Shown: in pieces, positions 1 through 64,000 of the stretch | Layout: every line of letters begins with the position of its first letter | How positions within the stretch are numbered: the stretch's first letter is position 1 | NCBI GenBank assembly: GCA_029261065.1 | Contig: JAJDCB010000011.1 | Span: forward strand, 47,168 to 111,167 | DNA from: Candidatus Omnitrophota bacterium | GTDB lineage: Bacteria > Omnitrophota > Gorgyraeia > Zapsychrales > Zapsychraceae | Direction: 5' to 3' | Length of the DNA: 64,000 nucleotides | Made by a program: the position numbers and the translations under genes | The notes under the pieces: model-generated | The model's input: the letters and a program-made list of their open reading frames with translations, nothing else | What the model was told of the DNA's origin: nothing | The model's database searches: none

Positions 1-560
1 TTGATGCCAAGGTTTACATTGATCAATAATGCGACTCAATCTTTAAGAGGAGCCACTCGATCCTTTGTGCATGGGAATTACAATCAATCCATCATCCAAT
101 TTACCAAAGCCATCAAACAATCGGATAACAAGTGGGATGAGCCTTATTTGGGACGAGGAAAGGTCTATTTGGAGCTTAAAGAATATAAATTTGCTGAAAT
201 GGATTTTCGAATGGCTTTATCTTTAGGAAGTGATAATCGTGAAGCGAAAATGTATTTAGGGCGTTCATTATACTTTCAAGGACAGTTTCATGCCGCGGAT
301 CAAATATTTTCACACCTAACGGTAGCTCAATTTGATCGTCGAGATTTTTATCTCTGGCAAGCAGCTCTGTTTATTCAATTAGAACAATGGAGACGTGCCC
401 TATTTGTTTTAAATGCCTATATTGATTTTATTCCTTCTCATCCGACGGCCCTGATATATCGTATCTATACACATACAAAACTCGATCAACTAGATTTAGC
501 GCATGAAGACATAAGAAGGCTTTTTGCCATTGGGTATGCTCATGATAAGTTTGATTTTAT
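1..560 (+). other. TPR-like repeat region (domain of giant ORF)
   Basis: Translation shows 34-residue helical repeats with the W/LG/Y...A...F...A pattern (e.g. ...GRGKVYLELKEYKFAEMDFRMALSLGSDNREAKMYLGRSLYFQGQFHAADQIF...). Confidence 0.5.
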
Positions 561-3500
561 TAAGGAGGAAATGGTAATTACTAATTCTGCAACATATGAT
601 CAAATAATTAACGCTTGGAGAACAGGAATAGAACAAATTAAAGCTTGGCAAGCAAACCTTGAAGCTTTAAATGAACGTGAAGAGAAAATTATACATCAAG
701 TTTATGATGCACAAATTTCAATCGTCAATCACAATAAGCGACAACGGGTTATTTTAAAATTACCGAAAACAAGTTCTTTCGAATATGTTCAGTCGCTTCA
801 TGAGGGCAATACGGTAGTTAAAATCCATGATAAATCTACCGATCAAGTGTTATTAGTTGGATACTACCAAAGTAACAGTAGCAAAGTCTTGTATATTCAT
901 GATGCCAAAAATATTTATGAGATAGGTCCCGGACAAATCTATGACGCAGTAAATTCTCCCATTCCCTATCATACACAAAACAATATTCCTGTAATAAACT
1001 TAGTGGATCTTCTGAAAGTTGATTCTTACGTTGACTCTTTTTTAAGTGTTGGTGTAAGTTCAAGTCCACTAACCATAGATATCCTAAGATTAGAAAAAAG
1101 ACGAACTAGTTTTACTGACGAAGAACGTGCTTATTTACATTCAGTCATTGAATATGCCTATGACAGTAAGCTGTTTTCTTATTCTAATTTAGCCCGTATA
1201 TCCAGTATTGTCGCCCCAAGGCCAATCCATAGAACAACTGTGGAAAGATTTATAGAGAATCCAAATAATAATTTTAACAAATCAGTTTTATTAACAATAG
1301 CTTACATTGTCGAAGACCTTCTAGACGATAACTTGGCTATAAGTTATCTCATTCAAAAGAATCTGGAAAGAGTAGAAAAAGTAGACGAAGTAGAAAGATT
1401 AAGAAAAGATACGAAGTATGCGCTTGATCAAAACATTTTTGAAATTTCTGAGATGGTAACAATCGTAAAGATGGAACCAACAGCCATCATTAATTTCTCT
1501 ACAGGTTTTCATGTAATGCCCACCCCTGATAACTTAGATGCCCTATGGGTTATTATGCAAGACATTAAACGTAGAGATATTCATGATTACGAGACAGGGG
1601 ATCTTCAAGCGCAATTAAGTCAGTTAATGGAAGATGGCCAAACAACAGAGCTCAGTTTAGCTCGTTTATCACAACACTTTGAAGATTCTTTTACGATGCC
1701 TCAATTGAGACGTTTTATGTACGGTCATGAGCCAGCGGCAAAAACCATTAGAGGTTTAATGTTGGTAGTAGGTCTATACAACGCACGCTCACAAATGGAA
1801 CAAGAAATTAAGACGGTACAAACGCAAGAACTTAAAAGGAGGCTGGAGCTTGTTAATCAAATGATCTTTGTAAGCCAAACGAATGAATCAATTATTCAAT
1901 TAAATGAGGAACAAAAGCAATTCGTTGTTTTAGTGTTAGGTTCGAGGGCTGTACTTGTTATGAATGAAGAAGAACAATTAGAGAAGGAAGAAAGAATACA
2001 AATAATTATAAAAACTAGAAAATACCAAAAATTAGAAAAAGAGCGTTTATTGACACAAGCACGAACAGAGATAAGAAATCAAAGAAGATTAAACAGAGAG
2101 CAGAAGAAAGAAGGAATGAGACGAGCCAAAGTACAGCGTAAAGAAAAGCGTAAGCCCAAAGTAGGAAAACATAAATCAAAAACGATAAAACCAAAAAAAG
2201 AAAGAAAAAATTCAAAAGCCTCAGTTAAAGGCAAACCAAAAACAAAACAAAAATTGCCTATAGCCCTACAGAAGTTGAAAGATGCTGAGAGCTTAATGGA
2301 AGAAGCAAGTACGATACCTTGGAGTTCTTCGCCACTCAAGCAACCACCTGATGCTCAATTGCAAGATATGGATAGAGTTTATATTTTGGTTATGACAATT
2401 TTAGGTATGTTCATATATAACTTTGCAGGACAGCTAAATATTGTTTTTGTAACGATTGCATTAACATTTGCAATAGGTGCCGTTTACCAGCTTAATAAAT
2501 ATAGAAAAATAAAATTAGCCAATATTGAAAGAATTTATTCACTCTCTAAAAATAATTATACATTTAAGAATCTTGTCGATGAAATATTATTTTCTGCTCA
2601 GTTAATTGGTGTTTTGGAAGTTTTTATTAGTGTAACAGGTGCGTTTCGTTTTGTTCTGGAGTTTCTCAAAGTTGGTTTTAATTTTTGGACTGGTATTTTA
2701 ATTCTGCTTACGACTCTTGGGATACCTCTATATGTCATTGCGTTTAAAGCGTTAAAAGATTCTCATGAGGATGACACGATTGATTTTGTAGAAAGATTAG
2801 TTCAAAAAACTAAAATAAAAGAAGAGGAAGTCGTTTCAGAAAATCAGGGTGTAAATAAGAAAGTTATGCCTTTAAAATCTGGAAAGGGATCGCAGGGACC
2901 TCCAGAAGTTAAAGATCGACCTAAGAAAACCTTACCTAGTGCTTCCCTTAATGCTCCTCGCGGACCAAGAAAAGCCAGCCAGAAAAATAGAATAACAACA
3001 CAAAACAACAAACCTACCCATTCTATTTCGTCATTTTTAGAACGATACAACAACGAAATCCTTCAAGGGCGTCTAAAAATTATAGTGGTACCAAGTAAAT
3101 TAAATAATCTAATCATCGACACGCCATTATATATCCAAGGAGATAATAGGGCTTCTCGTATGTTAATTACGTATATTCAAAAAGTCATTAGTCTAAACAA
3201 AGGTAATAAGAAAAAACAAGAAATAATCTTAACTGTCATCGGCACACGCAATGGCGTAAGACTTACAGGAACAATCAGCCATTCGAGATTACTTAATAAA
3301 AGGGAGTTAATCTCCATTAGGCGATGGCAAAAGGAAATGTTTTTTGATCTATTCGACGCTTTAAAGGGAGAGATCCGTGTCTCGATGCACAACAATCAAA
3401 GTATTTTAGTTTTAAACATTCCTTCTAAATCTTCTTCACCGCTTCAGATAAGTTATATATCAAGAAATATTGGAATAAACAAAAACAGATCCAGTGTCTT

Positions 3501-6500
3501 GGTGAGAGACAAAGGATCTGTTCTTATATATTCTAATAGCGCAAAGTTATTTCAGGAAGGTAAAGAAGATGCCCGACATGACGCCAATTTGGCCAACCCA
3601 GAAGATAAACATCGAACGAGTTATTCTGGATTCAAATTGAGCGAGTTTGCGTTCATATCTTTCCTCCAGATACTCAAGCAGATTTTCTCTAGATCGATGT
3701 TCAATTCTATCAAGCATGTTAACCAACGCCTCAGCTCCTTCTTCCGTGAGTTTATCACGAAGGATTTTTGGAATGTTTATCACAATTCCCATACCGTTCC
3801 CCTTTCTTTAAACAGATTATTACGAATGGATCTTATCGGGGAAACAACGTATTGGGGGATCCGGTATGTTTCAAATATAACATTGATCAATATATCCGTC
3901 AAGATTTTTGCCTCAAGCCCTGCCCGAAGAATAAAGGCTGAAGGAGGAATTTTTGGAGTTCTTAATAGGGTTAGTCGGATTCGAGAATTTTTTGAGAATA
4001 GAACGGTAAGGCGTGATCCGCATGACAAAATTGTTTTAATGACAGAATACATAGAAGCAGCGTTTGAGAAGTTTAAATCAACGGAAAGTTGGGCGCGGTC
4101 AAATCATGTTATAGCCTTGGCGGTGGAGTTAGAGAAGATTGAAGTTTTTATGCATTCTTTTGTTTCGCGGAATAAGAGATATGTTCAGCAACTGGACTAC
4201 GTTGTATTACTTAATATTGTTGGTATTACGCAACAGTGGTTACAGATGATAGAAGGTCCTTCTGATACAGATGAGACAAATATGATTCATCATGAAAAGA
4301 AAAAAGAGCGAATTCAAGAAGCTCTAGAAACAAGAAAACGAGTTGAGGATTCATTAAAACGTTCAAACAAACCTAATCGAAGGCATAGCTCATCATCGGC
4401 ATTAATAACAAGGGAACTTAGCCTTAGTAAAGCATTGATTAAGAAGGTCAGAAGGACAGGCGAACTTGTAGTATCTGTCTGGGGATCGGCAAGAGTAAAG
4501 ACGCCGAGTTTAACTCAGCCATTAAAAGATGCTGAAGACTTTGCGAGTCAGATCGGAGAAAAGATAGAAATTAAAACAACAGTAGTGACAGGTGGAGGCC
4601 CTGCGATTATGGAAGCGGGAAATAAGGGGCAGAGATTGGCCGATCCTAAGTTCAAAGGTCATTCTATTGGGTTATCTATTGCGTTACCTTTTGAGCAGTA
4701 TTCAAATACATTTTTAGATAAGAACATAACTTTTAAATATTTCTTCACCAGGATTTTGACCTTTTTGCAGTTAAGTCATGTCTTTACAGCTTTTAAGGGA
4801 GGAGCGGGGACCCTGCATGAAGTGTTTGAAATTTTGGTCTTAAAAGATAAAGGAGATACGGATGCCGAGGTTATCTTAGTGGACAAATCATTTTTTGGAT
4901 TGATTCAGGTCATATTAGAGAAGATGAAGGACCTTGGTTATGTCCGTCATATTTCTGATGAGCTTATTTATATTGTTGATTCGGCGAACGATGCTTCAGA
5001 GTATTTAAGAAAACAACGTAATAAATTATTGGCCCAAATTGAACTAAGAAGAAAGCAAAAAGTTGATTTTAAGATAACGGATATTATTAAAGACTTTAGA
5101 CAAGCAAAGAAGGATTTTGCTCATGTTAAAAAATCGGTAGCGATTGTTGGATCAAGTTACATGACAAAAGAAAATCATCTATACACTTATTTACGATTGT
5201 TAGGATTAACACAAGGGTTATTTAAGGAAGGTTATACCCTTCTTACAAGAGGCGGTTTAATTACGCAATCAGCTCATGAGGTCCTTGAGAAGCAGGGTTT
5301 AAGTGAAGAAAGATTAATCCGTGTCGGATTAAACGGAGGAGATAAGTTAAGAGATGAATTTATCGATGGTATATCGCCCAAAAAATTCAAAGATATTAGA
5401 TTCTCTCAACGTTTTAGCCGTGATGCGGCGATGGAACTGGCGGCTAAAGAAGGCATCATCTTCTTCCCAGGCGGTGTTGGCACGATGTTAATCTTTAGTC
5501 GAATGTTAAGTTTACTGCAGACAGAAAAGTTAGATAAAGACAAACAACACAAACGACCATTAATCCTCGTTGATTCAGAGTTCTGGAAACCGGTTGATCA
5601 ATGGGTTCAACAGGCGATTGATCAAGGGCTTATCAGCAAGGTGGTCAGAAGTTATTACACCATCATTGATCTTGATGAGAATGTAACAGAGAAAGTTACC
5701 GGTATTCTTCGTTCAAATCAGATTGCTTCAAGTCCTATAATTAATGAAAATGACAAATCTGATGGTGAAGATTCTAATATTCACTCTTCATCGCCAATAA
5801 CAGATTTTACTTTGGATGAGAACATCGGTTTACACCTCCAAAGTGAAATTCAGTTGAGTTCACCTATGAAGAAACTTAAGAAATTGGCCAAAGAGAAGCA
5901 TCTAAGTCTTGAATTTTTTATGCGTATCGAGAAATTAGCACCCACGCACAGAGAAGATTTAAAAGCTTTATTAATTGATACCATTTTTCCAAATGTTATT
6001 GATAACCTATCATTACTGCAACAGCATTTTTATGATAAGGGGATGCGTTTGAGAGCGTTAAAAACATTCATTAGGAGTCTTAAAAAGGTTCAAAAAATTC
6101 TAAGTCAATATTATCGAAAGAATTCAAGAAACAAAGTTTTTCAGAACATTTATAAATTTGTGGATGGAGATGTTTTTCATAATCTTTTTCAAGCTCTTAT
6201 TAAATATTTTAGTAAGAAAAGTAATGAGTTTTTAGAGCAGGAAGATGTTCAAGAAAATATTAAGGAGCTTCATAAGTATATTCTAGACGTCATCCATATC
6301 ATTAGTACTTTAGATTGGTTGCATGATGCACCTCAAGAAGGACTTATAAAAGATGTTCATTTAGGAGTAAACATAGATTGGGCAAAGATGATAATTGGTT
6401 TTGATCCTTATTACGTAGAGAGTCTAATGGAATCATTAAATGAAAGAAGTATTTTAGATGAATTTAATCATTCTCATGGAAAAATATCAAATCTTAAAAA

Positions 6501-9500
6501 TTTATATTTTGAGAGTATTACTTTTGTTTTTATGGAAGTTTTATTAAATGCGATTTTTTATGGCAGCGATAACATAATTATTAAAACACGTTTGGAACGA
6601 AATAGGAAATATGTGGTTATTGAAATAGAAAATAAAGGTCGTTTAGGTGTTGATGAAGATAAATTATTCAATTTTTATCGTAGCTTTGCTGGTAAGAAAC
6701 TTGATATCGCGGTAACGGGTGATGGTTTTGGTTTAGCTTTGTCACGTCTCTTTGTGGAGTTACATGGGGGGACAATTAGAATTGAAGATTATAGAAGTTC
6801 ATCAGAAGAAAATTGGGTGCGCACAACAATAAGGTTGCCGAATGTTTCTAGTTTAGATGCTAATAGAAGAAAACAAAAGTTATTTAGAGAAAAGAGATCT
6901 TCAATGTCCCCAATGATAGAGCTAATAGACAAAGAAAAATTTAACTGGGATCATTTGAATCCTTTGTCTCAAGCTCCGCCGAAAGCTAATGCGTCATTTA
7001 AAAAGACCGCCACCTCCAGTCCACTTCAAACCCTCACAATTAATACAATTGACGTTAGTTTAAACCCAGTCCTTGACCCAACAGTATTGTCCTGGATGTT
7101 AGTGTTAGTACCTTTAGCTATTTTAGTTTTCCTTTTCCATTTTGCAGCCCATTATGTATCAAATGATCATCGACTTACCCAACTTAGAGAATGGTTTGCT
7201 GCTCAAACACGGGATCAGTTGTTACAAAAAGTTTATAATTCCGAAATGGGATTTTTTACAAGTCCATATTATCAAATAGCGAAAGCTGAGCGAAAGATTG
7301 CAAAGAGAATTGTTGCCCTCATAAAAAATCCAGAAGACTTAATGCAAGAGCCAAAGGTATTTAGCGATGTTGCCATTAAGACGCAATTGATAACGAGATT
7401 AAGACTCCTTTCCTTACCGATTGATTTTGTTATGGCTGTCTTGTCGGAGGTTAGTCAAAAAGATAAAAATTTAATGGTTCAAGAAAAGGCAAAAGAAGTA
7501 TTAAGCCGCCTAAGAGCTATCGGTGAGCAGTGGAGCAAGTTTACTCAAGCCATCTCTATAAGAGACAAAGATAATGATAATGAAGGGGCGTTAAAATTAT
7601 TTGAAGAAATTGAAGAAATGTTGCCAGATTGGGAGGCTGTTCATTTTGAAAAAGGAGTTACCTTTGAGGAGATGCATCGGTATGAACAAGCAGAACAGTC
7701 TTTTCAAGAAGCGGCAACATTAAGTAATAGTTCAAGAGCTTATACGAGATTGGGTCAGTTGCGTAATGATCGAAGAGATTATGAGGGCGCACAAACAGCC
7801 TATCGACAAAGTATTACAGCGTATAGAGGAGATTCGCAAACGTTACACTATTATCTCGGAGATGTTCAGGCGGAGTTAGAAAATTATGACGAAGCGATTC
7901 AAAATCTCAACGTAACAATCAAAGCCAAATCTCGGAGAAGCGATGAGATCAAGATGCGAAGGGATGCTCACCTAAGACTTGGTGAGATTTATGTTTATAA
8001 AGGAAATAGAGATAAGGCCTTACATAATATAGAAACGGCCCTTCATACAACAAAATTACAGGTAGCCATTGATTTATTGCCGTCTCTAAAGAAGTATATT
8101 TTTAATCGACCTGAAGGGCAGGAATTTTTTGAAATGTTGCAAGATTCAAAAATGTTTTCAGAAGAAAAAGAATCGATTCTAAAAATTATTGATCGGATAC
8201 AAAGCAACACAACAATTCAAAAACAATATCCAGAGCTTATGGTTAAGTTGGATGTTGAATTTAGGAGATGGGGCATGATGCCCAACATCAGTGAAGCGAC
8301 TAAGAAATCACTAAGGCTTAATGCAGAGTCTGTTGGAGCAAGAGTTGATCGTTTTGACTTTACTGTAGAGATGCTAAATATTTATACTTCTAAAGATTAC
8401 CAGATTTCAGATCGTTATTTTGTTGTAGAGACAAAATTAGTTCATTTGTATTTTATTCAAAGACAGACAGCGCGATCGTCACAAGAGTTATTATTTTTTG
8501 TCCAACGGGTATCTGATAAATCAATTCAATTAATTATCCCAGAGGATAATACAGTTATCACTTTACACGGTGATCAGCTTTATTGGCAAGGTTTACCTAT
8601 TAATACAATAACGCCACCCACTATATATCTGGCGGATCTCCAGCATTTAAGCCCGAGTGTGAAGAAATTTATTTTAGTTTCCAGCCCGATGCCCCCCCCA
8701 TCAGAATCAAGGCAAGAAGGAATTCCGAATTTTCAGGTTACTCGTGTATTTGTACTTATTCATGCTCTTTTATTTATCGTTTCACTATTGGTTAATTTAT
8801 CTTATAACGGTTTATTTATAGTATTAAGCGTTCTTGGAGGATTAATCGTTGATCGAAGTTATGGCGGACGAACGATAGAGCAAGTCTTTAGTGGGACAAT
8901 GATCTATGATCGACGGCTATATCAGTATATCCGTCACCCCATTTATCTTGGGTATAGTAATATATTTATAAGTTTATACTTGGCCACAGATTTATTTGCG
9001 ATAGAAATGTTTTCTTTAGTGTTATTGGTAGTGTTTTTACTAGGAATTATAGACGAAGATATCGCATTGAAAAATAAATTTAGTGCAATGGCAGAAACAA
9101 CCGATAATCCACAGGGGATTGCGGAAGTTGCCGCATACTTTGAATACAAAAATAAAACGCCTATTATTCTACCTAAAATTAGAAATATTAAATCTATGGT
9201 GATTGATATTATTTATGGAGAAGGATCATCGCCATTCAAAGGAATAAAAACCATCTATAAAGTCTGGAATATTCTTCATTTAACGTCGTTGTTGCTATTT
9301 AAATTATCCTTAAAAGGGATTTGGAAATTTATACGGGCTGCTTATTATTCGCCATTTAGATTCATTAGTTTTGTTGCAACGTTGGATAAACGAAGTTACA
9401 CACTTTTAAAATACATTGATCGTGACGGAGATGTGAACCTAAATCAGGTTTTAATTGATCTAGATAAAAATTTAATTTTTGGAATATACGAAGTAGTTGA

Positions 9501-12500
9501 CCTAAATATGTTTGAAGGCGTAATGAAAGTGCTTGGAGTTGATTCGAAACATATAAGAATTAAATCCAATGGGGCTCCATGGATGTTGCATCTTTTTGAT
9601 ACGTATCAAATGATGGGTTGGGGTGGCTATAAAAACGGAGTTCGAATTGAAAACTTAGATATGACACAATTTAGCTTTGTTTTTCATACACTATTTATGC
9701 CTAATGCACCGTACAAGTATATTTTGAACAAAAGAAGTCAACAGAAGATAATACAAAAAAGAAATCACACGCATTTAGATTCGAGACGAAAGGTAGTTGT
9801 TGTTGGGTCCGTAAATAGAGAGAATGTTGATTTTCTTGTCGATATTTATAATCAATTTGAACCCACTCAAAGGCCGTTATTGATTTTTGCGATGAGGAAC
9901 GATAATCAAATGACGAAAGAAAATCTTTCCTTTAGAGATGATATAAGCGTTGCCACACGTAGATCCGTTGATCCCTATTTAACAGCACAAAACATACCAT
10001 TTAAAGACTTAGATGTTGTTATTTTAACGACCCAAGGTGAATTGAAAGATTTATATGCAATCGCAGATGTAAGTATTATAGGACCAGATCAAAATATGAA
10101 TGAGTCTATGACAAATGAAGTCTTTACATTCCATTTTGGTAACAAAAATGAGTGGATCAATAACGCGTTAATTTTAAAAATAGCCAAAAAGTTTAATGCC
10201 GTCAAACAAATCCGTGTACCAACATTTTTTATAGACTTACAAGACGCGTTAAATAATCCAACTCAAAAGCAAGGAGCTCTTCGTAAATCTAATGAATACT
10301 TCGATAACATTATCATACCAACAGAACAGTTGCTTGCCAGATTATATATTGCCAACGCCCTATTAGGAGACGTCAAGACTGGCTCAAGTCCTCTTTACCT
10401 AATAGAAAGTGACAGGCACCAATTAAGCTCGCCCATGAGCGGGAATCGAAATAAAAGGGTGCCTGTCACGGATTATTTTTTTATTAGAAATTATTGGAAA
10501 TTTCGTCGTAAGGCACAAGTGAATGACGTGCATGTTGAAGATAGCATTGATGCAGAATTTACGACAGATAAAGAAGGAGAGGTTAAAGAAGACCCTTCAT
10601 CAGCTCTTAAAGAGCAAGGAGAAGGATATGGTTATAAACAAATTGTATTAAATATGACATCAATTTCAAGCCCATTAAATCCATCAGATATAAAGAAAGA
10701 GGGTATTGAAAGGGTTGTTCAACAATTAAACCAAAATGGTTTTAGCCAAAGACAATCTGAAATTATCGCGGATGAACTTGTCAGTAGCCTTAAGTGGCTT
10801 AAACGATGGTTTGCTAATTTTGAGGAGCTTAGTAAAAAACAACAAAATAAAATTTTAAAAGACGCCCTTTGGTATAGCAAAAATTTAAAATCTTATAAGA
10901 CGTATAAACATATTAGAAAAATTAAATTTTCTAGTCATTTGCTTAGCTTTATTATTATGTTAGTTGCGTTAAGAGGGATAGTTTTTGACGAAGACTTCTT
11001 GGTTTTAAATTGGATGACGTTAGTCCTTAGTATCGTATCAATTTTATTAACTATCGGGTATGAGATTTGGGATGTTATAACGGATCAAGGGTATTATTTA
11101 GAGAAAACAAACTCGGTAAAAATCAGAATTAAAGCTACGGATAATGAATCAAAATTAAGAGAGCGTGTCGCTCATGAGTTAGCGCATGATTTTCTTAAGA
11201 AAGAAATCGTTGTTGAAGCCTTTGCTCGTTTACGTCTTCTAGCAGGAGGACATCAACATATGAATCCTGATGTTGTCAAAGTCGTCGAGGAGTTTCCTGG
11301 TGATCTCAAAAAGGTTCAAGAAGTTCTTAAAGCCAGAGCCAAAAAACCAACAGGCATTTACTCTTATATTATTCTTAAATTCATCTATCCTTCCATATGG
11401 GAATATGATTACGCTCATCAACTTGCACAAGTCATCTATCATCTCTCCCAATACAACGATAAACGAGCCTTCCAGACGGTATTTCTATTAAATAAAAAGT
11501 ATTCTCTAGAAAAAGCATTAAAAATGAGTGCTGAGTCGAGTTCTGCAATGAGTGTGAAAGCCAATGATAAGAAGGTAAGAAAAATAACAAGTGACAGGCA
11601 CCAATTAAGCTCGCCCATGAGCGGGAATCGAAATAAAAGGGTGCCTGTCACGGATTATTTAGTTAATAGTTTACAGTTTAATTCATTAATAAGCTTAGAC
11701 GGCTTTAGAAGCAATTTAGAGTTAACCTCCAGCGAGAGAATAGGTTCTCGAGAATTGACCCTATTTATTCCTGTTTTTGCCAATTTAGCAATGAGACGAT
11801 CAGAGGAAGCTGGACGAGCGAGGCGGACATCAAAGCCTTTTTCACGGAGTTTGAGTGATATTTCTCTCGGTATATTTTCATCACAAATAATACGCATTAT
11901 TCAATTTTTTAATAGTTTACCTAAACGCTACGGATTCGCCGCGTTTCATAAGGTCACTGGCAAAGGAAAGGGCCGCTTTAATGTGCTGTTTGGTCAATTG
12001 AGGATAGTAACGGGTAAAAATCTCCGATGGGCTAACACCCGCTTGGAGAAGTTCAAGTACCAGGTAAACCATTATGCGAGTACCTTTAAAGCAGGGTTTA
12101 CCGTGGCAGATTTTTGGATTGATAGTTATATAATTTTTATAATTATTCATAAAAAGAAGTTCCAGCGCTTGATTAATATATTTAAAAGTAACATAGATAA
12201 TTCTTTAGGTCAAGTTGCGGTTGCGGAAAGTCGTGGACTTGGCTTTAGGCGTTCTTTAGTAAGCGTGAGCGAAGACATCATTATCCCGCAAGCAAGCTCA
12301 TCTCCGCTTAGCAGTAAGAAAGATCTATATAAATATAAATTTAATCAGATTAACTGGAAATCGGAGCGTCGTCGCGTGAAAGAGGCCCTTCGCCAGGTTA
12401 AAAACGGCAGACGCTTTAGCAATCGCATTACAGCATATGTGGATGGAGAACAAATATGGGGTAGGTCGGGACATAATGATATTTATGACTGGATGCCAGA

Positions 12501-15500
12501 TTATAAACGTGTCGCCATGTTCCGACCTGACCCTAGTTCTTTGATAGCTAGCACTCAAGAAAAGTCAGAAAATTTATCTCAAGAAATTATGATAATAAAA
12601 AGTGACAGGCACCAATTAAGCTCGTCAATGAGCGGGGATCGGCCTGCCGCGGATTATTTCCAAGCCTTCATCGTCGAACACACACAAGCCGCTACAGACA
12701 GGATTGAGTTTGCGCGTCAGCAGTTCTTAAAAATACAACAGATGACAAATCAGCAATTATTTGATGGCGCTATAAAAATTATTCGTCGAGGGATGGTGAA
12801 ATATGATCAAGACTTGGAAGATGTTATAAGAGCTTATTCTGAAAGAACAAAGGGGATAGGTTTAAATTTGGCTCGAGAAGCTTTGGTTAATGATGCGGCG
12901 GCGTTTATGGATGCTGTAATGAGTTATCAAATTTTGATAAGTGATCAACAACAAGAGGCCACTCTTGATCGTATCTTTGTGCGCGCCCAATCAGATGGGT
13001 TCTTAGATCTTCACATAGATAACCGTTTGACTTTGTACATGGACCATAATTTAAGGGAAGAAATTCTTAGTAATTTCTCTAAAGGGGTAGAGGAAGCAAA
13101 AATAAGGTTAACTCTTAATAAGCTTTTTAATATTTATATTGTTCGATTACTCCAATTGGTTTCTCTAAGAATTTGGGATGATCCGATTAATAATTTAATG
13201 GCATTACAAACATTAGTTGATGATTTAAATCATTTTACCAGTCAGGGGCAGAAACGACAGGATACGTTATTCGTCACACAGGCCACAACGCTTTTAGCTT
13301 TAGCTGTTTCAGCTACTGTTAATGCTAATGATGAAGAGCAATATTATCGTAAATTTGCGGATTTTATTAATAAGACATATCTTCTTAATGAGAATCAGCA
13401 GTTAGAACTTATGCTTGCCCTTGTTAAATTTAACGCTCAACACTTAGCGAGCTTGATTCGCTTTAAATCACGTGTAGCCGATATGTTTAGAAAAGAAAAT
13501 CGAATGGATTTCTATCTTGCTGTGCACGGAGTGATTGTTTTATTACAACACTATAAAAATTTAAAACAACAACATCAAACCGTAACCGTTGAAAAGATCA
13601 CAGAAGCCGTTCAAATGATATTTGAGACGGACAAGGAACCCTTTTTAGGATTAAGAGAGCCGGAAACATTAAGTGCTTTATTCACGCAGATTTTGGTGAA
13701 AAATAACCATATTGTCACAGACTACTACTTTTATTTAATTCACGACAATGCGAATGCATTGTTAAAGGACATGCAAGATTTTAATGTAGAAGGTAAAAAA
13801 TATGCACCGCTGTACAACGAAGTCTTGTCTCCCGACATTTTATTTGAGGCCATGATTCGCAACAAATTTCTAAAAAAGGATGAAAGCCTAAGAACCCATA
13901 ATTTCATTTTTGAGTCACTATTAGAATCCACACAAGATCCATTAAAAGCACAAGCTTTTCACAATATATTCAGCATTGAGACATGGGGGCTGGGTGTTTT
14001 TGGTAGAGAGCTTATTGATTTAGATAGGACATATGAGGTGTTAAGGACGTTTGGTTCAATTTCCAGCTCGCCTATAAATTATAACCCACCAGAGGCCATT
14101 ATAGTATCCCATAACCAAGGATTCCGTTTTGACAAAAGTTACGCGCGTATTATTATTGATGGATATCGTAAACTATCTAAGAAATCGGGTGTACTTTTAA
14201 AGAAGTCTTTGCGGAGTAGTGAAACAATGGATGTGTACGAAGGTATTTATCCTGTTGATTATTGGTCATTTAGATTTGATGACGTCTCGATAATTAGCAA
14301 TTACAGGCCGTTTCGTGCTTATCGTATTGAGCAAGAAGAGCGTGTGAGTACGACTTTTATGGCTTCACAAGAAGTTGTTTTAGCTACATTTGGTTGTTCG
14401 TCCTGTGCTCCTGTTTCATATTTTGGTGTTATACCAGAGGCCGGTGAACAAATAATCATGCAAGGACATATTATGGCTGGAATAACTGACCGCATTGGAG
14501 TTAATCAATTTCTTAGGATTAAAGAGGATGTTGATTTTTTAAGGGGGTTAGGTGTTCGTCATATTGAGGTGATTGCTTCGATTGATTATAGAGCTGCTTA
14601 TTGGCGAGAGAATCTTCAACAGTCTATTTGGACTCCAGATTTTTTTACCTTTCCTTCTGATCCAGAAGAAATTATTGGGGAACTAGGAGACGATGTAAAA
14701 GTAACAATCTTGACAACACCAAATAGGAGATTCATTAGAAGAGATATGTATGCAACAAAGTATGGTGTGGCTATTGTTCCTGCAATTGACCCGGAGGCTT
14801 TTCATGTGTTTGATTGGCAGGGGTCGTTGGAAGGGCAATCTTCTCCGACAAAGGCGTCTAGCCCAATGAGGATTAATCCTTTTGATACGCAAACGGAAAT
14901 TAATTTGTTTGAGTTAGCTCCAGATACACAATTTGAAATCGAGATATCTGATCTTAGATTAAGTAGCAATGGTGTCAATCTTGGATACCAATTGGGTCGA
15001 TTTATTCAACTGTTGAAACTTTCAAGAGAATTACAAGTGAGAGCCGAGAAGGGTGGGTTGAATGAAATGGTTGCTTCTTTAACTAAAGAAGAAAATTCTG
15101 AGAGTTTGATAAGTAGTTTCTTTAGTTCCGATGAAATTAAACATTCTCATCAAAAAGAAAGTGAATCCAACGAATATGTATTTGTAATGGAGATTTATAA
15201 TTTATTGCTTCAGTTCCTTTCAGCCAAGTTTAAAAAAGATCATCTTATGTGGTTACCTAGTGCTGCAGAGCAGGTACGTCTGAGATGGGAAACAGAGGTC
15301 GTAAGAAACAATTTTATTTCGGAGTATATTTCCAAACAAACAATTATAAAAATGATATCTATGGGTATTGAAGGGATGGAGCGGGTTTTCAATCCGGAAT
15401 CGGAAATTAAAAATTTGATTGGGTTGTTAACAGGATCCGGATTCAATATTAAAAGGACCAATGGTTATGGATGGGCGAAAGATCGTAGGCTATATCTCCC

Positions 15501-18500
15501 TCATTTAGAAGGAGAGCCTTATTATTATTTACAAGAATCTTTACTTGTAGCACAGATGCAAGAATATGCATTGGAGGGTGGATCAGTGGTTACAGGAGTC
15601 GCGCAAACACCATTTATTATCTTCTCGAATTCCATTCGTGAAGGTAAGATTTCTATGATCAAAAATTATTTAATCAAACATGTTCCTTCGTATAAAGATC
15701 TTAAGGTTTATACTTTTCCAAGTGGATGGATCACTTTATCGTATGAGAAAGAAAAGTTTTTGATTGCCAACACGCATATTGATACGGTCATTGGATTTAT
15801 TTCTAAAGAAGTAACGGAGCAAGACAGAAACATTCTACTCATTGACCCACTTTATCAAGCCGAAGTTTCCAATCACAGTGAGTATCAGCGATTCTTATCA
15901 GAACAAAAAGTAATCACACACACCATTGCCCTAACAGAAATACAATATAATCCTGCGAATTTTGGTGTTACACCACAAAGACAACTGGTTTTTAATTATA
16001 GCCCCGAAACCATACAAGGATTACAGTTAAAGAAAAATATGCACATGATGATTAAGGATCCAGAAGAAGCCATTGTTCATGTAGCCTCCCATCAGGGCTG
16101 CCTGGGTTGTTTAATGAATCTTGTTCCAAAAAGTAAGGAAAGGGAGGTTCGTATTATACCAACTATAATGATGATGGATCAAGGAAGTAGTCCAATGAAT
16201 AAAGTAGAACGATTCCATGCACTCTTCGAGCTTTTTAACGAGCAGTTAATGAATCTCGGTATTGATGGGGCACGAGGAAGTTTTCAAGATATGTTAAAAA
16301 TTATTGTGGAGCTGGATTCAGATGATGGTAATGGTGAGGTCTTTTTACAAAGGATTAAAGATAGTCTGGAAAATCATAAATCAATTACCATAGACAACTT
16401 AATATTTATGGATTATCACGAAACCATTCAGGCCATGCAAAGTACTTTACGTGAACTGGGCCATGTTATATCAACTTTTGCTAGTATCGGAGGAGATGTT
16501 GAGGAGTACATCCGTGATTATATGGATTTCAAAGAAGAAGTATTAATGATGGCTGACAATGAAAAGCCTATGGGTCAAACAACGCAACGTATTGCACAAG
16601 CTAATGAAACTTCGATTCAAGCATTAAACCACATGATGCAATACCAAAAAGAATTGATACGGCATTATCCTGCTAAATTAACAGGAGTCTTAATCTACGA
16701 TGAAACAGGCAAGCTTGGACTTATGACAGATCTTAACAAAACACGAGATCATCTCCTACATAATCCTGATGTCGTTGTTACATTCAGGTATACAAAACCC
16801 ATGTTTGATGGTGAAGGTGTTGCTGGTGCAAATCAGGATAAACTGAAACAGTCGATCATCGATGAGGTTCTTGAAGCGACATTTAATACGGGTGCGATCT
16901 ATGTCCATCGGTTAACACCTGAGCAATTTAATGATCCAAAAAATATCGGTCTTCGTATTGTGCTAAAAGAGGTAGAACATTTTGTTGAATCCCAACTGCG
17001 CTTAGAAACAGTGGTTCATTCACTATCCGATGCCTTTTCTAAATATGAAGAAAAGTTTATTGTTAATCAACCTATTCGAAGAGTAATAGGTCTAATCGAA
17101 CGATCAGAAATAGAGTTAAATAATGGAAACATTCAAAGAGCCAAAACAACCCTTAGCGATGCCATTACCATATTAAATTTAATAATAAATTATAGTGGTC
17201 TCGTTTCATCAACCGATATAGCTTATCAAACTCTTGTCATGACCGAGAGTGTAGATCCAATTAAACGGGCAAAAGAACTTCTGGAAATTATCGAAAATCG
17301 TTTACAAAATATAGAACTAAACCCTGAAGTGTATCTCGACCTGGCTGAACGCAGAAAACAACTTGCTCGTGAATCAGGTAGGTATGAAAAGTTCGACAGA
17401 TTATTACAGCTTGTAGGACCGATAAAGGTCAATGAGATGTTTTCAAAACATTTAGGTGAACTCAGCATAGCAAATAATGTAAGTGACCACTACCCATGGT
17501 ATTTCGATGTCAGATTATCCATTTTCCCAACGTTAGATATACCAGGTGTGCCAATTTCACTAATAGATGTAGATACCAATCAAATCATCGCAGAAGAAGT
17601 AATTCATTCTAGTTTAACCTACCTAGGATTTTCACTATCATTAGAAGAAGAGAGCACATCACTACAAATGGAAAAAGCAACATTTAAAGACATCATTCCT
17701 CATTCATATCGCCTTGAAGTTAGAAGTTCGTCCTCAATGCATGACAATCAAAATCAATTCGTGCCTGTCACTGATTATTACAATGATGGATCTGTCAATA
17801 GGTTGTTTGAAATATGGACCAAAGGAGCAAAGAGCATCAACGAGCTTATTTTTGAGGCGAGAAAATTAAATTTTACGGCAATTTTATATCAAGAGGGTAT
17901 TCTTAAATCAATAAAAGGAAATAAATACCATGATATAGATCCTCCTTATGCAAGGTATTTTGATAGCCACTTATTAATTAATCTGTTTGAAAATATTCGT
18001 CAGCATACCAATGACTACGCTCTTTATCTATGGCGTGAAAGTGATGAAGGGTTTGAAATTATTTTATTTGATTATGGGCCTGGTATCTTAAATCCTCTTG
18101 GAGAGCCCGTTTCAGACTTAGGAAAAATATTTGATGATTACTCATACAGTAAAGGTGGAATAGGATTCAAAGGCAAAAATGCGGGAGGAGGAGGTGGTTG
18201 GGGAACTCATTCATTTGCTGTTTTTTCTTATTTAACAAGACTAATTTCAGTAAACGCCGGATATGTTCGTGTCGCTGAAAAAGAGGACCCGGGCTTCAAG
18301 AAACTTAATCATGATATTGCTGTCAAGCAGGTGAATATACCTACGGAATCCCTTAATATTCGGCCTTCTCATTCTGGCGTGATTCTTCATGCATTTAATC
18401 CATTTAAAAAGTCCTATCTCGGAACATTTGCGGATGTATCTAACAATTCTATATTAGGAACAATTCAGACGACGAATGCCGTAACAGAACAAAGAGGGCC

Positions 18501-21500
18501 TTGGCAATTGCCAGTTGCTGCGGGATGGAACACTTTATCTATAGGCGATCAAGTTGAGCTGATCTATTTTGTTTCCAGTGAAGGGGAGAAACTCGTTATG
18601 ACCAGCGGGCGTGTCATTGATGCTTTCCAAGATGACTCCTTAATAGAAATGGACAAAGGAAGGACACTGAATAGTCACGATGTAAGGCGAGTGATAACTA
18701 CACGCGGAGAAGAGAAGACAGAGAATTGGCAACAAGTAAGAGGCGCGTTTTTTAGATTGGGTGTAAGCGACGGCTTGACGGTTCAAATCGAATATAGAGT
18801 GGACCGTATTATTAGTGAGCGAAAATCGGTAAGCGGGATTATCCAAGAGATTCCAACCAAAGAAAATACAGGGAACTTCGTTATTAAAATTCCTAAGAAA
18901 GTAAAATCATTTACCTTAAGCCTATCTGAATTAAAAGAGTTTAACCTAATTCAAAAGGCAAAAGCAAAAAGGGTCAGTTCCCCATTTAGCAAAACACTAT
19001 TAATAGATGGCACTGATCCTCAAGAAATATTATTTAATCAATGGTTTGGAGAGAATTCCGTGCTTAAAGGAACTTTCCTCCAGCAAATCGTAACAGAGGT
19101 TTTGATTGAAGAAAATAATCCGTATGCTTTAGATGTAAAAATTATTACGAAGGAAGGAGAGATTAAAATTTTTGTTAGACGTCCTTGGCCTGCTTTTTTA
19201 AGACCGGTATCGATAACATGGCTTTCGGTTGAATTTAATTCAGGTGACAATATACGTAAGCGCCATTCTAGAGATGTGTTAATGTTGATGCTTGACTGGC
19301 TTAAAATTAGAGGATTTAAGAAAGTTATACTCGATTTAAATGAGGGAAAAGCAGTGGGTTTCTTTAGGGCAACACTACCTAGTTGGGCGAAAGACGAAGG
19401 TGATATTACTTATCGTATTGGCGGTGTTGTTATGCATAAAGCTTTTATTTATTTGGAAAATATGGAATTTAGGCGGCAAGAACAACCAAGGGGCAATTCT
19501 CAAGGCTCCGACACCATCTCTACTTCATCACCCCTTTATCAGGAGGATGTTCTAATTCTTGAGAAAGGAACAGATCTTCATGCACAGATGATGAGCTCGC
19601 CTAATCCTTTGCAGTGGATTTATCAAGAATTTGTTGCCCCAAGCATCATTAAGCCGGTTCTTTTAAGGGTAACCGCGCTTGGTTTAGATCAGGCTTTATT
19701 TGTTGAAAAGGAGTTCGATTCTAACAAGGCTCTATTGATTAGTCAGTTAAAAACTATGATTCAAACAGGGCCTGTCTCGTTATTGACTGTAGGAAATGTA
19801 GGCGCAATAAGTTATTCTGATGAACTCATTGGTGTGGATCTGACTTATCAAGACAATGAATATCATTTAGAATTTGAGATTATCAAAGGAAGTCGATTGA
19901 CAGAGCTTGGGGTCAAGTCTCGACTTACCGACACCTTTTACTCAAGCAGCTCAATTCGTTCATCTGTAGTCAATTCGAGACTTGACCACGAAATTTCTGG
20001 GGCATTCTTGCCGTTAACTTTATTTCAGAATATTGACGAATCAATCGCTGAGGATAATCATCTGGCATTGCTTAAAAGAACGGTATCTGTAGATGGAAAT
20101 GATCATGAAGTTGTTGTTGATATCCAGGGCCGTTATTTGAGAGTGGATTCTTTGATCATTTTGACGAGACAACTTGTAGTGTCGGAAGATTCAAAAATTT
20201 ATCAGAGTAACGATGCCGTATTGTATACCAATGGCCCGGTTGAGTTTTTATCATTTGTCGTTCCAATCATTGTATCTATGTTCGACCATAGGGATCTGAT
20301 TAAAGACAAGACGGTATTTGAGTATGGTTCAGGTCAAGGTTTGCTTTTACTGGTGGCTCTAGGCCTTGGGGCAAAGCGGGTTGTTGGTATAGATTCTCGA
20401 CGTCATGACCATGAAAAAGCAAAGGAATTATTAGATAATTCGTTTTATGAAGGGCGTATATTTGAAAATTTAACAACCTTTTTTGATCATACACAACTCT
20501 TTGATGGGAAATATATTCTTATTAATGACAATATTAATGAATGGTTTAAATATGATCAGGACAGTCGCAATCAAATTCTCGGCTCAGATGAGCTAGTCTA
20601 TATTGTTAACATGGGACATTCTTATGACATTCATGAACAAATTTTATCAAATCAATTTGGGGAACACAATTTGAGACAAAAATTATCGATCCTTGGTGGA
20701 TTTTCAAATGATGATTATTACAGAGGCTTCGATAGGTTCGGCCATAAGAACACAGCAAATCAATTACGGAGAGGGAGAAGTCAATGGCATGTGGAAGAAG
20801 TAAATTACAATTTTGGAATTAGCTATACAGCCTTAGTTGTCCGGCCGAAAGGATCCTTGCCGGCTTTTGATTCTGGGGATGATGTGAGTGGGATAATAAG
20901 GGGCAGATTTTTTACTAAAGCTCGTTTGAAAGTAAAGCCAGCAAATGTCAGATTAGATCCCGGCACAAATAGTTCACCCTTAGCGTTAAGATTTATTGAT
21001 GAATATAAACGTTTAATACAGGACATAGGTGTGACAAGGGACGAGGCAAGATTTTACGGCACAGGTGAAGTGAGGGCATATGAGGTGGGTCAATGGTATG
21101 AACATTACGCGGCCGTGATGGAAAACGAAAATCAATTTGTTAGCGTGCAGGAGAAAACCAGAGACTTCCTATTTTATATTGCCGCTATAGAGCAAACGGA
21201 TTATGAGCACATGAGTAATATGACGATAGAAGGGAATAATAAAAAGTTAAAATTTTACAATCGGCTAGAACGCACCAGAAAATTATTTAATATTTCAGCT
21301 CACTTAAATATTTTGAATGATCAAGAATTGGCAGTTCTAACTGAAACGATTCGTGGCTATTGGTTGAAAAAAGGTTATGAGAAGAGGTTTGCCTTTAATA
21401 TTCTTGCAGGGCTTGTATACGATTACTATATCTATTCAGCAGAACGTTTTGAACGATTTGCGAAAAATGTGATCATTATCCTGGATGGCGGTGATCAAAA

Positions 21501-24500
21501 ACAAAAGATTGTTGGAACGCTGGCCTTTGGTTTTCTCTTATTTACGCATCTTATTACATACGGGGCGCATTATCCCAACCATCGCAGACCTCTGGACTGG
21601 GATATTTACAAAATTACTGTGCGCTATTACTTGTCTCAATTAATGGCTATCCGATTAAACCAGGGTAGTAACACTGTCATAGATAAAAAATTCATAATAT
21701 TACTTAATTGGTTTGCTCAGATTTTTACAGAATTTAGAATCTTTGATATGCGCATTGTTCAGAATGAAGTCGATCAATATAAACAACAATCGAATGATTT
21801 ATGGCCCAATGGCCGGGTGGATTCTATGCCATATTATTGGGGGGTGACGGGGACGCTTGGTCTTTTGACAAAAATTCGTCGATTAGATGGAAATGGATAT
21901 GTCCCTCAAAAAGTTATTGAACAGTTTATTGCCCAAATATATTCCATCAACTGGAATCAACAAGAATATCCTCATCCCAGCATGGTCTTTATGGACCATG
22001 GCAGTGCTTATCATCAAGTAGAAGATTTTAATATTCCATTTATTATAGCCAAAACGTTTATTGATTCGAATGCAGAGAGAAAGGAAGTAAATGTCAGGCA
22101 GCCCTTATTCTTTTCAAATGATTACTTTGATCCAAATTTTACGAAAAAGATTATATTGGCCGAGCCTGAGCATCCCGTTCAAGGGACAGCAGAAGAAAGA
22201 TTATTGTCCTTGGATCGCATGATGTTGAAACTCAAATTCGCCAGAAACTTTCCATGGGTTATGGTTGAGTACAATGCCAAATATAGGACTGAAGGTACAT
22301 CTTCACCGCTCGGAGGAAAAGAGAGTCGCGGTCCAATAAATAGAGCCGAGATGAGGCGTAGGATTCAACACAGGATTGAACGAGGAGAATCGGCTTGGCT
22401 TGTTAGTTTTCATGAGAATTTAGGGTGGATACTTTATACCACGGGCTTGATGAGAATTCTTGATTTTATTCTTAACCCGGTTTCTAAATATTATAAAAGA
22501 AAAGTGGAGAGTCAGACAGATTTCTTAAGTGTGATTAAGATGTTCGATCGGGCTTGGATTAAAGGAACATTATCACTGTTGACAGGTTCTGCTGGCGTGA
22601 TTTTTATTTGGTTAGGTTTTGATTCGTTTATTAAGGGTTTTGAATATTATTATATGTTTAGCCTTTCCCTTTTGGCGCTGATTTTAACGATATATTTAAA
22701 AACTTCCGCTCAGATGATTATTCATCATAGCGAACCCATTATTGAGAATAGAACGTTGCATGAGAGAAAGAGTGATGCAGAAGAACTGCAGCGTTTGAAT
22801 GACAACATATTGCTGGCTGAAAATAGAAAGGGCTATGAATGGTTCCAGACTTTAATTTATTTAACCATAGGCTTACCTGTTTTGGCGGGATTTTTGATTG
22901 CGGGGTATCTTATAGAAATAGTTTTGGTTAAAACCATATTTTATGGGCTTGGTCTTATTAGTTTTACTCTTTTATTTGGAATCTTAACCGTTGCTAACGA
23001 AAAAACAACACATAATATTACAAAACTGAAGAAAGAGAGAGATGCGTTATTGAATCATAAACGCATAAGAAAAGAATCAGAGGGTAATAAAGACTTGGAA
23101 ATTCAAGAGCTTAGCGAACCATCATTATCTTTTTCAGACAAAGATGAACATGGTAAACATAATGTTGGTGCTAGTTTTATTTCTTTTGCGGTTGCTGTTC
23201 ATGGGGTTGGATTCTTATGGAGTTACTTTGGCCTTGCGTCTTATTTCATATGGGCCGCACCAATAGGAATTTTTGGTGCTTTAATTATTTCTAGATCTAT
23301 GGGGCAAAGATCAATCAAACAAATTTTTAGAGGAGATATGATATATAACCAAAATTTATATCCGTATCTTCGTCATCCCATGTATTTAGGCTACTTCATT
23401 ATGTTTGCAAGCTTTTTAGGACTAGAGAATGTGTTTGTTAACAGCATATCTTGGGGATTAATACTTATATTCATTATAAAGATATTTACAGATGATAACG
23501 CATTAGAGGAAAAATTTGAAGAACTAAGAAAAAGTGCCATCAAGTCGGAACAAGAAGAAGCAGAAGTATATTTTGACTATAAAGGGAAGACGCCATCCAT
23601 TATTATTCAGCCCAAAAATATTAAGCCTTTTCTAAAGGATGTGTTTTTTGGTAATGATAAAGAATCGAATAAAGGAAAGGACAAGAATGGCTCATCACCA
23701 GCAAAACGATCACCTTTAGATGATTCAAATATTATTCAACTGTTTACATCAGGTGTTGATGGGTTAGATTTCAAAAATGCATCAATAGGGTTGCCAGAAC
23801 AAGGTCAGAGATTTGAATTGTGGCGGTATGATTCACTTTCAGATGAATTAAGGCCACAGGCTTTTGACGATATTGATCAAATGTATTCGCAGGTATTTGA
23901 AAGAGTCCTTAGTGTGGAAGAGAAAGAATTTGTTTTTTATGAACTTCGTTCTAATGAAAATACGGTGTTGTACTCTAGTGGGCATTTAACTTGCCAATCT
24001 TGCACCTTCAGAGCTATGCGGGATAACAATATTGTTATTGGGCATCATCATCTTTATTATCATCCGCAGTATTCTTTTGGTGCGGCACGAGCGTATCTAA
24101 AATATTTACTGGTGCTTAAGTTTTTAACAGAGAAGAAAAATAGATTTCGTAATATTCAGTTGATCCTTAATACAGATGACTCGTTGGATAAATTGCGTTT
24201 AGAGGAAGAAGCAGGGAAGTTAGGTATTGAAGTCATTTCACATATTTCACGAGACAGAAAAAAGTGGTTGGAAAGTGGTCAAAAACTTGTTGTTGATACA
24301 ATTGTTACTGCAGAACAGGTAGCATTTATGGAAAGGGTACTTGAGTCTAAAAATCATTCTGAATTCTATCAGGTTCCTTGGGAAAATATAACTCAAGGAG
24401 AATCATCAATAAGAGCAAGTGGTTCATCAAGCCCTCTCAAACTCGCCCTGCAGGCAACGCCTGGATTGACACCGGGGGATGTTCCTTTAGCCCAAACAGT

Positions 24501-27500
24501 TTTAATTGGTCACTCCGATACGTTTGAATATCTGAATGTTACGGATCAGCTTGTAAATGAGCAAACATTAGAGTTTCTTCAAGCTGGCCGTGACGTGATT
24601 ATGACAGTCCCTGACTTTCATGTAGAGCTACAAAGAATGATTAAAGAAGCGCAATTTGAGATTATGAAAGTCGCCGTTCTTACAACAATCGATCAAGTTC
24701 GCGAGATGAAGCGCGCCTTGAGGTCATCGTCTCCTTTCTTAAGCAAATCTCAAAAACGCAATGTGTTTGTCACGATTGTTTTATCAATTGCAGGTGTTCT
24801 GGCATTTACATACCCGGCTTACGGAGGCGGTGTATTTATATCATTGTTTGCTAGCAAGATATATTTCGATTTCAGTGTTGATCAAGCAAATAAGTTTCAA
24901 AAGGCGGTCATGAACGCGGCATATGAACACGATATCACGAATGATCTGGTTATAAACATAATCTGGAAGAAGCATAATACGAAAAATTGGGATGTGAAGG
25001 AAGGTGCTTTAAATATTAAAGGGAATATGTTTGCAACGACGATAGGCAGCAGTCTTTTCATATCGGTTGTTTATTATAATTTTGCTTTACTTCTTTTAGC
25101 AGGCGATTTTCGTCTTGACGATTTAGATTCATTGATAGGTGGTGTCGGCGTTGGATTGATAGCTTACGCCTTTCCTTATTTGAGTACCTACGCTCAAGTA
25201 ACACAAAAAATTGCCAAAGCAGATAGACTATTTAAAAAGGTTAAGAATGGTGAAAATACAGATGATGAAATTGAGGAATCAGATAGCGACTATATTAATC
25301 CAGTTTCTTCACCGTTTATTGAAAATTTTAAAGAATCAAGGATGAGTAATTCAGAAGATAGCAGACGCTTTAACAAAGCACTTGGTATGTTTAGGGTTAC
25401 AGAAGAAATCCGAATAAAAAGTGACAGGCACCAATTAAGCTCGCCGATGAGTGGGGATCGAGATAAAGGGGTGCCTGTCACGGATTATTTAAGCTCGCTC
25501 ATCCTGGTTATAGGATTAGTTCTTTCTATGTTGGCCGGTCAGGATATGATGCGGGGTGCCATGTTTAGTCTGACACCGTTATCGGAAATTTTTGCGACGA
25601 TGTTTTCTATTTGGATGATCTTTTCAGTACCAACTAAGGTGTTTACAGGAGCTGTGTATATTTATCTTCTTAATCAGGCCCTCATTAAGCCACTACGAGC
25701 GCCACCGCGCATTTCAGAAAAATCTGAAAAAGATAACAATTTAAGTCCTAAGACCAAACGACCAAGCTCCCCCATCCAGGCTATAGGATTAGTTCCTTAT
25801 ATATTGGCTGGTCAGGATATGATGGGGAATGTTTATACGATAAGAAAATATAATGCGTCGAGTGCAGTAGAAAGTTTCAAACATTCAATAAATAATATTG
25901 TTACCTTTCCGCACAATTCTTCTCGTATTTCTTTGGCAAATCAAGATATTGCAATGGGTAGGATGGATTCTGCTTTTGGAAAGCAAAGCATTAGGGTTCA
26001 TCCCTATTTATCCAAGTTTTTAGGAAGGGATAGGTCGAGTATAGGAGCTGACGGGAACTTCAACAAATTTTTTAAATTGATTCTTTTTTACAGAACTTTC
26101 CATCCGTTTAGCAACTTTAGCCGTAAAATATTGTTCGCCGCATTGTTGGCAGACGCCAGCAGGAACTCCACGAAAAATATAAAGTTTGCCGTTGGATCTA
26201 AGATCAACCGTTACCTTAGCTTCTTTAACAGCGCCTCCGCAAAAAGAACAATCACTATATTTATGTTTATTAGGCATTTATTTTCTCCTTTGTTCAGGAT
26301 TTATCCATTTAGGACGTTTGGGAATATAAACCGTTATAATTCGCAGCCATTTATTCGAAAGAATGCTACATACGATGTGAATAGATTTGCCTCTCGATTT
26401 TCCAAAGACAAGACAACTTTTCCCACGTTTATCTTCAGGGTAGCGCTCAATAATTTTACCTTTAATAATGGCAGTTTCGATGGCCTTCAGACTAATGTTT
26501 TCATTAAGTCTTTCTTTTTGCGCATGAAGACTGATTTCATATCGTTCATGAATAATGCAGGTTCTGAGGTTTTCAATGTTCATAAAATATTTTATTTTAT
26601 CTCAAGTTTAAATATATTCCCTTACCGAATTGCTCTTAAGATAACAGTTCCAAAGATTATTGTCAACCAGGGGGTCTTAACTTTGATAGGTAATCAAGCA
26701 AGCTCCGCCATCTTGGCTATAGGATTAGTTTCTTATATGTTGGCCGGTCAGGATATGATGCGGGATGCCATGTTTGGTTTGACGTCTTTACCGGACATCT
26801 TTGCGGCGATGTTTTCTATTTGGATACTCTTTTCATTACCAACTAAGGTGGTAACAGGAGCTGTGTATGTTTATCTTCTTAATCAGGCCTTCATTAAGCC
26901 ATTACGAGGGCCACCTAAAAAAGTTTCCAAAGGGCCTTCATCGCCTTTGGCAAATTTACCAAGATCATTCATCCTGGCTATAGGATTAGTTCTTTATATG
27001 TTGATCGGTCAGGATATAATGCGGGGTGCCATGTTTGGTCTGACGCCTTTATCGGAAATTTTTGCGACGATGTTTTCTATTTGGATGATTTTTTCAGTAC
27101 CAACTAAGGTGTTTACAGGAGCTGTGTATATTTATCTTCTTAATCTAGCCCTCATTAAGCCACTACGAGCGCCACCACGCATTTCAGAAAAATCTAAAAA
27201 AGATAATGATTCGAGTCCTAAGACCAATCGACCAAGCTCCCCCATCGAAAATAAAATTTATAAAAAGCTACCTGAACTATCTAAATATAAACCCGATAGG
27301 GAGGCTGGGGTATTCTGGGTGTGGGAAGCTAATATTCCATTAACAGATAGTCAAATAAGTTATTTTAACAGAGAGCTCAGTAAGGAAAAAAGATTTAAGC
27401 GTTCAGACTTTAAAGGTAATTATCGTATATATATAAATCCAAGACCATCAGGTATTATTCAAACCATTAAAATCATTCGAGACGTCATTAGTACTTTTGG

Positions 27501-30500
27501 TAGTGCGAGAACAAAGTTTAAATATATTGTTCCATCACAAAATATAATGGAAGTGGATGCGTCGCACCTAATGTACCAAGATTCATCAACATCAAAGATC
27601 GTTCTATATTTAGCGACATTACAAGATGCCCTGACTATGCTTGAAAGGCTGGCTCGGGAACCTGCATTGCAAACCATTAAATCAATGGGTTCCCTTACCA
27701 ACACATTAAGTTTTAATCACCTCATATCTGTTTCAGGGACACAAAGGGAAATATTTACTCTGAATCAGCCGTATAGCGATAACGTTCTCAATTTTGTTGA
27801 TCCGAAAACGGGACAAGGTAAGTACATCTGGACAGTTTATGCGGGATTTGAACGCACTCAAGAGTTAATTGAGCCGCTGAAGGAATTAAAGGAAAGGCTT
27901 GGAATACAAAATGATGCAAGTTCAGCAATAATAAAAAGTGACAGGCACCAATTAAGCTCACCCATGAGCGGGAATCGAAATAAAGGGGTGCCTGTTACGG
28001 ATTATTACACTTCAGCTGTGTCAACAGAACAAACTTCTGATATTGATATATGGTCTCTACAATGGAAGGGCGGGCCTAGGTCAATTTGGGGTGACGATAG
28101 TTTGAATTTAGCAAAGCTTATTACTCATGATTTAAATACTTTTTTTGAATCAATTAGGTTAAGTAATCGTCAATCATTAATTCTAGATGTAGGGACGGGA
28201 GCAGGAAAAGTTATTGAGGTGGCTTTACAGGTTTATAGACGGTTTAGAATACATGGCATTGATTATGCAGAAGTTAACCCTGATAATTATTCTCAACTAT
28301 TTCCAGCGTACTTTTACCGTATGTCCGCAGAAGCCTTAGCATTTAAGCAGAACACCTTTAGGTATTTAGTTAGTGCGTTTGCTTTGGAATATATGGACAT
28401 ACCAAAGGCTCTTCAGGAGTCTTACAGAGTCGCAGTTCCTGGAGCTGAGGTGCAATTATATCTACATCATCCTCTATCAGAAGTTGTGGAATATTCAGAG
28501 TTACTTCGAATCAGGGTTGAACGTATGCATCGCAACAATATTTTTGGACATGCAAGAAAGTATATAAATACACCTAGCACTAAAAACAAAAAGAATTTAA
28601 TTGGAGCTTATAATAAAATTGCAGGTAAGCGATTAGATGGTTCTTTAGATTATTTTAGAGCGTTGGTAGAAGGTCCATTAATGATACAGGAAACACGAGA
28701 AGATTTATTGGATGTGTTATTAATTAAAGAGAAGGGATTTAATATAGACTTGATAAGATCTAATTTAACCCTTGATGCGGCAAAGAAAATTCCATCTCAA
28801 GTCAAAGAACTAACAGAGTTACTTTCACAATCAGGATTTGTGGCAACCCGTAGAGAAGTTCTTTATATGGAAGGAAAAATATTTGGCTGGGCTGTGAATT
28901 TATATAAACCTACTTCCAGCCCAGTCAAAGAAGTAAGTCACGATGAAGTTTATGAACGAATCCTTACAGAGAGTTTCAGACATTATTCAGGTGTTTCATC
29001 TCATAGTGTGAGAAGAGCGATTGATTATTTACATACTCAGCGCGAATATCCTAAAACACAATTAATAACAATTAATCAGTTTTCAAAATCTAAACAAAAG
29101 ATGTTATTGAAGGCTATTCGTTACAGAGAACCTACCTTAATACAGAACCTAAAACATTTAAAGCCATCTTCACCTATTCATGACTTGGATAATAATATTT
29201 TAAAACGACCTCTATCTTTCTTGTTCTCAAAACTAAAATACTACAGAGCCCTCTCTATGATTAAAGGTTATAAATCCGCGTATGAACCTAATGATATTAA
29301 CAAAGCTTTACTGCACTTCTTCCCATTGTCTTACAAAATAGTTATCGCAACATCTTTGGAAGATTGGGAGCTTGTCTTAGAAAAATACAAGATAGAGGAC
29401 AGAGAGGTGGCTGGGTTTGTTGATTTAAAATTAAAAGTGTTGGCCATATATAAAGGTGGGCTAGATCAAAATAGTTATTTAACGCATGAGCTTCTTCACG
29501 TCATTCGGCTTTATGAACTTAGGCGTCGAATTCCGGATATTCGTAGTTATACACTTTTACATGCAAGTTTAAGAAATTATCCAGAGGTGTTAGAGAAGTT
29601 TATGGTGGTAATGGAAGAAATTTCGATTTCTTATTTTTCTGAAAAACCTGATTATGTATATTTGAAGTTTGAAGTTATTGAAGAGCTCCTTGTTTGGTTA
29701 ATGACAGAGATGTATTACTTTGATCAGGAAGACATGGAGTTAACAAACAAAGAACAACAGTTTTTTGTTCTGAGTGGAAAAGGAGCACGTATTCTGGCAG
29801 CAACGAAAGATTTAATTAGCCTGTTTCCCGATTCGAGTAAGGAATTATTTATTGATTATCTGTCAACGAACGGTTTTCCTCTTCCTCAAAATTCCACGTT
29901 AAAGATAAACTCTTCACCCCTTAAAACATTGACAGTATCTCAACCTGACCCTAGGTCTGTTCTACAAAATACTTCTAGTCCAATATCAAATGTTCAAAAT
30001 CAAAATGAAGTCAATCAAGATGATTTGAATGAAGAAATGGATTCTTTCTTTACTTTGATTTTCTCGAAATCATTTCAAAAAGTGACAATCTTTATTGTAG
30101 GTATGGGTTTAATAACAACAGGATTCTTGTGGGCATTTTATCCAACGGCAATACAGGTAGATTTGATTGCAAATTTTGTATTCTTTTTAGGAATGCTAAT
30201 CATTGCGGCTAGTTACTACTTAGGGGATATTTTTAAGAAAACTACTTCAATAACCCAGATGTTATTGTCAGGAAAGAAATTATCAGCGAATGATGCGTTG
30301 CGAGAATATCTAGATTATTCGTTTCATTTAGTACTTTATGCCGTTCCTTTTAATTTATTATATTTATTTATTTTAGATCCAACTAGAGCGCTTGTTGAGT
30401 GGACGTTCATTATTGTGATTGTTGTTAAACTTCTAACTTCCTTCTTAGATCAAAATAGGTTTTTCACTTATTCCTACAGTAAACGAATGAAAAATAGTTT

Positions 30501-33500
30501 AAATCAAGTTATTAAATTATTTAAAAAAGCCCTTGAAACAAAAGATTCAGATTTGCTAACAAAGGCAATTGTAATATTACAAAGAGAACGTTTAATTATA
30601 GAAAACGAAATAGAAAATATTAATAAAGGTCTTCTAAAAAACGTATTTGGTCATGCGATAGTGCATAGTGTGCGAGCCTTAATTAATCTAACAACAATCC
30701 GTGCTGTTACAGTAATTGTTACAGAAGCATATAAAAATATAAATGGGGGCAATATTAATAGTCGGGAAGCAAAAAAAATTGTAACCCTTTTAAAGGAACA
30801 TAGAAATGTATTCTATACAGAAGGTACATATAACATATCAAAGCTTAGTGAAGAGATATTTAAAAAGGAAGTTTCTGATTTGGTCGCAGAATATGAATCT
30901 TTAATTCTTAATAAACCTTCTACGCTATTAAAATTAAAGAGGCTACTACTCTGGGGTTATAAGGCAATAATTAGAACTAAAATTTTATTGGGATTGCAAA
31001 CTAGAGAAGGGAAACGCGAATTAGGAGCAAATAGAAAAGTCGTTAGTACAATTTTAAAAAATTATTTAAAGGCAAAGAGGAACTTAACAGATGAGGTTAT
31101 TAATTTTAGATCGTATGATGATCGAATAATAGACACAAATATGGAAACATTATATGAGATTTTTAATTTAATAAGTCTTGGGTATACAAAAATATCTTCT
31201 AGTGAACACGGCGATTTTGTGGATATAGAAAATAAGGCTAACGTCAGTATATTCGGGTCTACAAGTAATGATTATTTAACAGTACTTGAAGAGGGATCAA
31301 AAATTAAAGGTGTTAATTTTATACTTGCTAAACGAATCGATAATGGAGCATACAATGATCGTCGTATTCTAACAATTTCAAATGGTTTAATGCTTCATCA
31401 TAGACAGGCATCATTTATAAATTTCAAAGAACCTGTAACCGTGCATTATGTGTATCGACCTACTAAATCTATACAAGGCACAGTTGTTCCAACGCCGTCT
31501 ATTCCATATATTGATAGCCCTATTACAGGTAAATTTAATTCGCTGTCATTTATAAAGAAAAATGGATTATTTGTGCCGCATTCTTCATTGTATAGAGTTG
31601 ATGAAAGCGAAAATTCTGATATGGAATTATTTTTAGGTAGATTATATCAACAGATTTCAGAAAGTTATAGTCGGCAAATTGTAATCAAACCAGATCTTGG
31701 AGATAATGGGCGAGATGTAAATATTATTAATGAAAAAATGCTTGGGGATCATGAGGCAATTGAAATAATATCTGACATGATTAAAGAAAGAAAGGAAGCG
31801 TTTCTAATTCAAGAACGAATCATACCACCATTTATCATAAAAGATGGAGAGAAGAATAATTGGAATTTAAGGGTGTTTGTTGTGTTAGATAAAAATGATG
31901 AGCCTGTTGTAAGACGAGAGGGTGTTGTTGTTCGTTATGGTAAGTCTGGTGGAGCGATCAATATTGGTAAGGGTGCAAAAGTTTTATTATTTGATGAATT
32001 AGCCTATTGGTTAAATTTATCTTCAGAAACAATGGATAATTTATTCGATCATGTTCAAAGAGCGGCTGTTAAGACATATCTTTTATTTGATAAGTATTTT
32101 AAAGAGAACGAATCTTCGAAACCAGGACAAAGATTTGCAGATCTTTTTGGGTTAGATGACATATTTAAAGAAGGTGATGAGACTTTAGAATTGGAACCAT
32201 ATGCGATGGAAATTCAAGGTAGCGGAGGAATTGGAATGGGGGATCTTGATGAGCATATTAAGACCGATGAACTAAGAGTTTCATCAACTTCAGATAATTT
32301 GATTGGCGCATCCGTTCGTGATTTTGTTGCAACCGCAGCAAGAAGAGCCAATGTTTACAAAGCTGAATTAGAAAGTACTTCTTCTCCGATAAAAACAAAT
32401 CTGGGCGTTAGTCTTAGCGAATATACAAAAGTTAAACACCAACGTACACTGTCCCGACCTGATCCTAGGTCTTTCTTGATTGCAGATATCATAAACAAAA
32501 ATGCTTTTGTGGCAGGGCGGGAATCTAGTCCAATTGCCCTATTTAGATTCATCCAGCATTCTTTCCATCAACCACATCCGAATCATGGTCAGATAGCCGA
32601 TGCCTTTGCGATGAGCGATGATTTTAAGGCGTTGAATGTGATCTTCTTCAAGTCGCATCGAGACGAGGCGTTTTTTGGGTTTGGGGAATTTGATGTTTTT
32701 AACTTCTTTAAGAGTGCCTTCGTATTCAATCAACGAGTGCGTTTCCCAGAAACGAACTTCTTGCGCTTCCGTCCGGAATTTAGGAATACGTTTACTTTTC
32801 TTTTTCATGATCTATCTCCTCAAGTATCTTTGCCGTTCTCGTTGATCCATATCGCGAGCCGTTATAACACGGGCAAAGGTGCGTCCTCTAGGAATGACAA
32901 CCACCATCAAATAGCGGCCGCTACGAGTTTGGCCCAAAATGTAATATCGACCCCGTGGGCCTTTAAGAAGAAGAGGTTGAGTAAAACAAGCCACTTCGAC
33001 TTCATCCAAGGTAATTCCATGCTTGGCAATATGGGAAATATTTTGGGCATCCCAATAAAAATGCGTGAATCTCAAAGGATCTTTCCTTCCCTAAAAGTAT
33101 ATATGTATATACAAAAGATGTCAAGTTGGGCAAGGTTATTGGGTAAGATTTTGACTGTTATTAGGGTTAATGATGTTATTTGGACGAAAATGATAGGGGC
33201 AGGAAAAGGGCAGAACGATTTCACTTTCTACAGAAATAACTATATAGTAAATTTTAAAATTGTTCAAGGTCAGGATGGAAGAGATTATGGGATCAGAAAA
33301 TTTGAACAAAAAATAGAAAATTTCGTTCAAGTCTCTAACCCAATCATTGAAAGAGCCCAACAAAATGATCACCATTCGCGTGAGCTTAGTATATTTGATG
33401 GAAACTTGGATAGAGCAATCGCACAAAAATTTACGATTTATCCCAATGCTCCCAATAGCCGGATAAAATTAATTTCTTCCCACCAAGCATCCCCTGTAAA

Positions 33501-36500
33501 AGATAGTCGGACATCAGTTTATTTAAAGCGTTTGTTATTATCCAAATATGTAAGGAATGTATTTGCTTTTATGATGGGAATATCTTTGTATGGATTGAGG
33601 ACAAGCAGGTCCTGGTCACCGGTTACAATGATATTGGCTTTGCTGATTATTGCGGTTTCTAGAATTTCATTGTCTTTGGGATCACGGCAGATATTTATTT
33701 TGGATTTCGTTTTAACAAATGTCGCGTGGGATAGAAGAAGATGGGTGATGGTTTCAATGGTATCAGTGGAGATGAGGGACTTGAATTTCTTGCGTCTAAT
33801 AACACAACAATATTCTTCGAAGAGTGTTTCAGATAGGCATAATTCAAAAAGTGAAGCTTCAAGGGCTAGTAGAATTTTGCGGCAGGTTGAACTACCTAAT
33901 AGTCCAGAAACAATAATATTTGTGTCAACGACGACCCTCATAAAATTCCTTGCGGGCCATATCAATCTCTTTAGAGATGTCTTTTATCGAAATCTTTTTA
34001 GCCTTACGTTTGTTATCAATATCTTTAAAAATTTTGCAGAGTCGAGGTTTGAGAGTATCTTTTTCAAGTTCTCTAACCAACTTAGTTCTTTCAACTATCG
34101 AAAGTTGATTAATCGCTCTTTTGAGTTGGGCATAGTTTATTTCAATTTTAACCATATCAGCTATCTCCTTTTTGTAAGATATTCTAGATATAACACCAAT
34201 TCCTTATTAAGTCAAACTGATTCCAGGGAAAAAATGGTGTTAGAAGTCGGTATCACGTTGGTACCTATAATTTTACACATTAATTTAGTGAAGCAATCTG
34301 AATTAAAGCTTATCTTGTTGATGTCACATATGTTAGCGTCTTCTGATACCAATATCTTCTCGGTTCAATTGCGGAGTGCTTCCTCCTCAGCTAAAGGATT
34401 AATGACCTTAGGTGTCACATTATCCGATGAAAATATGGTTTATGTATATGCGTATGCGGGGCAGTGGAAACAAGTAAAAGCTATAGGAGAAAAAGCTTTG
34501 CCAGCTCTGCGTCTTTTATTAAAGGATTCAGATGATAAGTTTCGAGAGAGCGTGGAAGAAATGCTTATTAAATTTAAAGATCAAGATGAAACGACGGTGA
34601 AGCATTTTATTGATCAAGTTAGGAACGAAAAAAGTGTCAGGGCAGTGACAGCTCTTGGTACACTTGCTCATCCTATGGCTGTTGAAGTTTTGTTAGAGAT
34701 GATTGTGCCGTATATTAAGGATCATTTTTCAAGTTCATATGCTGAGGTTTTGGATAAAACAGTATTCTTTTATAGATATCATTATGGTATTCATGGAGCA
34801 AGTATTCAGGTTCTTCAGGAAATTGGGCCTAATGCGATTGAGGAATTTCTTAAGATCATTGAGAAAACACAGATCGAATGGGAAACAAAGAAAAATGTGC
34901 GACCTATCTCTCGGTTTATGATCGCTACAGCTCTTGAATATATTGGAAAGTTTGGGCTCTCGGCCAAGGATGACGTTATTATCACGAAAATTTTACCGGT
35001 TTTGGTTAAGTTTTTAAATAATGAAAGTCCTGTGGTCGCTCATACGGCTAATCAAGTTGTCCATACATTGGCTAGTAAGGCCGCGCCGATGACACAAGAG
35101 GCCAATGATCATTTGGCTCATAGATTGCAGCAAGAAAACATTGTTGGTCTTATAGGTCCAGCCAATGCGTATGATGCGTTTAGACAAGTGGAACATATCC
35201 AAGGCCAGGGCGCGCAGTTTGTTTATGCTTTTAGAATGTCTAAGCTTAGATTTGACAGTGACAAAGAAGATGTTGCTTTATTGTTGTATTCCGCGCTCGT
35301 GTTTGAGCATGATCAATTGCGATACGTTCAATTTGATCAACCCGTTCGATTACATCAAGTTTTTTATGTTAATCATGAGGGGATACAAAATGTTGATTAT
35401 AAAGTTCTCTATGCTGCTTATGAAAGCCTTGATATTGATTTAGGAAGTTTGGTCTATGAAAGACAAAAAGGATTCAAACATTTTCAAAGAGTGATTCGTT
35501 TACGACAATATCGCCAGCAATATAGGGATTCAGTTGTTCAATATGTTGTTGAGTTTCAAAACAAATTATTTGTTTATTTTATTGGAGAGTATTTTGAAAA
35601 GAGTGAAGAAAATCTTTTGAAGTATTTTGAAGAGTTAAGAGCGATGTCTATGCGCAAGGAGGATTTAGAAAGAGAATTAGAAGAATTTAGTCTTTATTCT
35701 TTAGAGAAACGTATTAGCAAGGGTAATTATGGCTCTTCACCAATAAAGAAAGAAAACACTCTAGACGCAACCCCTGGCAGGACAAATCGACAATATTCTC
35801 GCAAAACATCCAGCCCAATGGTGCGTTCATTTGGAACGATGACATATTCTGTGGATGCGAGCTTTGTGAATATTGTTCTTGAAAAGCAAGGTGATAGGAG
35901 AGAGAGTCGAATTTTTAGACCAAGATTTATGGCTTTTTCGGCTGGTAAAAATCCTCAATATGAGGAGTTTATAAATATGCCATATCAAGACGCCCAACGA
36001 AATGCTATTTGGAAAAAATTGGCACCGCACATTTCTCAGAGTCGTATGGTTACAGTGTTTGAAGAATTATTAAGCAACGCGTATCAATCCATTTTAGAGG
36101 CAAAGAGAGAGCCAGGAACAATTGAGGTGAGTTTTTATATGAATGATAACGATCTTGGCATAGATTTTAAAGATGATGGCGTAGGGATTGCTGATTTAGA
36201 TGTGGATCGGATGTTTAAACGTAATGAAACAACGAGAGGCTTTATGCCTCAGGATCCTAGTGGGGGGAGAAGAACTCTTACTTATGATCAAACACATAGA
36301 AGTGGAGAAGGCTTAACTCTGAGTCGACATTTTATTGAAGGAACACTAAAAGGAACGTTACATGCTTTGAATAATCCGGAAGGTCAGGGATCTATTTTTA
36401 GAATTAATTTTCCTGTGACACAATCTTCAGCGATTTTCGAAGCATTAGAAGGTAGTAAGAAACAATTAGAAGTCGATAACCTTTCATCCAGCGCTGTCAT

Positions 36501-39500
36501 TGAAGATCAGAATTATGATGATAGCATTCGTCGGCAAATAGAAAACCGTGATGGTTTGAATCGTTTGTTGGATAGAGGGCTTGGCATAGATGTCAAAGAT
36601 ATTGAGTTGTTGTTGGTTGTAACGGAATTTTTAGGGCTTGTTAACATGTCTTATGGGTTATTCGGTGAATATTCATCTGATAAAGCCAGGAAACACATCC
36701 TTAACGCGAATCATGAAAACCAACTGGTTATGTTAATTAGATACATGCGTCTTAAGGCTGGTTTAATAAAAGTAGATCGAGAGGCCCGGATGTTTCGCGA
36801 AAGCGATTTTAAAGATTCTATATTTATTTTTATTTTTAAATTAATAAAAACGATTAAATCCACTAACCTTAATAAAGAATATTACCGCGTAGATCATCCT
36901 ACCCACATAACTTTTGGCACAGATCAATTAGGCCTTCTCTTTAAAGATCCAAAGATAACAGAAGTCGATTTTGTTTATGACCCAGCGAGCTTCTTAGTTA
37001 TAACAGTGCACAGCCAAGTGAGCAGTCTGCCGATATTTACTAAAGGTGGATTAAGGTACAAAGTGATTCGTAAAAGGGGTGAACGCAACAGTCTTATTCT
37101 AGAAGTATTCAAGGAGGTTGTTGATCTGGCCCAAGCGCAGCGGAATAAAAATATTATTGCGGGACTTCCTTATGGAGGAGGAAAAAGCATTATTTTATTA
37201 ACGCGTGATGATGCCAACAAGACACTCGCGTTACGCAGGTGGGCTGAGATATTAGTTGATAGTGGCATGGCTGCAAAATATGTTGCAGGCCCTGATATGA
37301 ATATGGTTCCAGCAGACATGCAGATGATAGCGGATACGATACGAGTTCGTTATTTGGAACGACTTACCGAAGAATTTAATTCTGTTAAGGCATCGGGACA
37401 TTTTAATTATTTAGTGGAAGCCCAAGATTCCATTCAAGCCGTGGACAGGCTTAACAGAAAGCTTGCCCAGTTTTCATATTCAAATGATTGGACGATGCAA
37501 TTATTGCGTAGAGTGGTTGTTGATGATATTAGAAAACGACAAGATTTAACGCTTTGGAATTTTTCAGAAGAGTTAATCAATGATATTTATAAAGTCATTG
37601 GTGCCGGTGTGACAGGAGGTTTGCAGTCAGAAGGAGCGTTGGCACATACGACACTTGCTGTGACGGGTTGGGGAACATTCATTGCTATTGAAAAGTTTAG
37701 AGAGCGCTTAGATGTTGAGCCATCTACCATGAAAATTTCTGTCATGGGAGCGGGAGATGTGGGGGGATCTTTAGCTTTATTTCTTACAATGCGTGGATAT
37801 AAGGTCATAGCACTTTCAGATTATTATGGAATGGTGTACAACGCAGAAGGTTTTAAACAGAGTGAATTGCAAAGATTACAAAATTTGGATCCGTTGTTGA
37901 GAAATCTTCAGGAATTTCATCGTGCAGGGCATATTACAGGTGTTTTTATTGCAGATAAAACGTCTATCCTGGATATTCAATCAGACGTCCTAGCACCGGC
38001 GGCTGTTGGTTATGTTATTAACAAGGACACCATCCAAAGAGTAAAAGATTCGGGTATCAAAGCGGTTATTGAAGGGGCGAACAATTCCTTTATTGATTTT
38101 GAAAGGCCGTTGGCCCAAGCGCATCCGAGTATTGTCGGTCTGGTAGGAACGACGGTGAATTTCGGTGGTGTCTTTACCTCCTACATGCAGGATCTTTATA
38201 CAAGGGCCTTAACGAAAGAAGAGATGCAGGCTGTTTCTATTTTCTCGCATGGAGAAAAAGTGACCTCAACGGTGGCAAGGCGATTAATTAGAGAATTTAA
38301 TATTAGCGGCAGCAAGGCGCGATTACGGACTGTGGATGATGAAATTACTGAAATCATAGAAGATGGTGTGGTGAATGGTGATGGTCAACTAGCAACTGAA
38401 ATTTATCCCGTAGGTACAAAACTAGATGTTGTTTTTAACCGAGATATTAGGGAATACCAATTGTTTATCATCGGTCGGATGATGGGTGGTGTTAATAAAG
38501 AAACTTATATTCGTAAACTTGCTTATGAGACTTTAGAAGGAAAAATTATTTATGTTGTTCTTGAGGGAGCAAGGGTGGGTTGGTTTGAGAATAACAATCA
38601 TAGGATATTAATGTCTAAAACACATCCGTATGAATTGTTAAAGCAAATCGCGGTAAAAGTAAAAGATAAAGAGGATCATGTTTTTAATATCTCTTCGCAA
38701 GACGATTCCTGGGGTGAGGTGTTTATGCATCAGATTTCTAAGAAACTTTATGAAAATATTTACCAGTTGTCCTATATGTTAAACGCTTTTGTCTTGGCCA
38801 TCTCTGATAAAACACATACACCGAAAGATATTACAGAGGCTTTAACTGTAGTTTTAGAGAATAAGAAAAAAGAAATTTACACGGAATATCACAATTCTTA
38901 TGGTTTAAGGAATTGGCAAAGGGATATAACGGAATATGGTGATCAGTTTGGGCTCGACTTATCGTTATTGCCTAAAGAGGTGGCATTGCATATTTTATCA
39001 AGTAAAGAAGCTTTACATCACACGATCAACCATGACACGCAGGATGATATTATCCAAGCGAAGCATCCGATAACGGGTGTATCTTTAGTAATTAACGCGA
39101 GAAGGGCCAAAGTGATTGCATCTTCACCGCTAGATAAAAATTTACAACCTGACAATGAATATGAAATGAGTTTTCTAGAATGGAATTTTGAACAAGAAGC
39201 TTATGGTCGAATTGTTTTTCAACACCTCTCAGATGGTGTTATAAAAGCCATTACACAAAAACAAAAAATTCACCGTATTCTTTTTGTTGGTACATGGCAA
39301 GCTGATGAAATGGTTCGGGCTTATCAAATCATGAAGGAAAAAGGAGAGACAAGTATAATCTTTGGGGTAGATGTATTCTACAATTTTGAATCTGCGCTCC
39401 GAGGCGCCAGAGAAAATCTCAGTAAAAACGCTGAAGATGTTATCTTAATCCATTCAAATGTTAAGGACATGAAGGGTATAACTTTTGATGAGATTTATGT

Positions 39501-42500
39501 CATTGCTCCTTGGCCTGGATCAATCACATATCTACCTCATGTCTGGACGGTTCCAAATATGATTAACCCGTATGAATTTGCAAAGGTGCTAGAGCGACTT
39601 CTTTCTAATAATGGGAAATTGTTTATTGCAACCGAACAACCATTAAAGCGAATTATAATTTTTAGGGAATTATTGAAACTTGGTTTAATTCCAGAAACCT
39701 TTAGCGAAATTATTATAGATGAAATAGAAGCGGGTCTTAAATCCATTGTTCGTACATCGAGTGAATTACCAAACATGACTAAGCCTTCCATAATTATCAT
39801 GACAAAAGAATCAACGCGCGGTAGCTCATCCCCTCTTCATGGAGACATTATAGCCATTCTTATCGGGCTAACTGTACTTATACCTCTTAAGGGATTTGGT
39901 TATATCTATAAAACGATCGGTGAAAGGTTAAAAGCCAAACAAATGCCATATTATGATGGCCAGATGTCCCCAGATATTATTATGGCCATCCGGGGAAGTA
40001 TATTTAAAGCAGGATTGAGTACATTGTTGGTAGTATTCAGCATAGTTTTTTATGCAACAGAATTCCTAGAAGTAGGGGAGGGCATAAACATCGGATATGT
40101 CAAACATATGTCTGTTGTAATTGCCGGTTATTATCTTATCAAGTTGTATAAGAAGTTTAAATATATAGAAAACTATTTGGAGGATCGAAATCAAATTATT
40201 AAACGTAATTTAATTGAAACGGAACATATTGAACAATCCAATTTTTTAAAGCACGCGCTATTAAAAAGGGAACATCAAGATTTGCCTCATAGTGTCTTAG
40301 CGATACACTCATCACCAGAAGAATTTGCCCAAACATTCTCTAAATCTTCTCCCTATTTCATCACATCGCAACTTGAAAAAGCTTCTACTGATAAGATCAC
40401 GTCCACTTTCAAATGGAATACTAGTAGCGATGCGAGTTTTCTTGAAATAATTAGAACTAAAATTGAGACAGAGCTAAATGTCCATGCAGGAGGAATCATT
40501 ATCCCTGTCGTTTTAAGCGGTCACCTTATTAGAAGAGAAGCTCTAGAGATATTTCAAGAGATGTATTTTAGATATGACAAAAAGGTGAGGTTTGTGCTGA
40601 TTATTGATAATTATGATATGTACAATGTTTTAAAAACTCAAAAAACGCAATTTGTCGATCAACACATTGGTGCAAATGTCATTGATTTTATAGCTTTAAA
40701 TAATGAGCAGAGAATAGTTGCGAAAGAGGATGAAGGTCAGGAAATGGACCATGCTCTACCTACATCATCCAGCCCGATGTCCACCGATGGAAAAGGAGTG
40801 TTTAGAAAGTTATCTATTTTGACAGCTTATATAAAGAGAATAGCTCAACCTATCGGTGCTTTAATTGCTATAGGCGTATGGTCTTATGTTCAGGCTGGAT
40901 TAAGTTTAGGGGCTTTTATATCGACCGTTGCGATATTTGTTGGTGCCAGTATTATTTATGGCGATTTTATTGTCAGAGCTTGGGTAACTCGATCTAAAAA
41001 GAAAATTGTGGATCAATTTGAGCAAGTTTTTAGAAAGGAAACGAAAAAAGAGTTCACTTATCAAATGCGTGAAGTTGTTAAGCAAAAGGTCGGCATCGAG
41101 TTGGATTCGCATTGGGGTATACGGTATGTGCCATCTCTTTTAATCGGACTTGGATTATCTGGGGTCGTAGTCGGAAGTCTATTTGTGGACAATATATGGT
41201 TGCCTCTATTTCTTACGGGTATTGTTATTAAGTTTTTTGGTGAAATCATGGGAGAGTTTTTTGGTGAGGTCTTGCAACAATTTTTTGGACTTACCTTTAT
41301 GTATAATCCGGGAAGGGCTAGTGTTCTACGACCTTTAGGAACAGGACTTGCTTTGAGCAGCATTGCATTTTGGCTTATAGAATCTCCGGATATGATTTGG
41401 ATTCTTATCATGTTTACCATTGGATTTGGCTTTTCAAAGATGTCAAAAGGAAGCGATGGCTTAGCCAGTATTATTGTCGGTCCATTATTTGGACTATTAG
41501 GATTTTTAGGATATCTTATCGGTTGGCTCGGACTTCTTTATAACACCGTTTCAGTTAAGTGGGTTAGTCCCATCATGGAAATTGATCTATTGGTTCTTGC
41601 GATCGGTCTTGGGCTAATATATTGGTATAAAAGGTCTTTAGAGGCTCACGCCGATCATATCATCCAACAAGGTTTATCAAACATAGTTCCGCCGGAAGAA
41701 CTCTTAAAGATTTCAGATCATACGCATACAAAGCAATCTTCATCGCCGTTTATAATTATCCCGACAAATTTTACAAAAACTGTTCGACGAACTAAATCCT
41801 TCTTTGGCGAGAAATTGGAGAGTCAAATATTATTTACGAATTTAACTGATCAAGATGTTTATGTGTCTCCAGCAATTCATGAAATTACACTTTTTAATGT
41901 GATTCGTGCATTATTTGAAAATGCATTAGAAGCTTCGATGGAGGATGATGTTTATGTAGAACAAAGGGTTCAAGATAATAGGGTCTCGCTTAGTGTACGG
42001 AATAAAGGCGAAATTGATTGGTTGCAATTAAGACAAATGGCTATGAATTCAAGTGTTGTCTCTGCTCGAGGACAAATGTTTATAGATGATGGTTATAGGC
42101 TTTTTGACAGAAAGTTAGAACAAGAAGAAGTGGAGGCCATGTCAAATGAAGCATTGCTTTATATCGATTATCTCGGTACGGAAAAAGAAATTAGAGCCGA
42201 TCCATGGAGCATAAGCAAAGAAAGAAGAGGGGGCCAAGGCGTACCATTTATTAATAGTATGATGACAAAATGGAAAGAGGATCTCCAAATTGTTAGTGAA
42301 AATGGTCAAACGAAGTTCACAATTGTTCTTGATATATATACCAGTTCGCCATTAAAAAGTAAAAGCAGACGCTTTAGCAAAGTGGTTCGTATTTCTAGAC
42401 TTGGAGAAGAGACTCGGGTGAGTAATCCTCTCTCAACTCTCAAGACTATTATCTTTCAAAGCAGTCAAATTTTTAGAAAAATTTTACAGTACTTTAGAAA

Positions 42501-45500
42501 AGAACAAAAAATTGTCTATAAACCCATTGGCCAAATTTACATGGAAGATCTTATTCGTTTATGGCCCCCTATTCTTCACAATTTAGGACATTCTATTGGG
42601 GCATTTAGATTAAACCTTGAACTTAAGACTAATAAAGCGAGCAGTGAATTAGAAAGAAAATCTGTATTATTAGATAGAAGGCGACTTGAGGGAATCAAGA
42701 AAAAAGCATATGAATCTATTGAAATACATAATCAAATTAGAGGCCGAGACATCTCAGAAATTGATCGTGATCAGCTTATTGTCTTTTCTATGATGGTTGA
42801 GGAAGTAACGTTTCGGGTATTAAACCTTTTAGAGTCTATTAAGAGATACGAAGATAAAACTCTTAACGATACCTCAATGCTTGTGCGCGGAATAATTTCA
42901 CAAAGTCTGAACAACAGTACAGTTTTACAAGAAAGAGAAGTAATTAACATTAATGAAATTATTGAAGAAACGAGAAATGTTTCTCTTGCCTCTCGAGGAA
43001 AAGAACATATAAGAACTAATATAAAATATGATAAAAGTATTCCGAATGTGAGCCTTAAAGTTGCTGATTTTATGCAAGTCATATTAAATTTAGTTATTAA
43101 TGCTTTAGACAGCATGAATGAGATTGAAAAATCCAAACAAACATTAGGTATTAAAACGCAATTTAATAATAGAGCAGTTGAGATTTATGTTAGTGATACG
43201 GGTAAGGGTATTTCAAAAGAGGACCTGCGACACATCTTTGATGAGTATTTCACAACTAAGGGTAAGCAGGGAACAGGATTGGGGTTATTCACTGTTAAGA
43301 CAATTATCGAAAATATGCAAGGTTCAATCAGTGTTGAGAGTGAGGTGGGTCAAGGCACAGTATTTAAGATTACGTTACCATTTGATGCTATTTCTTCACC
43401 TTTAATCGTCAACACAAAACCAGATCTGCTTCTCGATGTAGCACTATCTTTTGTCCTGCTGCCTCTTGGAAATTTTATAGCGCAGTCGGTTAAGATCGTT
43501 TATGGCGTGCAGATGGCATACGATAGTTATGAACTTTCAATCATGTTTGGTGTTGGTGCGTTTTACGGAGCGTTAATTCATATTTATTGGAAATATTTGG
43601 ATGCGAGATTTACGGTTGGATTTGTTAAAACGAAAAAGATTCTTGTTGATCAACTTCTTTTTACGCCACCATTTCATCTTTTAAACTTTGCACTTATGAG
43701 TGTCTTGATGGGGACATGGTTTAATGTTGTAGAAACGTTAGAAACTACAATTCTTAGTGCCTTGATTGTTAATTGGTTATTCTGGATTCCAGCCCAAACA
43801 CTTAATTTAAATACAGTGACACCACAGAATCGTATCAAGTTTGTTTTAGTTGCCAGCCTCTTTTGGATGCCTCTGCTCTCACGTTTTGGACAAGGTGATG
43901 CTAACGGATTTGTTAATGCCGTTTTAAGCCCCGTGTTAAACAACGTGTTTAGTATGCCAATAGATATCCAGTTTCTCCCTATTAATATTTACGTGATAGT
44001 GGCAGGTGCTTTGGCATCTTTTGGGACACTTCTGTTTATTTTAAAGTCTTTGAGATCTCCTTATGAAATTCATCTTAAACGATTGTCGCAAGATAAGTGG
44101 CAGGCTATAAGAACGGGGAATAAGCCATCTGATCTTATGTTGGAGGTTGAATTTTTATCAAGCAGAACGAAAGAACAACATATAAAACAGTTTATAGATT
44201 TATTTAAACGATCTCTTCCTTTTATTAGGATATATAATCTTCTACAAAGAGGAACTATTGAGAGAGTTTTATCCGATGCCAAAAATCGAATATTAATTAA
44301 AGAAAACAATAATGTTGTGGGATTTTATATCTTTGATGAACCCTGGAAAAGTTTGAGGACAATTGGTGTTGATAAACGTTTCAAAGGAAAAGGCATTGTT
44401 GATGTGTTGTTTGAAGATTTAAGAGAAAGATTCCTTACTAGTCGCTCAAAGAAAATAATTACAGGAAGAATAGTGGCGAAATTTTCTAAAAGTATAGGAG
44501 AATTTGAAGCACCTATTGATAAATTTAAAGAAGAAATGGGGATTTTAAGTATTGTTACTCTAGAGGATTTAAGAAAGCCTAATAGTTCTTCAAGCCCACT
44601 TGAAGCAACAGAAATTGATAACATTTTATCAAATTCTTCTTATCAGGGGATTGCTAAAGTGGGTCGATCAGTAAGTCGTTCTTCCAGTTCAATCCGTGGA
44701 CCGACATTAATATTTACAAGGCTTATAAGTTTTGCCTTGGTAGTGAGCATATCTTTAACGCAGCTTTCAGGTTTAGCCGTTCTTTTACCCTCCGCCTTCT
44801 CCCAGTCCAATGATCCTACTGTTTCAGAAGAACTAATCAACGCACAAATGACAAAGTTGATTCAGAAAGTTAAATCAGCAAATGCAGAACAATTAAAAGA
44901 TTATAATCCAGAAAAAATTATACAGGCTTTTCCTTATGCCGTTAATACAAATGAGCGTATGAAGTTGGTTAATGCTTTAAAGATGATTGGGCCCCCAGCT
45001 ATCAAGCCTTTGACAAACGGTTTAAAATCTGGCAGCGGTTACATACGTCTATGGTCATTGTATACCTTAAATTTAATGAAATGGATTGATGAACCTGCAT
45101 TTGTCTATATTAATGAAACATTAGTCAAAGATTATAATGGGGCTGTGAGGAATCAGGCTATGGAAATTGTTAATACTCATCCAGGATTTGCTTCAAAATT
45201 GACACAAGCTGAAGAAATAACAGAGAAAAAAGAAGATGTTAGTGCTGTCGAAGAAGACCCTCTGGTGGATGAAGATATTGAACCAGAACAAGCTGTGAAT
45301 TTATTAATTAATCAATTTAAAGATCAAGATAGTGAGGCTCAACGCGTGCAATTAGTAAATCAAATAACTGCTTTTGGACAGTCAGCGGTTGATGTTCTTA
45401 AAGGGCGATTAGACGATCCATCTGGATACATTCGGTATTGGGTGATTACGACATTAAATCAGCTTAAGGCGGTAGATAGCGAGGTTTTAGATAATCTTAA

Positions 45501-48500
45501 ACAAAAAAGAGAGAGTGATGAAAATTATAAGGTTAAAGAATTAGCCGACGTCATGATTAAGAAATGGAATGATTCTTTTGATAAAACAGCAATTGAAAAA
45601 GCCCCTATTGAGGAAGAGCAAGTTGTAGAAATATCTAAAGAAAAAGAAGATTTAACAAAACAAGAAAAGCTTAAACCAGTTAAGGAAGTCAGTTGGAAAG
45701 AAAAAGTTTTAAGAACTCTTATGTCATGGACGGAAAACATTAATAAAATGAGAAAAAGAGGTGCTGAAATATATAAAAGTATTGAGGTGCAAATAACGGA
45801 TGAAAAGATATATGAGGAGGCCAATAAAGAAATTGAATTTTTAGAAAAAAGGATAAAAGAGATATTTGAAGTTTCCAAAGAGGACTATACAAGGGGTTTC
45901 AAAGAAGAGCTTCAGCATTTAAATCAAAAGATAAAGGACATCAAAGTAAGTATAAATAAAACTTTCAATATATCAAAATATGTCCCACCGAGACGTCCAA
46001 TTGAAAAGAGCAAGAAGACAACTGGCGAATCTGTTATCGATAGAACAATTGATAATGTGGCTCAGCAAACCAAAGAATTACAAGACGCATTGGAGTTTGG
46101 ATATGAGGTTGGTAAACAAAAAATGGAAGAAATATTGTTTGAAAATATGGGTACAGCAGGAGAGGTTATTGCAGAAAGTTATAACAATGCAGAAGCAACG
46201 ATTAAAGAAACAATAGATAAAATTTTAAACGAGTTGGCTCAAGTTTCGATCGAAGCTGAGGATCAAGAAAAAGAAGAGCAGCAGATTATTCAAGAGCAAG
46301 CGGCAAAAGTACAAGAAATTTTACGTTTAATAAAATTATTTACAAACAATGATTATTTTGTCCGTCAACAAGCTGCGTATGATTTGAAGGATATGGGCAG
46401 GGTCGTTGTTCCATATATGCAAAAGAGTTTAAGAAGTCCGAATTCTCAAATTCGTTATTATGCAGCTGACACCCTGAAACTTCTTAACTCAGAAGCCTTT
46501 GAAGCAAGAAACGATTTACGCCAAGCGTTTAGAGTAGAAAGTAATATGATTACAAAAAGAGAAATTGCAAGAGCATTAATAAAGGTAGCTGTAGACCAAA
46601 CCGATGCCGTTTCATTTAATCGTGGGAAAAATAGGACGATGCCGGAAATTATTCAGTTTTTAAAGAGTGATGATGAACAAGTGGTGGATGAAGCTCAAAA
46701 AATCATTTTAAAAAATCTAAATCAAAACCAGGAATGGCTTATCGAAGCCTTGGGGGATACTAATCCTGTTGTTAGGGAAAAAGTCAAAAATATTCTTGAA
46801 GAAAATTATGATACTGTTGCTCTTATTGAGATTTTAGAACAAAAGCTTACAGAGGCTAATTTGAGCCCCAATCATTCTGAAGAATTGTTAAGCTTTCAGA
46901 ATCGCTTAGAGCAACAACTCAAGGGCGAGCCTTCACTCATTGATGATATCTCAGAACTTATTAAAGATATTTCACCTTCCAAACCAGATACTTCAAAAGT
47001 AGATAGGTTAGAGAGGAAACCATCTGATTTTACTTTAATTGGGCTAGTCCTATTACTATATATTTCCCTGTTAATAATTTATCCGTTGAAGCGGCTTATG
47101 GCTCGAAAGAAAATAAAGCTCGAACGTATCCTTACCTTTAAAGAAGCTTTTCAGAGGTCTCGAGAGAGTGTTAAGAATAAGTTCAACAAGAAAAATATAT
47201 TAAAAACAGTTGGCCAAATAATGATCACTTTAATTTTTGCGGGGGCTCTAGTTTCTCTTGAGTTTGGAACGTCTGTCATGCAGGCCTTCACCTCGCGAGG
47301 GGCCGTGATTAATTTGGAAGCGCCGGTAAAACAAGGTAAGACAACAGATTATGTAGATGCCTTAAATCGAGACAGGAGAGGTCCTGGTCCGGGATTCAAC
47401 AATCAGCGTGGAAATAGCATCATTTCCGAAATGGTTGAAGTTTTTGAAAACGATCATATGGAGGTTACGCATATGGTGCATCAAAATTATCCTGTCAGAT
47501 TTTTAAATAATTGGGGAATAACAGCGCCGTATAAACAATTTATGATGGATAGCCATAGAGAAGAATATACATTGGCAGATATGCATAAGGCTTTTCTTAA
47601 TCAGGGAATAGTCATTCTGGATTCAGATATGAAAATAAATTACCGTTATCTTTATAGTTCGGACGTATTTAGAAATTATAATGATCAACGCTTCCATCCG
47701 CTCATTCAAGAGGCTTTTCTTGCCTCGGAATCAAAAATGCATTTTGGAAATCCTGACTACAATTCAGAAATCTATAACAATGTCGTTGAACGTCGAGTAT
47801 TTTTAATGATATTGAAACATATAAATAAATATCTTTTAGACACAAAAAAGAAGGTTGGCGCTGGAAGTACGGTTACTTTACAGACAAGAAAACTAAAAGA
47901 TTCGCCAAATTCAAATTCGGATTATGGGTTAAGCGAGAAAATAAGACAAGCTGTCGGTGGGTTGTTAGACAGTTATTATAATCCAAATTCAAATATGTAT
48001 ATGGATGGATTGAAAACGAGAAGAGCTTTGGAACAGATTTTCTTAGAATATGTTAATTATGCTTATTATGGTTTTGGAGCTCAGGGTTTTATTGATGCCC
48101 TTGATACGTATTTCGGGATTACAGTCGAAGATTTAAATAAAGATTTAAATCTTTCCGAAGACACAGTGGAAAATATCGATCGAAAAGCCAGGGCTCTTAA
48201 GAAAGTGGCCACATTAGTTTTATTTATTAAAGCTCCAACGAAAGACAGTCGAACGCAATTGTTTAGAAAATTACCAGACTTCCTAATAAAAGGGCGTTCT
48301 TATGAGGAGGTTATTGAAGAAAATTTAAAGCGTGCCAAAGAAACAAAAGCAGAGGACTCTATAACGTATTACAGAAATAGAATGAATGCTTTAAGTAGTA
48401 TGGAAGGTGGAAATTTAGAAGTGATAGAGGAAGGGGAGCTTAAGGAAAAGGAAACATCCGGAAGACTTAATATAGATATCTTAAACCTAATGTTACTGAA

Positions 48501-51500
48501 CGGAAAAATAAGTCAGCAGTTATATGATCAGGTTATAGCCCTTCGTTTTGGAGAAAGGTCTGAAGATATCCGTTTTAATTTTGACCCTGATCCAAAAAGG
48601 ACTTTTGAGATAAGAAAGCCCTCTAAATTTATTAAGGAAGGGCAGAATACAATTAATGTGCGTAACTATGTAAATAAAAAACAACTAGAAGCGAAGAGTA
48701 TCCAATTAGATAACAAAGAGGGTAAGAATTTTAAAGGAACAAGTGATACGGTTAATTATGTTATTCGCACGACGACTGATTCTGATCTACAGGCAGCGGT
48801 AAATCAACAAATGGCACAGCTCAGGAAAGAAAATCCTAAATTTGAATATAGTGTTTATTTAGTAGAGTTAGGGTTAGATAAAAACAGGCTTATTGCCGAA
48901 TATGATTCAACGGATGATTATAACGAAAATGGAATGTTGGCAGGTGGTTCAACGGCAAAGGTAAGAATAATTGTTGATTATTTACAACTTATCGAAGAGT
49001 TTTATAAAGATCCAGAACAGGTTAACTTATTAAAAAACATTTATAGTCAGTTATATCAAAAGAATAAAACGTTTAACATCGAAAAAAGAACTTACAAGAA
49101 CCTAAGTTCGCAAACGTCGGTAGAAATGGAGGAGTCCTTGTTATGGTGGTTAGCAAAATATCGAGCAGCGCATCCACAAGCATCTATGGAAGATGTTTTG
49201 CGCGGATCCCTTGAAAGATCTTTTTCTGGTGCCCAAAAAACATTTTATTCAGAAAATGATACGAAGTTTGAACCAGTAAAGCAGTTAAATCAATATCCAG
49301 GATCAGGGAAGACGATGACGCTTAAAGACGCCTTTGCTCGATCGAACAATATTATCTTTGTGAGCCTTATGGAAGAGATTCGAAATGTTGAGATTGCAAG
49401 AGTCGTTTTAAATAATTCACAGAAATCTCTTCAAACACAATTTAAAACAGAATATAACCATATTCCTTTTTCAAAACGAAAAGGAGCTTATTTTCATTTT
49501 CTTGAAGAGAAAGCATTTGAAACGATAGAATTACGATGGCGTGTCTTTGGGTTTGGTGAGCGGAGTATTTATTGGAATGGTAAGGGGGCAGACATTCGAT
49601 TGCGGCCTAATTTGGGTGTTGCTCTGGGCGTTCCAGAATCAGCGTATTCCTTGACCAAATTGATGGTAATGCTACGAGATAACCATCAAAAAGATCAAGA
49701 CCCTTATGATCAATCTATAACGAGAATTGAACAAATAACGATGGGTCCAGGAGCGCCATTTGAAGTTAATATGACAGAGTCAGGTAAGCAGACCGGTAAA
49801 GGGTTTATCTCATTGCCTGTACGACGTCAAGCTTTAGAGCTTCTTCAAAATGTCGTTAATCATCCCAAAGGAACAGCAAGATTTCTTAAGAGTCTTAGCC
49901 AAGGGTTTGAAATGGGTGGAAAAACAGGGACCGATGCTAGTTCTAAAGCGGGGGTCTTTCCGTTTTATTTTGGTAATAATATTGTTGGGACCATCACTGT
50001 TTGGAATCCTAACAACGGAAGCACGGCAAGTAGTTATCGCGCGGTTAAAGTTTTAGGAGAAAATTTATTGCCAGAAATTAAAAAATATAAGAAGAGAAGT
50101 GCAACGAAAAGTAGGATTACGGCAAAGGACGATGCCAAAAATTTTCCCAAATCACATTTCTATGACGGATTGACATGGGTGATATGGGTTCTAGGAGCAA
50201 TAGGATTTATTCTGCCATTAATGTATCTTTATGCCCGATTAGGATATCTAGTTATTAAACAAAGGGTTTTTGGAGTTGTTGCACAGGAGAATCAAGAGGA
50301 AACTAAGATAGTAAAAGAAAAAATGAGTATAGGTGAACGTTATCAACGTTTTAAACTTTCGTATCAAAAATTTAGGAAAGTTACCGTCAATAGGCAGCTA
50401 AGTTTGATATTTGCTATATATCTAAATAGACAAGCAATAAAAAATATTAAACGCAAAAAATTAATTTCGATAATAAAGAAATTTACTTCGTCAAGCTCTC
50501 CATCTAAAACCTCTTCCCCCCTTATTCCAATCAATAGATATGGATCATCGGAGGAAGGTAAGAAGAGAGGGTTGCGCAGGAAATTTATGAGATATTATAA
50601 AAACAAAAAAATATATCTTAAAATAAAGATTCTGAATATTGCAAAGAAAGTGTTTTCTTACAGCACAATAATTGTTTTTAGCATAGTGATTTCCATATTC
50701 AACTTTTCTCAAAGTTTAGAAGCTCAGGCTAAACAAATTGAAACAAGACGTAGCGACTCGTTAAAAGAAGTGCAAAAAAGATTTGGAGGACATTCGCAGG
50801 AAATAAATCTTCGTTCAATGGATGTAGCAGAATTAGAAAAATCTCTTTCTGATGAGGATTGGATAGAAAATATTAATGTTATAAATGAACTAGAAGATCG
50901 TAATTGGAAGCCAAAGACACAGCGAGAAAAGGTTATTTATTTTATTGTTAAAGGTCAATCTTTAGATGCTGCTGCCGAAGGAGAGGCTGCCATTCCGTTA
51001 CTTGTTAAAGCGTTAAGTACTAATCATGGTTCAATAGTTATGAGTGCTTCCGAAGCATTAATTAAGATAGGTGGCATGGGAGGAAAGGGGGCTATACAGG
51101 CATTTACTGAGGTTGTTCGAAAAGGGCGTTTTAGAAGAGTTAAAAGCGCGGCCGTAGAAGGTTTGGGTAGTTTAGGGGATCCAAAGGCTATTCCTGTTTT
51201 GGTTGAATTTGTATCTGATAGGAAAGGATATGTTAGGAAAAATGTTGTTACGATCTTGGAAAAATTAGGATGGCAACCTGTATCTCAAGAGGAGAAAATT
51301 ATATATTTCTTTGTTAAAGAAGGTTTGGATGAATTAATTAAAATTAGGCAACCGGTGGTCTCCTATATTCTTAAGGTTAATGGGGAGAGAAATAGAAACT
51401 TTAGTGCTTTTGAAGTGATGGTATTAGGAAAGATTGGAGGAATGGAGGCTGTAGAAACTCTTATTAAGTTTGTTCGAGAGAGGGGTAAAGGAAGAGAAGC

Positions 51501-54500
51501 GATGGCTGATGCCTTGGGTAGTCTAACGTTTTCTTCAAAACTATATGAAAAATTATTATTGAATGAAAATGAATATGTGATGAGAAAGGTATTACAAGAA
51601 TTTGAGAAATCAGGGTGGCAGCCAGATTCACAAGAAGATAAAATTTTATATTCTTTACTTAGAAGGGATTTGAAAGAATTAGTAAAAATTGGGCAAGCAT
51701 CGATTCCCTATATAATTAAGATGCACGAATATAGGAAAGGAGATGTTTTCCCAGTGATGGTCTTAGGAAAAATTGGAGGACAGGAGGCTATAAAAATACT
51801 CGCTGAGATTGTACGAAATATCAATTTACGCGGAGAAGTCAGAAATGCTGCAGTTGAGGGCTTGGTTGAGTTAGAGAATTTAGATGCTCTTTTTGATTTA
51901 GTTAAATTTTTCAACAAAAATACCTATAATCTGAATTCGGAGGTTAGATACAAAGTTTTTATTAAAATAGGTTTGTTGTTGGCGCAAAAGGGAAGAACTG
52001 CTGAGAAAGAGTTTGCTGATTTCATTTCTTATGTGTTGAAAAATGACAATCTGAATAGTTATGTAATAATTTTGCAAATAGGGCAGCCGGTTGTTCCAGT
52101 GTTAATTAAGCTTCTAGAATTATCTGACTATCATGCACACTCTAGAGAAACAGCCTCCAAGTTACTCATAAAGTTGAATGCTGCGAAAGCAATTCCTATT
52201 TTAGTGAAGGCGCTTGTAGAGGAGAAGCATTCTTTTCCTCGGCAATCATTTAAATTTTCTTTAAAATCTCTTAATGGGTATGAGTCTGAAATTGAAAGAG
52301 AATTATTAAAATATATGGAGTACAAAGATCGTGCCATTAGGCAACGTGTAATAATCTTATTAGAACAGATTCTGTCATGGAAACCAAAAACACAAAAACA
52401 AAAATTTGAATTTTATTTATTAAAGGCGGATTGGAAGTCGCTTGCAGGTATCGGGTCATCGATCATTCCTGCATTAATTCAAGTTCTTGAAGAAGGTACA
52501 AACAAGGAGGAGCTGACATCAATCAGAGCATTAGGAATAATTGGCGATGAGGCGGTTGTTGACCGTATCTTAAATAACTGGGAGATATCTCATTTTAGAA
52601 CAGAAATGGTTAAGGAGATTGCTAAAGCTTTAATCAAACTGGATGATTTAAATAGCTTGGTTGAGCGCATAAATGAATTGGTCACCAGAAAAAGAACTGA
52701 GCTTATAGTAGAAATAGTTAAAGTTACCTCCAATAAAAAGGATTTACTAATATTGTTTAATCAAACGACAAATAACAAAGTTCATTTGGCTATCATTGGA
52801 ATGATTGGAGATATAAATAATATTCAATGGGTGCCTTTTTTAAATTCATTGGTGTCTAATCAATTTAAATATTCGCGCGAGATTAGAACGTACGCTGAAA
52901 AGTCTTTAGAGATTATACGCTCTAAAGTAAGCGCGGAGGAATGGGAGAAGGTAAGAGCTCCGACATTAATGGAAGAATTAGCAAAGATTGATTATCGAAA
53001 ATATTTTTATGCGGTTGGTTTTGGAATGGGAGTCACGGCCCTGTACCATATCATTGTATCCACTATGGGATTATTTTTGTCTTTTATAACATCTATTAAA
53101 TCAAAACGGTTACCTTATTTTCAAACGTTGAAGGAATTTGTTTCCTTGCAGGAGTTCGAGGATACCAATCAAGACATCGTTACCCGGATTGTCAGATTCG
53201 GCATACCTCGATTGGAATACGCCACATTGATTATGATATTTGTAACAGCATTCATTATCTTTTATGGAGTCTTTATTGTCGAAGTCATTACAACATATTT
53301 TCAGTTGATTGCGGTAACGAGCTCGTTATTAATGACATGGTTCTCACTTAATTTGAAGCCTGTATTACGCGCATTAAGGAAAATTGTGCGTATCATCTCT
53401 TTTCCTGTTGTTTATTTGAAATTTCTTTGGAATTATATTTTCTCTGGATTTACAAAACCAGAGCAATTCTTTATGTACAGACGGTTGCAGTTTCAACAAG
53501 GAAAAGAAATTATGAAGGGCATTGAACAACGACTCTTAAAATATACATACGAAGATCGTTCTCAATTGAGACCGACAATTCTTGAAACAGTTTATCAATA
53601 TTCAAATAAAGGAAGAAGTGTTGAAGTATTACTTACGGGTATTGTTCCAGCAGTTTTAGCATCATCGGAAACATTTCAAGAGTATCAAGAGAAAATGGAG
53701 CTCATCATCGGTTCGGATGGAATATTAGAGCAAGCTGAAGCTCGTCATAATCTTTTTGATGAAACTATTGCAAAAGAACTTCAAGTTTATATTTCAGACA
53801 AGAATTATGTGCTTAGTTTAGAGAAATTGCAGCTTTTAAAATCTATTATTGTTATAACCTCGGAAAAAAGTGGGCTTATCCTAAAAGTTTTAAATAAGAA
53901 AGTTGTGACTTTAGAAGAGATTGAACCTTTTATTAAAATTTTACCTTATAAAAATGTCTTAGCGCATATTGTTGGATTATTTGGCGTGAATTCTAAACTT
54001 ATTATGAAGTTTAGAGAGGCAGGACGTTTGAATACGTTTTTGTCACTTATTTTGAATGTTGCTAAGAGCAAAAAGCAAGAGGCAGAGGTTGATATTAAAA
54101 GAGTATTTGAAATGGTACTTAGTCATGAAGCACTGATTCTAAAAGATAATAAATATATAAAGCTTATACCGGACATTCTTGATAATGCAAATAATTATAT
54201 AGGCGAAGAAAAAGACATAACAGGTTATTTTAAGGATATTGTTCCAGAAGTATTAATGGTGTCTGAAACCATTGAGGAATATCAACAGATGATGGATGTG
54301 ATTGTAGGTAAGGATGGAATATTAAAAAGAATTAGAAGGATTGATAATCCATTTGCAGAAAGAATTGAAAAAGAATTCCGACGATATATCACAAATGATG
54401 AAACTATTATTAGTTTAGATAAGTTAAAACTTTTAAAATCAATCATTTCTATAACGCAGGCTAACAGTGAGCTTATATTGAAAATGTTAAATTCTAAAGC

Positions 54501-57500
54501 AATATATTTAGAAGAAATTGAACCTCTTGTCGAAATTTTACATTCTAATAATGCTTTTACCCGAATTATCCGGTTTTTTGGAGAAGATTATGTTAGTTTT
54601 GTACAGAAATTAAGAGATGAAGGGCAATTAACCAATTTCAGTCAGATTGTTTTTAATATTGTTAAGGACAAAAGGCAACATGCTGTTGTTGATATTGAAG
54701 GAGTTTTTATCGTACTTTCCAGTCGTGAATCTTTGGTTAAGAATTATGTTTCAGCTGATTGGGAGAGTTTTGAAAAAATAATTAAGGAGTATTTCCATCA
54801 TGTTGGTGTTATTCATCATAAATTATTTCAGTACTTCGAGAGACATCGTCATGAACCAAGATTGATTGAACAATTAAGAGAAGATGTCGAAAGAGAGTTG
54901 TTTAACATTGCCTGGGGTGGGTTTAATGGATTTAGTAAGGAATTCAACCAAAGATACGATTTTAAAATGGAAGATGAAATTATTTTATTGAAAAAGTATC
55001 TGCCTATAAAAAATGTTGGAGCCTTGGAGTCTGGTAATCTTTATAAGCGGGTTGTTCAAGCCATTCATGCGCGTGGACAACAGTGGCAGGATGAAGTTGA
55101 TCATTCAATCCGTGATAATGTCCTTGTTGTTGCAGGTGAACAGAATGTTTGGCAAATAAAGGAAGGAGAGGTTATAGATTCAACATGGATAGATGGGGTT
55201 TTAAGATTATTAAATCAAGATAATAAGGATCAGCTAGATTTAAAACAATTACTTGAGCAATATATCAGTACTAAACAATGGCCAATAGAAAATATTCAGA
55301 CGGCAGCCCTTCTTTGGATGATGGAAAACTTAGATTTAAGAGGGCGATTTGATAAAATGCGTAAATTATTGATGTCCAATAACGGTAAAATATGGGATGA
55401 AGATGTCGCAAAGTATCAGCAAGCAATAGATGAAATTCAAAAGTTATTTGAAGATACGTGGATTCATGATGCTAAAGAACATAATCAAGATAGAGAGGGT
55501 TGGAGCTCTTTAGTTAAAATCGTGGCAAGTGAAACGACTGAGGCAAGTAGAGTTATGATGTTTGAAAAGCTACCACGAAAAGCACTTAAAAAAGTATTTA
55601 AAAACTTAGATTTAGAACTTGTTCCTGCTCAGATTAGTCAAAGTTTATCGAAAGGTATTAATCTCTCCTTATGGGATGATGAAAGCTTTGAGAGGTTAAG
55701 AAGTGAATTATGGAGGAATAAGTTAGTTGAGAGGGCGATTAATCATGTCAGTCAGGCTAGAGAAATTGTTGCTAACTCTGATGAATGGTTGGTTGTACGA
55801 TCGGATATTAGTGAGGGAGTTAAACTCATGATGCGTGATGAATTAGATAAACGGTCTAAAAAAGGATCAATATTGGGAAGACTAGGTTTAGGGGCTCAGC
55901 AGAAGAAGGCCGATCAACCAAATGTACAATTTATGGAAAATATTCTTACAAGAAAACTTAATGACCTGTTTTTACCTATTCTTAATCACGTCTTAGATGA
56001 ATCTAGTAAATTGGAAATTGTTACAGTTTCAAGTAAGAGTAAATCTGTTGTTATTGGTGTCTTTGATGATGCTATGCATGAAATGGGAGGTTTAAGTACA
56101 GGTGTCTGTACGGCGTGTGAGCGTGATAAGCAAATTGAAGATACTCGGTATCATTTTATGAAAATGGCAATTAAGGAACCAGGAATTCAAGAAGGCGGAC
56201 GCGTTTTAGGATGGTCACAAGTACAGCTTGTGCGTGAGTCAATCACTGATAGACCTGAGAAAGAGAGTGCCAAAGGATGGAAGGTTCTTGCTATGCCTGG
56301 AATTAATATGCTTGATGGTATCGAAGCCAATGGCATAGGTAAGAGACAAGGTACCTTATTGGTATTGGAATATGCTCAACGATTAGCTAAAGCCGCCGGA
56401 ATGCAGGGTGCTGTTATACCGATAGCAGGTGTTATTCGTCATCAAAATTCTCAAGGACCAGAGGCTAAGATGGTTAATGAGTTATATGCGCAGGGGTTTT
56501 TAAGGAAGGCTAAATTAAGTAAGAGCGTTGATTTATCTTCTAGTTATTCTTATGATGACGTTTATGTCATTGAAATTCCTGAAAGTCAAATGGTGACAAA
56601 AGATACTGCTCTTTCCAGTTTAAGTGACATGTTGAGAGGTTCGCAAGAGATGAAAGAACAAATTTCAACTGATAATAAAAATGAGTCCATTGATATTAAT
56701 TTCCAGGAAGGAGTTATTCAGATCAATGGTTATCAAGACCAAAAGGCGTCACTCTTGGCTGTGTTTAATGAAGTGCAACATTTGTATAAAGATATTCCCG
56801 CACAGATTAAAGAATATCTTAATCGCTTAGGTATAGAAGGCCTTATTCAAATAAATGTGAATGGACCCACACGTTTAATAAAGACAGAGGAGCCAGAGCC
56901 TAGGGTTGTTTTGACGTTAGGAAATGATATTGTTTATGAGCCTGGAAAGGTTGAACCGATTGGGATGAGTCAAAGTTTCTATGAAATGATTGTTGCGTTA
57001 TTATTACCTGATTATGAATTTCTGAAAGAGAAATCAATCTCTAATGAGAATGCGTATTTTAAGGTTGGCGTTATTAAAGCCTTACTGAATCGAAAATTAA
57101 ACTTTGAATTTTATTACTGGGTGATTAACAAGCTTGTATGGAGTAAGAGTTATTACCTCGCCGAAAAGATTGACTCGGAGAAGAATCAAATATTGTCTGA
57201 TGTAAAAACAAATTTAGATGAGTTTACGCAAGGAAAGAAGAATACTTCTCAATGGAATGTACTCTTAAACGTATTTGGCAATTCAGATCCAGATTTTCTG
57301 ATTGCCAATTATATCCATGTCTTATTGAAAGATCAAATTCTTACAGAAGAGCAGATAGTCATGATGATTAGTCAAATCAGCAAGATTAATATAAATGAAA
57401 AGGTAAGTTTGGCCTCGTTGCGTAATGTTGTTAAAGATATTTTATTAGAAGGCCATTTCCAATTGAGGGTAGAAGATGATGTCAAAGATTATGTTAATTT

Positions 57501-60500
57501 TAATTATTTTGATCAGACAGAATCTATACAACATATTTTCAACACATTGATGCAAACTACAAATTCTAATATCTATTACAGCCAAAGGCGAAATTTATTA
57601 AGTTTAATGTTGCCATTAAGTGAAGAACAACTCAATGATGAGATGGAGCGCATTATTGAAACAAATTCATTTGATGTTGTTAATCGTAAAGAAGCTGTGC
57701 AGAATCAACTTACATCGTTGTTAATTAGAAGGGTTGGTCAAAATGCCTTTGATAGTTTAATAAGGTATTTATCAGCAGAGTCAACTGAGAACATTCCGTA
57801 TGTTGATGTATTTGCCCAAAGCCTTCCAGAAGGCGCTAATGCGGATGACTATAGATTTATACAATATAAAGCAAGAGATGACAGTCAGGGAAAATTTGAT
57901 CTTGTATATGAGGATCTCGTGGGAGATGAAATTTCCAAAGATTATAATGATTGGATTCATACATTATTTCCAATCAATGATCATGGCGCCTCCAGTCCTA
58001 TAAAAGGAAACATCTTTGAATCCCCCAATTACGTCTATCTCCAAACCAGCAAAGCCGATAAGTTACATATGTTAGGAGATAATAATCGTATTGCTTCCGC
58101 TATCATTGAAATAATCCAACCACGAGCGCCACCGGTTAAAATTTCTTCACCTGTCAATTCCTCTGTAACTATTAATGAGAAATCTATCTACTTGACCCCT
58201 TCAAGAAATGTCAATGCTGAGATTATTACAATGGACGTAAGTAAGGTTAATGTCGAATTATTTGTAGATCCAAAGGTCTTAAATAGGGATTTTATAACAG
58301 AGCCTCCTTTTGAACCGATTAAAAATATGGGTATAACGATCGAGGAGTTTGTTGAATTCAAAACAGGAGATCAAAGAGTCATTGTTGCATTTAATGGTGT
58401 CCAGCCTAATTGGGAAGGATCATTCTTAGCGATTGTTAATGGCAAATTAATGAAAAAGGAATATGGCGCGCGCGGTTTATTCCAAAAGGAAAATGCTGCA
58501 GTTGATGGTAAATTTTGGTTTATTAGTTTTGATTCAACAAATAAGAGTGTTTCCGAAATTGTTATTAAGAATGGTCAAATATCTGGTGAGACAACATTTA
58601 ATAATGCCATTTATGGTCCAGCTATTATTCGTGATGGTGTAACTTACGTTGATACGATTGAATTTGGTACAAAACCAATACGTACGGGACAACAATTAAT
58701 TTGGAGAAGAGATGTGGCAATGGCAATGTCGGCCATTGGATATAATCAAGCAGGAGCTTTGGTTCGTGTCGCTGTCTTTGAGAATATTACGATTGATCAG
58801 TTTGTAAATATATTGATCGAACAAAATTTAAGAGATGCCATTCTTCTTGGCACAAGTGCTGATGTAAAAACTTATCAGAATGTAACAATACCATCCTATC
58901 GGATTGCTGAACCAAGACCTGAATCTTATACGGCCCACTTTTATCCTGAAGAAAGACCGTTGGGGACATATATTGCTGTCATACAACCACGAGCACCACC
59001 GGTAGTAGAAGGAAAAGACAACGAGAAAGATGCCAGTAATTCTTCTCCCATCTCTCCTAAAAGTAAAAGCAGACGCTTTAGAAGTAAAAGCAGACGCTTT
59101 AGCAAAGTGATTGGTATTTCTAGGCTTAGAGAAGAAATCAGGGTGAACGATTCTTTCGATAGCTTGTTAATGTCAAATATGTCAGCGTTTCTTGACACCA
59201 ATAATTCCAGAAATCGAGTTGCTAGTCCGTTGGATAATAGCAAAGATGTCTCAAATAGAGACAGCAATTCTCAGCAATCTGATCAAATAGATCCGTTGGC
59301 TCGGTTACGTTTATTAAACTTTGAATATAAGTATCTAGTTGCTTTACTAGATTCTAGAACTGATATTCATCGTATTGTGCGTTTATTAGGAGCTGCGATA
59401 TTCAAATTTCAGTTGGTCACGTATATCATGAGTCATAACCCATTTGTCAGTTTACCTAAATTAAACAGTTTGATTTCAAAAATTAAACAAAAAAAGGTTC
59501 TTCCTCCGGAATATTATCAAATATATTACGATTATCCTCTCGCATATGGAATAAAACATTTAGAAAATGTTAAGTTTATCTCTTATGTTCTCGGGGTTTT
59601 ATTTATCCAAGGAGGACTAGGTGAGGTTAAGCCAATCCTTGACGCATTCTTTAGAGAAAATCTTGATTGTGCTACTTGCGATATAAAACCTAAAAGATCG
59701 CCATTAGTTTTATATCCAACGGGATTAACGCATAATAATTACCACAGTTCTTTTGTGAGTCATTTAAGAAAAGTTATGGCCCCATTTATTCCTGCCAATA
59801 GCCAGAAAAAGGATATGGAACAGACAATAAGTCATGTTATTTATCCAGGTGTTTTAGATGGCACTGAATCGCAGGGAGAAGAATATTATTTTATTTTAGA
59901 CAAACGTTATTCCATATTAGGGGATGCTGTTCTCACGTATATTGTAAAAGTTAATTTATGGAAAAAATTAAAGTTTACGCGTAATCATAAAACTTTTTCT
60001 GAGCTTTCAATCGTCCTTGAAAAGAATGTTTTACTTAATGAGATGATGCGGAATATTTTAACCTTATGCCCATGTGACATCAAAGGATTTAATGATCACC
60101 ATTATGCAGATCTATTTGAATCTATGATCGCTGTAGTCTACGTGGCAAACGGAGAGGGTGAGCGAGGTATAGAAAGAGCAACTGCCTTTGTTATGGACCA
60201 ATTTGTTCAGTTTTTTAGGGCGACAAACAGACAACTTTCGCCGGAGATGGAACTCTTTCTTGAACAAAAATCCCCTAGCGGAGAATCAAGTTCTTCCCCT
60301 GTTGTTCTATCAGAAAGCTACAACAACCGCATCTTTCCAACTTTAATGAAGGATCTTCTTGATAAGGCCCAAACAAATGGTTATGCGATTCTTAGTATTT
60401 CGGGTCTTCCGGGGTTAGGTAAGTCAACGACTGCCCGGGCGTTTGAAAGATATTTGAAAGAACAAGGCGTTGCCGCGCTTTATATAGAAAGTGATTGGTT

Positions 60501-63500
60501 TGGAAGACGTGATTTTAGAAATTTAAAGCTTATTTGGAAGAATCCTTTTGAATGGTTTTCTGTTTTCTTTGTTGGAGTATTATTTTATTTTCCAGGGTTG
60601 TCCGCCTTAAGAATATTAAAAATGTTGTACAAAGTATCTTTTAATCAAAAACAAATAGGGGATGTGATTAATGGAATCAGAAAACTTTCCGAGAACTTTG
60701 ATGAAGTCATCATCCCTTTTAATAGTCCTGTTCCCCAAGCACCTAAAGAATTACGATTAAAGAGAAATGGTATCCTTATTTTGGATGGCATTGATTATGA
60801 AAGTCTCTATGCTGAGTTAGCGGCAACAAGAAATATACTCCTTAAAGGAACCTATCCCCTTATGCGTAAATCCTTCCGAGATAGGGAAATCAAGCAATTC
60901 AATTTCTACAAGTTTTTCGCTTTTATAGGTTCCTATATATTTATTAATCCGAAATTGAGAAAGTACCTACAGTTAAAGCAAGGAAGATTCGAATATATTC
61001 TTCAAGTGCAAGATCGGGATAATCCTATCCTAAGAAAGAAGTTGCGAGGATCTTCGCCATTTAAAAAAGAATTAGGCCTTCAAGCGGATGTTCGTTATAC
61101 AAATAGATTGATGAGTGGAGTTTCAAAAGGGACAGCTCTTACAATCACATTGAGTTTGTCTGTCTTTGTTTTCATTCTAACTGGCGATACGGCAGCACAG
61201 ATATTAGAATTAAAAAATTCGCTTCTGATCGGTGCAGATAGTTTTGAAGGTAATTCTCATTTTGTATCTCCTAGTACGTACTCATTAAAAGATCATTTAT
61301 TAATGTTATTAGCCGGTTCAGTTATTTATCTAGTGGTCATTTTTATGTCGGTCTTAACCCGAAAGATTTTCTACTTAATGGCAGAAGAATTTGGTTTTAG
61401 ATATGAACAAAGACATGAAATTTCAAAACGTTTCTTTAAATTATTTAGACGAAAAACTTTTAAGTATCCTTATCCGCATACAACGGGCTTTGGCCATACA
61501 AAAGCTATTAATTTTTATAGTAAAAAGGCAAGCCGATTTCCTTGGAGGAAGAGAAAGACGTTGGGTCTTAAGTCTAGCAAAGGTGCATTTTCTGTTTTTG
61601 CTGTGCCACATCCGCAAACGGCACGTATGGATAAATTAAAATTAGGTCTTATCGACGTCGTGATAGTTAATTTACAAAAAGTTGATTTGTTTGTAGCCGG
61701 TGTTTTAGGTGTGATTTGGGTAGCCTATGTTTTTGAATCGCATGGAGCGACAGGAGCCACTTTGGCAATGGATATAGGGATAATAGCCTTAGCTATCATG
61801 TATATGAAGTTTTTAAGAATCCTATGGGATGAACTTTCAACCAGCTTCTATAACACTGGGGAACAATTTAAATTATCTCGAGCGCCTCCTCGAGAAAAAA
61901 TATCATTCTTTAGATCAACAATATTTTTTGGCCTAAGCTTTTTTATTAGTTTCATTTTCTATGTCAATATGGCCAAAGGAGTATCCTACCTATTTGATTT
62001 ACCTCAACAGGTTAAGTCAATCCAGCTTTCTAAATCCGAAACAATGAGCAAAATGCTTGCTCACCGTTACCTAAGACAATCTGTATTACATACTCAGGAA
62101 AGATGGAGAAATCATTTTATATATATTGAGAGCAAAACACAGATAATTGCGGAAGGTTTGGAGGAGCATAATCTATTTATATTCTTACAACAAAAACTTA
62201 TCGATGGTTATTTTAGAGGAGATGGAATGAATGACGAGTCTAAGATTGCAGTGACGACAGAGTTTTTAACGGGCTATCCGTTATCTTACTTCTTAAATCA
62301 AGGCGTATCACGCGTCATTATTGAACAAGTTCCATATGAATCAACGCAACTAAGTATCGCAGAGAAGAAATTGCATGCGCAGGCCATAGAGTTCTTTATT
62401 GAAGGCAATTTTACTCAATATATAGAAATTCTTCAAGTTTACATAGATAAAGCGATAACGATAGAGAAGAAACGAAGAAAAAGGTCTAGAGAACACATAG
62501 AGTATCTATTAAAGGAATATCCAAATACGGACCTAACTATTTTAAGCAATACAACGCTTCAACCAATAATGGCTACCGTTGATAGGCATCATTCTTCAGC
62601 CCAATATAACCATATTGAAGTTGATCCGGGTTTTAAAGAAGGCGCACATCCAACGGAAGTAGTTGTTCATCATGGGACTTACGACAAGGAATTAGCCAAC
62701 AAGGATAAATGGATGGCCATGGTATTTCCTTATACTATTTTTGCGACCATAATGGAGGAAAACGGTTTATCAGAATATGCAAGTAATGGAAAAGCGTTGG
62801 AGATGAGTAGAGAAATGATCAATCAGACCGACATCATAAAAGAATTAGAAAAGCTGTCTCAAACCTTAATGGAGGAACAGCTTCAGGATGCCCAAGGGGA
62901 TCGGTCGAAGAAAATTTTACAGTTATTCTTTCAGTGGGTAAGAAAATTAGAATTAGATACAGGAACGCAAATAATACCGGGTGATATACGTGAATTTTTT
63001 AAGCCGAAATTGAATTTTGTAAAAATGATTAATGATGACATGAGTGCATCGAAAACAGATGACCGCTTTACATCTTCGCCAATGGCTATTGTAAGATCCG
63101 ATCGGTCACCTGAATTAATCGTATTAAATACCGTTGCTCAACAAAGAATCGCTAGACGACGCAACGTTAATACTTTTATTCAGGATAGTCTGGATAGGCA
63201 ATTATCAACACCTGAAAAGATAAAAGTTATCAGCTTTTATTTTGATTCGAACGAGTTTATTTATGTTGTTTTCTTTACACTTGCTGGGGTTGTCTGGGTT
63301 CATTTGGAGATAGCAAAGCCGCGAATTGGTATTTTAATTCCAGTCTCGATATCTAAAAGGAAAATTGATGTGGGAATGCCTTGGGTAGAAACGAATGAAA
63401 AATTTATGGATAAAAATGCTGTGTCTTTATTTACTCCTCTTAAAGGAGTCGCACCGAGAAGTGTTCAATCTTTGATTAAGAAAAAGGTGAAGGCATTATT

Positions 63501-64000: not shown

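Follow-up and report, generated by a model that had tools for sequence, protein, structure and literature searches.

The 64,000 nt of DNA analyzed here (the window) are occupied over their whole length by a single stop-free reading frame of 21,333 codons (frame 1 of the + strand, 1..64000), which is open at both edges. An earlier note on this DNA had described the stretch as one uninterrupted frame of at least 21,333 codons and had set a stop-codon scan as a check beforehand. The scan of frame +1 recovered no TAA, TAG, or TGA in the 21,333 codons, and the coding signal is uniform, as described below. Each of the other five frames contains between 1,019 and 2,226 stops, and the longest open stretch found there is 477 nt. 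At 36% GC, where 0.076 stops are expected per codon, the chance of such a stop-free frame is approximately 10^-736.

The GC content of the first codon position (GC1, 0.43–0.49) is higher than that of the second (GC2, 0.28–0.37), which equals or exceeds that of the third (GC3, 0.24–0.35), across sixteen 4-kb blocks, and, with an RNY of approximately 0.3, the codon-position composition is even in all 16. Given the uniformity of this signal, frame 1 looks coding over its full length. No alternative ORF on either strand exceeds 148 aa. On the + strand, ten ORFs have 60 aa or more, all of them in frame 2, as had been claimed for every listed + strand ORF. The translation had also been considered not to be low-complexity filler, a view borne out by the recovery of three tiny tandem arrays (TRF) and only a few local duplications (self-BLAST), which are described as ancient and have identities of 25–88%. 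Stop-codon reassignment or multi-gene read-through was rejected as an explanation, since frame 1 has no in-frame stops to read through. In a raw count, an SD-like motif was found upstream of 18 of the 478 Met codons in this frame.

The gene had been proposed to exceed the window at both ends, which is proven for the 3' edge and only probable for the 5' edge. A TPR-like repeat begins near codon 10, because of which the 5' edge probably lies in the interior of the gene, while it is conceivable that the gene starts at one of the first few codons.

Domains and hydrophobic helices along the frame

Domains were called by the Pfam gathering cut-offs and by sequence comparison with the PDB. Approximately 12 domain regions, covering roughly 12% of the length, are above the Pfam gathering scores, and about eight more are sub-threshold. 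At least nine distinct families exceed the curated cut-off over the whole window, and include TPR, Lysine_decarbox, HATPase_c, Methyltransf_25/11, ELFV_dehydrog (with its N-terminal family), Mpv17_PMP22, HEAT_2/HEAT_PBS, and Ribonuclease_3. The more than 25 recognizable domains reported previously are thus reduced to about 12, with 25 being reached only if single TPR and HEAT repeats are counted. Among the enzymes that had been named, the kinase-type ATPases, the methyltransferases, the dehydrogenase, and the RNase III are supported by HMM matches, while the ligase (ATP-grasp, E 0.006; GH3, E 0.01) and the acetyltransferase (GNAT, E 0.02) are weak, sub-threshold hints.

All the features described here are on the + strand. 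The first is a TPR array at 37..570 (aa ~13–190), recognized by Pfam TPR_1 at aa 49–76 and by the TPR proteins of the PDB at aa 11–188, followed at 4468..5025 (aa 1490–1675) by a nucleotide phosphoribohydrolase-like domain of the LOG or “Lysine_decarbox” (SLOG) type (PF03641, E 2e-30), which matches the cytokinin riboside 5'-monophosphate phosphoribohydrolases of the PDB at E 3.5e-23. The first of three GHKL/HATPase_c domains is found at 6514..6870 (aa 2172–2290; PF02518, E 2e-9), with VanS and histidine kinases as its PDB matches, and is followed by a second TPR array at 7549..8040 (aa 2517–2680; Pfam TPR_1/2/16/8, E down to 4e-13), which resembles the TPR region of OGT in the PDB. A class I SAM-dependent methyltransferase domain at 28132..28485 (aa 9378–9495; Methyltransf_25/11, E 5e-10) is above the cut-off, and a weak SAM-methyltransferase (PRMT-like) motif region at 20275..20466 (aa 6759–6822) is below it (Methyltransf_31, E 1e-4; PDB PRMTs, E ~5e-4). 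The second GHKL/HATPase_c domain is located at 36037..36420 (aa 12013–12140; PF02518, E 1e-11), and the third at 43057..43416 (aa 14353–14472; PF02518, E 2e-28; KinB, ZraS, and SrrB in the PDB), near an Mpv17/PMP22 membrane domain at 43714..43881 (aa 14572–14627; PF04117, E 2e-10, above the cut-off).

The final third of the window contains HEAT repeats at 45301..46479 (aa 15101–15181 and 15469–15493; HEAT_2, E 4e-17; HEAT, E 6e-8), and a long HEAT or alpha-solenoid array at 51040..52698 (aa ~17014–17566; HEAT_2, E 8e-29; HEAT_PBS, E 5e-18), which also matches alphaRep in the PDB and is recovered as an internal repeat. Summed over the window, HEAT_2 reaches E 1e-41. An RNase III-like domain at 59905..60153 (aa 19969–20051) exceeds its cut-off narrowly (PF00636, 28.6 bits against 27, E 2.5e-6), carries the signature-like motifs ILGDAVL and ADLFESxIAVVY, and holds a CPC pair. 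It is followed by a P-loop NTPase motif region at 60349..60489 (aa 20117–20163), where the matches to AAA_16 (E 1e-4) and nSTAND3 are both sub-threshold.

A divergent module resembling the class-A penicillin-binding proteins, with a GT51-like part followed by a transpeptidase-like part, is tentatively recognized at 47698..49980 (aa ~15900–16660), from sub-cut-off Pfam matches (Transgly, E 9e-5; Transpeptidase, E 3e-4) and from the motifs GAGSTVTLQ, YGFGAQG...YFG, SNN, and GGKTGT; the SxxK motif is not clear. A hydrophobic helix is found on either side of the putative module (aa 15733 and 16720), and the region has no match in the PDB even at E <= 10. It is the only candidate of the cell-wall or sugar type found by Pfam in the window. 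The AlphaFold2 models obtained without an alignment were unusable, with a mean pLDDT of 34 for this module and 36 for the RNase III/P-loop region.

A crude hydropathy scan recovered between 45 (strict) and 71 (lenient) hydrophobic 19-mers, in some 21 clusters over the whole frame, in agreement with the claim of at least 12 transmembrane clusters. One example, with approximately seven segments, is found at 22576..23478 (aa 7526–7826). Soluble stretches of 0.3–3 kaa alternate with the approximately 20 hydrophobic-helix clusters. The giant proteins of the Omnitrophota have a TM helix every few hundred residues or so (Nielsen & Lui 2026, bioRxiv 10.64898/2026.06.07.730766), and the helix density of the window, based here on hydropathy, is of the same order.

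An in-frame palindromic element

A palindromic element of approximately 78 nt occurs six times in the window, always in frame, and its copies are sharply bounded and have unrelated flanks. The first copy (10401..10480, from aa 3470) encodes the 23-aa peptide SDRHQLSSPMSGNRNKRVPVTDY, which is highly conserved among the copies, and has a predicted RNA fold of -35.5 kcal/mol (z -6.3). The second (11583..11662, from aa 3864; z -5.9), the fourth (25413..25492, from aa 8474; z -4.1), which has a hydrophobic helix directly after it, and the fifth (27930..28009, from aa 9313; z -3.6) also fold, so that z ranges from -3.6 to -6.3 in the intact copies. The third (12594..12660, from aa 4201) is truncated, having lost its 3' arm, and has no significant fold (z -0.2), while a decayed remnant retains only the 3' half at 17723..17780 (aa 5921, peptide ...FVPVTDY). 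The element has perfect 12-bp inverted-repeat arms and an outer AATAA/TTATT pair. Two copies are identical over approximately 72 nt, and the copies are conserved at synonymous sites, with one G-U-compatible change among them. The perfect inverted repeat and the conservation of the synonymous sites argue for an element at the level of the nucleic acid, rather than for selection on the peptide.

The closest analogues, for the element only, are the Rickettsia palindromic elements (RPEs) and other intragenic MITE- or REP-like repeats (review PMC10969869). Like the RPEs, the element is a short, multi-copy palindrome inserted in frame, which adds a conserved peptide while keeping the ORF open, and its copies likewise range from intact to decayed. 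It differs from the RPEs in its length (approximately 78 bp, compared with approximately 150 bp) and in the presence of all its copies in one gene. This comparison is one of organization, with no sequence relationship being claimed, for an element known here from one gene alone. No clear target-site duplication was found at the copies in the window, and no cognate transposase was identified. All six copies lie in the sole open frame and orientation of the six possible, which is the pattern expected to remain if an intact ORF was selected for, and provides indirect evidence of such selection.

The same arms, with different interiors, are found on at least 120 metagenome contigs, many of them high in GC, and their relationship to the element of the window is tentative. 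The 23-mer of the element has no exact match in the GTDB representative genomes. Searches of Rfam recovered no family at the gathering score, either for the window or for 10 of the metagenome loci; below this threshold, the window element had no matches, and the metagenome family recovered only generic miRNA-hairpin noise. A search of the literature for the arm sequence returned unrelated primer matches only.

These conserved peptides might be read as the processing sites of a giant polyprotein, which would be made as one chain and then cut at SDRHQLSSPMSGNRNKRVPVTDY, at a second short conserved peptide, SKSRRFSKVIGISRLREEIRV, which occurs three times in frame, or at both. The presence of five to six sharply bounded copies of a conserved peptide in an otherwise non-repetitive protein would fit this explanation, as would the second peptide, and cleavage by C39/S8 peptidase domains has been raised as a possibility by West-Roberts et al. 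(2023, bioRxiv 10.1101/2023.11.21.568195). The processing of the chain nevertheless appears unlikely, given the nucleic-acid-level character of the element, the decay of the copies, their arrangement in two clusters (nt 10.4–12.7 kb and 25.4–28.0 kb) rather than between domains throughout, and the lack of any Pfam peptidase domain in the window.

The repeats also bear on the integrity of the contig. A short-read assembler could jump between same-frame 78-nt repeats, two of which are identical over approximately 72 nt, leaving the frame intact, and several genes or strains might have been joined in frame by a collapse of this type. An artefact of this kind is very unlikely to explain the window, however, given that a misjoin cannot yield 21,333 stop-free codons (P ~1e-736), and would at most reorder pieces that already belong to giant frames. 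The composition, the codon-position signal, and the cysteine depletion are also uniform over the window, and giant ORFs are usually broken, rather than made, by assembly errors (West-Roberts et al. 2023).

Relatives of the dehydrogenase-like module and cysteine depletion

Among the sequence tested, relatives were found only for a module of approximately 600 aa at 36448..38400 (aa ~12150–12800), which resembles the Glu/Leu/Phe/Val dehydrogenases (ELFV_dehydrog, E 8e-26; ELFV_dehydrog_N; GDHs in the PDB), and retains the catalytic motifs KGGLRY, GGGK, GAGDVGG, and EGAN intact. When aa 11900–13099 were used as the query of a full HMMER scan against 1.84 billion representatives, the best matches among the homologues (P0001–P0016) were long proteins of 4,821, 5,136, 3,302, and 5,905 aa, the lowest E value being 7e-107. 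The ordinary GDHs of 400 aa reached only ~1e-12. The module shares 24–32% identity with its relatives, and all seven of the taxon-labelled relatives among those looked up belong to Ca. Omnitrophota, so that the sequence affinity with this phylum shown here is that of one module at this level of identity. The window itself contains no marker genes.

P0001, P0002, and P0003 are Omnitrophota proteins of 4,821, 5,136, and 3,302 aa (e.g., MGE0267326.1 and MCA9392677.1), whose likeness to the window is limited to this module, present twice in each relative. They are four to six times shorter than the window frame, and their loci have 50–57% GC, compared with 36% in the window. Three of the taxon-labelled relatives share a conserved locus with a PilZ gene just downstream, and PilZ has been described as the downstream neighbour of giant genes, which have a T2SS/T4P-like secretion locus upstream (West-Roberts et al. 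2023; Nielsen & Lui 2026).

P0001, P0002, and P0003 are also as poor in cysteine (0–0.08%) as the window frame, in which only 12 of the 21,333 residues (0.06%) are cysteine, all 12 of them in CxxC or CxC pairs. This depletion runs through the entire window. At the three related loci, cysteine makes up approximately 1% of the residues encoded by the neighbouring genes, while the homologues themselves are purged, and the purge is thus specific to these proteins.

A word-index search of aa 5001–6500 and aa 12001–17000 recovered no homologue at E <= 1e-5 and 1e-6, respectively, thresholds that are strict for an E value calculated over 5.8 billion sequences, and a search of aa 12100–12800 at E <= 1e-3 recovered two ordinary GDHs only. 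This lack of homologues for the rest of the tested sequence fits a published analysis in which singletons made up 80% of the long-protein clusters (Nielsen & Lui 2026). The two stretches without homologues, together with the absence of exact matches to a 41-mer from the start of the window in the GTDB representative genomes and the JGI metagenomes, and to the 23-mer of the element in GTDB, might raise the suspicion of a synthetic, concatenated, or computer-generated sequence. It is extremely unlikely that the sequence is not natural, given its divergent, yet motif-correct, domains (the GDH catalytic motifs, the RNase III-like signatures, and the GT51/TPase motifs), the decaying copies of the palindromic element with their G-U-compatible change, the ancient internal duplications, and a cysteine purge that is the same as that of real Omnitrophota relatives. 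New long-read Omnitrophota genomes that are missing from the older collections also exist (Nielsen & Lui 2026).

A gene of the same kind might also come from another phylum with very long genes, such as other PVC lineages, the Elusimicrobiota, Margulisbacteria, or Actinobacteriota, considering that several phyla have proteins that reach 10 kaa or more (West-Roberts et al. 2023), that the taxonomic signal comes from one module alone, and that the arms of the element are common to repeats on many high-GC metagenome contigs. This origin is quite unlikely, as all seven labelled relatives are Omnitrophota, while the multi-enzyme architecture with many TM segments and the list of domains are as published for this phylum, and in other phyla the giants usually belong to the repeat type or contain few domains that can be detected.

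Comparison with known giant proteins and interpretation

The gene had been placed at the extreme of size for bacteria, with a mix of domains that matched nothing described. Neither view stands. Proteins of 85,804 aa (the longest product of 46 Omnitrophota genes of more than 90 kb; West-Roberts et al. 2023) and of 147,155 aa (the maximum in a set where 3,650 proteins reach 10 kaa or more and 348 reach 30 kaa or more; Nielsen & Lui 2026) have been published, and the set of domains matches the “Archaeovorin” and “multi-enzyme” classes. With at least 21,333 codons, the frame is well above the 10,000 aa that define the “large” very long proteins of the Omnitrophota, among which the “giant” tier begins at 30,000 aa.

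The Archaeovorins have a giant protein from Velamenicoccus archaeovorus as their type sequence, and the top-20 list of their domains includes HEAT_2, HATPase_c, TPR, Lysine_decarbox, and methyltransferases, with HEAT being the most frequent (West-Roberts et al. 2023). The window resembles this class in its one very long ORF, its many transmembrane segments, and its HEAT, TPR, HATPase_c, Lysine_decarbox (LOG), and methyltransferase domains, as well as in the high divergence of these domains, the long unannotatable stretches, and the relatives of its module, which are large Omnitrophota proteins followed by PilZ. It differs in that the Pfam scans recovered no SecA_DEAD or SecA preprotein-binding domain, C39 or S8 peptidase, glycosyltransferase (GT5/GT1), glycoside hydrolase, NUDIX, or PPDK domain within the window, although the SecA domain and the peptidase, which is located near the N-terminus in such proteins, may lie outside it. 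It also has the Glu/Leu-dehydrogenase-like module, for which the term “glutamate dehydrogenase” is not found in the available text of West-Roberts et al. (2023), and RNase III-like and Mpv17/PMP22 domains, neither of which is encountered there.

The window is similar to the “multi-enzyme metabolic cluster” of Nielsen & Lui (2026) in that many Pfam families (at least nine here) tile the chain with none being dominant, TM helices occur along its length, the sequence is a near-singleton, and there is almost no tandem repetition at the nucleotide level. Their “Module 1” consists of a methyltransferase, HATPase_c, and GNAT; the window has PF08241 and PF02518, with a weak GNAT match, together with HEAT/TPR scaffolding. 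Compared with this class, the window is a fragment, and its Pfam scans recovered no sugar-metabolism module.

Other types of giant protein were rejected. The earlier exclusion of an adhesin or Ig-repeat architecture was sound, as Ig, cadherin, and RTX domains are absent from all the Pfam scans and no tandem domain or repeat dominates the window. A scaffold of the dockerin or tandem-repeat type does not fit either, given the lack of dockerin, TSP3, WD, and NHL matches in Pfam and the near-absence of tandem repeats, and no Pfam scan recovered the condensation, adenylation, ketosynthase, or carrier-protein domains of an NRPS/PKS megasynthase. The classical giants (adhesins, RTX/Ig/cadherin, RCC1-type, and NRPS/PKS) share only their size class, above 10 kaa, with the window.

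The window probably represents part of the interior of a single, genuine gene of great length, with at least 21,333 codons, of the Omnitrophota (“Archaeovorin” or “multi-enzyme”) type. If translated as a single chain, its product would be a multi-pass, membrane-anchored polypeptide, with approximately 20 hydrophobic-helix clusters between soluble stretches, in which TPR and HEAT scaffolds would carry cofactor-dependent enzyme modules. These would include the LOG-type nucleotide hydrolase, three GHKL ATPases, SAM methyltransferases, and the amino-acid-dehydrogenase-like and RNase III-like modules, and possibly the divergent penicillin-binding-protein-like cell-wall module. It would most likely act as a membrane-tethered mega-scaffold in an ultrasmall bacterium that depends on a host or is predatory, with many enzymes and binding surfaces being kept at the cell envelope, where the protein might interact with the prey.

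The cofactor-dependent “cytoplasmic” enzymes would suggest one side of the membrane, and the purging of cysteine the other. Neither cysteine purging nor in-frame palindromic elements are mentioned in the available texts of West-Roberts et al. (2023) and Nielsen & Lui (2026). A reading that joins the two is doubtful. In the first part of this reading, the giant Omnitrophota proteins would be purged of cysteine systematically, even in the modules derived from ordinary cytoplasmic enzymes, possibly because the chain is threaded unfolded across membranes. Part of it might even enter the prey or host cell, and the ATP-, SAM-, and NAD(P)H-dependent modules would meet their cofactors there. In the second, the giant ORF would have been colonized by the ~78-nt element, which would survive in the sole open frame, and the hairpins might be used in the mRNA of more than 64 kb as processing, pausing, or stabilizing sites, conceivably as targets of the RNase III-like domain of the protein itself. 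If true, either part would represent a new principle of the building or expression of such genes.

The window extends neither the size record nor the architecture of the known giants, and represents a sequence-unique example of a recently recognized and functionally unexplained class of giant, membrane-anchored, multi-enzyme proteins, which belong to Omnitrophota that are ultrasmall and host-dependent. The survival of the element solely in the permissive frame offers an indirect indication that a frame of this size is kept open by selection, and the protein-specific purging of cysteine bears on whether such proteins act inside or outside the cell.

An uninterrupted frame and its modules

Frame 1 of the + strand contains no stop codons in its 21,333 codons (64,000 nt) in the six-frame stop scan, and each of the other frames has 1,019–2,226 stops, with no open stretch longer than 477 nt. 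At 36% GC, stops are expected at random in approximately 7.6% of the codons, which gives frame 1 a chance probability of approximately 10^-736. This confirms the observation of the earlier note that the frame is open throughout, while its interpretation of the frame is partly supported. The ORF list, as the note had also stated, has no frame-1 entry, and all ten + ORFs of at least 60 aa sit in frame 2; the largest ORF outside frame 1, in any frame, is 148 aa. The codon-position composition is of the coding type and is uniform across the sixteen 4-kb blocks (16/16), and the GC skew is positive along the whole window. A non-natural sequence does not displace the reading of the window as an internal piece of one giant Omnitrophota-type gene. 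Nor does in-frame misassembly at repeats. Tandem Repeats Finder recovered three trivial arrays, and self-BLAST together with the repeat finder found only a few local duplications. The claim that the gene is longer than the window on both sides holds at the 3' edge, beyond which the frame must run on, and is only probable at the 5' edge, where the window is probably also interior to the gene because a TPR-like repeat already begins at approximately codon 10.

The domains were sought by Pfam scans of 5,000-aa and then 1,000-aa pieces, and by PDB sequence searches over the same stretches. The matches on the + strand that pass the curated cut-off are two TPR arrays (aa ~13–190 and 2517–2680), a LOG or "Lysine_decarbox" domain (aa 1490–1675, E 2e-30), three GHKL ATPase domains (aa 2172–2290, 12013–12140, and 14353–14472), a class I SAM methyltransferase (aa 9378–9495), a Glu/Leu/Phe/Val-dehydrogenase N+C pair (aa 12345–12731), an Mpv17/PMP22 domain (aa 14572–14627), two HEAT arrays (aa 15101–15493 and ~17014–17566), and an RNase III domain (aa 19969–20051), which is barely above its threshold (28.6 vs 27 bits). 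The dehydrogenase-like module keeps the KGGLRY, GGGK, GAGDVGG, and EGAN motifs, and the RNase III-like region has ILGDAVL and ADLFESxIAVVY. Sub-threshold matches include a second, PRMT-like methyltransferase (aa 6759–6822, +), ATP-grasp, GNAT, GH3, PEMT/ICMT, and P-loop, so that the "ligase" (ATP-grasp, GH3) and "acetyltransferase" (GNAT) of the earlier note are weak calls. Recognizable domains cover approximately 12% of the chain, which makes the proposed count of more than 25 generous, while the variety of enzymes, repeats, and transmembrane (TM) clusters stands. The hydropathy scan found 45–71 helix-like segments in approximately 21 clusters, where at least 12 had been proposed; the soluble stretches between the clusters are up to 3,100 aa long. 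The window is one coding frame in which hydrophobic clusters alternate with soluble modules, with scaffolding repeats and several enzyme modules whose motifs are intact. The post-translational cleavage of this chain into many proteins does not displace the reading of a single giant gene.

Two stretches have no hydrophobic segment: positions 12090–21510 (aa ~4031–7170, ~3,100 aa), with no supra-threshold Pfam domain and the PRMT-like match below threshold, and 53226–60555 (aa ~17742–20185, ~2,400 aa), where the RNase III domain is the sole supra-threshold match. At 25491–27246 (+, aa ~8501–9083), a hydrophobic helix (…AIGLVLYMLxGQDIM…) is encoded by a unit of ~286 nt that is locally triplicated, with two copies 93% identical in nucleotides (88% in amino acids); judging from the sequence, this is the most recent duplication within the window.

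A candidate divergent module resembling bifunctional penicillin-binding proteins (PBPs) lies at 47698–49980 (+, aa ~15900–16660), where a sub-threshold transglycosylase match is followed, ~550 aa further on, by a transpeptidase match that is also below threshold. The region has the GT51-like motifs GAGSTVTLQ and YGFGAQG...YFG, then SxN (SNN) and KTG (GGKTGT), in the canonical order, and is flanked by hydrophobic segments at aa 15733 and 16720. The AF2 model of the region is unusable. The assignment to a class-A-PBP-like module is tentative, because no clear SxxK motif was found in the region and its PDB search returned no match.

Relatives and published giant proteins

The collections searched for the source contig (GTDB representative genomes and JGI metagenomes) did not contain it. 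The word-index homologue searches recovered nothing at E <= 1e-5 in the 5.8-billion-protein index for aa 5001–6500, which lie within the longer of the two stretches that lack a hydrophobic segment, and no match at E <= 1e-6 for aa 12001–17000. A full HMMER scan of aa 11900–13099 against 1.84 billion representatives returned 569 proteins, headed by long proteins (4,821, 5,136, 3,302, and 5,905 aa; E down to 7e-107) that are approximately 30% identical across ~600 aa; ordinary 400-aa glutamate dehydrogenases reached ~1e-12 at best. The homology is limited to the ~600-aa dehydrogenase-like module, which is present in two copies in each of the three best matches, large Omnitrophota genes of 3.3–5.1 kaa (L121 10001–24466, L123 10001–25411, and L124 10001–19909). 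These genes share one conserved locus, in which PilZ lies downstream, followed by hom-thrC-DFP-pgm-ask-leuA (homoserine dehydrogenase, PALP enzyme, DFP, phosphoglycerate mutase, aspartate kinase, and LeuA). PilZ is also the directly downstream neighbor reported for Omnitrophota giant genes. An origin in another phylum does not displace the Omnitrophota reading, and the taxon-labelled relatives, among the proteins looked up, are Candidatus Omnitrophota in seven of seven cases.

West-Roberts et al. 2023 (bioRxiv 10.1101/2023.11.21.568195) describe 46 Omnitrophota genes of more than 90 kb, with products of up to 85,804 aa and many TM regions in all the full-length giants. In the main "Archaeovorin" type, HEAT, TPR, glycosyltransferases, and methyltransferases are abundant, and the top-20 domains include HATPase_c and Lysine_decarbox. 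Nielsen & Lui 2026 (bioRxiv 10.64898/2026.06.07.730766) report 3,650 proteins with 10 kaa or more, among which 348 have 30 kaa or more and the longest has 147,155 aa. They distinguish a class named "multi-enzyme metabolic cluster" and a "Module 1" that combines methyltransferase, HATPase_c, and GNAT; in the long proteins, TM segments make up ~2% of residues, and singletons represent 80% of the sequence clusters. The window resembles the Omnitrophota giants in its size tier, its TM pattern, and its list of domains, and also in that it lacks tandem repeats at the nucleotide level and is an orphan in sequence, but differs from them in that Pfam found no SecA_DEAD, C39 peptidase, glycosyltransferase, glycoside hydrolase, or NUDIX within the 64 kb. 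It fits well into this class, published in 2023 and greatly enlarged in 2026, and it likely belongs to the giant tier (at least 30 kaa) and to the phylum Omnitrophota. The earlier view that the gene is at the extreme of anything described for bacteria is not supported, given the published products of 85,804 and 147,155 aa.

An in-frame palindromic element

The 23-aa peptide SDRHQLSSPMSGNRNKRVPVTDY occurs at aa 3470, 3864, 8474, and 9313, encoded by four intact copies of a ~78-nt element (10401–10480, 11583–11662, 25413–25492, and 27930–28009, +). A truncated copy (12594–12660, aa 4201, +) and a decayed remnant of the 3' half (17723–17780, aa ~5921, +) are also present. The element has sharp bounds, and its two inverted arms of 12 bp (GTGACAGGCACC / GGTGCCTGTCAC) match perfectly, with AATAA/TTATT as an outer pair; its synonymous sites are conserved, two copies are identical across ~72 nt, and the flanks are unrelated. 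Stable hairpins are predicted for the intact copies, with energies from -29 to -35.5 kcal/mol and z from -3.6 to -6.3, but not for the truncated copy. Only one of the six frame/orientation configurations of the element is stop-free, and its use by all the copies suggests that selection keeps the giant frame open. The element resembles RPE/MITE-like intragenic repeats, and shares its in-frame, ORF-preserving behavior with the Rickettsia palindromic elements (review PMC10969869).

No Rfam family matches the element in the window, or the metagenome arm loci (10 loci scanned). A metagenome scan for both 12-bp arms with any 28–48-nt interior found GTGACAGGCACC...GGTGCCTGTCAC on at least 120 environmental contigs (for example, L041:3664–3724, L010:1264–1324, and L113:2262–2322 and 2454–2514), and no match in viral contigs. 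Among the matches listed, most contigs have 55–70% GC and a conserved interior made up of three mini-hairpins; in the predominant form, GGAAAAG-arm-TTTTGCCGGAACGGCCCTTCGGGTGCTTCGCACAAAA-arm-CTTTTCC, the tetraloops of these mini-hairpins vary. The window element's own interior is found in none of them. The shared arms may reflect either descent from one ancestor or a recognition site that they have in common.

A second short repeat (25360–25410, 42352–42432, and 59077–59157, +; 73–84% nucleotide identity) encodes a basic peptide close to SKSRRFSKVIGISRLREEIRV. The tandem array at 59061–59102 belongs with this repeat, one copy of which lies directly upstream of the palindromic-element copy at 25413–25492.

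Cysteine depletion and a possible scaffold

Frame 1 encodes 12 cysteines in 21,333 residues (0.06%), and approximately 326 TGY codons are expected from the codon-position base frequencies; TGG, TAT, and other stop-adjacent codons are not avoided. All 12 are paired, in five CxxC motifs (aa 4799/4802, 5367/5370, 7998/8001, 18703/18706, and 19890/19893; nt 14395–14406, 16099–16110, 23992–24003, 56107–56118, and 59668–59679) and one CxC (aa 20023/20025; nt 60067–60075). The large Omnitrophota relatives have 3/4,821, 4/5,136, 0/3,302, 0/1,915, and 1/5,905 cysteines, whereas the neighboring genes in their three loci have 53/5,305, 64/5,660, and 48/4,875, a normal level of ~1% (Fisher p 6e-14 for L123 and 3e-11 for L124, the two loci for which it was computed). 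Neither West-Roberts et al. 2023 nor Nielsen & Lui 2026 mentions cysteine. As the neighboring genes in the same loci have normal contents, the purge is specific to these large proteins, rather than a trait of the proteome.

A low cysteine content is typical of secreted proteins that pass through membranes in the unfolded state, among them autotransporter passengers, type I substrates, and S-layer proteins, and by this analogy the depletion would favor extracytoplasmic exposure. It may also have another cause, such as the avoidance of mis-crosslinking in a huge chain.

Based on the two giant-gene papers and the anatomy of the window, the product is probably a mega-scaffold that is tethered to the membrane at the envelope of a small cell, either dependent on a host or predatory. 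Such a scaffold would hold enzymes together with the binding surfaces of HEAT and TPR, and a module directed at the cell wall, between the hydrophobic segments at aa 15733 and 16720, may be part of it. The modules that depend on cofactors (ATP, SAM, and NAD(P)H) may or may not face the cytoplasm.

The open frame is real and impressive in size, and its interest lies mainly in its orphan sequence, its cysteine depletion, and the palindromic element, the last two of which can be tested cheaply over the published catalogues.

Follow-up and report, generated by a model that had tools for sequence, protein, structure and literature searches.

We put at about one half the probability that Ser-Ser-Pro followed by a hydrophobic residue (SSP-hydrophobic) serves as punctuation where protein-sized modules of a giant bacterial protein meet and as the likely cut site of a polyprotein. 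The window (the whole 64,000-nt stretch of DNA that was analysed) is part of one giant gene, probably of Omnitrophota origin, with enzyme-sized modules: frame +1 runs from nt 1 to 63999 for 21,333 codons without a stop and is open at both window ends, while the remaining five frames each carry 1,019–2,226 stops across the whole window. The modules comprise LOG, TPR, two HATPase_c, methyltransferases, glutamate dehydrogenase, Mpv17, transglycosylase, HEAT and RNase III, together with an arginine-deiminase-like module named from motifs read by eye, with no tool match. The open reading frame (ORF) and its SSP sites (coordinates, strand, residue and flanks) are as follows:

1..63999, +, continuous mosaic ORF, 21,333 codons, unrelated enzyme-sized modules
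1060..1071, +, aa 354, GVS-SSPL-TID
2326..2337, +, aa 776, PWS-SSPL-KQP
3433..3444, +, aa 1145, SKS-SSPL-QIS
3913..3924, +, aa 1305, IFA-SSPA-RRI
5728..5739, +, aa 1910, QIA-SSPI-INE, first of three tandem sites
5788..5799, +, aa 1930, IHS-SSPI-TDF
5857..5868, +, aa 1953, IQL-SSPM-KKL
7015..7026, +, aa 2339, TAT-SSPL-QTL, 59 aa past first HATPase_c domain
8680..8691, +, aa 2894, ILV-SSPM-PPP
9226..9237, +, aa 3076, GEG-SSPF-KGI
10384..10395, +, aa 3462, KTG-SSPL-YLI
10426..10437, +, aa 3476, HQL-SSPM-SGN, within repeat D2, copy 1
10666..10677, +, aa 3556, TSI-SSPL-NPS
11608..11619, +, aa 3870, HQL-SSPM-SGN, within repeat D2, copy 2
12298..12309, +, aa 4100, QAS-SSPL-SSK
14065..14076, +, aa 4689, SIS-SSPI-NYN
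14839..14850, +, aa 4947, EGQ-SSPT-KAS
14857..14868, +, aa 4953, TKA-SSPM-RIN, arginine-deiminase-like module start
16186..16197, +, aa 5396, DQG-SSPM-NKV, arginine-deiminase-like module end, 20 aa past homologous core
18976..18987, +, aa 6326, KRV-SSPF-SKT
19525..19536, +, aa 6509, IST-SSPL-YQE
19594..19605, +, aa 6532, QMM-SSPN-PLQ
20971..20982, +, aa 6991, GTN-SSPL-ALR
22300..22311, +, aa 7434, EGT-SSPL-GGK
23692..23703, +, aa 7898, KNG-SSPA-KRS
24427..24438, +, aa 8143, SGS-SSPL-KLA
24727..24738, +, aa 8243, LRS-SSPF-LSK, then TM-like segment
25306..25317, +, aa 8436, NPV-SSPF-IEN
25438..25449, +, aa 8480, HQL-SSPM-SGD, within repeat D2, copy 4
25765..25776, +, aa 8589, KRP-SSPI-QAI, within repeat D1
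26938..26949, +, aa 8980, KGP-SSPL-ANL, within repeat D1
27211..27222, +, aa 9071, DND-SSPK-TNR, within repeat D1
27235..27246, +, aa 9079, NRP-SSPI-ENK, within repeat D1
27955..27966, +, aa 9319, HQL-SSPM-SGN, within repeat D2, copy 5; methyltransferase module start
28915..28926, +, aa 9639, KPT-SSPV-KEV, methyltransferase module end
29167..29178, +, aa 9723, LKP-SSPI-HDL
29911..29922, +, aa 9971, KIN-SSPL-KTL
29974..29985, +, aa 9992, QNT-SSPI-SNV
32380..32391, +, aa 10794, EST-SSPI-KTN
32524..32535, +, aa 10842, GRE-SSPI-ALF
35734..35745, +, aa 11912, NYG-SSPI-KKE
35809..35820, +, aa 11937, RKT-SSPM-VRS, glutamate dehydrogenase module start
39121..39132, +, aa 13041, VIA-SSPL-DKN, glutamate dehydrogenase module end
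39826..39837, +, aa 13276, RGS-SSPL-HGD, then TM-like segment
40309..40320, +, aa 13437, AIH-SSPE-EFA
40345..40356, +, aa 13449, FSK-SSPY-FIT
40768..40779, +, aa 13590, PTS-SSPM-STD
41740..41751, +, aa 13914, KQS-SSPF-III
42343..42354, +, aa 14115, IYT-SSPL-KSK, histidine-kinase module start; repeat D4 directly after
43393..43404, +, aa 14465, DAI-SSPL-IVN, projected histidine kinase C-terminus
44590..44601, +, aa 14864, NSS-SSPL-EAT, end of module with Mpv17 and GNAT-like stretch (latter read by eye)
50494..50505, +, aa 16832, TSS-SSPS-KTS
50512..50523, +, aa 16838, SKT-SSPL-IPI, HEAT-repeat module start
57991..58002, +, aa 19331, HGA-SSPI-KGN
58144..58155, +, aa 19382, VKI-SSPV-NSS
59041..59052, +, aa 19681, ASN-SSPI-SPK, then repeat D4, copy 2; RNase III module start
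60292..60303, +, aa 20098, ESS-SSPV-VLS
61051..61062, +, aa 20351, LRG-SSPF-KKE
63073..63084, +, aa 21025, RFT-SSPM-AIV

SSP occurs 59 times in the ORF, where composition predicts 3.9 and 1,000 shuffles never gave more than 12, so chance is not supported, and 51 of these sites continue with L, I, M, F or V (1.3–1.4 expected; shuffle maximum 6). An earlier note had claimed 55–57 and about 50 sites, respectively, and its example positions were right to within 0–7 nt (SSPI at 5728, not 5735; SSPM at 5857, 8680 and 16186). SSP is the most enriched tripeptide of the ORF (15-fold; runner-up 4.4-fold), and only the coding frame shows an excess, the five other frames having 1, 3, 5, 4 and 19 occurrences against 2.2, 4.3, 5.7, 3.7 and 20.3 expected. 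As that note also held, conservation lies in the peptide rather than the DNA: all six Ser and all four Pro codons occur, with usage close to that of the whole ORF (Pro, p=0.51; second Ser, p=0.07; first Ser, p=0.017). Within the best available explanation, the motif is kept by selection on the peptide. Its consensus is [S/T/G/A]-S-S-P-[L/I/M/F/V]-[often K], with Ile the second commonest hydrophobic residue.

One-residue variants of SSP (TSP, STP, ASP and others) show no enrichment in the ORF; followed by a hydrophobic residue, TSP, STP, ASP, GSP, SAP and SGP occur there 0–2 times each, and this rarity argues for a sharply defined recognition motif over loose linker composition. The same counts bear on the possibility that the motif comprises Ser-Pro (proline-directed) phosphorylation sites, a reading that is not supported and loses weight since Thr is never found in the place of Ser (TSP and STP plus hydrophobic residue, 0 each). 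DNA repeats do carry part of the motif set, with four SSP sites in an 87-nt repeat and four in a 286-nt repeat family, and by our own count ~54 independent sites remain after allowing for them; as an explanation of the motif, repeats were tested and not supported. Internal translation starts, signal-peptidase sites and sortase-type signals likewise found no support when tested. The 87-nt repeat, D2, has a perfect 12-bp hairpin stem, and every copy lies in the one open frame:

10401..10487, +, repeat D2, reference copy, 87-nt DNA repeat
11583, 12594, 25413, 27930, repeat D2, other copies

Since its translation, SDRHQL-SSPM-SGNRNK.VPVTDY, contains SSPM, D2 is a junction element with its own SSPM site.

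The sites lie between domains, as the earlier note had proposed. None of the 59 falls inside a recognised domain, compared to 5.9 expected (P about 0.003; recognised domains cover 2,139 residues, or 10% of the ORF). Furthermore, their flanks resemble linkers, being rich in polar residues (z about +5; upstream flank, +5.5) and poor in hydrophobic ones (z about −6; upstream flank, −6.1), and the hydropathy minimum falls at the SSP site itself. The best-resolved domain edge adjoining a site belongs to a histidine kinase:

43066..43386, +, HATPase_c domain, aa 14356-14462

The site at aa 14465 lies 3 aa past the end of this domain, and of 120 free-standing histidine kinases, 105 have C-termini that project onto aa 14461–14491. 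In an AlphaFold2 model, in which this site occupies residues 516–518, confidence is >90 up to residue 510 and <50 at residues 517–523.

Gaps between sites have a mean of 356 aa and a median of 250 aa; 13 are short (6–51 aa, tandem sites) and 47 are module-sized (80–2,493 aa), the latter with protein-like lengths and an estimated median near 320 aa. Running from SSP to SSP, a 320-aa unit (aa 9319 to 9639) holds one methyltransferase domain and a 350-aa unit (aa 14115 to 14465) one kinase ATPase domain. Several SSP-bounded units far exceed the recognised domain within, for example those of LOG (605 aa) and glutamate dehydrogenase (1,104 aa, aa 11937 to 13041) and two more of 1,968 and 2,493 aa, the last being the HEAT-repeat module that starts at aa 16838; SSP is thus not a marker of every domain boundary. 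The SSP-free gap at 32.53–35.74 kb, previously ascribed to an antisense cassette, is real and corresponds to one 1,070-aa module, in which minus-strand ORFs reach at most 148 aa. More generally, neither antisense cassettes nor a tie between them and SSP-free gaps is supported: what fills the gaps is large modules, in the regions of glutamate dehydrogenase, HEAT repeats and transglycosylase, with only short minus-strand ORFs, as expected opposite a long ORF.

Searches for relatives returned few proteins and no close ortholog of the window ORF; those with a source name were all from Omnitrophota MAGs. Four giant relatives share the layout of the window with a different motif, R-S-E-(L/I/M)-R, every 280–390 residues. 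These proteins (P0121, P0123, P0160 and P0168) hold 14–22 copies each of R-[S/A]-E-x-R, and 77 sites in all by a slightly looser pattern; position 4 of the motif is L (35), I (13), M (13) or V (7). Codons of the RSE-type motif vary (checked in one gene), and RSEL is absent from 11 genes neighbouring a giant gene. Copies of the motif frame whole PP2C, methyltransferase and receiver units. In P0121, one copy is followed about 10 aa later by the start of a receiver domain, and CheR and Methyltransf_23 domains each stop about 20 aa ahead of the next copy; motif-to-motif units in P0123 hold PP2C, a methyltransferase and a weak HATPase_c match (below Pfam's cut-off). The one module common to the window and P0121 (35% identity) has SSP at its boundaries in the former and RSE-L/M-R in the latter. 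Ser stands second in both motifs, and the fourth position of each follows L>I~M, which fits homologous recognition enzymes of drifted specificity.

This analogous punctuation in related Omnitrophota giants adds weight to polyprotein cleavage, which, as the earlier note suggested, is the best available reading, although we infer cleavage, enzyme and timing alike and the 21,333 residues of the window contain no protease domain (no S8, C39 or C80 match; two HExxH motifs without family support). We hypothesize that the tetrapeptide would be recognised by a dedicated endopeptidase; while export proceeds or once it is complete, this protease would divide the giant precursor into individual enzymes and membrane proteins, with tandem sites releasing short spacer peptides, a scheme resembling the processing of viral polyproteins and MARTX toxins. 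SSP-hydrophobic appears to be the lineage version of a wider code, read in the related giants as [A/P/S]-R-S-E-[L/I/M]-R with matching spacing and at junctions of the same kind. Subtilisin-type S8 enzymes prefer small-small-Pro-hydrophobic, a preference that an SSP site cut after its hydrophobic residue would resemble, but classical subtilisins accept Ile poorly at P1, which counts against an S8-like cut. If cut after Pro, module N-termini would instead read M/L/I followed by K or R. The giant ORFs (window and relatives) are almost free of cysteine (0.03–0.3%), compared to a normal 0.78% among the genes next to P0121; a low Cys content is typical of proteins that are exported unfolded. Both the RSE-type giants and P0122 open with a signal peptide, and after it comes a conserved domain in which QDAH, EG, RD and GGFH motifs are invariant, a candidate enzyme for which a protease role is one possibility, as its fold group also has esterases and haem-binding proteins.

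One paper on Omnitrophota giant proteins proposes cleavage and describes the cleavage points as unknown, neither it nor a second paper mentions junction motifs, and a published proteomics re-analysis of these proteins found data too sparse to decide on cleavage. The SSP-hydrophobic sites would be the first concrete candidate positions at which giants of this kind are divided into functional parts.

The Ser-Ser-Pro-hydrophobic tetrapeptide (SSP followed by L, I, M, F or V) is a junction mark between protein-sized units of the giant protein encoded in the window; it is selected at the level of the peptide, and lineages differ in the motif but keep the layout. SSP occurs 59 times in the open reading frame (ORF) compared with 3.9 expected and at most 12 in 1,000 shuffles, making it the top-enriched tripeptide (15-fold, with the runner-up at 4.4-fold). 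At 51 sites the following residue is hydrophobic (L 19, I 12, M 11, F 6, V 3) against an expectation of 1.3, a 40-fold excess; Met shows the strongest enrichment at this fourth position (11/59 sites, 2.2% background), and T, K and R hardly occur there. Among one-residue variants followed by a hydrophobic residue, TSP, STP, GSP, SAP and SGP are each absent and ASP occurs twice. The residue before SSP tends to be small (S 14, T 10, G 6, A 5), K follows the tetrapeptide at 14/59 sites and K or R follows the hydrophobic residue at 16/59, and the flanks beyond the tetrapeptide carry little information. Furthermore, all six Ser and all four Pro codons are in use in roughly ORF-wide proportions, so conservation lies at the peptide level; the codons of the hydrophobic position are mostly CTT, CTC, TTT, TTA and similar, not one-step neighbours of ATG, and SSP counts in the other five reading frames are at expectation. 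A nucleotide-level signal was rejected on these varied codons and on the other frames. Both the excess and the conservation of peptide rather than DNA, which an earlier note had read from the sequence alone, are borne out. Eight sites fall within DNA-level repeats of the ORF (four in D2, four in D1), leaving ~54 independent sites, and ~50 sites share neither DNA nor flank similarity with one another.

The ORF occupies frame +1 (nt 1-63999), comprises 21,333 codons without a stop and runs off both window ends; the other five frames contain 1,019-2,226 stops each. It therefore has the length expected of an Omnitrophota giant multi-enzyme protein, at least 10,000 codons in one ORF without internal stop. 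G+C content is ~36%, with G exceeding C and A exceeding T on the coding strand across the whole window. By Pfam, unrelated domains are strung along the ORF and no one repeat dominates, showing the multi-family tiling of Omnitrophota giants, and a simple hydropathy scan places ~100 transmembrane (TM)-like peaks along it; internal paralogy is slight, with few internal repeats.

Pfam matches in the window ORF (amino-acid positions)
Window ORF, forward strand: TPR repeats
aa 1550-1668, forward strand: Lysine_decarbox/LOG
aa 2174-2280, forward strand: HATPase_c, first
near aa 6768, forward strand: methyltransferase, weak match
aa 9394-9481, forward strand: methyltransferase
aa 12345-12731, forward strand: glutamate dehydrogenase
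aa 14356-14462, forward strand: HATPase_c, second
aa 14572-14627, forward strand: Mpv17/PMP22
aa 15948-16047, forward strand: transglycosylase, weak match
from aa 17033, forward strand: HEAT_2 repeats
~aa 19969-20051, forward strand: RNase III

This architecture resembles that of Omnitrophota giant proteins of the 'Archaeovorin' type (West-Roberts et al. 2023, bioRxiv 10.1101/2023.11.21.568195) and of the 'multi-enzyme metabolic cluster' class (Nielsen & Lui 2026, bioRxiv 10.64898/2026.06.07.730766). The commonest domains in such giants include HEAT_2, HATPase_c, TPR, Lysine_decarbox and methyltransferases, and the window likewise holds a stop-free ORF of >21,000 codons tiled by these families and a transglycosylase; TM-like segments are numerous in it, and relatives in sequence are very scarce. 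Full-length giants are reported to have SecA-like domains and, at the N-terminus, a signal or protease region; Pfam detected no SecA domain within the window, and both ends of the ORF lie outside it. West-Roberts et al. proposed cleavage from C39 and S8 domains found in some giants; by their account, missing information on the cleavage points stood in the way of further analysis. Neither that study nor the 2026 Nielsen & Lui survey, which has 5,761 Omnitrophota proteins of at least 10,000 aa, mentions junction motifs, linkers or spacers. New here are the SSP-hydrophobic punctuation, its R-S-E-x-R counterpart in related giants, the depletion of Cys and the EreA/TraB-like head of those relatives.

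Searches of genome and metagenome contig collections with a 3,000-aa protein query and with the 23-nt core of D2 found no relatives. In a word-indexed search of 5.8 billion proteins, residues 5001-10000 gave a single match (P0121, a related giant), and residues 1-5000 gave none at E<=1e-12. A word-indexed search with an 801-aa histidine-kinase region returned ordinary histidine kinases alone. An exhaustive HMMER search with the one module shared with P0121 recovered 48 proteins; every match that bears a source name (P0121, P0122, P0124 and P0164) comes under the label Candidatus Omnitrophica or Omnitrophota. The window is therefore probably part of an Omnitrophota giant gene. Neither the window nor D2 gave a hit in Rfam and tRNA scans, and minus-strand ORFs between 32500 and 35800 are all at most 148 aa, as expected facing a long ORF; the 'antisense cassettes' that had been suggested for SSP-free gaps find no support.

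No SSP falls inside a recognised domain (0/59, with 5.9 expected over the 2,139 residues, or 10% of the ORF, that such domains cover; P ~0.003), and the motif lies between domains as the earlier note had it. Compared with random positions, the flanking residues are linker-like, being rich in polar residues (15 residues upstream, z +5.5; 15 downstream, z +5.0) and poor in hydrophobic ones (z -6.1 and -3.5, respectively), with the SSP site itself at the minimum of smoothed hydropathy. TM-like peaks lie 5-40 aa upstream of 1/59 sites and 5-40 aa downstream of 9/59, compared with 5.9 expected in each direction, a distribution that fits SSP sites preceding rather than following membrane-anchored units. 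A signal peptidase I site was rejected on the upstream figure and on the Pro that follows two Ser; a sortase, exosortase or rhombosortase signal was rejected with only nine sites showing a downstream peak and the sites being internal.

That SSP coincides with a natural protein terminus is claimed firmly for the histidine kinase alone, because free-standing homologues of the putatively arginine-deiminase-like module shared with P0121 end variably and do not all match the end of the window module. In the kinase, the second HATPase_c match ends at aa 14462 and SSP stands at aa 14465, and the C-termini of 105/120 free-standing histidine kinases project onto aa 14461-14491. Confidence in an AlphaFold2 model of this region (60 histidine-kinase homologues) stays >90 to the end of the last strand and is <50 for model residues 517-523; SSP is at 516-518, and the other two SSP sites of the model lie in low-confidence coil. 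At the level of whole units, the SSP-bounded stretches aa 9322-9641 (320 aa) and aa 14118-14467 (350 aa) each hold one domain, a methyltransferase and a kinase ATPase, respectively. Gaps between sites are bimodal, with thirteen short ones (6-51 aa, comprising tandem sites and spacer peptides) and forty-seven long ones (80-2,493 aa) whose estimated median of ~320 aa is an ordinary protein size; some units exceed one domain (605 aa around LOG, 1,104 aa around glutamate dehydrogenase), and two reach ~2,000 and ~2,500 aa. The window thus shows one hallmark of a protease-processed polyprotein, a short motif of the recognition type recurring between independently folding units.

P0121 is a complete 6,720-aa protein from an Omnitrophica MAG (locus L001, 6195-26357). 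Its match to the window covers one module (window aa 5095-5376, nt 15283-16128; P0121 5126-5419; 35% identity, BLAST E 2e-47) that was seen in Omnitrophota proteins alone, at 35-44% identity, and that occurs in three tandem copies in P0122. The module has no Pfam match and contains one of the few Cys positions that are conserved; its HxDT and G-C-L-G-C motifs are reminiscent of arginine deiminase or amidinotransferase enzymes, and on the HxDT and G-C motifs read in alignment we regard it as probably arginine-deiminase-like. An assignment of the shared module as a methyltransferase was rejected when BLAST placed the match in this module.

P0121 contains SSP only twice; instead, RSELR occurs ten times, a 340-fold excess, within 21 copies of [RK][SA]E[LVIM][RHK], some of them tandem at 14-38 aa. 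The codons of this RSE-type motif vary freely, and RSEL is absent from 11 neighbour genes. A receiver domain begins ~10 aa past one copy, and the CheR and Methyltransf_23 domains each stop ~20 aa short of the next. Three further giants found via the shared module, P0123 (7,652 aa), P0160 (5,930 aa) and P0168 (6,157 aa), carry R-[S/A]-E-x-R in 14-22 copies each. Pooled over the four proteins, the 77 RSE-type sites have L (35), I (13), M (13) or V (7) at position 4, follow A, P or S, and replace Ser by Ala in ten cases; mean spacing is 282-386 aa, compared with 356 aa in the window. In P0123, the units that run from one motif to the next (218-280 aa) hold PP2C, HATPase_c (weak, under the Pfam cut-off) and methyltransferase domains. 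P0129 has GLEE eight times. Read by eye, 'GPGAMNIDEP' appears several times in P0164, and 'QNRAQF' follows each copy of the shared module in P0122. SSP-hydrophobic occurs in none of the relatives, and searching the literature by text for the RSE-type pentapeptides gave nothing relevant. In the window, SSP sites at aa 4953 and 5396 border the shared module; in P0121 its borders are RSELR 4908 and RSEMR 5521. Both motifs have a small residue followed by x-S-x-(L/I/M), with Ser at position 2. Given this common skeleton and the same module bounded by each motif, SSP-hydrophobic appears to be a lineage-specific variant of a broader punctuation.

The window ORF contains only 12 Cys in 21,333 residues (0.056%), all in six tight pairs (five CxxC, one CxC) and none isolated.

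Cysteine pairs in the window ORF
aa 4799/4802, nt ~14395-14406, forward strand: Cys pair
aa 5367/5370, nt ~16099-16110, forward strand: Cys pair
aa 7998/8001, nt ~23992-24003, forward strand: Cys pair
aa 18703/18706, nt ~56107-56118, forward strand: Cys pair
aa 19890/19893, nt ~59668-59679, forward strand: Cys pair
aa 20023/20025, nt ~60067-60075, forward strand: Cys pair (CxC)

The RSE-type giants are also Cys-poor (0.03-0.3%); the 11 neighbour genes of P0121 stand at 0.78%, which ties the depletion to the giant genes rather than to the genome as a whole. This suggests strong selection against free thiols, specifically in giant proteins. Proteins exported unfolded are typically Cys-poor, and the composition would fit export before processing.

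Several DNA-level repeats accompany the junctions.

Repeats at module junctions (window nucleotide positions)
10401-10487, forward strand: D2, reference copy
11583-11669, forward strand: D2
12594-12680, forward strand: D2
25413-25499, forward strand: D2
27930-28016, forward strand: D2
25483-27246: D1/D3, 286-nt unit in three copies, encoding a TM segment and then 'IKPLRAPP...SSP'
42352-42432: D4, 81-nt unit encoding KSKSRRFSKV..ISRL.EE
59077-59157: D4, the same unit

The five copies of D2 (87 nt) are 62-94% identical to the reference copy, and four encode SSPM. D2 forms a perfect 12-bp stem, GTGACAGGCACC/GGTGCCTGTCAC (-30.6 kcal/mol, z -5.7), and lies inside the ORF; two of its three frames are closed, and each copy is in the open one. 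No copy of its 23-nt core turned up in the genome or metagenome collections. D2 resembles the small hairpin elements that are usually intergenic, tolerated in-frame at module junctions. D4 begins directly after two SSP sites 16.7 kb apart. In P0121, 'PLTL(T/S)LSPEGRG.GEG' recurs in-frame near RSELR junctions (residues ~995-1015, 2180-2200, 3885-3905, 4590-4610 and 6455-6475) and resembles translated intergenic repeat elements, a parallel to D2 in that the junctions behave like intergenic DNA.

A co-encoded protease did not emerge in the window: Pfam recognised no peptidase family there, and the ORF extends beyond it. Two HExxH motifs (HELAH at aa 3725, nt ~11173; HELLH at aa 9829, nt ~29485), against an estimated ~0.5 expected, sit in units of 314 and 248 aa between SSP sites, with no metalloprotease match in Pfam. 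In the relatives, the head of P0121, P0123, P0160, P0168 and P0122 consists of a signal-peptide-like segment (read by eye) followed by a conserved domain with invariant QDAH, EG, RD and GGFH motifs. Pfam has no family for this domain and a PDB sequence-profile search gave noise only, so that its placement comes from fold comparison only. An AlphaFold2 model with confidence 70-90 across residues 60-435 matched EreC, BcR135 and ChaN in Foldseek (probabilities 0.99-0.51), and RRSP, an effector of MARTX toxins, was among its best structural matches. The fold group holds proteases (RRSP), esterases and a haem-binding protein; Tiki is a protease of the same group. The head domain is thus a candidate processing enzyme in the relatives, a lead and not a finding.

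The exactness of the motif, its selection as a peptide, its position at junctions and its switch between lineages are together most simply accounted for by a dedicated endopeptidase that would recognise the motif and cut the units apart, the way viral polyproteins and MARTX toxins are processed. Of the polyprotein proposed in the earlier note, the junction motif is established and cleavage at SSP-hydrophobic is plausible, with a probability of about one half. Alternatively, the chain could remain intact and the Ser be modified (phosphorylation or O-glycosylation), or the motif could dock a chaperone, secretion or assembly factor. This is unlikely, though not without merit: Ser at position 2 is the sole residue common to SSP-hydrophobic and R-S-E-hydrophobic-R, the sites lie in exposed, polar linkers, and no protease was detected in the window. 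Ser/Thr-Pro kinases and most O-glycosylation systems take both Ser and Thr, however, and Thr never stands in place of Ser; the zero counts of TSP and STP with a hydrophobic residue, against 51 for SSP, speak against a proline-directed Ser/Thr phosphorylation site and weaken the Ser-Pro phosphorylation that the earlier note had offered among its alternatives. The Ala found in 10/77 RSE-type sites is not modifiable, tandem sites 6-25 aa apart suit redundant cutting better, and neither modification nor docking demands coincidence with natural protein ends. More doubtful is a structural linker or hinge, such as a helix-capping Ser-Pro turn, in a protein that is uncut and whose motif no enzyme recognises. 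Ser-Pro is frequent at the N-terminal ends of helices, and the linker-like flanks and low AlphaFold2 confidence at the sites agree with such a role; a linker should nevertheless tolerate T, D, G or A for Ser, and no one-residue variant shows any enrichment. Nor do known linkers resemble a single exact tetrapeptide in 40-fold excess, and the relatives have the chemically different R-S-E-L-R at the same junctions, which argues for recognition by a co-evolving partner rather than for a physical property.

The remaining readings fare less well than a structural linker. A functionless scar of module joining, left by old gene ends and starts or by a junction element such as D2, would explain why D2 carries SSPM and has its five copies at junctions, where D1 and D4 cluster too, and why the Met enrichment after SSP and the K or R after the hydrophobic residue resemble native N-termini. 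We consider it improbable, since synonymous codons are randomised while the peptide is exact, which requires purifying selection; moreover, the ~50 sites lack DNA or flank similarity, the hydrophobic codons are mostly more than one step from ATG, and position 4 hardly ever has T, K or R. A signal acting in translation, through internal initiation at the hydrophobic codon or through release and resumption of the 2A/StopGo kind, seems more improbable still. The modules do resemble complete proteins and 24/59 hydrophobic codons are potentially start codons, but only 12/59 are ATG, GTG or TTG and Shine-Dalgarno-like sequences precede 10 sites compared with 9.8 expected, figures on which an internal translation start or start-codon relic was rejected. 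The frame also lacks any stop codon, S-S-P-hydrophobic is unlike the D(V/I)ExNPG-P consensus of 2A/StopGo, and known bacterial arrest peptides are much longer than a four-residue nascent signal. Chance, amino-acid composition or a DNA-repeat artefact, for which the eight sites in repeats might speak, is excluded, with shuffles never above 12 SSP, the other frames at expectation and ~54 independent sites.

Cleavage of the proposed kind has parallels in known systems. MARTX toxins of Vibrio are secreted, very large proteins that hold several unrelated enzymes in one chain, as the window does, and free their effectors by cuts in unstructured inter-effector linkers beside a hydrophobic (Leu) residue; their effector RRSP is structurally similar to the head domain of the related giants. 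They differ in having an internal C80 cysteine protease activated by inositol hexakisphosphate (no C80 was found in the window), ~3-5 effectors compared with at least 45 modules in the window alone, and loosely defined linker sites in place of an exact tetrapeptide. Viral polyproteins (cut by picornavirus 3C, potyvirus NIa or flavivirus NS3) place many proteins in one ORF with a short, virus-specific motif at every junction; the motif changes from lineage to lineage and the layout does not, a pattern that the SSP and RSE-x-R pair parallels. In contrast, the host here is cellular, the ORF is several times longer, its modules include membrane proteins and metabolic enzymes, and both the cleavage and the protease are putative. 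In multi-cassette RiPP precursors such as the cyanobactin PatE, recognition sequences of 4-5 residues flank the cassettes and are read by subtilisin-like S8 proteases; AAPF, AAPL and AAPM are classical subtilisin substrate peptides, which the small-small-Pro-hydrophobic motif of the window resembles. The cassettes of the window are, however, whole enzymes of 80-2,500 aa rather than peptides of 6-10 residues, and it has no S8 domain.

More broadly, and tentatively, since we lean somewhat away from the full proposal, Omnitrophota giant genes may be protein-level operons. Dozens of ordinary enzymes and membrane proteins would be made as one Cys-poor, exportable precursor, which would be cut at a lineage-specific code (S-S-P-hydrophobic here, R-S-E-hydrophobic-R in others) that co-evolves with a dedicated protease, perhaps the EreA/TraB/RRSP-like head. 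The giant genes of Omnitrophota, 30-440 kb long, have only lately been recognised as a puzzle, and one paper asks whether the product is one chain or is cut, and where. An exact motif at the natural ends of protein units makes this question directly testable, since it predicts exact neo-termini for proteomics data; it also offers a rational guide for splitting giant proteins for structure prediction and annotation, and the different motif at the same junctions in relatives gives a handle on the responsible enzyme by co-variation. The motif would be a polyprotein-style punctuation in a cellular giant gene that is undescribed in the searchable literature. If the protein-level operon reading is true, every mature product would be predictable from sequence alone; if cleavage is confirmed, these organisms would use a cellular polyprotein strategy on an unusual scale, the only parallels of which are, to our knowledge, viral and toxin systems.

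What the first reader, a model, noticed from the sequence alone, without database searches (positions are those of the whole stretch)
4460..5710. Tandem LOG/SLOG-type Rossmann domains embedded in the megaprotein
Two adjacent domains carry the LOG-family GGGxGxMxA / PGGxGTxxE signatures. LOG-fold enzymes cleave nucleotide N-glycosidic bonds, and SLOG relatives occur in nucleotide-signal-based conflict systems. Finding a tandem pair fused to kinase-like ATPases and methyltransferases inside a giant protein is unusual.
Basis: partly seen in the sequence, partly recalled or inferred. Interest (0 to 1): 0.55.

Follow-up and report, generated by a model that had tools for sequence, protein, structure and literature searches.

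The report
Paired LOG domains in giant protein
The flagged stretch encodes a two-domain LOG-type nucleotide-cleaving module, one copy apparently active and one degenerate, which recurs in the giant membrane proteins of Omnitrophota bacteria and is already annotated there, so it is real but not a new kind of thing.

Summary
Window 4399-5727 (+ strand) encodes two adjacent LOG-family domains. Each passes Pfam PF03641 on its own (61.5 and 50.3 bits, cut-off 27), and the closest solved structures are type-II LOGs.

The whole 64-kb window is one stop-free frame of at least 21,333 codons, with about 46 hydrophobic segments and HEAT, TPR, GHKL-ATPase and methyltransferase domains. The nearest carriers of the same LOG pair are partial giant proteins from Candidatus Omnitrophota, which NCBI already names "LOG family protein".

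- **Copy 1:** keeps the catalytic Arg and Glu and the phosphate-binding Thr, but has replaced both adenine-contacting residues (Lys to Ile, Asp to His).
- **Copy 2:** has lost the catalytic Glu (now Ile) and the glycine loop.

The same active-plus-degenerate pairing is found in about 90 stand-alone Patescibacteria proteins and about 30 Omnitrophota proteins. The pair is modelled as one compact unit (pTM 0.87).

I read it as a single-active-site nucleoside-monophosphate N-glycosidase module, built as a pseudo-dimer in one chain. There is no support for a SLOG conflict-system role.

In passing: an SSP[LIMF] motif is 15-fold enriched in the giant protein and brackets the LOG pair in several Omnitrophota giants. 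It may mark module boundaries.

The parts
4399..4455 (+). Helix preceding copy 1 (aa 1467-1485, ALITRELSLSKALIKKVRR). It occupies the position of the extra N-terminal alpha-1 helix of type-II LOGs.
   Evidence: AF2 model helix H2-19, pLDDT about 89-94. Position mapped. The role of the alpha-1 helix in type-II LOGs comes from PMC5379747.
4465..5013 (+). LOG copy 1 (aa 1489-1671), probably catalytic. Motifs: VWGSAR (nt 4477-4494), GGGPAIMEAGN (nt 4591-4623), FFTRI with Arg1584 (nt 4741-4755), and KGGAGTLHE with Thr1604 and Glu1607 (nt 4795-4821).
   Evidence: PF03641 at 61.5 bits alone. 5wq3 at 91.5 bits, with Arg155 and Glu178 aligned to Arg and Glu. State RITHE at the five key columns. Scores 183 bits against the copy-1 profile and 87 against the copy-2 profile.
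5017..5127 (+). Helical linker and the alpha-1-like helix of copy 2 (aa 1673-1709).
   Evidence: AF2 helices H207-219 and H226-240. It aligns with the second 'IFRIMAELVEGF' helix of stand-alone tandem proteins.
5134..5724 (+). LOG copy 2 (aa 1712-1908), a degenerate pseudo-enzyme copy. Motifs: VAIVGSSY (nt 5137-5160), TRGGLITQSAHE (nt 5245-5280), RFSRD with Arg1807 kept (nt 5410-5424), and PGGVGTMLI, where Ile1831 replaces the catalytic Glu (nt 5467-5493).
   Evidence: PF03641 at 50.3 bits alone. PDB alignments place Ile at the Glu178 position. State RDTLI. Scores 114 bits against the copy-2 profile and 81 against the copy-1 profile.
3913..3921 (+). Nearest SSP motif upstream of the LOG pair (aa 1305-1307, FASSPARR). 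Candidate boundary of the module.
5728..5736 (+). SSP motif 10 residues after the profile-matched end of copy 2 (aa 1900) and 2 residues after the last modelled helix (aa 1910-1912, IASSPIIN). Two more follow at nt 5788-5796 and 5857-5865.
   Evidence: The AF2 pLDDT drops at this point.
6520..6840 (+). GHKL (HATPase_c) domain in the same soluble stretch, about 270 aa downstream of copy 2. This adjacency is not conserved in other LOG-pair carriers.
   Evidence: PF02518, E 2.4e-9. Other carriers have different neighbours.
1..63999 (+). The host ORF: one stop-free frame of 21,333 codons that runs off both ends of the window.
   Evidence: Domain content. About 46 hydrophobic 19-residue segments.

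Best explanation
Window nt 4399-5727 encodes one two-domain module of the type-II LOG fold inside a giant, multi-pass membrane protein, most likely from a member of Candidatus Omnitrophota. Shown: both halves are LOG domains. Copy 1 keeps the catalytic Arg1584 and Glu1607, the phosphate-binding Thr1604 and the glycine loop. Copy 2 keeps Arg1807 but has Ile1831 at the catalytic Glu position and a degenerate glycine loop. The same canonical-plus-degenerate order is found in about 90 stand-alone Patescibacteria proteins and about 30 Omnitrophota and other proteins. Inferred: LOG enzymes work as dimers, and here the dead copy 2 serves as the built-in partner of copy 1. The module is then a pseudo-dimer in a single chain with one active site. 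Copy 1 would hydrolyse the N-glycosidic bond of a nucleoside 5'-monophosphate to a free base plus ribose 5-phosphate. Both adenine-contacting residues are replaced together (Lys156 to Ile, Asp177 to His, CgLOGII numbering), so the preferred base is probably not plain adenine. Within the giant protein it would be one of many independently shuffled enzyme modules, serving nucleotide and pentose salvage rather than signalling or immunity.
For: - **Family:** PF03641 is passed twice. TIGR00730 is the best NCBIfam match. The best PDB matches are type-II LOGs. The AF2 model (pLDDT 87.8) matches type-II LOG chains at TM 0.76-0.85 normalised to the target.
- **Catalytic residues:** CgLOGII Arg155 and Glu178 are the catalytic pair. 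Lys156, Thr175 and Asp177 are needed for AMP hydrolysis, and Lys156 and Asp177 form the adenine site (PMC5379747). The window states are RITHE for copy 1 and RDTLI for copy 2.
- **Constraint on copy 1:** 249 of 259 single-domain LOGs and 91 of 91 Patescibacteria copy 1 domains read RKTDE. The rare copy-1 or single-domain variants that lose Lys also lose Asp but keep Arg, Thr and Glu (RITHE in P0256, RITME, RLTNE, RETAE, RLTHE). That pattern fits a changed base pocket, not decay.
- **Copy 2 as a contrast:** it shows what relaxed constraint looks like. 89 of 91 Patescibacteria copy 2 domains lack Glu, and most Omnitrophota copy 2 domains lack Arg and/or Glu.
- **One unit:** pTM is 0.87 for the two-domain model. 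Copy-specific profiles agree in both directions. BLAST of ten Omnitrophota fragments and one unclassified MAG fragment (P0206) against the window matches only the LOG pair, always across both copies. SSP motifs bracket the pair and never lie between the two copies, although one falls at its edge in P0147, P0157 and P0136.
- **Metabolic context:** stand-alone relatives sit in a conserved ligA-gatC-gatA-(LOG pair)-lgt neighbourhood. One Omnitrophota fragment, P0396, combines the pair with PRPP-synthetase and phosphoribosyltransferase-like domains, which would use its products.
- **Host:** the long carriers are named Candidatus Omnitrophota by NCBI.
Against: - In CgLOGII, Lys156Ala abolished AMP hydrolysis and Asp177Ala nearly did. 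Copy 1 has Ile and His there, so it could be inactive.
- Both copies fall below the curated TIGR00730 cut-off (62.3 and 36.3 bits against 96.35).
- The pseudo-dimer geometry rests only on a scalar pTM. I could not superpose the model on a real LOG dimer.
- The CgLOGII dimer salt bridge Lys156-Glu181 has no obvious counterpart between the window's two copies. The pairs would be Ile with Arg and Asp with Glu. This is my reading of the alignments.
- The membrane side of the module is unresolved, because flanking charges are uninformative. If it faces outward, an NMP substrate is less obvious.
- No close orthologue exists in the collections searched, so selection on the window's own sequence cannot be measured.
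Confidence: 0.55

Rival explanations
1. Both copies are non-catalytic. The pair is a nucleotide-binding sensor or regulatory module that keeps the phosphoribose-binding scaffold and controls neighbouring parts of the giant protein, for instance the GHKL ATPase 270 aa downstream.
For: Copy 1 lacks Lys156 and Asp177, whose alanine substitutions abolished or nearly abolished activity in CgLOGII. Copy 2 is clearly dead yet well conserved as a fold. Both score below the TIGR00730 cut-off. A GHKL domain follows in the same soluble stretch.
Against: Copy 1 retains the catalytic Arg and Glu, the Thr and the Gly loop, whereas copy 2 in the same chain shows these are lost once constraint relaxes. The Lys and Asp replacements co-vary in distant relatives. 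The GHKL neighbour is not conserved with the pair in other carriers.
Confidence: 0.25
2. It is a SLOG-type component of a nucleotide-signal conflict or immunity system. It would sense or degrade a signalling nucleotide during predator-prey or phage conflict.
For: There is a weak PF18306 (SLOG cluster 4) match on copy 1 (25.1 bits). West-Roberts et al. propose that Omnitrophota giant proteins act in predation.
Against: The PF18306 match is below its cut-off. The same family is co-listed for every ordinary LOG protein found, so it is a clan cross-hit. PADLOC has no hit for either copy or the flanks. Stand-alone relatives lie among ligA, gatCA and lgt, not defence genes. No cyclase, TIR or effector partner was detected nearby in the ORF.
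Confidence: 0.05
3. It is a decaying relic: domains carried along in a fast-evolving giant ORF with no remaining function.
For: The sequence is very divergent, at most about 31-37% identity to anything found. The motifs are eroded. There are no close orthologues.
Against: The fold is confidently predicted (pLDDT 87.8). Copy 1 keeps all catalytic and phosphate-binding residues. The pair is the only part of the window that matches other Omnitrophota giant fragments, so it is the conserved part and not the decaying one.
Confidence: 0.1
4. It is an unrelated Rossmann-fold family, such as DprA/Smf, TIGR00725 or a molybdenum-cofactor carrier protein, mistaken for LOG.
For: There are low-scoring secondary hits to TIGR00725 (25 bits) and, in relatives, faint DprA hits.
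Against: LOG models win by a wide margin in Pfam, NCBIfam, PDB sequence search and fold search. The Arg that MCPs replace with Ala is present in both copies.
Confidence: 0.02

Closest known systems
Type-II (hexameric) LOG phosphoribohydrolases: CgLOGII / Cg1261 (PDB 5wq3), Streptomyces coelicolor LOG-II (5zi9), Thermus TT1465 (1wek), Neisseria YgdH (9us2)
   Same: These are the best sequence and fold matches for both copies. Shared features are the GSAR strand, the GGGPxxMEA loop, the FFxR motif, the xGGxGTxxE motif, and a helix in front of the core as in type II. Copy 1 keeps the catalytic Arg and Glu and the Thr.
   Different: Those proteins are single-domain, about 210-260 aa, and form homo-oligomers. 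Here two diverged copies are fused in one chain inside a protein of more than 21,000 aa. Copy 1 has Ile and His at the adenine-binding Lys156 and Asp177 positions, and Lys instead of the motif's Pro. Copy 2 lacks the catalytic Glu. Both score below the TIGR00730 cut-off.
Stand-alone tandem LOG-LOG proteins of Patescibacteria (about 440-470 aa; e.g. P0288 and P0297 from Candidatus Magasanikbacteria, annotated 'TIGR00730 family Rossman fold protein')
   Same: They align colinearly over both copies (E 3e-43, 73-88% coverage). They show the same division of labour: copy 1 reads RKTDE in 91 of 91, and copy 2 lacks the catalytic Glu in 89 of 91. Copy-specific profile preferences agree in both directions.
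   Different: They are free-standing genes in a ligA-gatC-gatA-(LOG pair)-lgt neighbourhood. Their copy 2 keeps Arg-Lys and mostly the Gly loop, changing only Asp-Glu to His-Gln. The window's copy 2 is far more eroded. Identity to the window is only about 30%.
LOG pairs in other Candidatus Omnitrophota giant-protein fragments (NCBI 'LOG family protein, partial': MBL8013065.1 = P0256, MBU4312050.1 = P0143, MBU2221079.1 = P0147, MCM8771387.1 = P0136, and others)
   Same: The same two-copy module is embedded in very long ORFs that fill their contigs. P0256 shares the unusual FFTRI and GGAGTxHE copy 1 and is the best match, at 31% identity over 500 aa. In five of these fragments (P0143, P0147, P0136, P0157, P0256) an SSP motif follows the pair within 18 aa.
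   Different: Nothing outside the LOG pair is detectably similar to the window. The neighbouring domains differ: methyltransferase, HTH, nucleotidyltransferase, glycosyl hydrolase or PRPP-synthetase-like instead of GHKL.
E. coli PpnN (YgdH), the (p)ppGpp-regulated nucleotide 5'-monophosphate nucleosidase (PDB 6gfl, 9hs1-3)
   Same: It has a LOG-fold catalytic core embedded among extra domains, and it is a broad purine and pyrimidine NMP nucleosidase. That is a precedent for LOG domains acting in nucleotide turnover rather than cytokinin synthesis. The match is weak (22 bits; NF038390 at 28 bits).
   Different: PpnN has one LOG domain with different flanking domains and forms tetramers. The window scores far below the PpnN model's cut-off of 450 bits.

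Membership tests
LOG family (Pfam PF03641 Lysine_decarbox) | Score above the Pfam gathering cut-off (27 bits) | tested here: met
   Copy 1 scores 61.5 bits and copy 2 scores 50.3 bits when scanned separately.
LOG family (NCBIfam TIGR00730 subfamily) | Score above the curated cut-off (96.35 bits) | tested here: not met
   It is the best NCBIfam match for both copies, but only at 62.3 and 36.3 bits. The stand-alone relative P0001 scores 242.9.
LOG family (enzymatically competent LOG, as defined on CgLOGII) | Catalytic Arg155 and Glu178 present | tested here: met
   This holds for copy 1 only (Arg1584, Glu1607). Copy 2 has Arg1807 but Ile1831 at the Glu position (residue roles from PMC5379747).
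LOG family (enzymatically competent LOG, as defined on CgLOGII) | PGGxGTxxE motif intact | tested here: inconclusive
   Copy 1 reads KGGAGTLHE, with Pro replaced by Lys and the rest intact. Copy 2 reads PGGVGTMLI, with Glu lost.
LOG family (enzymatically competent LOG, as defined on CgLOGII) | Substrate-binding Lys156 and Asp177, whose alanine mutants lose AMP hydrolysis | tested here: not met
   Copy 1 has Ile and His. Copy 2 has Asp and Leu. The two positions co-vary in rare relatives.
LOG family (type II) | LOG Rossmann-like fold with an extra N-terminal alpha-1 helix | tested here: met
   The AF2 model has pLDDT 87.8. Foldseek matches 1wek, 9us2, 5zi9 and 5wq3 at target-normalised TM 0.76-0.85. 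Helices precede each core. Whether they drive hexamer formation is unknown.
LOG family | Phosphoribohydrolase activity (NMP to base plus ribose 5-phosphate) | not testable with these tools
   This needs an enzyme assay.
Tandem LOG plus pseudo-LOG two-domain family (Patescibacteria and Omnitrophota) | Colinear match over both copies, with canonical copy 1 and copy 2 lacking the catalytic Glu | tested here: met
   Copy-specific profiles give 183 against 87 bits for copy 1 and 114 against 81 bits for copy 2.
SLOG domains of nucleotide-centred conflict systems (e.g. Pfam PF18306 SLOG cluster 4) | Score above the family cut-off (26.3 bits) | tested here: not met
   Copy 1 scores 25.1 bits when scanned alone (24.2 within the 1000-aa chunk). 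Copy 2 has no hit. Ordinary LOGs also carry this cross-hit.
SLOG domains of nucleotide-centred conflict systems | Association with known defence or conflict components | tested here: not met
   PADLOC gives no hit for either copy or for the flanks. Stand-alone relatives lie in housekeeping contexts.
Omnitrophota giant proteins (archaeovorin / multi-enzyme class of West-Roberts 2023 and the 2026 Omnitrophota preprint) | ORF of more than 10,000 aa with many transmembrane segments | tested here: met
   At least 21,333 codons without a stop. There are 46 hydrophobic 19-residue segments by a Kyte-Doolittle scan. That is a heuristic, not a topology predictor.
Omnitrophota giant proteins | Typical domain set (HEAT, TPR, HATPase_c, methyltransferase, Lysine_decarbox) | tested here: met
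   compared with the domain lists.
Omnitrophota giant proteins | SecA DEAD-like domain | tested here: inconclusive
   None was found within the window, but the ORF continues beyond both ends.
Omnitrophota giant proteins | Encoded in an Omnitrophota genome | not testable with these tools
   The source contig was not found. The assignment rests on the nearest LOG-pair carriers being Omnitrophota MAG proteins and on the shared SSP motif.

The most novel reading that the evidence does not exclude
The LOG pair is a discrete product of a polyprotein. The SSP[LIMF] motifs that bracket it, here and in other Omnitrophota giants, would be processing or module-boundary signals. The module released or delimited in this way (about aa 1306-1910) would be a single-chain LOG pseudo-dimer. 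Its remodelled base pocket (Ile and His in place of Lys and Asp) would give it a substrate other than adenine nucleotides, feeding ribose 5-phosphate and bases from prey nucleotides into the predator's salvage pathways.
Probability: 0.15. Interest if true: 0.65.

Novelty: new member of a known kind. Interest (0 to 1): 0.3.

Why it matters
By itself it matters little. LOG domains in Omnitrophota giant proteins are already named in GenBank, and the main paper on these proteins counts them without interpreting them. Three points are useful.

1. The pair behaves as one unit, with an apparently live copy and a dead copy. That gives a concrete, expressible fragment of about 450-600 aa from a protein too large to study whole.
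2. The paired change of both base-contacting residues predicts a non-adenine substrate, which can be tested.
3. The SSP[LIMF] motif that brackets the module offers candidate boundaries for cutting these giant proteins into units, both computationally and perhaps biologically. West-Roberts et al. state that such information was missing.

Tried and rejected
- **Source and orthologues:** scans of genome contigs and metagenome contigs with the 467-aa module found only distant single-domain or tandem LOGs (two loci at 37-38% identity) or nothing. The source contig and close orthologues were not recovered, so no dN/dS test was possible.
- **DNA-level duplication:** no direct repeats in nt 4300-5900, so a recent tandem duplication is rejected.
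- **Defence-system reading:** PADLOC was empty for both copies and both flanks, so this is rejected.
- **Membrane side of the module:** counting flanking Lys/Arg around the hydrophobic segments at aa 897-915 and 2361-2379 was uninformative. The side remains open.
- **Conserved neighbours of the pair:** Pfam scans of ten other carriers show different neighbours each time. BLAST of 11 carriers against the window matches only the pair. A fixed LOG-GHKL or LOG-methyltransferase unit is therefore rejected.
- **Pseudo-dimer geometry:** Only pTM 0.87 is available.
- **Literature:** no paper was found that describes tandem or pseudo-enzyme LOG pairs. Neither Omnitrophota giant-protein paper discusses LOG function or an SSP motif.
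Full report
**1. What is there**

The whole 64,000-base window is a single stop-free reading frame: + strand, frame 1, 21,333 codons, running off both ends. No other ORF of 150 aa or more exists on either strand.

The flagged stretch translates to two adjacent domains with recognisable LOG-family motifs.

- **Both halves are LOG domains.** Each half scanned alone passes Pfam PF03641 (Lysine_decarbox, the LOG family), at 61.5 and 50.3 bits against a cut-off of 27. Together they give E 2.1e-30 with two stretches.
- **NCBIfam agrees on the family but not at full strength.** The best match for both is TIGR00730, but at 62.3 and 36.3 bits they fall below its curated cut-off of 96.35.
- **The closest solved proteins are type-II LOG phosphoribohydrolases.** These are 5wq3, 5zi9, 9us2 and 1wek.
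- **The fold agrees.** An AlphaFold2 model of the 467-aa pair, built on 91 aligned sequences, has mean pLDDT 87.8 and pTM 0.87. It matches those same chains at target-normalised TM 0.76-0.85.
- **The duplication is old.** The two copies share about 26% identity and there is no DNA repeat.

Copy 1 core is nt 4465-5013 and copy 2 core is nt 5134-5724. Each is preceded by a helix at the position of the type-II alpha-1 helix.

**2. Catalytic residues**

For CgLOGII, Arg155 and Glu178 are the catalytic pair. Thr175 binds the phosphate, and Phe152, Lys156 and Asp177 form the adenine site. Alanine substitutions of Arg155, Lys156, Thr175 and Glu178 abolish AMP hydrolysis, and Asp177Ala nearly does (PMC5379747). 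The residues at these positions in the window are as follows.

| CgLOGII position | Copy 1 | Copy 2 |
|---|---|---|
| Arg155 | Arg | Arg |
| Lys156 | Ile | Asp |
| Thr175 | Thr | Thr |
| Asp177 | His | Leu |
| Glu178 | Glu | Ile |
| Glycine loop | GGGPAIMEA | RGGLITQSA |

Copy 1 therefore keeps the chemistry and the phosphoribose grip but has a rebuilt base pocket. Copy 2 is catalytically dead.

**3. The pair is a family, not an accident**

The best database hits to the 467-aa query are stand-alone proteins of 442-453 aa that cover both copies colinearly.

- **Patescibacteria.** A profile search returned about 90 such clusters, for example from Candidatus Magasanikbacteria and Moranbacteria. 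They lie in a conserved ligA-gatC-gatA-(LOG pair)-lgt neighbourhood.
- **Representative library.** A profile search of 1.8 billion representatives found that about 40 of the best 150 proteins carry two LOG domains. These include fragments of 1,000-5,552 aa.
- **Omnitrophota.** The long ones are almost all NCBI entries from Candidatus Omnitrophota MAGs. Most are partial and fill their contigs, and most are already named "LOG family protein" or "TIGR00730 family Rossman fold protein".

The key columns across these sets read as follows.

| Set | Result at the five key columns |
|---|---|
| Single-domain LOGs | RKTDE in 249 of 259 |
| Patescibacteria copy 1 | RKTDE in 91 of 91 |
| Patescibacteria copy 2 | catalytic Glu absent in 89 of 91, mostly RKTHQ |
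| Omnitrophota-type copy 2 | mostly lacks Arg and/or Glu |

Copy-specific profiles confirm that the window follows this order. Copy 1 scores 183 bits against the copy-1 profile and 87 against the copy-2 profile. Copy 2 scores 114 against the copy-2 profile and 81 against the copy-1 profile. The preference also holds in both directions between the Patescibacteria set and the other set. This points to one old duplication inherited as a unit.

The window's odd copy 1 (FFTRI, GGAGTLHE) recurs in P0256, an Omnitrophota fragment and the best overall match (31% identity over 500 aa). In the few LOG domains that lose Lys156, Asp177 is also replaced, while Arg, Thr and Glu stay: RITHE, RITME, RLTNE, RETAE, RLTHE. 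That pattern looks like a coordinated change of the base pocket and not like decay.

**4. How it most likely works**

*Shown:* this is a two-domain LOG module with one catalytically equipped copy and one degenerate copy. It is predicted to fold as one compact body, and it is conserved as a unit across unrelated host proteins.

*Inferred:* LOGs function as dimers, and in type II as trimers of dimers. The fused dead copy would supply the partner in the same chain. The module would then be self-sufficient inside a polypeptide that cannot form symmetric oligomers of one internal domain.

Copy 1 would cleave the N-glycosidic bond of a nucleoside 5'-monophosphate. The substrate is probably not plain AMP, given Ile and His at the adenine contacts.

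A salvage or metabolic role has two lines of support. The stand-alone relatives sit in housekeeping contexts. One Omnitrophota fragment combines the pair with PRPP-synthetase and phosphoribosyltransferase-like domains, which would consume ribose 5-phosphate and bases.

The main weakness is that Lys156Ala kills CgLOGII, so a purely ligand-binding role for both copies remains a serious rival. I put catalysis at a little over one half.

**5. Context and what is already known**

The host ORF has about 46 hydrophobic segments. Its detected domains are:

- TPR and HEAT repeats
- three GHKL ATPase domains
- a SAM methyltransferase
- a Glu/Leu/Phe/Val dehydrogenase
- an Mpv17/PMP22 domain
- weak PBP-like pieces

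This matches the descriptions of Omnitrophota giant proteins. West-Roberts et al. 2023 list Lysine_decarbox among the 20 most frequent domains of "archaeovorin" proteins. They state that they could not infer roles for many such domains. A 2026 preprint describes multi-enzyme giant proteins built of many shuffled Pfam modules and roughly one transmembrane helix per 370 residues.

No neighbour of the LOG pair is conserved among carriers. Only the pair itself matches between the window and other giants. It is an independently shuffled module and not part of a LOG-kinase-methyltransferase machine.

The SLOG / conflict-system idea finds no support. The PF18306 match is below its cut-off and is a clan cross-hit. 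PADLOC is empty.

**6. Seen in passing**

The tripeptide SSP occurs 59 times against 3.9 expected, an enrichment of 15-fold. The next most enriched tripeptide reaches only 3.5-fold. SSP is followed by Leu, Ile, Met, Phe or Val in 51 of 59 cases.

- **It is a protein-level motif.** It is encoded by all six Ser codons and all four Pro codons.
- **It sits between modules.** None of the 59 falls inside a Pfam-matched stretch, and its flanks are more hydrophilic than random positions.
- **It is shared.** Other Omnitrophota giant fragments are similarly enriched, for example 18 against 1.1 expected and 15 against 1.1 expected.
- **It brackets the LOG pair.** In the window and five of the nine other carriers examined, an SSP lies 0-18 residues after the end of the pair. 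In three carriers it lies 18-26 residues before the start, and in two more just inside the first residues. It never lies between the two copies.
- **It coincides with the end of the fold.** In the window, the SSP at aa 1910 sits where the model's confidence collapses.

West-Roberts et al. propose proteolytic processing of these proteins but say cleavage points are unknown. Neither paper mentions this motif. The motif is a candidate module boundary or processing or modification site. I did not test this further.

The ORF also has only 12 Cys in 21,333 residues.

**7. Verdict**

The conflict-system gloss and the claim of rarity are not. This is a new, divergent member of a known and already annotated kind. 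The modest added insight is the live-plus-dead pseudo-dimer organisation and the altered base pocket.

Noticed in passing
window 1-63999 (+ strand, frame 1): The entire 64-kb window is one stop-free reading frame of 21,333 codons that runs off both ends. It has about 46 hydrophobic transmembrane-like segments. No other ORF of 150 aa or more exists on either strand.
   Followed up: partly
59 sites across the window ORF, e.g. nt 3913-3921, 5728-5736, 5788-5796, 5857-5865: An SSP[LIMFV] motif is 15-fold enriched (59 observed, 3.9 expected). All Ser and Pro codons are used, so it is a protein-level motif. It is absent from Pfam-matched stretches and lies in hydrophilic surroundings. It is also enriched in other Omnitrophota giant-protein fragments. 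It brackets the LOG pair in six independent proteins (the window plus five fragments) without ever splitting it. It is a candidate module boundary or processing site, and it is not mentioned in the two giant-protein papers.
   Followed up: partly
window nt ~10408, 11590, 25420, 27937 (aa 3470, 3864, 8474, 9313): There are four copies of a longer conserved element, SDRHQLSSPMSG[ND]R[ND]K[RG]VPVTDY. It is built around an SSP site and is scattered thousands of residues apart.
   Followed up: no
whole window ORF: Cysteine is almost absent: 12 of 21,333 residues (0.06%). Other Omnitrophota giant-protein fragments have 0.2-1.0%.
   Followed up: no
window nt 36037-38193: A GHKL ATPase domain (nt 36037-36420) is followed by a Glu/Leu/Phe/Val dehydrogenase, with the N-terminal domain at nt 37033-37341 and the NAD(P) domain at nt 37651-38193 (E 8e-26). 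A core amino-acid dehydrogenase is embedded in the giant protein.
   Followed up: no
window nt 43714-43881: An Mpv17/PMP22 domain (PF04117, E 2.2e-10) lies just after a strong GHKL domain (nt 43066-43386). The family is best known from eukaryotic peroxisomal and mitochondrial membrane proteins.
   Followed up: no
window nt ~48030-48140 and ~49800-49940: There are weak, sub-threshold matches to the transglycosylase and transpeptidase domains of penicillin-binding proteins. If real, they would fit the cell-wall theme proposed for these proteins.
   Followed up: no
P0396 (Omnitrophota fragment, 4249 aa; not in the window): In this carrier the LOG pair shares the polypeptide with PRPP-synthetase and phosphoribosyltransferase-like domains, a PEP-utilising domain, HPr and a PrmA-like methyltransferase. 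The first two would use the products of a LOG reaction.
   Followed up: partly
L001 10001-11362; L007 6001-7332: Stand-alone tandem LOG-LOG genes of Patescibacteria sit in a conserved ligA-gatC-gatA-(LOG pair)-lgt neighbourhood. In 89 of 91 clusters the second copy lacks the catalytic Glu and carries Gln, His or Asn instead. I found no paper describing this widespread family.
   Followed up: partly

Follow-up and report, generated by a model that had tools for sequence, protein, structure and literature searches.

Probable REPIN-type palindromic elements inserted in frame within a giant multi-enzyme gene of an Omnitrophota bacterium

REPINs are REP doublets that form a hairpin and are mobilised by RAYTs, the REP-associated Y1/HUH tyrosine transposases (Bertels and Rainey 2011, PMC3116915; Bertels et al. 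2017, PMC5581495). Of the 1,067 occurrences of the repeat 16-mers in SBW25, only 14 overlap genes (PMC3116915; PMC5581495). REPINs are regarded as strictly extragenic, lineage-specific passengers, and palindromic inserts that are read in frame are known mainly from Rickettsia. The Rickettsia palindromic elements (RPEs) are described, in the summary of Ogata et al. (2000) given by PMC10969869, as Rickettsia-specific repeats of about 100-150 bp to which no transposase is assigned. Here we describe a family of palindromic elements in a 64-kb stretch of DNA (the window) that shares features with both systems.

The window is occupied by a single giant gene. Its + frame 0 contains no in-frame stop, compared with 1,019-2,226 in each of the five other frames (Table 1). 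Pfam domains identified in this frame include TPR, LOG, HATPase_c, methyltransferase, Glu/Leu dehydrogenase, HEAT, transglycosylase and Mpv17. In its frame of more than 21,000 codons, its combination of unrelated enzyme domains with HEAT/TPR scaffolds and its AT-rich sequence, the gene resembles those of the Omnitrophota giant proteins (bioRxiv 10.64898/2026.06.07.730766; 10.1101/2023.11.21.568195). Neither of these two papers mentions palindromic inserts, antisense cassettes or the boundary motif described below.

Searching the window for the 11-nt core GTGACAGGCAC with at most one mismatch, we obtained 10 matches, against 0.31 expected; none of the shuffled sequences reached 10. The matches, to the core or its reverse complement GTGCCTGTCAC, form four full inverted doublets, leaving one 5' arm and one 3' arm unpaired. 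The arm at 27988 exhibits a single mismatch to the core, and the other arms of the full doublets are exact. Allowing two mismatches added three matches only, which is the chance level for the window. A repeat search and nhmmer agree with the earlier note on five near-identical copies and one degenerate copy, with nothing further within the 64 kb. The element length of about 72 bp given there has to be corrected, since the shared unit is 78 nt (26 codons), running from AATA to TTATT(T), and each full copy encodes a 26-aa peptide. Four copies are complete at 78 nt, a fifth has lost 12 nt in frame, and the sixth is half decayed.

Table 1. Elements and associated features of the window.
Feature	Position	Strand	Core arms (5'/3')	Description
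Host frame	1..63999	+		Stop-free, exits the window at both ends; at least 21,333 codons; multi-enzyme giant gene
Copy 1	10401..10478	+	10409/10459	Encodes IESDRHQLSSPMSGNRNKRVPVTDYF; both 11-nt arms exact; 12-bp stem, -30.6 kcal/mol, z -5.7
Copy 2	11583..11660	+	11591/11641	Encodes ITSDRHQLSSPMSGNRNKRVPVTDYL; both arms exact; right end contains the stop codon of the truncated DUF5615 ORF
DUF433 antitoxin + truncated DUF5615 toxin	11655..12150	-		Between copies 2 and 3; DUF433 1.5e-23
Copy 3, decaying	12594..12659	+	12602/	Encodes IKSDRHQLSSSMSGDRPAADY; 12-nt in-frame deletion; nhmmer E = 4e-16
Degenerate copy	17728..17780	+	/17761	3' half kept (SSSMHDNQNQFVPVTDY); 3' arm GTGCCTGTCAC exact, 5' arm gone
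Copy 4	25413..25490	+	25421/25471	Encodes IKSDRHQLSSPMSGDRDKGVPVTDYL; both arms exact; -32.6 kcal/mol, z -6.2
DUF4258 toxin + MqsA-like zinc-finger antitoxin	26020..26583	-		Between copies 4 and 5; DUF4258 1e-21, MqsA_antitoxin 1.9e-3
Copy 5	27930..28007	+	27938/27988	Encodes IKSDRHQLSSPMSGNRNKGVPVTDYY; one arm change, GTC -> GTT

The copies are very similar to one another. Codons 3-25 are the same in copies 1 and 2, and the four full copies differ at only seven sites (four synonymous, three non-synonymous). In copy 3 the 3' arm has mutated to GCCTGCCGC. The degenerate copy is recognised at the nucleotide level (nhmmer E = 0.0014) and by a protein HMM (E = 4.6e-5), and keeps the SS[PS]M-x7-VPVTDY spacing of the full copies. 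Alignment shows near-identity at synonymous sites and unrelated flanks. These are therefore DNA-level insertions rather than an old protein repeat, and the suggestion of recent insertion stands. No direct repeat flanks any of the six copies, and such an absence of target-site duplication is as expected for Y1 transposases.

All six copies lie within nucleotides 10,401-28,007, in one orientation and in + frame 0. Under random placement, the calculated chance of six copies sharing both orientation and frame is about (1/6)^5. Only one of the six frames of the element is open, and this frame is used in all copies; the length of the unit is divisible by three, as is that of the copy 3 deletion. The copies share orientation and frame because only such insertions keep the giant frame open, and the proposal that they entered it without disturbing the host frame is borne out over all 21,333 codons. 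The confinement of the copies to 18 kb of the 64-kb window also fits a local spread by recombination.

Copy 1, the only site that could be mapped against homologues, lies in an inter-domain linker, 13 aa beyond the point where the conserved domain upstream of it ends. Copy 5 lies in the linker upstream of a methyltransferase domain. Within one codon after copy 4 comes an SSLI form of the boundary motif, with which a tandem membrane-like module begins. Every copy sits 4-36 aa downstream of an SS(P/A/S/L)+hydrophobic site. Searches among 5.8 billion proteins retrieved no relatives of a 710-aa stretch around copy 5 or of a 40-aa stretch containing the peptide, and a full HMMER search with aa 2951-3900 returned remote domain-level matches only. 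As an element-free counterpart of the copy 4 site we considered the paralogous motif SRRFxK...EEIR[IV], which occurs at 42.4 kb and at 59.1 kb; the sequence downstream of it differs, and the comparison was discarded as uninformative. The element sequence TTAAGCTCGCCCAT and the start of the module right after copy 4 are alike at 13 of 14 nt, a resemblance with no statistical support (nhmmer E = 32).

RNA folding, a check proposed in the earlier note, predicts a hairpin in each of the four full copies, with a 12-bp stem, both arms 39 nt apart, a spacer of 37-39 nt, -28 to -33 kcal/mol and z-scores of -5 to -6. The fold of copy 3 is no longer significant (z -1.8). The minus strand of the element folds equally well as the plus strand. 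The only informative stem substitution in the window, the arm change of copy 5, keeps a G-U pair in the + strand RNA and would give a C-A mismatch on the other strand. Beyond the 12-bp core stem, typical members of the wider family are more palindromic than the window copies, in which three positions immediately outside the core are mismatched and a single additional pair forms inside it. The possibility that each arm forms its own small hairpin, true for many AT-rich family members, was discarded for the window copies, where such hairpins reach only 3 bp. At the Rfam gathering score no match was found in the window, and tRNAs alone were found in 16 family loci. A promoter and terminator scan revealed no excess, and reading GGCAC...TGC as a sigma-54 promoter was rejected on its spacing.

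The same pair of arms, separated by a 30-50-nt gap, was found at no fewer than 239 loci in more than 10 phyla (at least 119 in genomes and at least 120 in metagenomes), whereas about 0.7 would be expected by chance in 596 Gb (calculated). Among the matches listed, the hosts are Planctomycetota, Chloroflexota, Omnitrophota, Bacillota, Acidobacteriota and others. There are many copies per genome in the family, for instance on many contigs of the Planctomycetaceae bin binchicken_co17_32. The modal core-to-core length, 61 nt, is that of the window copies. The 6-8 nt on each side of the core are complementary at 59-94%, compared with 25-63% when partners are shuffled, and the stem positions use all four pair types, in line with compensatory change. 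The conserved core is internal, and the stem sequence outside it is lineage-specific; the inner flank of the core in our element comes closest to the Omnitrophota variants. The AT-rich members of the family found elsewhere are for the most part extragenic. As an independent case, a valyl-tRNA synthetase (ValRS) gene elsewhere carries a family member in frame; it is read as DRH...VPVT, like the window copies, and shows up as a clean gap of 17 aa in the comparison with the ValRS structure 1GAX. An exact 23-mer of the element was absent from the genome and metagenome contigs searched, and a full-text literature search for the 11-mer returned unrelated primer sequences only. Clustering the neighbouring ORFs of the 239 listed loci yielded no recurrent gene, just artefacts (translated repeats, common sensor kinases).

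Two loci connect the core to RAYT genes. One (L180) exhibits a Y1_Tnp gene (1.7e-12) with exact-core doublets on both sides, and in a Butyrivibrio locus (L062) a RAYT homologue is flanked by arrays of the exact core. The RAYT family comprises at least 7,106 members, among which one bears the name REP-associated tyrosine transposase, and relatives with 55-68% identity carry the variant cores GGTGACTGTCCC and GTAACTGGAAC. Because the core family is widespread and RAYT genes are flanked by its exact core, we assign the elements to the REPIN type, the inverted REP doublet. As in REPINs, two inverted copies of a short conserved core enclose a spacer that is conserved less well, and a hairpin is predicted. 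Further features in common are the many copies of the family in a genome, the flanking of RAYT genes by its repeat, a core that covaries with RAYT, compensatory stem changes and decay to single-arm remnants. In contrast to REPINs, which are almost always extragenic, the window copies are intragenic and probably translated in frame, six out of six lying inside the stop-free giant frame. REPINs being extragenic by definition, this position counts against the assignment, as does the weaker palindromy of the window copies beyond the core stem. Unlike the described REPs, which are lineage-specific, the 11-nt core is invariant over more than 10 phyla.

The resemblance to RPEs put forward in the earlier note is one of behaviour. 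Both are palindromic repeats that lie in frame within a protein-coding gene, add a conserved peptide and leave the host gene intact, as in the window copies and the ValRS case. The 78-bp unit, its REP-doublet build, the RAYT-linked family and the context of a giant multi-enzyme gene differ from that description of the Rickettsia families, so that the elements are best filed as REPIN/REP-type and the term RPE is kept for their behaviour only. Classical MITEs and the intragenic ERIC elements that give rise to in-frame fusions (PMC10969869) are likewise small, non-autonomous, bounded by inverted ends and occasionally located within ORFs and translated. Unlike classical MITEs, however, our elements have no target-site duplication, their core is internal to the stem rather than terminal, and the transposase associated with them is of the Y1/HUH and not of the DDE type.

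Taken together, we consider it likely that the 78-nt units are REPIN-type non-autonomous mobile elements, mobilised by a RAYT into the giant gene and tolerated there as in-frame peptides. Each unit would consist of two inverted REP cores, GTGACAGGCAC(C), around the spacer, and a single strand would fold into a long hairpin because the cores are inverted. No RAYT gene was found within the 64-kb window, and the mobilising enzyme is therefore inferred: a RAYT encoded elsewhere in the genome may have moved the element, probably in the form of single-stranded DNA and leaving no target-site duplication, to six or more sites in the giant gene. Insertions open in the giant frame would have been retained, each full copy adding its peptide, and would afterwards decay through in-frame deletion and point mutation, as copy 3 and the degenerate copy suggest. 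The peptide may be tolerated, possibly favoured, because QLSSPM is the protein's own recurrent linker/boundary motif.

The element encodes QLSSPM, which matches the SSP+hydrophobic motif of the giant protein. This protein exhibits 59 SSP sites against 3.9 expected, in which all Ser and Pro codons are used. At aa 1951, outside any element, QLSSPM is encoded by codons that differ at every position but Met. The chance of SSPM in the element is estimated at about 1e-3. Its occurrence was said to extend to every copy; it is present in four of the six, while copy 3 and the degenerate copy have SSSM. The link between element and boundary motif is real. The presence of SSPM in the element hints at selection acting on the protein, which would not be predicted if the element were selfish DNA and nothing more. 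Reading the motif as internal start codons was rejected, as the fourth codon is mostly CTT, ATA, TTA or TTT, none of them a start codon. It is conceivable, though unlikely, that the element is a mobile "linker cassette" co-adapted to giant polyprotein genes, rather than tolerated junk. Its spacer would have evolved to encode the host boundary motif, which may serve for processing. Boundary sites would then stand on both sides of any inserted DNA, translated antisense toxin-antitoxin cargo among it, and the product could be insulated or trimmed as protein.

Two toxin-antitoxin cassettes lie among the copies, as the earlier note had observed (Table 1). Apart from copy 2 the bracketing is loose, and the cassettes run antisense to the giant frame. 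The DUF5615 match covers only profile positions 1-46 of 110 (E = 1.5e-4), and the stop codon of this minus-strand ORF is a TTA (+ strand) at 11655-11657, inside copy 2. Copy 2 thus directly adjoins the DUF5615 toxin gene and appears to truncate it. For the DUF4258/zinc-finger cassette, a promoter-like TTGACA-17-TATCTT is found at 26666-26638 on the minus strand. The element-to-cassette distances are irregular (0, 444, 530 and 1,347 nt), and neither an element nor a remnant of one lies near the BrnT/CopG and PIN_3 antisense cassettes at 32.5-34.2 kb. We read the association between element and cassette as regional, not mechanistic. Codons that would yield stops or Cys in the giant frame have been purged from the antisense toxin-antitoxin genes, and the giant frame therefore looks long-established.

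Other origins have to be weighed. The copies could represent a protein-level linker module carrying SSPM, spread by intragenic duplication or gene conversion, with the palindrome incidental. The strength of the SSP+hydrophobic motif in all Ser/Pro codons, the independently encoded QLSSPM at aa 1951 and the shared frame and orientation within 18 kb all agree with this. But the identity between copies reaches synonymous sites and ends abruptly at unrelated flanks, a perfect 12-bp inverted repeat has no protein-level rationale, and in other phyla hundreds of non-coding palindromes are built on these 11-nt arms, which also flank RAYT genes and form an in-frame insert in the unrelated ValRS gene; we regard such a module as quite improbable. 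A slightly poorer prospect is that the elements first lay as REPINs in ordinary intergenic spacers and became part of the giant frame as it arose by fusion of neighbouring genes. REPINs normally lie outside genes (PMC3116915), the window copies are found at module boundaries near SSP+hydrophobic sites, and the giant gene is a mosaic of enzyme-sized modules. However, identity is 100% between copies 1 and 2 and almost as high between copies 4 and 5, while the flanking modules have no nucleotide similarity, so the spread is recent relative to these modules. The frame, which looks long-established, also speaks against fusion, and each of six independent spacers would have needed an open frame and a length of 3n.

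It is more doubtful still that the hairpins are kept for an RNA role in the long transcript, such as a processing site, an exonuclease barrier or a translation pause, by exaptation of REP sequences. Escherichia coli REP elements affect mRNA stability, and here a stable hairpin is predicted on the + strand, with its sole arm substitution preserving a pair in that strand's RNA. Yet this is just one informative substitution, the fold predicted for the minus strand is as good, the hairpin has gone from two of the six copies with the frame still open, and neither an Rfam match nor an excess of terminator-like sites was detected in the window. Hardly credible is an identity as attC-like recombination sites delivering toxin-antitoxin cassettes, despite the bracketing of DUF433/DUF5615 by copies 2 and 3 and of DUF4258/zinc-finger by copies 4 and 5, and the contact of copy 2 with a toxin gene. 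Unlike integron attC sites, the elements exhibit irregular cassette spacing and arms that are not of the GTTRRRY type, and two cassettes, at 32.5-34.2 kb, lack them. Genuine giant-gene modules lie inside the brackets, the family elsewhere is tied to RAYT genes and not to integrases, and, besides the absence of a recurrent neighbour gene, the family loci analysed largely show no preference for positions beside toxin-antitoxin genes. The REPIN-type origin thus remains the reading that we favour.

The giant gene and the essential tRNA synthetase connect two phenomena hitherto seen apart, in-frame palindromic inserts and a RAYT-linked REP family. The six same-frame insertions are evidence that the whole giant frame is selected to stay open and is probably translated, and the antisense genes lacking stop- or Cys-giving codons are further evidence of selection on this frame. 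The SSP+hydrophobic motif carried by the element provides a concrete candidate for module boundaries or cleavage points, which the giant-protein literature describes as unknown. If the linker-cassette reading were true, a REP/RAYT system with an 11-nt core conserved over more than 10 phyla would routinely colonise coding sequence.

Frame +0 of the window (nt 1-63999) contains no stop in 21,333 codons, against 1,019-2,226 stops in each of the remaining five frames. It reaches past both window ends, so that its length is at least 21,333 codons. Its Pfam domains (TPR, LOG, three HATPase_c, methyltransferase, Glu/Leu dehydrogenase, HEAT, transglycosylase and Mpv17) are mutually unrelated enzymes and scaffolds. 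The window thus belongs to a giant multi-enzyme gene, similar to the Omnitrophota "multi-enzyme" giant proteins in its tiling of unrelated enzyme domains with HEAT/TPR scaffolds. The protein has just 12 cysteines in 21,333 residues, every one in a CxxC or CxC pair.

Six element sites in the 64 kb, and no others, are recovered by repeat finding and by profiles of both the DNA and the protein. The 11-nt arm GTGACAGGCAC is matched with at most one mismatch 10 times in the window, against 0.31 expected; these matches form four complete inverted doublets, one copy with the 5' arm only and one with the 3' arm only. The six sites are those of the earlier note, but the unit common to the copies is 78 nt (26 codons, AATA...TTATT) and not about 72 nt, and copy 3 is 12 nt shorter; copies decay through in-frame deletion. 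Codons 3-25 are identical in copies 1 and 2, and show seven variable sites (four synonymous, three non-synonymous) among the four full copies. Similarity between copies stops abruptly, the flanks being unrelated. The arms of the four full copies show a single change in 96 arm positions, which leaves a G-U pair intact, while six variable sites fall in the 39-nt spacer. Orientation and frame are identical in all copies: the element itself is open in one of six frames, and this is the frame used throughout. If insertion were random, six copies would share one of six possible placements with a probability of about (1/6)^5 by our calculation, which points to a filter, namely selection for an open giant frame. 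The element was thus copied recently at the DNA level and placed in its sole open frame.

An exact 23-mer of the element has no match in public genome and metagenome contig collections. The pattern GTGACAGGCAC-N30-50-GTGCCTGTCAC, combining the arm with its reverse complement, is found at no fewer than 119 genome loci and 120 metagenome loci, where we estimate about 0.7 chance matches in 596 Gb. These loci are long palindromes sharing the invariant 11-nt core, and occur in Planctomycetota (many per genome), Chloroflexota, Omnitrophota, Aegiribacteria, Bacillota, Acidobacteriota, Oxalobacteraceae, Bacteroides, Myxococcales and others. The usual description of REP sequences is that they are specific to a lineage; here over 10 bacterial phyla share the invariant core, and some Planctomycetaceae genomes have it in very high abundance (loci L001-L239, e.g. 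L001, L013, L062, L163, L180). The core-to-core length is most often 61 nt across the matches listed, and 61 nt in the window too. On each side the core is flanked by 6-8 complementary nt of lineage-dependent sequence, with all four pair types. Tandem or inverted arrays of 25-nt units are also found, and AT-rich family members are mostly extragenic. Rfam has no family matching the element or the palindrome family, and a literature search with the 11-mer returned nothing relevant and no mention of the family.

Among the 239 loci listed, two match the RAYT profile. At L180, a 224-aa Y1_Tnp protein (Pfam 1.7e-12) has a full exact-core doublet on both sides; at the Butyrivibrio locus L062, its homologue (35% identity) is bordered by exact-core arrays. 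The protein family has at least 7,106 members at E <= 1e-10, one of them named REP-associated tyrosine transposase. The hairpins that flank relatives with 55-68% identity have the variant cores GGTGACTGTCCC and GTAACTGGAAC, so the core changes along with the enzyme. A REPIN is defined by a hairpin-forming inverted REP doublet, a high copy number in the genome, a RAYT gene with the repeat on its flanks, compensatory changes in the stem, and an extragenic location (PMC3116915, PMC5581495). All but the last are found in the element and its family; extragenic location fails for the window copies, which lie within a gene. The element thus has REPIN architecture and belongs to a RAYT-linked repeat family.

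In-frame insertion is a real behaviour of this palindrome family, as seen at L164 (metagenome contig Ga0207074_1198, 3533-3587), where a member lies inside a valyl-tRNA synthetase ORF (tRNA-synt_1, 1e-145) in the same frame as the window copies, encoding the peptide KSRDRHDFLETSREGKLVPVTT. Its 17 residues DRHDFLETSREGKLVPV correspond to a clean gap between conserved blocks in comparison with the Thermus ValRS structure 1GAX, and form a loop not present in the solved Thermus enzyme. The likeness to Rickettsia palindromic elements (PMC10969869) in the earlier note is borne out for the in-frame behaviour, ValRS included, but the element is set apart by its REP-doublet build and RAYT link and is better filed as a RAYT-linked REP doublet.

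The whole is probably explained by a RAYT-mobilised, REPIN-type element copied into the giant gene and filtered for frame. A RAYT encoded by the source genome would mobilise the element in trans; the element would move in single-stranded form and leave no target-site duplication. Purifying selection would then filter insertions by frame, and the SSPM peptide would be beneficial or tolerated.

The giant protein contains 59 SSP against 3.9 expected, and in 51 of them the next residue is L, I, M, F or V. Since every Ser and Pro codon is in use, SSP plus a hydrophobic residue is a motif at the protein level. It may mark module boundaries or be processed. The median distance between sites is about the size of a protein, and sites often cluster at intervals of 6-50 aa. 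SSPM had been claimed for every element copy; QLSSPM is present in four, and two have SSSM. QLSSPM also occurs free of the element at aa 1951, in codons that differ from the element's, and we estimate a chance of about 1e-3 that a random 26-aa peptide of the element's composition contains the motif. The link between element and motif is real, and may represent tolerance (linker mimicry), exaptation or the capture of host sequence. The SRRF...EEIR segment follows SSP(L/I) directly at 42.4 kb and 59.1 kb, and SSPF by about 20 aa at 25.4 kb, where it directly precedes copy 4.

An SS(P/A/S/L)+hydrophobic site lies 4-36 aa upstream of each copy, and copy 1 is located in a linker as judged from domain homology, which stops upstream at aa ~3454, 13 residues before the copy, the next conserved block beginning about 100 aa further on. 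In this search, a full HMMER run on aa 2951-3900, relatives were remote and at the domain level only. A methyltransferase domain lies about 60 aa downstream of copy 5. The full copies are predicted to fold with a 12-bp stem (-28 to -33 kcal/mol, z -5 to -6), a fold not recovered for copy 3 and the degenerate copy.

Other readings are less well supported. The copies could be a protein-level linker repeat, but they are near-identical at synonymous sites as well and end in abrupt, unrelated flanks; the synonymous divergence of an ancient protein repeat was not found, and the DNA-level insertions proposed in the earlier note hold. The elements could also be fusion relics, or the hairpins could have an RNA-level role.

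The elements might, finally, be cassette recombination sites, two toxin-antitoxin cassettes having been described as bracketed by copies. These cassettes are present near copies, but two more (BrnT/CopG and PIN_3) have no element nearby, and the association looks regional, an insertion-tolerant zone, rather than mechanistic. All four run antisense to the giant frame and within it, and the frame is open throughout them. Six cassette genes (five with Pfam matches, one other ORF) are codon-aligned with it; TTA/CTA/TCA, equivalent to giant-frame stops, are absent among their 38 Leu and 29 Ser codons, and ACA/GCA, equivalent to giant-frame Cys, among their 22 Thr and 24 Ala codons. From this codon usage, both strands look to be under selection across the cassettes. 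The DUF5615 match extends over profile positions 1-46 of 110; the stop codon of the ORF sits inside the adjoining copy 2; the toxin seems cut off at this boundary, and the DUF433 antitoxin is full length. The DUF4258/zinc-finger cassette lies between a truncated and a full module start, 86% identical, in what looks like a long duplication, and may be expressed from within the giant gene by a predicted promoter.

Positions of the element copies and other features in the window
Feature	Position	Strand	Remark
Element copy 1	10401
Element copy 2	11583
Element copy 3	12594
Element copy 4	25413
Element copy 5	27930
Degenerate copy	17728
SSP examples	nt 1060, 5857, 10384, 25765, 35734, 63073
Cys pairs	aa 4799/4802, 5367/5370, 7998/8001, 18703/18706, 19890/19893, 20023/20025
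KS(K)SRRF(S/N)K...SRLxEEIR(V/I)	25360-25410, 42352-42432, 59077-59157		three times, ~17 kb apart
Tandem membrane-like modules (AIGLVxYxLAGQDMM...)	25491-27246		three to four copies, 70-93% identity, between element copies 4 and 5
Module starts	25756-25831 (truncated), 26692- (full)
DUF433/DUF5615 cassette	11655-12150	minus
DUF5615 toxin ORF	11655-11897	minus
DUF4258/MqsA-like cassette	26020-26583	minus
TTGACA-17-TATCTT, upstream TG	26666-26638	minus	promoter-like, just upstream of DUF4258 gene
BrnT/CopG cassette	32539-33075	minus
PIN_3 cassette	33519-34155	minus	PIN_3 at 33519-33965

Palindromic inserts read in frame are already known, and so, separately, are REPIN/RAYT systems. Three features appear to be new, and are not mentioned in the Omnitrophota giant-gene papers (bioRxiv 10.64898/2026.06.07.730766; 10.1101/2023.11.21.568195): a REPIN-type element in frame within a giant gene, a REP core unchanged across many phyla, and an element that carries the host protein's own boundary motif.

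Follow-up and report, generated by a model that had tools for sequence, protein, structure and literature searches.

The window, i.e., the whole stretch of 64,000 nt analysed here, is spanned from end to end by one giant frame on the plus strand, which contains no stop codon, against 1,019-2,226 in the remaining five frames. All of its Pfam domains (LOG, three HATPase_c, TPR, methyltransferase, Glu/Leu dehydrogenase, HEAT, and Mpv17) lie in frame 1. It is built of many protein-like units, joined by the peptide motif SSP[LIMFV]. SSP occurs 59 times in the host frame versus 3.9 expected (15-fold enrichment), and in 51 of the 59 copies the next residue is L, I, M, F, or V; the codons used vary among copies, so that the peptide is conserved but the underlying DNA is not. 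In our best reading, this is part of a giant multi-enzyme frame made of about sixty ordinary-sized units, all in one frame and joined by SSP plus a hydrophobic residue.

On the minus strand inside this frame, Pfam and NCBIfam profile searches assigned genes to BrnT/BrnA, VapB-like/PIN, and DUF4258/YgiT zinc finger pairs, and to DUF433 together with a decayed DUF5615 toxin. The nested antisense content comprises three apparently intact type II toxin-antitoxin (TA) operons, a fourth that has decayed, and a gene of the LA_3696 family. The last of these is an addition to the four cassettes of the original prediction. The genes and their host are as follows, with the register (codon-aligned or offset) given relative to the host frame.

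1..64000, plus strand: giant host reading frame (frame +1), open at both window ends, >21,333 codons
3547..3792, minus strand: LA_3696-family small protein (fifth antisense gene), codon-aligned; NCBIfam NF047472, E=1.2e-13, above cut-off
11655..11897, minus strand: cassette 1 toxin remnant (DUF5615-like, PIN-like), offset; PF18480, E=1.5e-4
11917..12150, minus strand: cassette 1 antitoxin (DUF433), codon-aligned; PF04255, E=1.5e-23, full-length match
26020..26277, minus strand: cassette 2 antitoxin candidate (YgiT-type zinc-ribbon), codon-aligned; TIGR03831, E=3e-12, above cut-off
26278..26583, minus strand: cassette 2 toxin (DUF4258), codon-aligned; PF14076, E=1e-21, profile positions 1-70 of 71
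32539..32808, minus strand: cassette 3 antitoxin (CopG/BrnA ribbon-helix-helix), codon-aligned; PF12441, E=6.4e-16
32812..33075, minus strand: cassette 3 toxin (BrnT), codon-aligned; PF04365, E=5.9e-13
33519..33965, minus strand: cassette 4 toxin (PIN, TIGR00305 family), offset; TIGR00305, E=4.7e-27
33925..34155, minus strand: cassette 4 antitoxin candidate (VapB15-like), codon-aligned, overlaps the toxin start; NF047401, E=8.6e-12

The four cassettes had been described as classic modules. Their families were matched, but the cassette 1 toxin is degraded; maintenance does not extend to every module. Its DUF5615-like match is below the Pfam threshold and covers only profile positions 1-46 of 110, and relative to a Leptospira homologue it has lost 23 internal residues, including the DKDF motif, and the last 16 residues at the C-terminus. 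The DUF433 antitoxin shares 43% identity with a Leptospira DUF433 protein. In cassette 2, the start codon of the YgiT-type gene immediately follows the stop codon of the DUF4258 toxin, and the YgiT-type protein spans no more than positions 1-58 of the 127 in the MqsA-family model. The BrnT gene of cassette 3 lies 3 nt upstream of the CopG/BrnA antitoxin gene, and its product can be aligned to the solved BrnT-type toxin 7vd7. In cassette 4, the NF047401 match of the VapB15-like protein is full-length, yet below the curated cut-off. The true start of the PIN toxin is likely the ATG at 33941, and when it is aligned with homologues from cyanobacterial plasmids, its acidic residues D6, E43, D87, D90, D109, and D111 do not vary.

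Shine-Dalgarno motifs were found upstream of most antisense genes (GAGGAGA for CopG/BrnA, AAAGGAGA for both the YgiT-type and the VapB15-like gene, and a Shine-Dalgarno-like AAAGGGGA for the LA_3696-family gene). It had been further claimed that each cassette has its own promoter. This is convincing for cassettes 2 and 3, which are preceded by the following sites, both in the right position.

26638..26666, minus strand: promoter-like site upstream of cassette 2, TTGACA-17-TATCTT, 10/12 matches, extended TG
33096..33124, minus strand: promoter-like site upstream of cassette 3, TTGACA-17-TATACT, 11/12 matches

It is not convincing for cassettes 1 and 4, whose sites have 9/12 matches to -35/-10, and the total of promoter-like sites is not above the count in shuffled sequence. 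No terminators were detected in the scanned regions around cassettes 1 and 2; the two detected close to cassettes 3 and 4 belong to the plus strand, a count no higher than in shuffled sequence. The nested genes are best read as independently expressed, with transcription predicted from these sequence signals.

The cassettes sit in spacers without a detectable family match, at the junctions of protein units. Cassette 1 adjoins an in-frame palindromic repeat, while cassette 2 lies inside a repeat array.

11583..11669, plus strand: palindromic repeat copy, approximately 87 nt, encodes SDRHQLSSPMSGNRNKRVPVTDY in the host frame
12594..12680, plus strand: degenerate palindromic repeat copy that closes the cassette 1 block; 12-nt deletion, SSP changed to SSS
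25756..25831, plus strand: first 76 nt of a truncated membrane-peptide repeat unit, ending where the cassette 2 insert begins
32530..34400, plus strand: sense-frame spacer over cassettes 3 and 4, about 624 codons, 0 stops versus 47.6 expected, P0=3e-22

Pfam searches with the sense translation of the spacers returned no protein-family match, in line with the earlier view of this translation as probably non-functional spacer. It had been suggested that the spacers may be removed, perhaps at flanking SSP sites. Such sites do bracket cassettes 1 and 2 and the LA_3696-family gene (sites at 3433 and 3913), but cassettes 3 and 4 have only upstream sites (32380 and 32524), the next one being at 35734.

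The boundaries of cassettes 1 and 2 are insertion-like. Copies of the palindromic repeat lie on both sides of cassette 1, and the copy at 11583..11669 holds the stop codon of the truncated toxin. This repeat has five copies of identical orientation and frame, a 12-bp stem, and fold z-scores of -4.5 to -6.9 (four folds: three copies on the plus strand and one copy on the minus strand). Just one of its six frames is stop-free, and all five copies use that open frame. At cassette 2, a tandem repeat array (families D1 and D3, units of 261-273 nt starting at 25483, 25756, 26692, and 26953) is broken after 76 nt of one unit. The 76 nt of 25756-25831 reappear at 26692-26767, and the spacing from 25756 to 26692 is 936 nt, a multiple of 3.

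As the original prediction stated, the host frame stays open across all cassettes. The base composition gives probabilities of 2e-11, 1e-10, and 3e-22 for stop-free cassette regions (22-48 stops expected in each), so the earlier estimate that a random 600-bp insert would be stop-free 1 time in 10,000 was too generous. With the protein fixed and synonymous codons drawn freely, the probability is 1e-3 to 3e-2 per gene. In the cassette 4 region, the two other plus-strand frames contain 16 and 19 stops. Chance cannot explain why the frame is open across the cassettes, which implies selection against sense-strand stops and supports the proposed purifying selection on the giant ORF. Together, the open frame and the stop-avoiding codons of the antisense genes show a giant frame evidently held open by selection.

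Six of the eight TA genes had been reported as codon-aligned with the host, and their end coordinates are indeed divisible by 3; the two exceptions, DUF5615-like and PIN, both leave a remainder of 2. Including the LA_3696-family gene, 7 of the 9 antisense genes are aligned (binomial P about 0.008), as are 5 of the 5 upstream genes (P about 0.004), and the worst register (P0 below 1/4000) holds none of the nine. TTA and CTA together account for 51% of the Leu codons in the host, and TCA for 22% of the Ser codons. The predicted depletion of these three codons was borne out by tabulation: the six aligned TA genes contain 0 versus 25.9 expected from host usage (P0=1e-15), whereas the two offset genes use them freely (5 and, in PIN, 10 versus 8.7 and 12.5 expected). 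Leu codons in the aligned genes (CTT 18, TTG 9, CTC 6, and CTG 5) equal host usage minus TTA and CTA. BrnT uses only CTT and TTG for Leu, and its PLLLKGP is encoded with CTT CTT CTT, as originally read. All three codons are absent from the DUF433 antitoxin, whose Leu positions matching in the single Leptospira homologue compared are still Leu. The DUF5615-like remnant has no Tyr, His, or Gln and is therefore automatically stop-free in its offset register.

The absence of TTA, CTA, and TCA from aligned genes is itself an automatic consequence of the open frame, so the independent evidence comes from the offset-gene control, the register bias, and natural homologues. In contrast to the cassettes here, each antisense frame of homologous cassettes on plasmids of Geminocystis, Nostoc, and Leptospira contains 7-20 stops, and TTA/CTA/TCA usage in these cassettes is normal. 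For several genes, the offset register is 10-400 times likelier to be stop-free by chance. The bias toward the aligned register thus appears to favour long-term selection over a one-off filter, which goes beyond the earlier claim. The retained Leu positions and the Leu codon usage support the view that aligned genes satisfy the constraint through synonymous codon choice alone. Such choice may reflect recoding after insertion or the survival of pre-adapted cassettes.

We consider it probable that the antisense genes are expressed independently and lie within spacers of a giant multi-enzyme ORF that are themselves translated, and from which purifying selection would purge sense-strand stops. At some unit junctions lie spacers with nothing recognisable on the sense strand but with small self-contained genes antisense, each cassette with ribosome-binding sites and two or more of them with apparently good promoters. 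Ribosomes would traverse these spacers to reach downstream units, and because they must read through, sense mutations creating stops would be removed by selection. The cheapest solution would be the codon-aligned register, in which antisense TTA, CTA, or TCA is what the sense strand reads as a stop; these are avoidable by synonymous choice and hence at no protein cost. The two offset genes would occupy the one remaining register where unavoidable stops are few. The cassettes may have arrived as selfish or mobile DNA and resided long enough to acquire host codon usage, with the spacers being translated and afterwards tolerated or trimmed. The modules would persist because TA addiction penalises loss, and they may shield the surrounding repeat-rich gene against deletion. 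Points against this explanation are that a stepwise route to a stop-free insert of 600-2,000 nt is not obvious, that two of the four promoters are weak, that downstream of cassettes 3 and 4 the first SSP site comes at 35734, and that the cassette 1 toxin has degraded.

Engulfment would reverse the order of events: the TA genes and palindromic repeats would be former intergenic residents, swallowed as co-directional genes lost their stops, came into one frame, and fused into the giant ORF. With their REP-like hairpins and small antisense operons, the spacers at unit junctions do resemble DNA that was once intergenic, and the histidine-kinase and dehydrogenase-like units have distant homologues as separate adjacent genes on two metagenome contigs. 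However, these homologues have 68-70% GC and 23-34% identity and are thus not close relatives, about 20-50 stops would have to be lost across an antisense operon before read-through pays, and cassette 2 splits a coding repeat unit instead of being placed between units. We regard this origin as unlikely. It is distinctly improbable that the antisense genes are dead relics, neither expressed nor selected, with selection on the sense frame only. The clearly decayed cassette 1 toxin, the two weak promoters, and the terminator results would agree with this, but eight antisense ORFs of 76-148 codons are intact in frames where stops otherwise recur every 15-21 codons, the family matches have E-values down to 1e-27, and conservation extends to catalytic residues and ribosome-binding sites. 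Drift under sense-only constraint would soon bring antisense stops.

Translation of the frame as one unit might also be questioned, if it is kept open for some other reason, such as holding ribosomes on the mRNA to avoid Rho-dependent polarity, or if SSP marks translational stop-and-go points that release units. The enrichment, peptide-level conservation, and following hydrophobic residue of SSP would fit such a reading, as would the absence of a detectable protease domain in Pfam/domain searches of the window. We know of no bacterial stop-and-go peptide of this type, though, and consider the idea quite unlikely; ribosomes would still cross the spacers in either variant, and selection would act on the cassettes by the same logic. 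Finally, a mis-assembled, computationally edited, or generated sequence might account for the scarcity of relatives. Among 5.8 billion proteins, two of three pieces of the ORF had no match, and the third had only nine weak ones (26-39% identity, ordinary Glu/Leu dehydrogenases); the repeat 22-mer was absent from three public contig collections, and protein and contig searches recovered no related giant gene or close relative. Yet a full HMMER search placed distant relatives of the dehydrogenase-like unit (32% identity) inside other long multi-enzyme proteins, which hold starch-synthase and glycosyltransferase domains. Stop editing would have harmed the aligned antisense proteins, whose Leu positions and family scores are intact, and sense units all in one frame are beyond what editing can produce. 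Given also a uniformly positive GC skew across the window and natural-looking divergence of internal repeats, an artefact is highly improbable.

Giant multi-enzyme proteins have been described in Omnitrophota (bioRxiv 10.1101/2023.11.21.568195; 10.64898/2026.06.07.730766). The frame resembles them in being >10,000 codons long, sequence-unique, and tiled by many kinds of enzyme and signalling domain, among them methyltransferase, HATPase_c, HEAT, and TPR. These preprints state that cleavage points are unknown and do not mention antisense nested genes or junction motifs (10.1101/2023.11.21.568195; 10.64898/2026.06.07.730766).

The cassettes match type II TA operons (BrnT/BrnA, VapBC-type PIN, DUF4258/YgiT-finger, and DUF433/DUF5615) in families and sizes, in gene order (toxin first in BrnTA and DUF4258/YgiT, antitoxin first in PIN and DUF433 modules), in abutting or overlapping genes, and in expression signals per cassette. 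Unlike ordinary operons, they are fully contained in a far larger ORF, to which they are antisense, and show register-specific avoidance of three codons. Antisense nested genes, where the span of a larger gene includes an entire gene on the other strand, occur in bacteria, phages, and eukaryotic introns. In true overlapping genes, the same bases encode a functional protein on both strands, whereas the sense strand here appears to be filler that needs only openness. The arrangement thus has more in common with a nested gene in an intron, although here it is translation that is concerned.

Intragenic MITEs, Rickettsia palindromic elements among them, enter protein-coding genes in-frame and persist there because the frame stays open and a tolerated peptide is added (PMC10969869). 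The 87-nt hairpin repeat behaves likewise, with 5/5 copies in the single open frame. Those elements are about 100-150 bp and gene-free, whereas the inserts here are 0.9-2 kb with complete antisense operons. Sedentary chromosomal integrons contain promoter-bearing TA cassettes that are thought to prevent array loss (PMC13108822, PMC11023631). Such cassettes are similarly scattered here in an array that is long, rich in repeats, and mostly one-directional. Neither an integrase nor attC-type sites were seen in the window and, unlike in integrons, the array is one reading frame, probably translated, not a series of separate promoterless cassettes.

Frame +1 contains no TAA, TAG or TGA in the 64,000 nt of the window, and the remaining five frames carry 1,019-2,226 stops each. 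The host ORF is longer than 21,333 codons and open at both ends, well beyond the >10,000 codons described for single-ORF giant multi-enzyme proteins of Omnitrophota; an ORF listing shows nothing longer than 150 aa because the single giant frame runs past both window ends. As originally predicted, the frame stays open through every toxin-antitoxin (TA) cassette on the opposite strand, with not one host-frame stop inside any of them. A change of genetic code was rejected as the cause, since TAA, TAG and TGA all serve as terminators of antisense genes and frame 1 lacks every stop type. The frame-1 translation is made up of about sixty protein units of ordinary size, and at least 8 distinct domain types tile the ORF:

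Frame 1, plus strand: LOG, HATPase_c (three copies), TPR, methyltransferase, Glu/Leu-dehydrogenase-like unit, HEAT repeats and Mpv17, from the domain search
1060, 2326, 3433, 5857, 16186 and 63073, plus strand: examples of the tripeptide SSP, from a scan of the whole window

SSP, which joins the protein units, is the most enriched tripeptide of the frame-1 translation (59 copies against 3.9 expected, 15-fold) and is followed by L, I, M, F or V in 51 of the 59 copies. It is spelled with many different codons and is therefore a signal at the peptide level rather than a DNA repeat. The spacing is very irregular, with 6 to 2,493 codons between sites. SSP looks like a signal that marks junctions or cleavage points in a polyprotein; at E<=1e-3, domain searches of the host translation detected no protease domain anywhere in the window. 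Two copies of an 81-nt repeat with 81% identity (42352-42432 and 59077-59157, plus strand) each start right after an SSP site and encode KSKSRRFSKV.ISRL.EE.RV.

All eight predicted minus-strand ORFs are present at their predicted coordinates. We identified, in addition to the four cassettes, a fifth antisense gene that the original prediction did not include:

3547-3792, minus strand: LA_3696 family small protein (NCBIfam E=1.2e-13, above cut-off)
11917-12150, minus strand: DUF433, antitoxin-like gene of cassette 1 (PF04255 E=1.5e-23, full-length)
11655-11897, minus strand: DUF5615-like gene of cassette 1 (Pfam 22 bits against a cut-off of 23.8, profile positions 1-46 of 110)
26278-26583, minus strand: DUF4258, predicted toxin of cassette 2 (PF14076 E=1e-21)
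26020-26277, minus strand: YgiT-type zinc finger of cassette 2, abutting the DUF4258 gene (TIGR03831 E=3e-12, above cut-off)
32812-33075, minus strand: BrnT of cassette 3 (PF04365 E=5.9e-13, 49.4 bits against a cut-off of 34.5, profile positions 1-77 of 77)
32539-32808, minus strand: CopG/BrnA ribbon-helix-helix antitoxin of cassette 3 (PF12441 E=6.4e-16)
33519-33965, minus strand: PIN, TIGR00305 family, predicted toxin of cassette 4 (E=4.7e-27)
33925-34155, minus strand: VapB15-like gene of cassette 4, 76 aa, overlapping the PIN gene (E=8.6e-12, full length, 45 bits against a curated cut-off of 80)

The description of these genes as four classic TA modules holds for BrnT/BrnA, the DUF4258/YgiT-finger pair, PIN and DUF433, all of which have family matches, but not for the DUF5615 toxin, which is decayed; the VapB15-like ORF is a candidate antitoxin that scores below its cut-off. 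The DUF433 protein is 43% identical to a Leptospira protein whose gene is paired with a DUF5615 gene. Compared with the Leptospira homologue, the DUF5615-like protein has a 23-residue internal gap in which DKDF is gone and lacks the last 16 residues; its C-terminus is replaced by an 87-nt hairpin repeat, and its stop codon falls within that repeat copy. Cassette 1 holds a decayed toxin and not a full-length DUF5615 PIN-like one. The 85-aa YgiT-finger protein covers only positions 1-58 of the 127-position MqsA-family model (23 bits against 61.8) and has no MqsA-type C-terminal helix-turn-helix, and it is therefore a YgiT-finger protein rather than MqsA proper. BrnT aligns with the solved structure 7vd7 of a BrnT-type toxin, and the BrnA gene lies directly downstream, after a gap of 3 nt and with a Shine-Dalgarno motif in front, although BrnA scores only 22.6 bits against the NCBIfam BrnA equivalog (cut-off 60). 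The acidic residues D6, E43, D87, D90, D109 and D111 of PIN are invariant when it is aligned with two homologues from cyanobacterial plasmids. The VapB15-like ORF has no Pfam match and no homology to the antitoxins of these plasmid homologues. Exact look-ups returned neither the PIN toxin, in a 153-billion-gene index, nor the closest fragment, P0004. Ten other antisense ORFs have no Pfam family; two of them were also compared with NCBIfam, where the one at 3547-3792 matched LA_3696, and eight with Pfam only.

According to their end coordinates, six of the eight TA genes are codon-aligned with the host (end divisible by 3), as predicted, and the remaining two, DUF5615-like and PIN, share an offset register (remainder 2). 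LA_3696 is also aligned. In the aligned register, antisense TTA, CTA and TCA would each create a host-frame stop. Host usage outside the cassettes is 42% TTA and 9% CTA for Leu and 22% TCA for Ser, and among the 38 Leu and 29 Ser codons of the aligned TA genes there are 0 of these forbidden ones where 25.9 would be expected (P=1e-15), bearing out the predicted avoidance; the decoding of BrnT PLLLKGP as CTT CTT CTT was likewise correct. This zero follows from the open frame and so is not independent evidence. Independent evidence comes from the offset-gene control, the host-like Leu usage and natural homologues. The offset genes carry 5 and 10 forbidden codons against 8.7 and 12.5 expected. Leu codons in the aligned genes (CTT 18, TTG 9, CTC 6 and CTG 5) equal host usage renormalised without TTA and CTA, and the genes therefore look host-adapted and not like GC-rich imports. 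Homologous cassettes of similar GC content (VapB-like/PIN of Geminocystis and Nostoc, DUF433/DUF5615 of Leptospira) have 7-20 stops in each antisense frame. The Leptospira DUF433 gene contains 3 TTA, 2 CTA and 2 TCA, and the DUF433 gene of the window retains Leu positions matching the Leptospira protein with other codons.

The improbability of such openness was estimated under two chance models. With base composition alone (stop probability 0.076 per codon), 23.5, 21.9 and 47.6 stops were expected in three cassette regions, giving probabilities of zero stops of 2e-11, 1e-10 and 3e-22, respectively; about 2 kb within the cassette regions is non-coding on both strands and is also without stops. 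With the protein sequence fixed and synonymous codons sampled from host usage, the probability of zero stops per gene in the occupied register was 1e-3 to 3e-2. In the worst register it was <1/4000 for every gene, and no gene occupies that register. For LA_3696, DUF4258 and BrnA, the offset register was 10-400 times likelier to be open by chance, yet these genes are aligned. No register other than the aligned one leaves the amino-acid sequence entirely unconstrained, and the upstream genes are aligned in 5/5 cases (P about 0.004). This pattern of registers fits sustained selection better than one lucky insertion. Substitutions between internal repeat copies gave no information on selection, and in a simple codon-likelihood frame plot the stop penalty outweighed the rest of the score, which left spacers and coding units indistinguishable.

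Two kinds of repeats occur in the host frame:

10401-10487, 11583-11669, 12594-12680, 25413-25499 and 27930-28016, plus strand: 87-nt palindromic repeat, five copies in one orientation and frame
25483-27246, plus strand: tandem array of four units of 261-290 nt, with a hydrophobic peptide ILAIGLVLYMLAGQDMMRGAMF... per unit

The 87-nt repeat folds into a hairpin with a 12-bp stem (z-scores -4.5 to -6.9 in the four folds run) and is open in one of its six frames, in which it encodes SDRHQLSSPMSGNRNKRVPVTDY, including an SSP site. It has no Rfam match, an Rfam scan of the window found no known RNA family, and its 22-mer was not found in collections of genomes, metagenomes and viral contigs. Two copies flank cassette 1, suggesting that the cassette arrived by insertion. 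The array copies are 70-93% identical, and the majority of units end in an SSP site. Cassette 2 breaks into the 261-273-nt membrane-peptide units of this array: one is cut short at 76 nt by an insert of 860 nt, behind which the next unit begins with the same 76 nt, the two unit starts being 936 nt apart, a multiple of 3. The interrupted array is internal evidence supporting a probable entry of cassette 2 into existing coding sequence. Cassettes 3 and 4 lack flanking repeats. SSP sites lie on both sides of the spacers holding the LA_3696 gene (3433 and 3913), cassette 1 and cassette 2; downstream of cassettes 3 and 4, the nearest is at 35734. The sense spacers across the cassettes span 11670-12593, 25832-26691 and 32530-34400.

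GGAG-type ribosome-binding motifs precede most of the antisense TA genes. Each cassette had been predicted to have its own sigma70-like promoter, and strong matches exist for two of them:

26666-26638, minus strand: promoter-like TTGACA-17-TATCTT, well placed for cassette 2
33124-33096, minus strand: promoter-like TTGACA-17-TATACT, well placed for cassette 3

For cassettes 1 and 4 the promoter-like matches reach just 9/12, and the total of promoter-like sites is no higher than in shuffled sequence.

These patterns are best read as complete small operons lying antisense inside spacers of the giant frame that are probably translated, with purifying selection purging sense-strand stops from them. 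The nested genes would accommodate the ban on stops through their register and synonymous codon choice, and the spacers may be trimmed at SSP sites. The cassettes may persist by addiction or may stabilise the locus. TA cassettes have been proposed to stabilise chromosomal integrons (PMC13108822, PMC11023631); an integron was rejected here, neither an attC-like consensus nor an integrase being present. A stop-free insert is hard to reach step by step, because losing stops one at a time gives no benefit. Pre-adapted cassettes circulating among giant genes are a possible explanation. A more far-reaching proposal, which we consider rather unlikely, is that giant frames host 'ORF-transparent' selfish TA cassettes and palindromic repeats that are stop-free in one frame and can thus insert, move and persist, the sense product being a protein-level intron discarded at SSP and the TA genes guarding a recombination-prone gene from deletion. 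Among frame-compatible selfish DNA, the Rickettsia palindromic elements (PMC10969869) come closest, and the 87-nt hairpin repeat behaves in a similar manner; for inserts of 1-2 kb that carry genes, no earlier example is known to us.

The window bears on the question of single-frame reading in giant bacterial genes. Approximately 4 kb without recognisable sense-strand function, packed with opposite-strand genes and fully stop-free, is direct sequence evidence for selected uninterrupted reading, and the spacers and SSP provide concrete places for a test, namely spacer peptides and new N-termini after SSP. Complete, apparently functional operons can also exist antisense within a bacterial ORF, where they escape standard gene callers. 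This suggests that selfish DNA has a new niche, governed by a simple rule of codon-aligned register and avoidance of three codons, which is searchable in other giant genes.

Literature searches on bacterial polyproteins, or on antisense TA genes in giant genes, yielded nothing of relevance. The window agrees with the Omnitrophota 'multi-enzyme' giant proteins in domain content and in the lack of sequence relatives, and that work mentions neither antisense genes nor junction motifs (bioRxiv 10.64898/2026.06.07.730766). Both that work and an earlier preprint (bioRxiv 10.1101/2023.11.21.568195) state that the cleavage points are unknown. The window carries no marker genes, and the genome and metagenome collections yielded no close relatives. 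In a 5.8-billion-protein index, two of three pieces of the giant ORF had no match, and the third had only nine weak matches, ordinary Glu/Leu dehydrogenases of 26-39% identity. The dehydrogenase-like unit had no loci in representative genomes, and a metagenome scan with a motif alignment gave 80 loci, every one an ordinary dehydrogenase gene, with a longest ORF of 3.9 kb. HMMER, run in full against 1.84 billion representatives, placed the unit at approximately 32% identity to segments deep in multi-enzyme proteins of 1,900-5,900 aa, one of which also has starch-synthase, glycosyltransferase and methyltransferase domains. A short motif recurs in each of these long relatives and differs between them, D[QE]AM, RSELR or S[RH]FAE (proteins P0001-P0003, P0008 and P0096; loci L005, L088 and L087), which suggests that lineage-specific junction motifs may be a general trait of this protein class. 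The antisense strands of the same three loci showed only shadow ORFs, junk-like by eye, a result that says little because the relatives are just 32% identical and have a GC content of 42-56%. On two high-GC metagenome contigs (L003 2171-6493 and L004 2-4142), distant histidine-kinase and dehydrogenase-like homologues are separate neighbour genes with a response regulator between them, hinting that the giant frame may have arisen through fusion of operon genes.

Two paralogous membrane units at 8700-9200 and 23100-23600 on the plus strand have no Pfam match at E<=1e-3 and share a ...YxYxRHPxYLGY... motif, which we take to be like that of isoprenylcysteine carboxyl methyltransferases. Furthermore, GC skew is positive in all 2-kb bins (cumulative +4.66), consistent with one direction of transcription and replication throughout the window.
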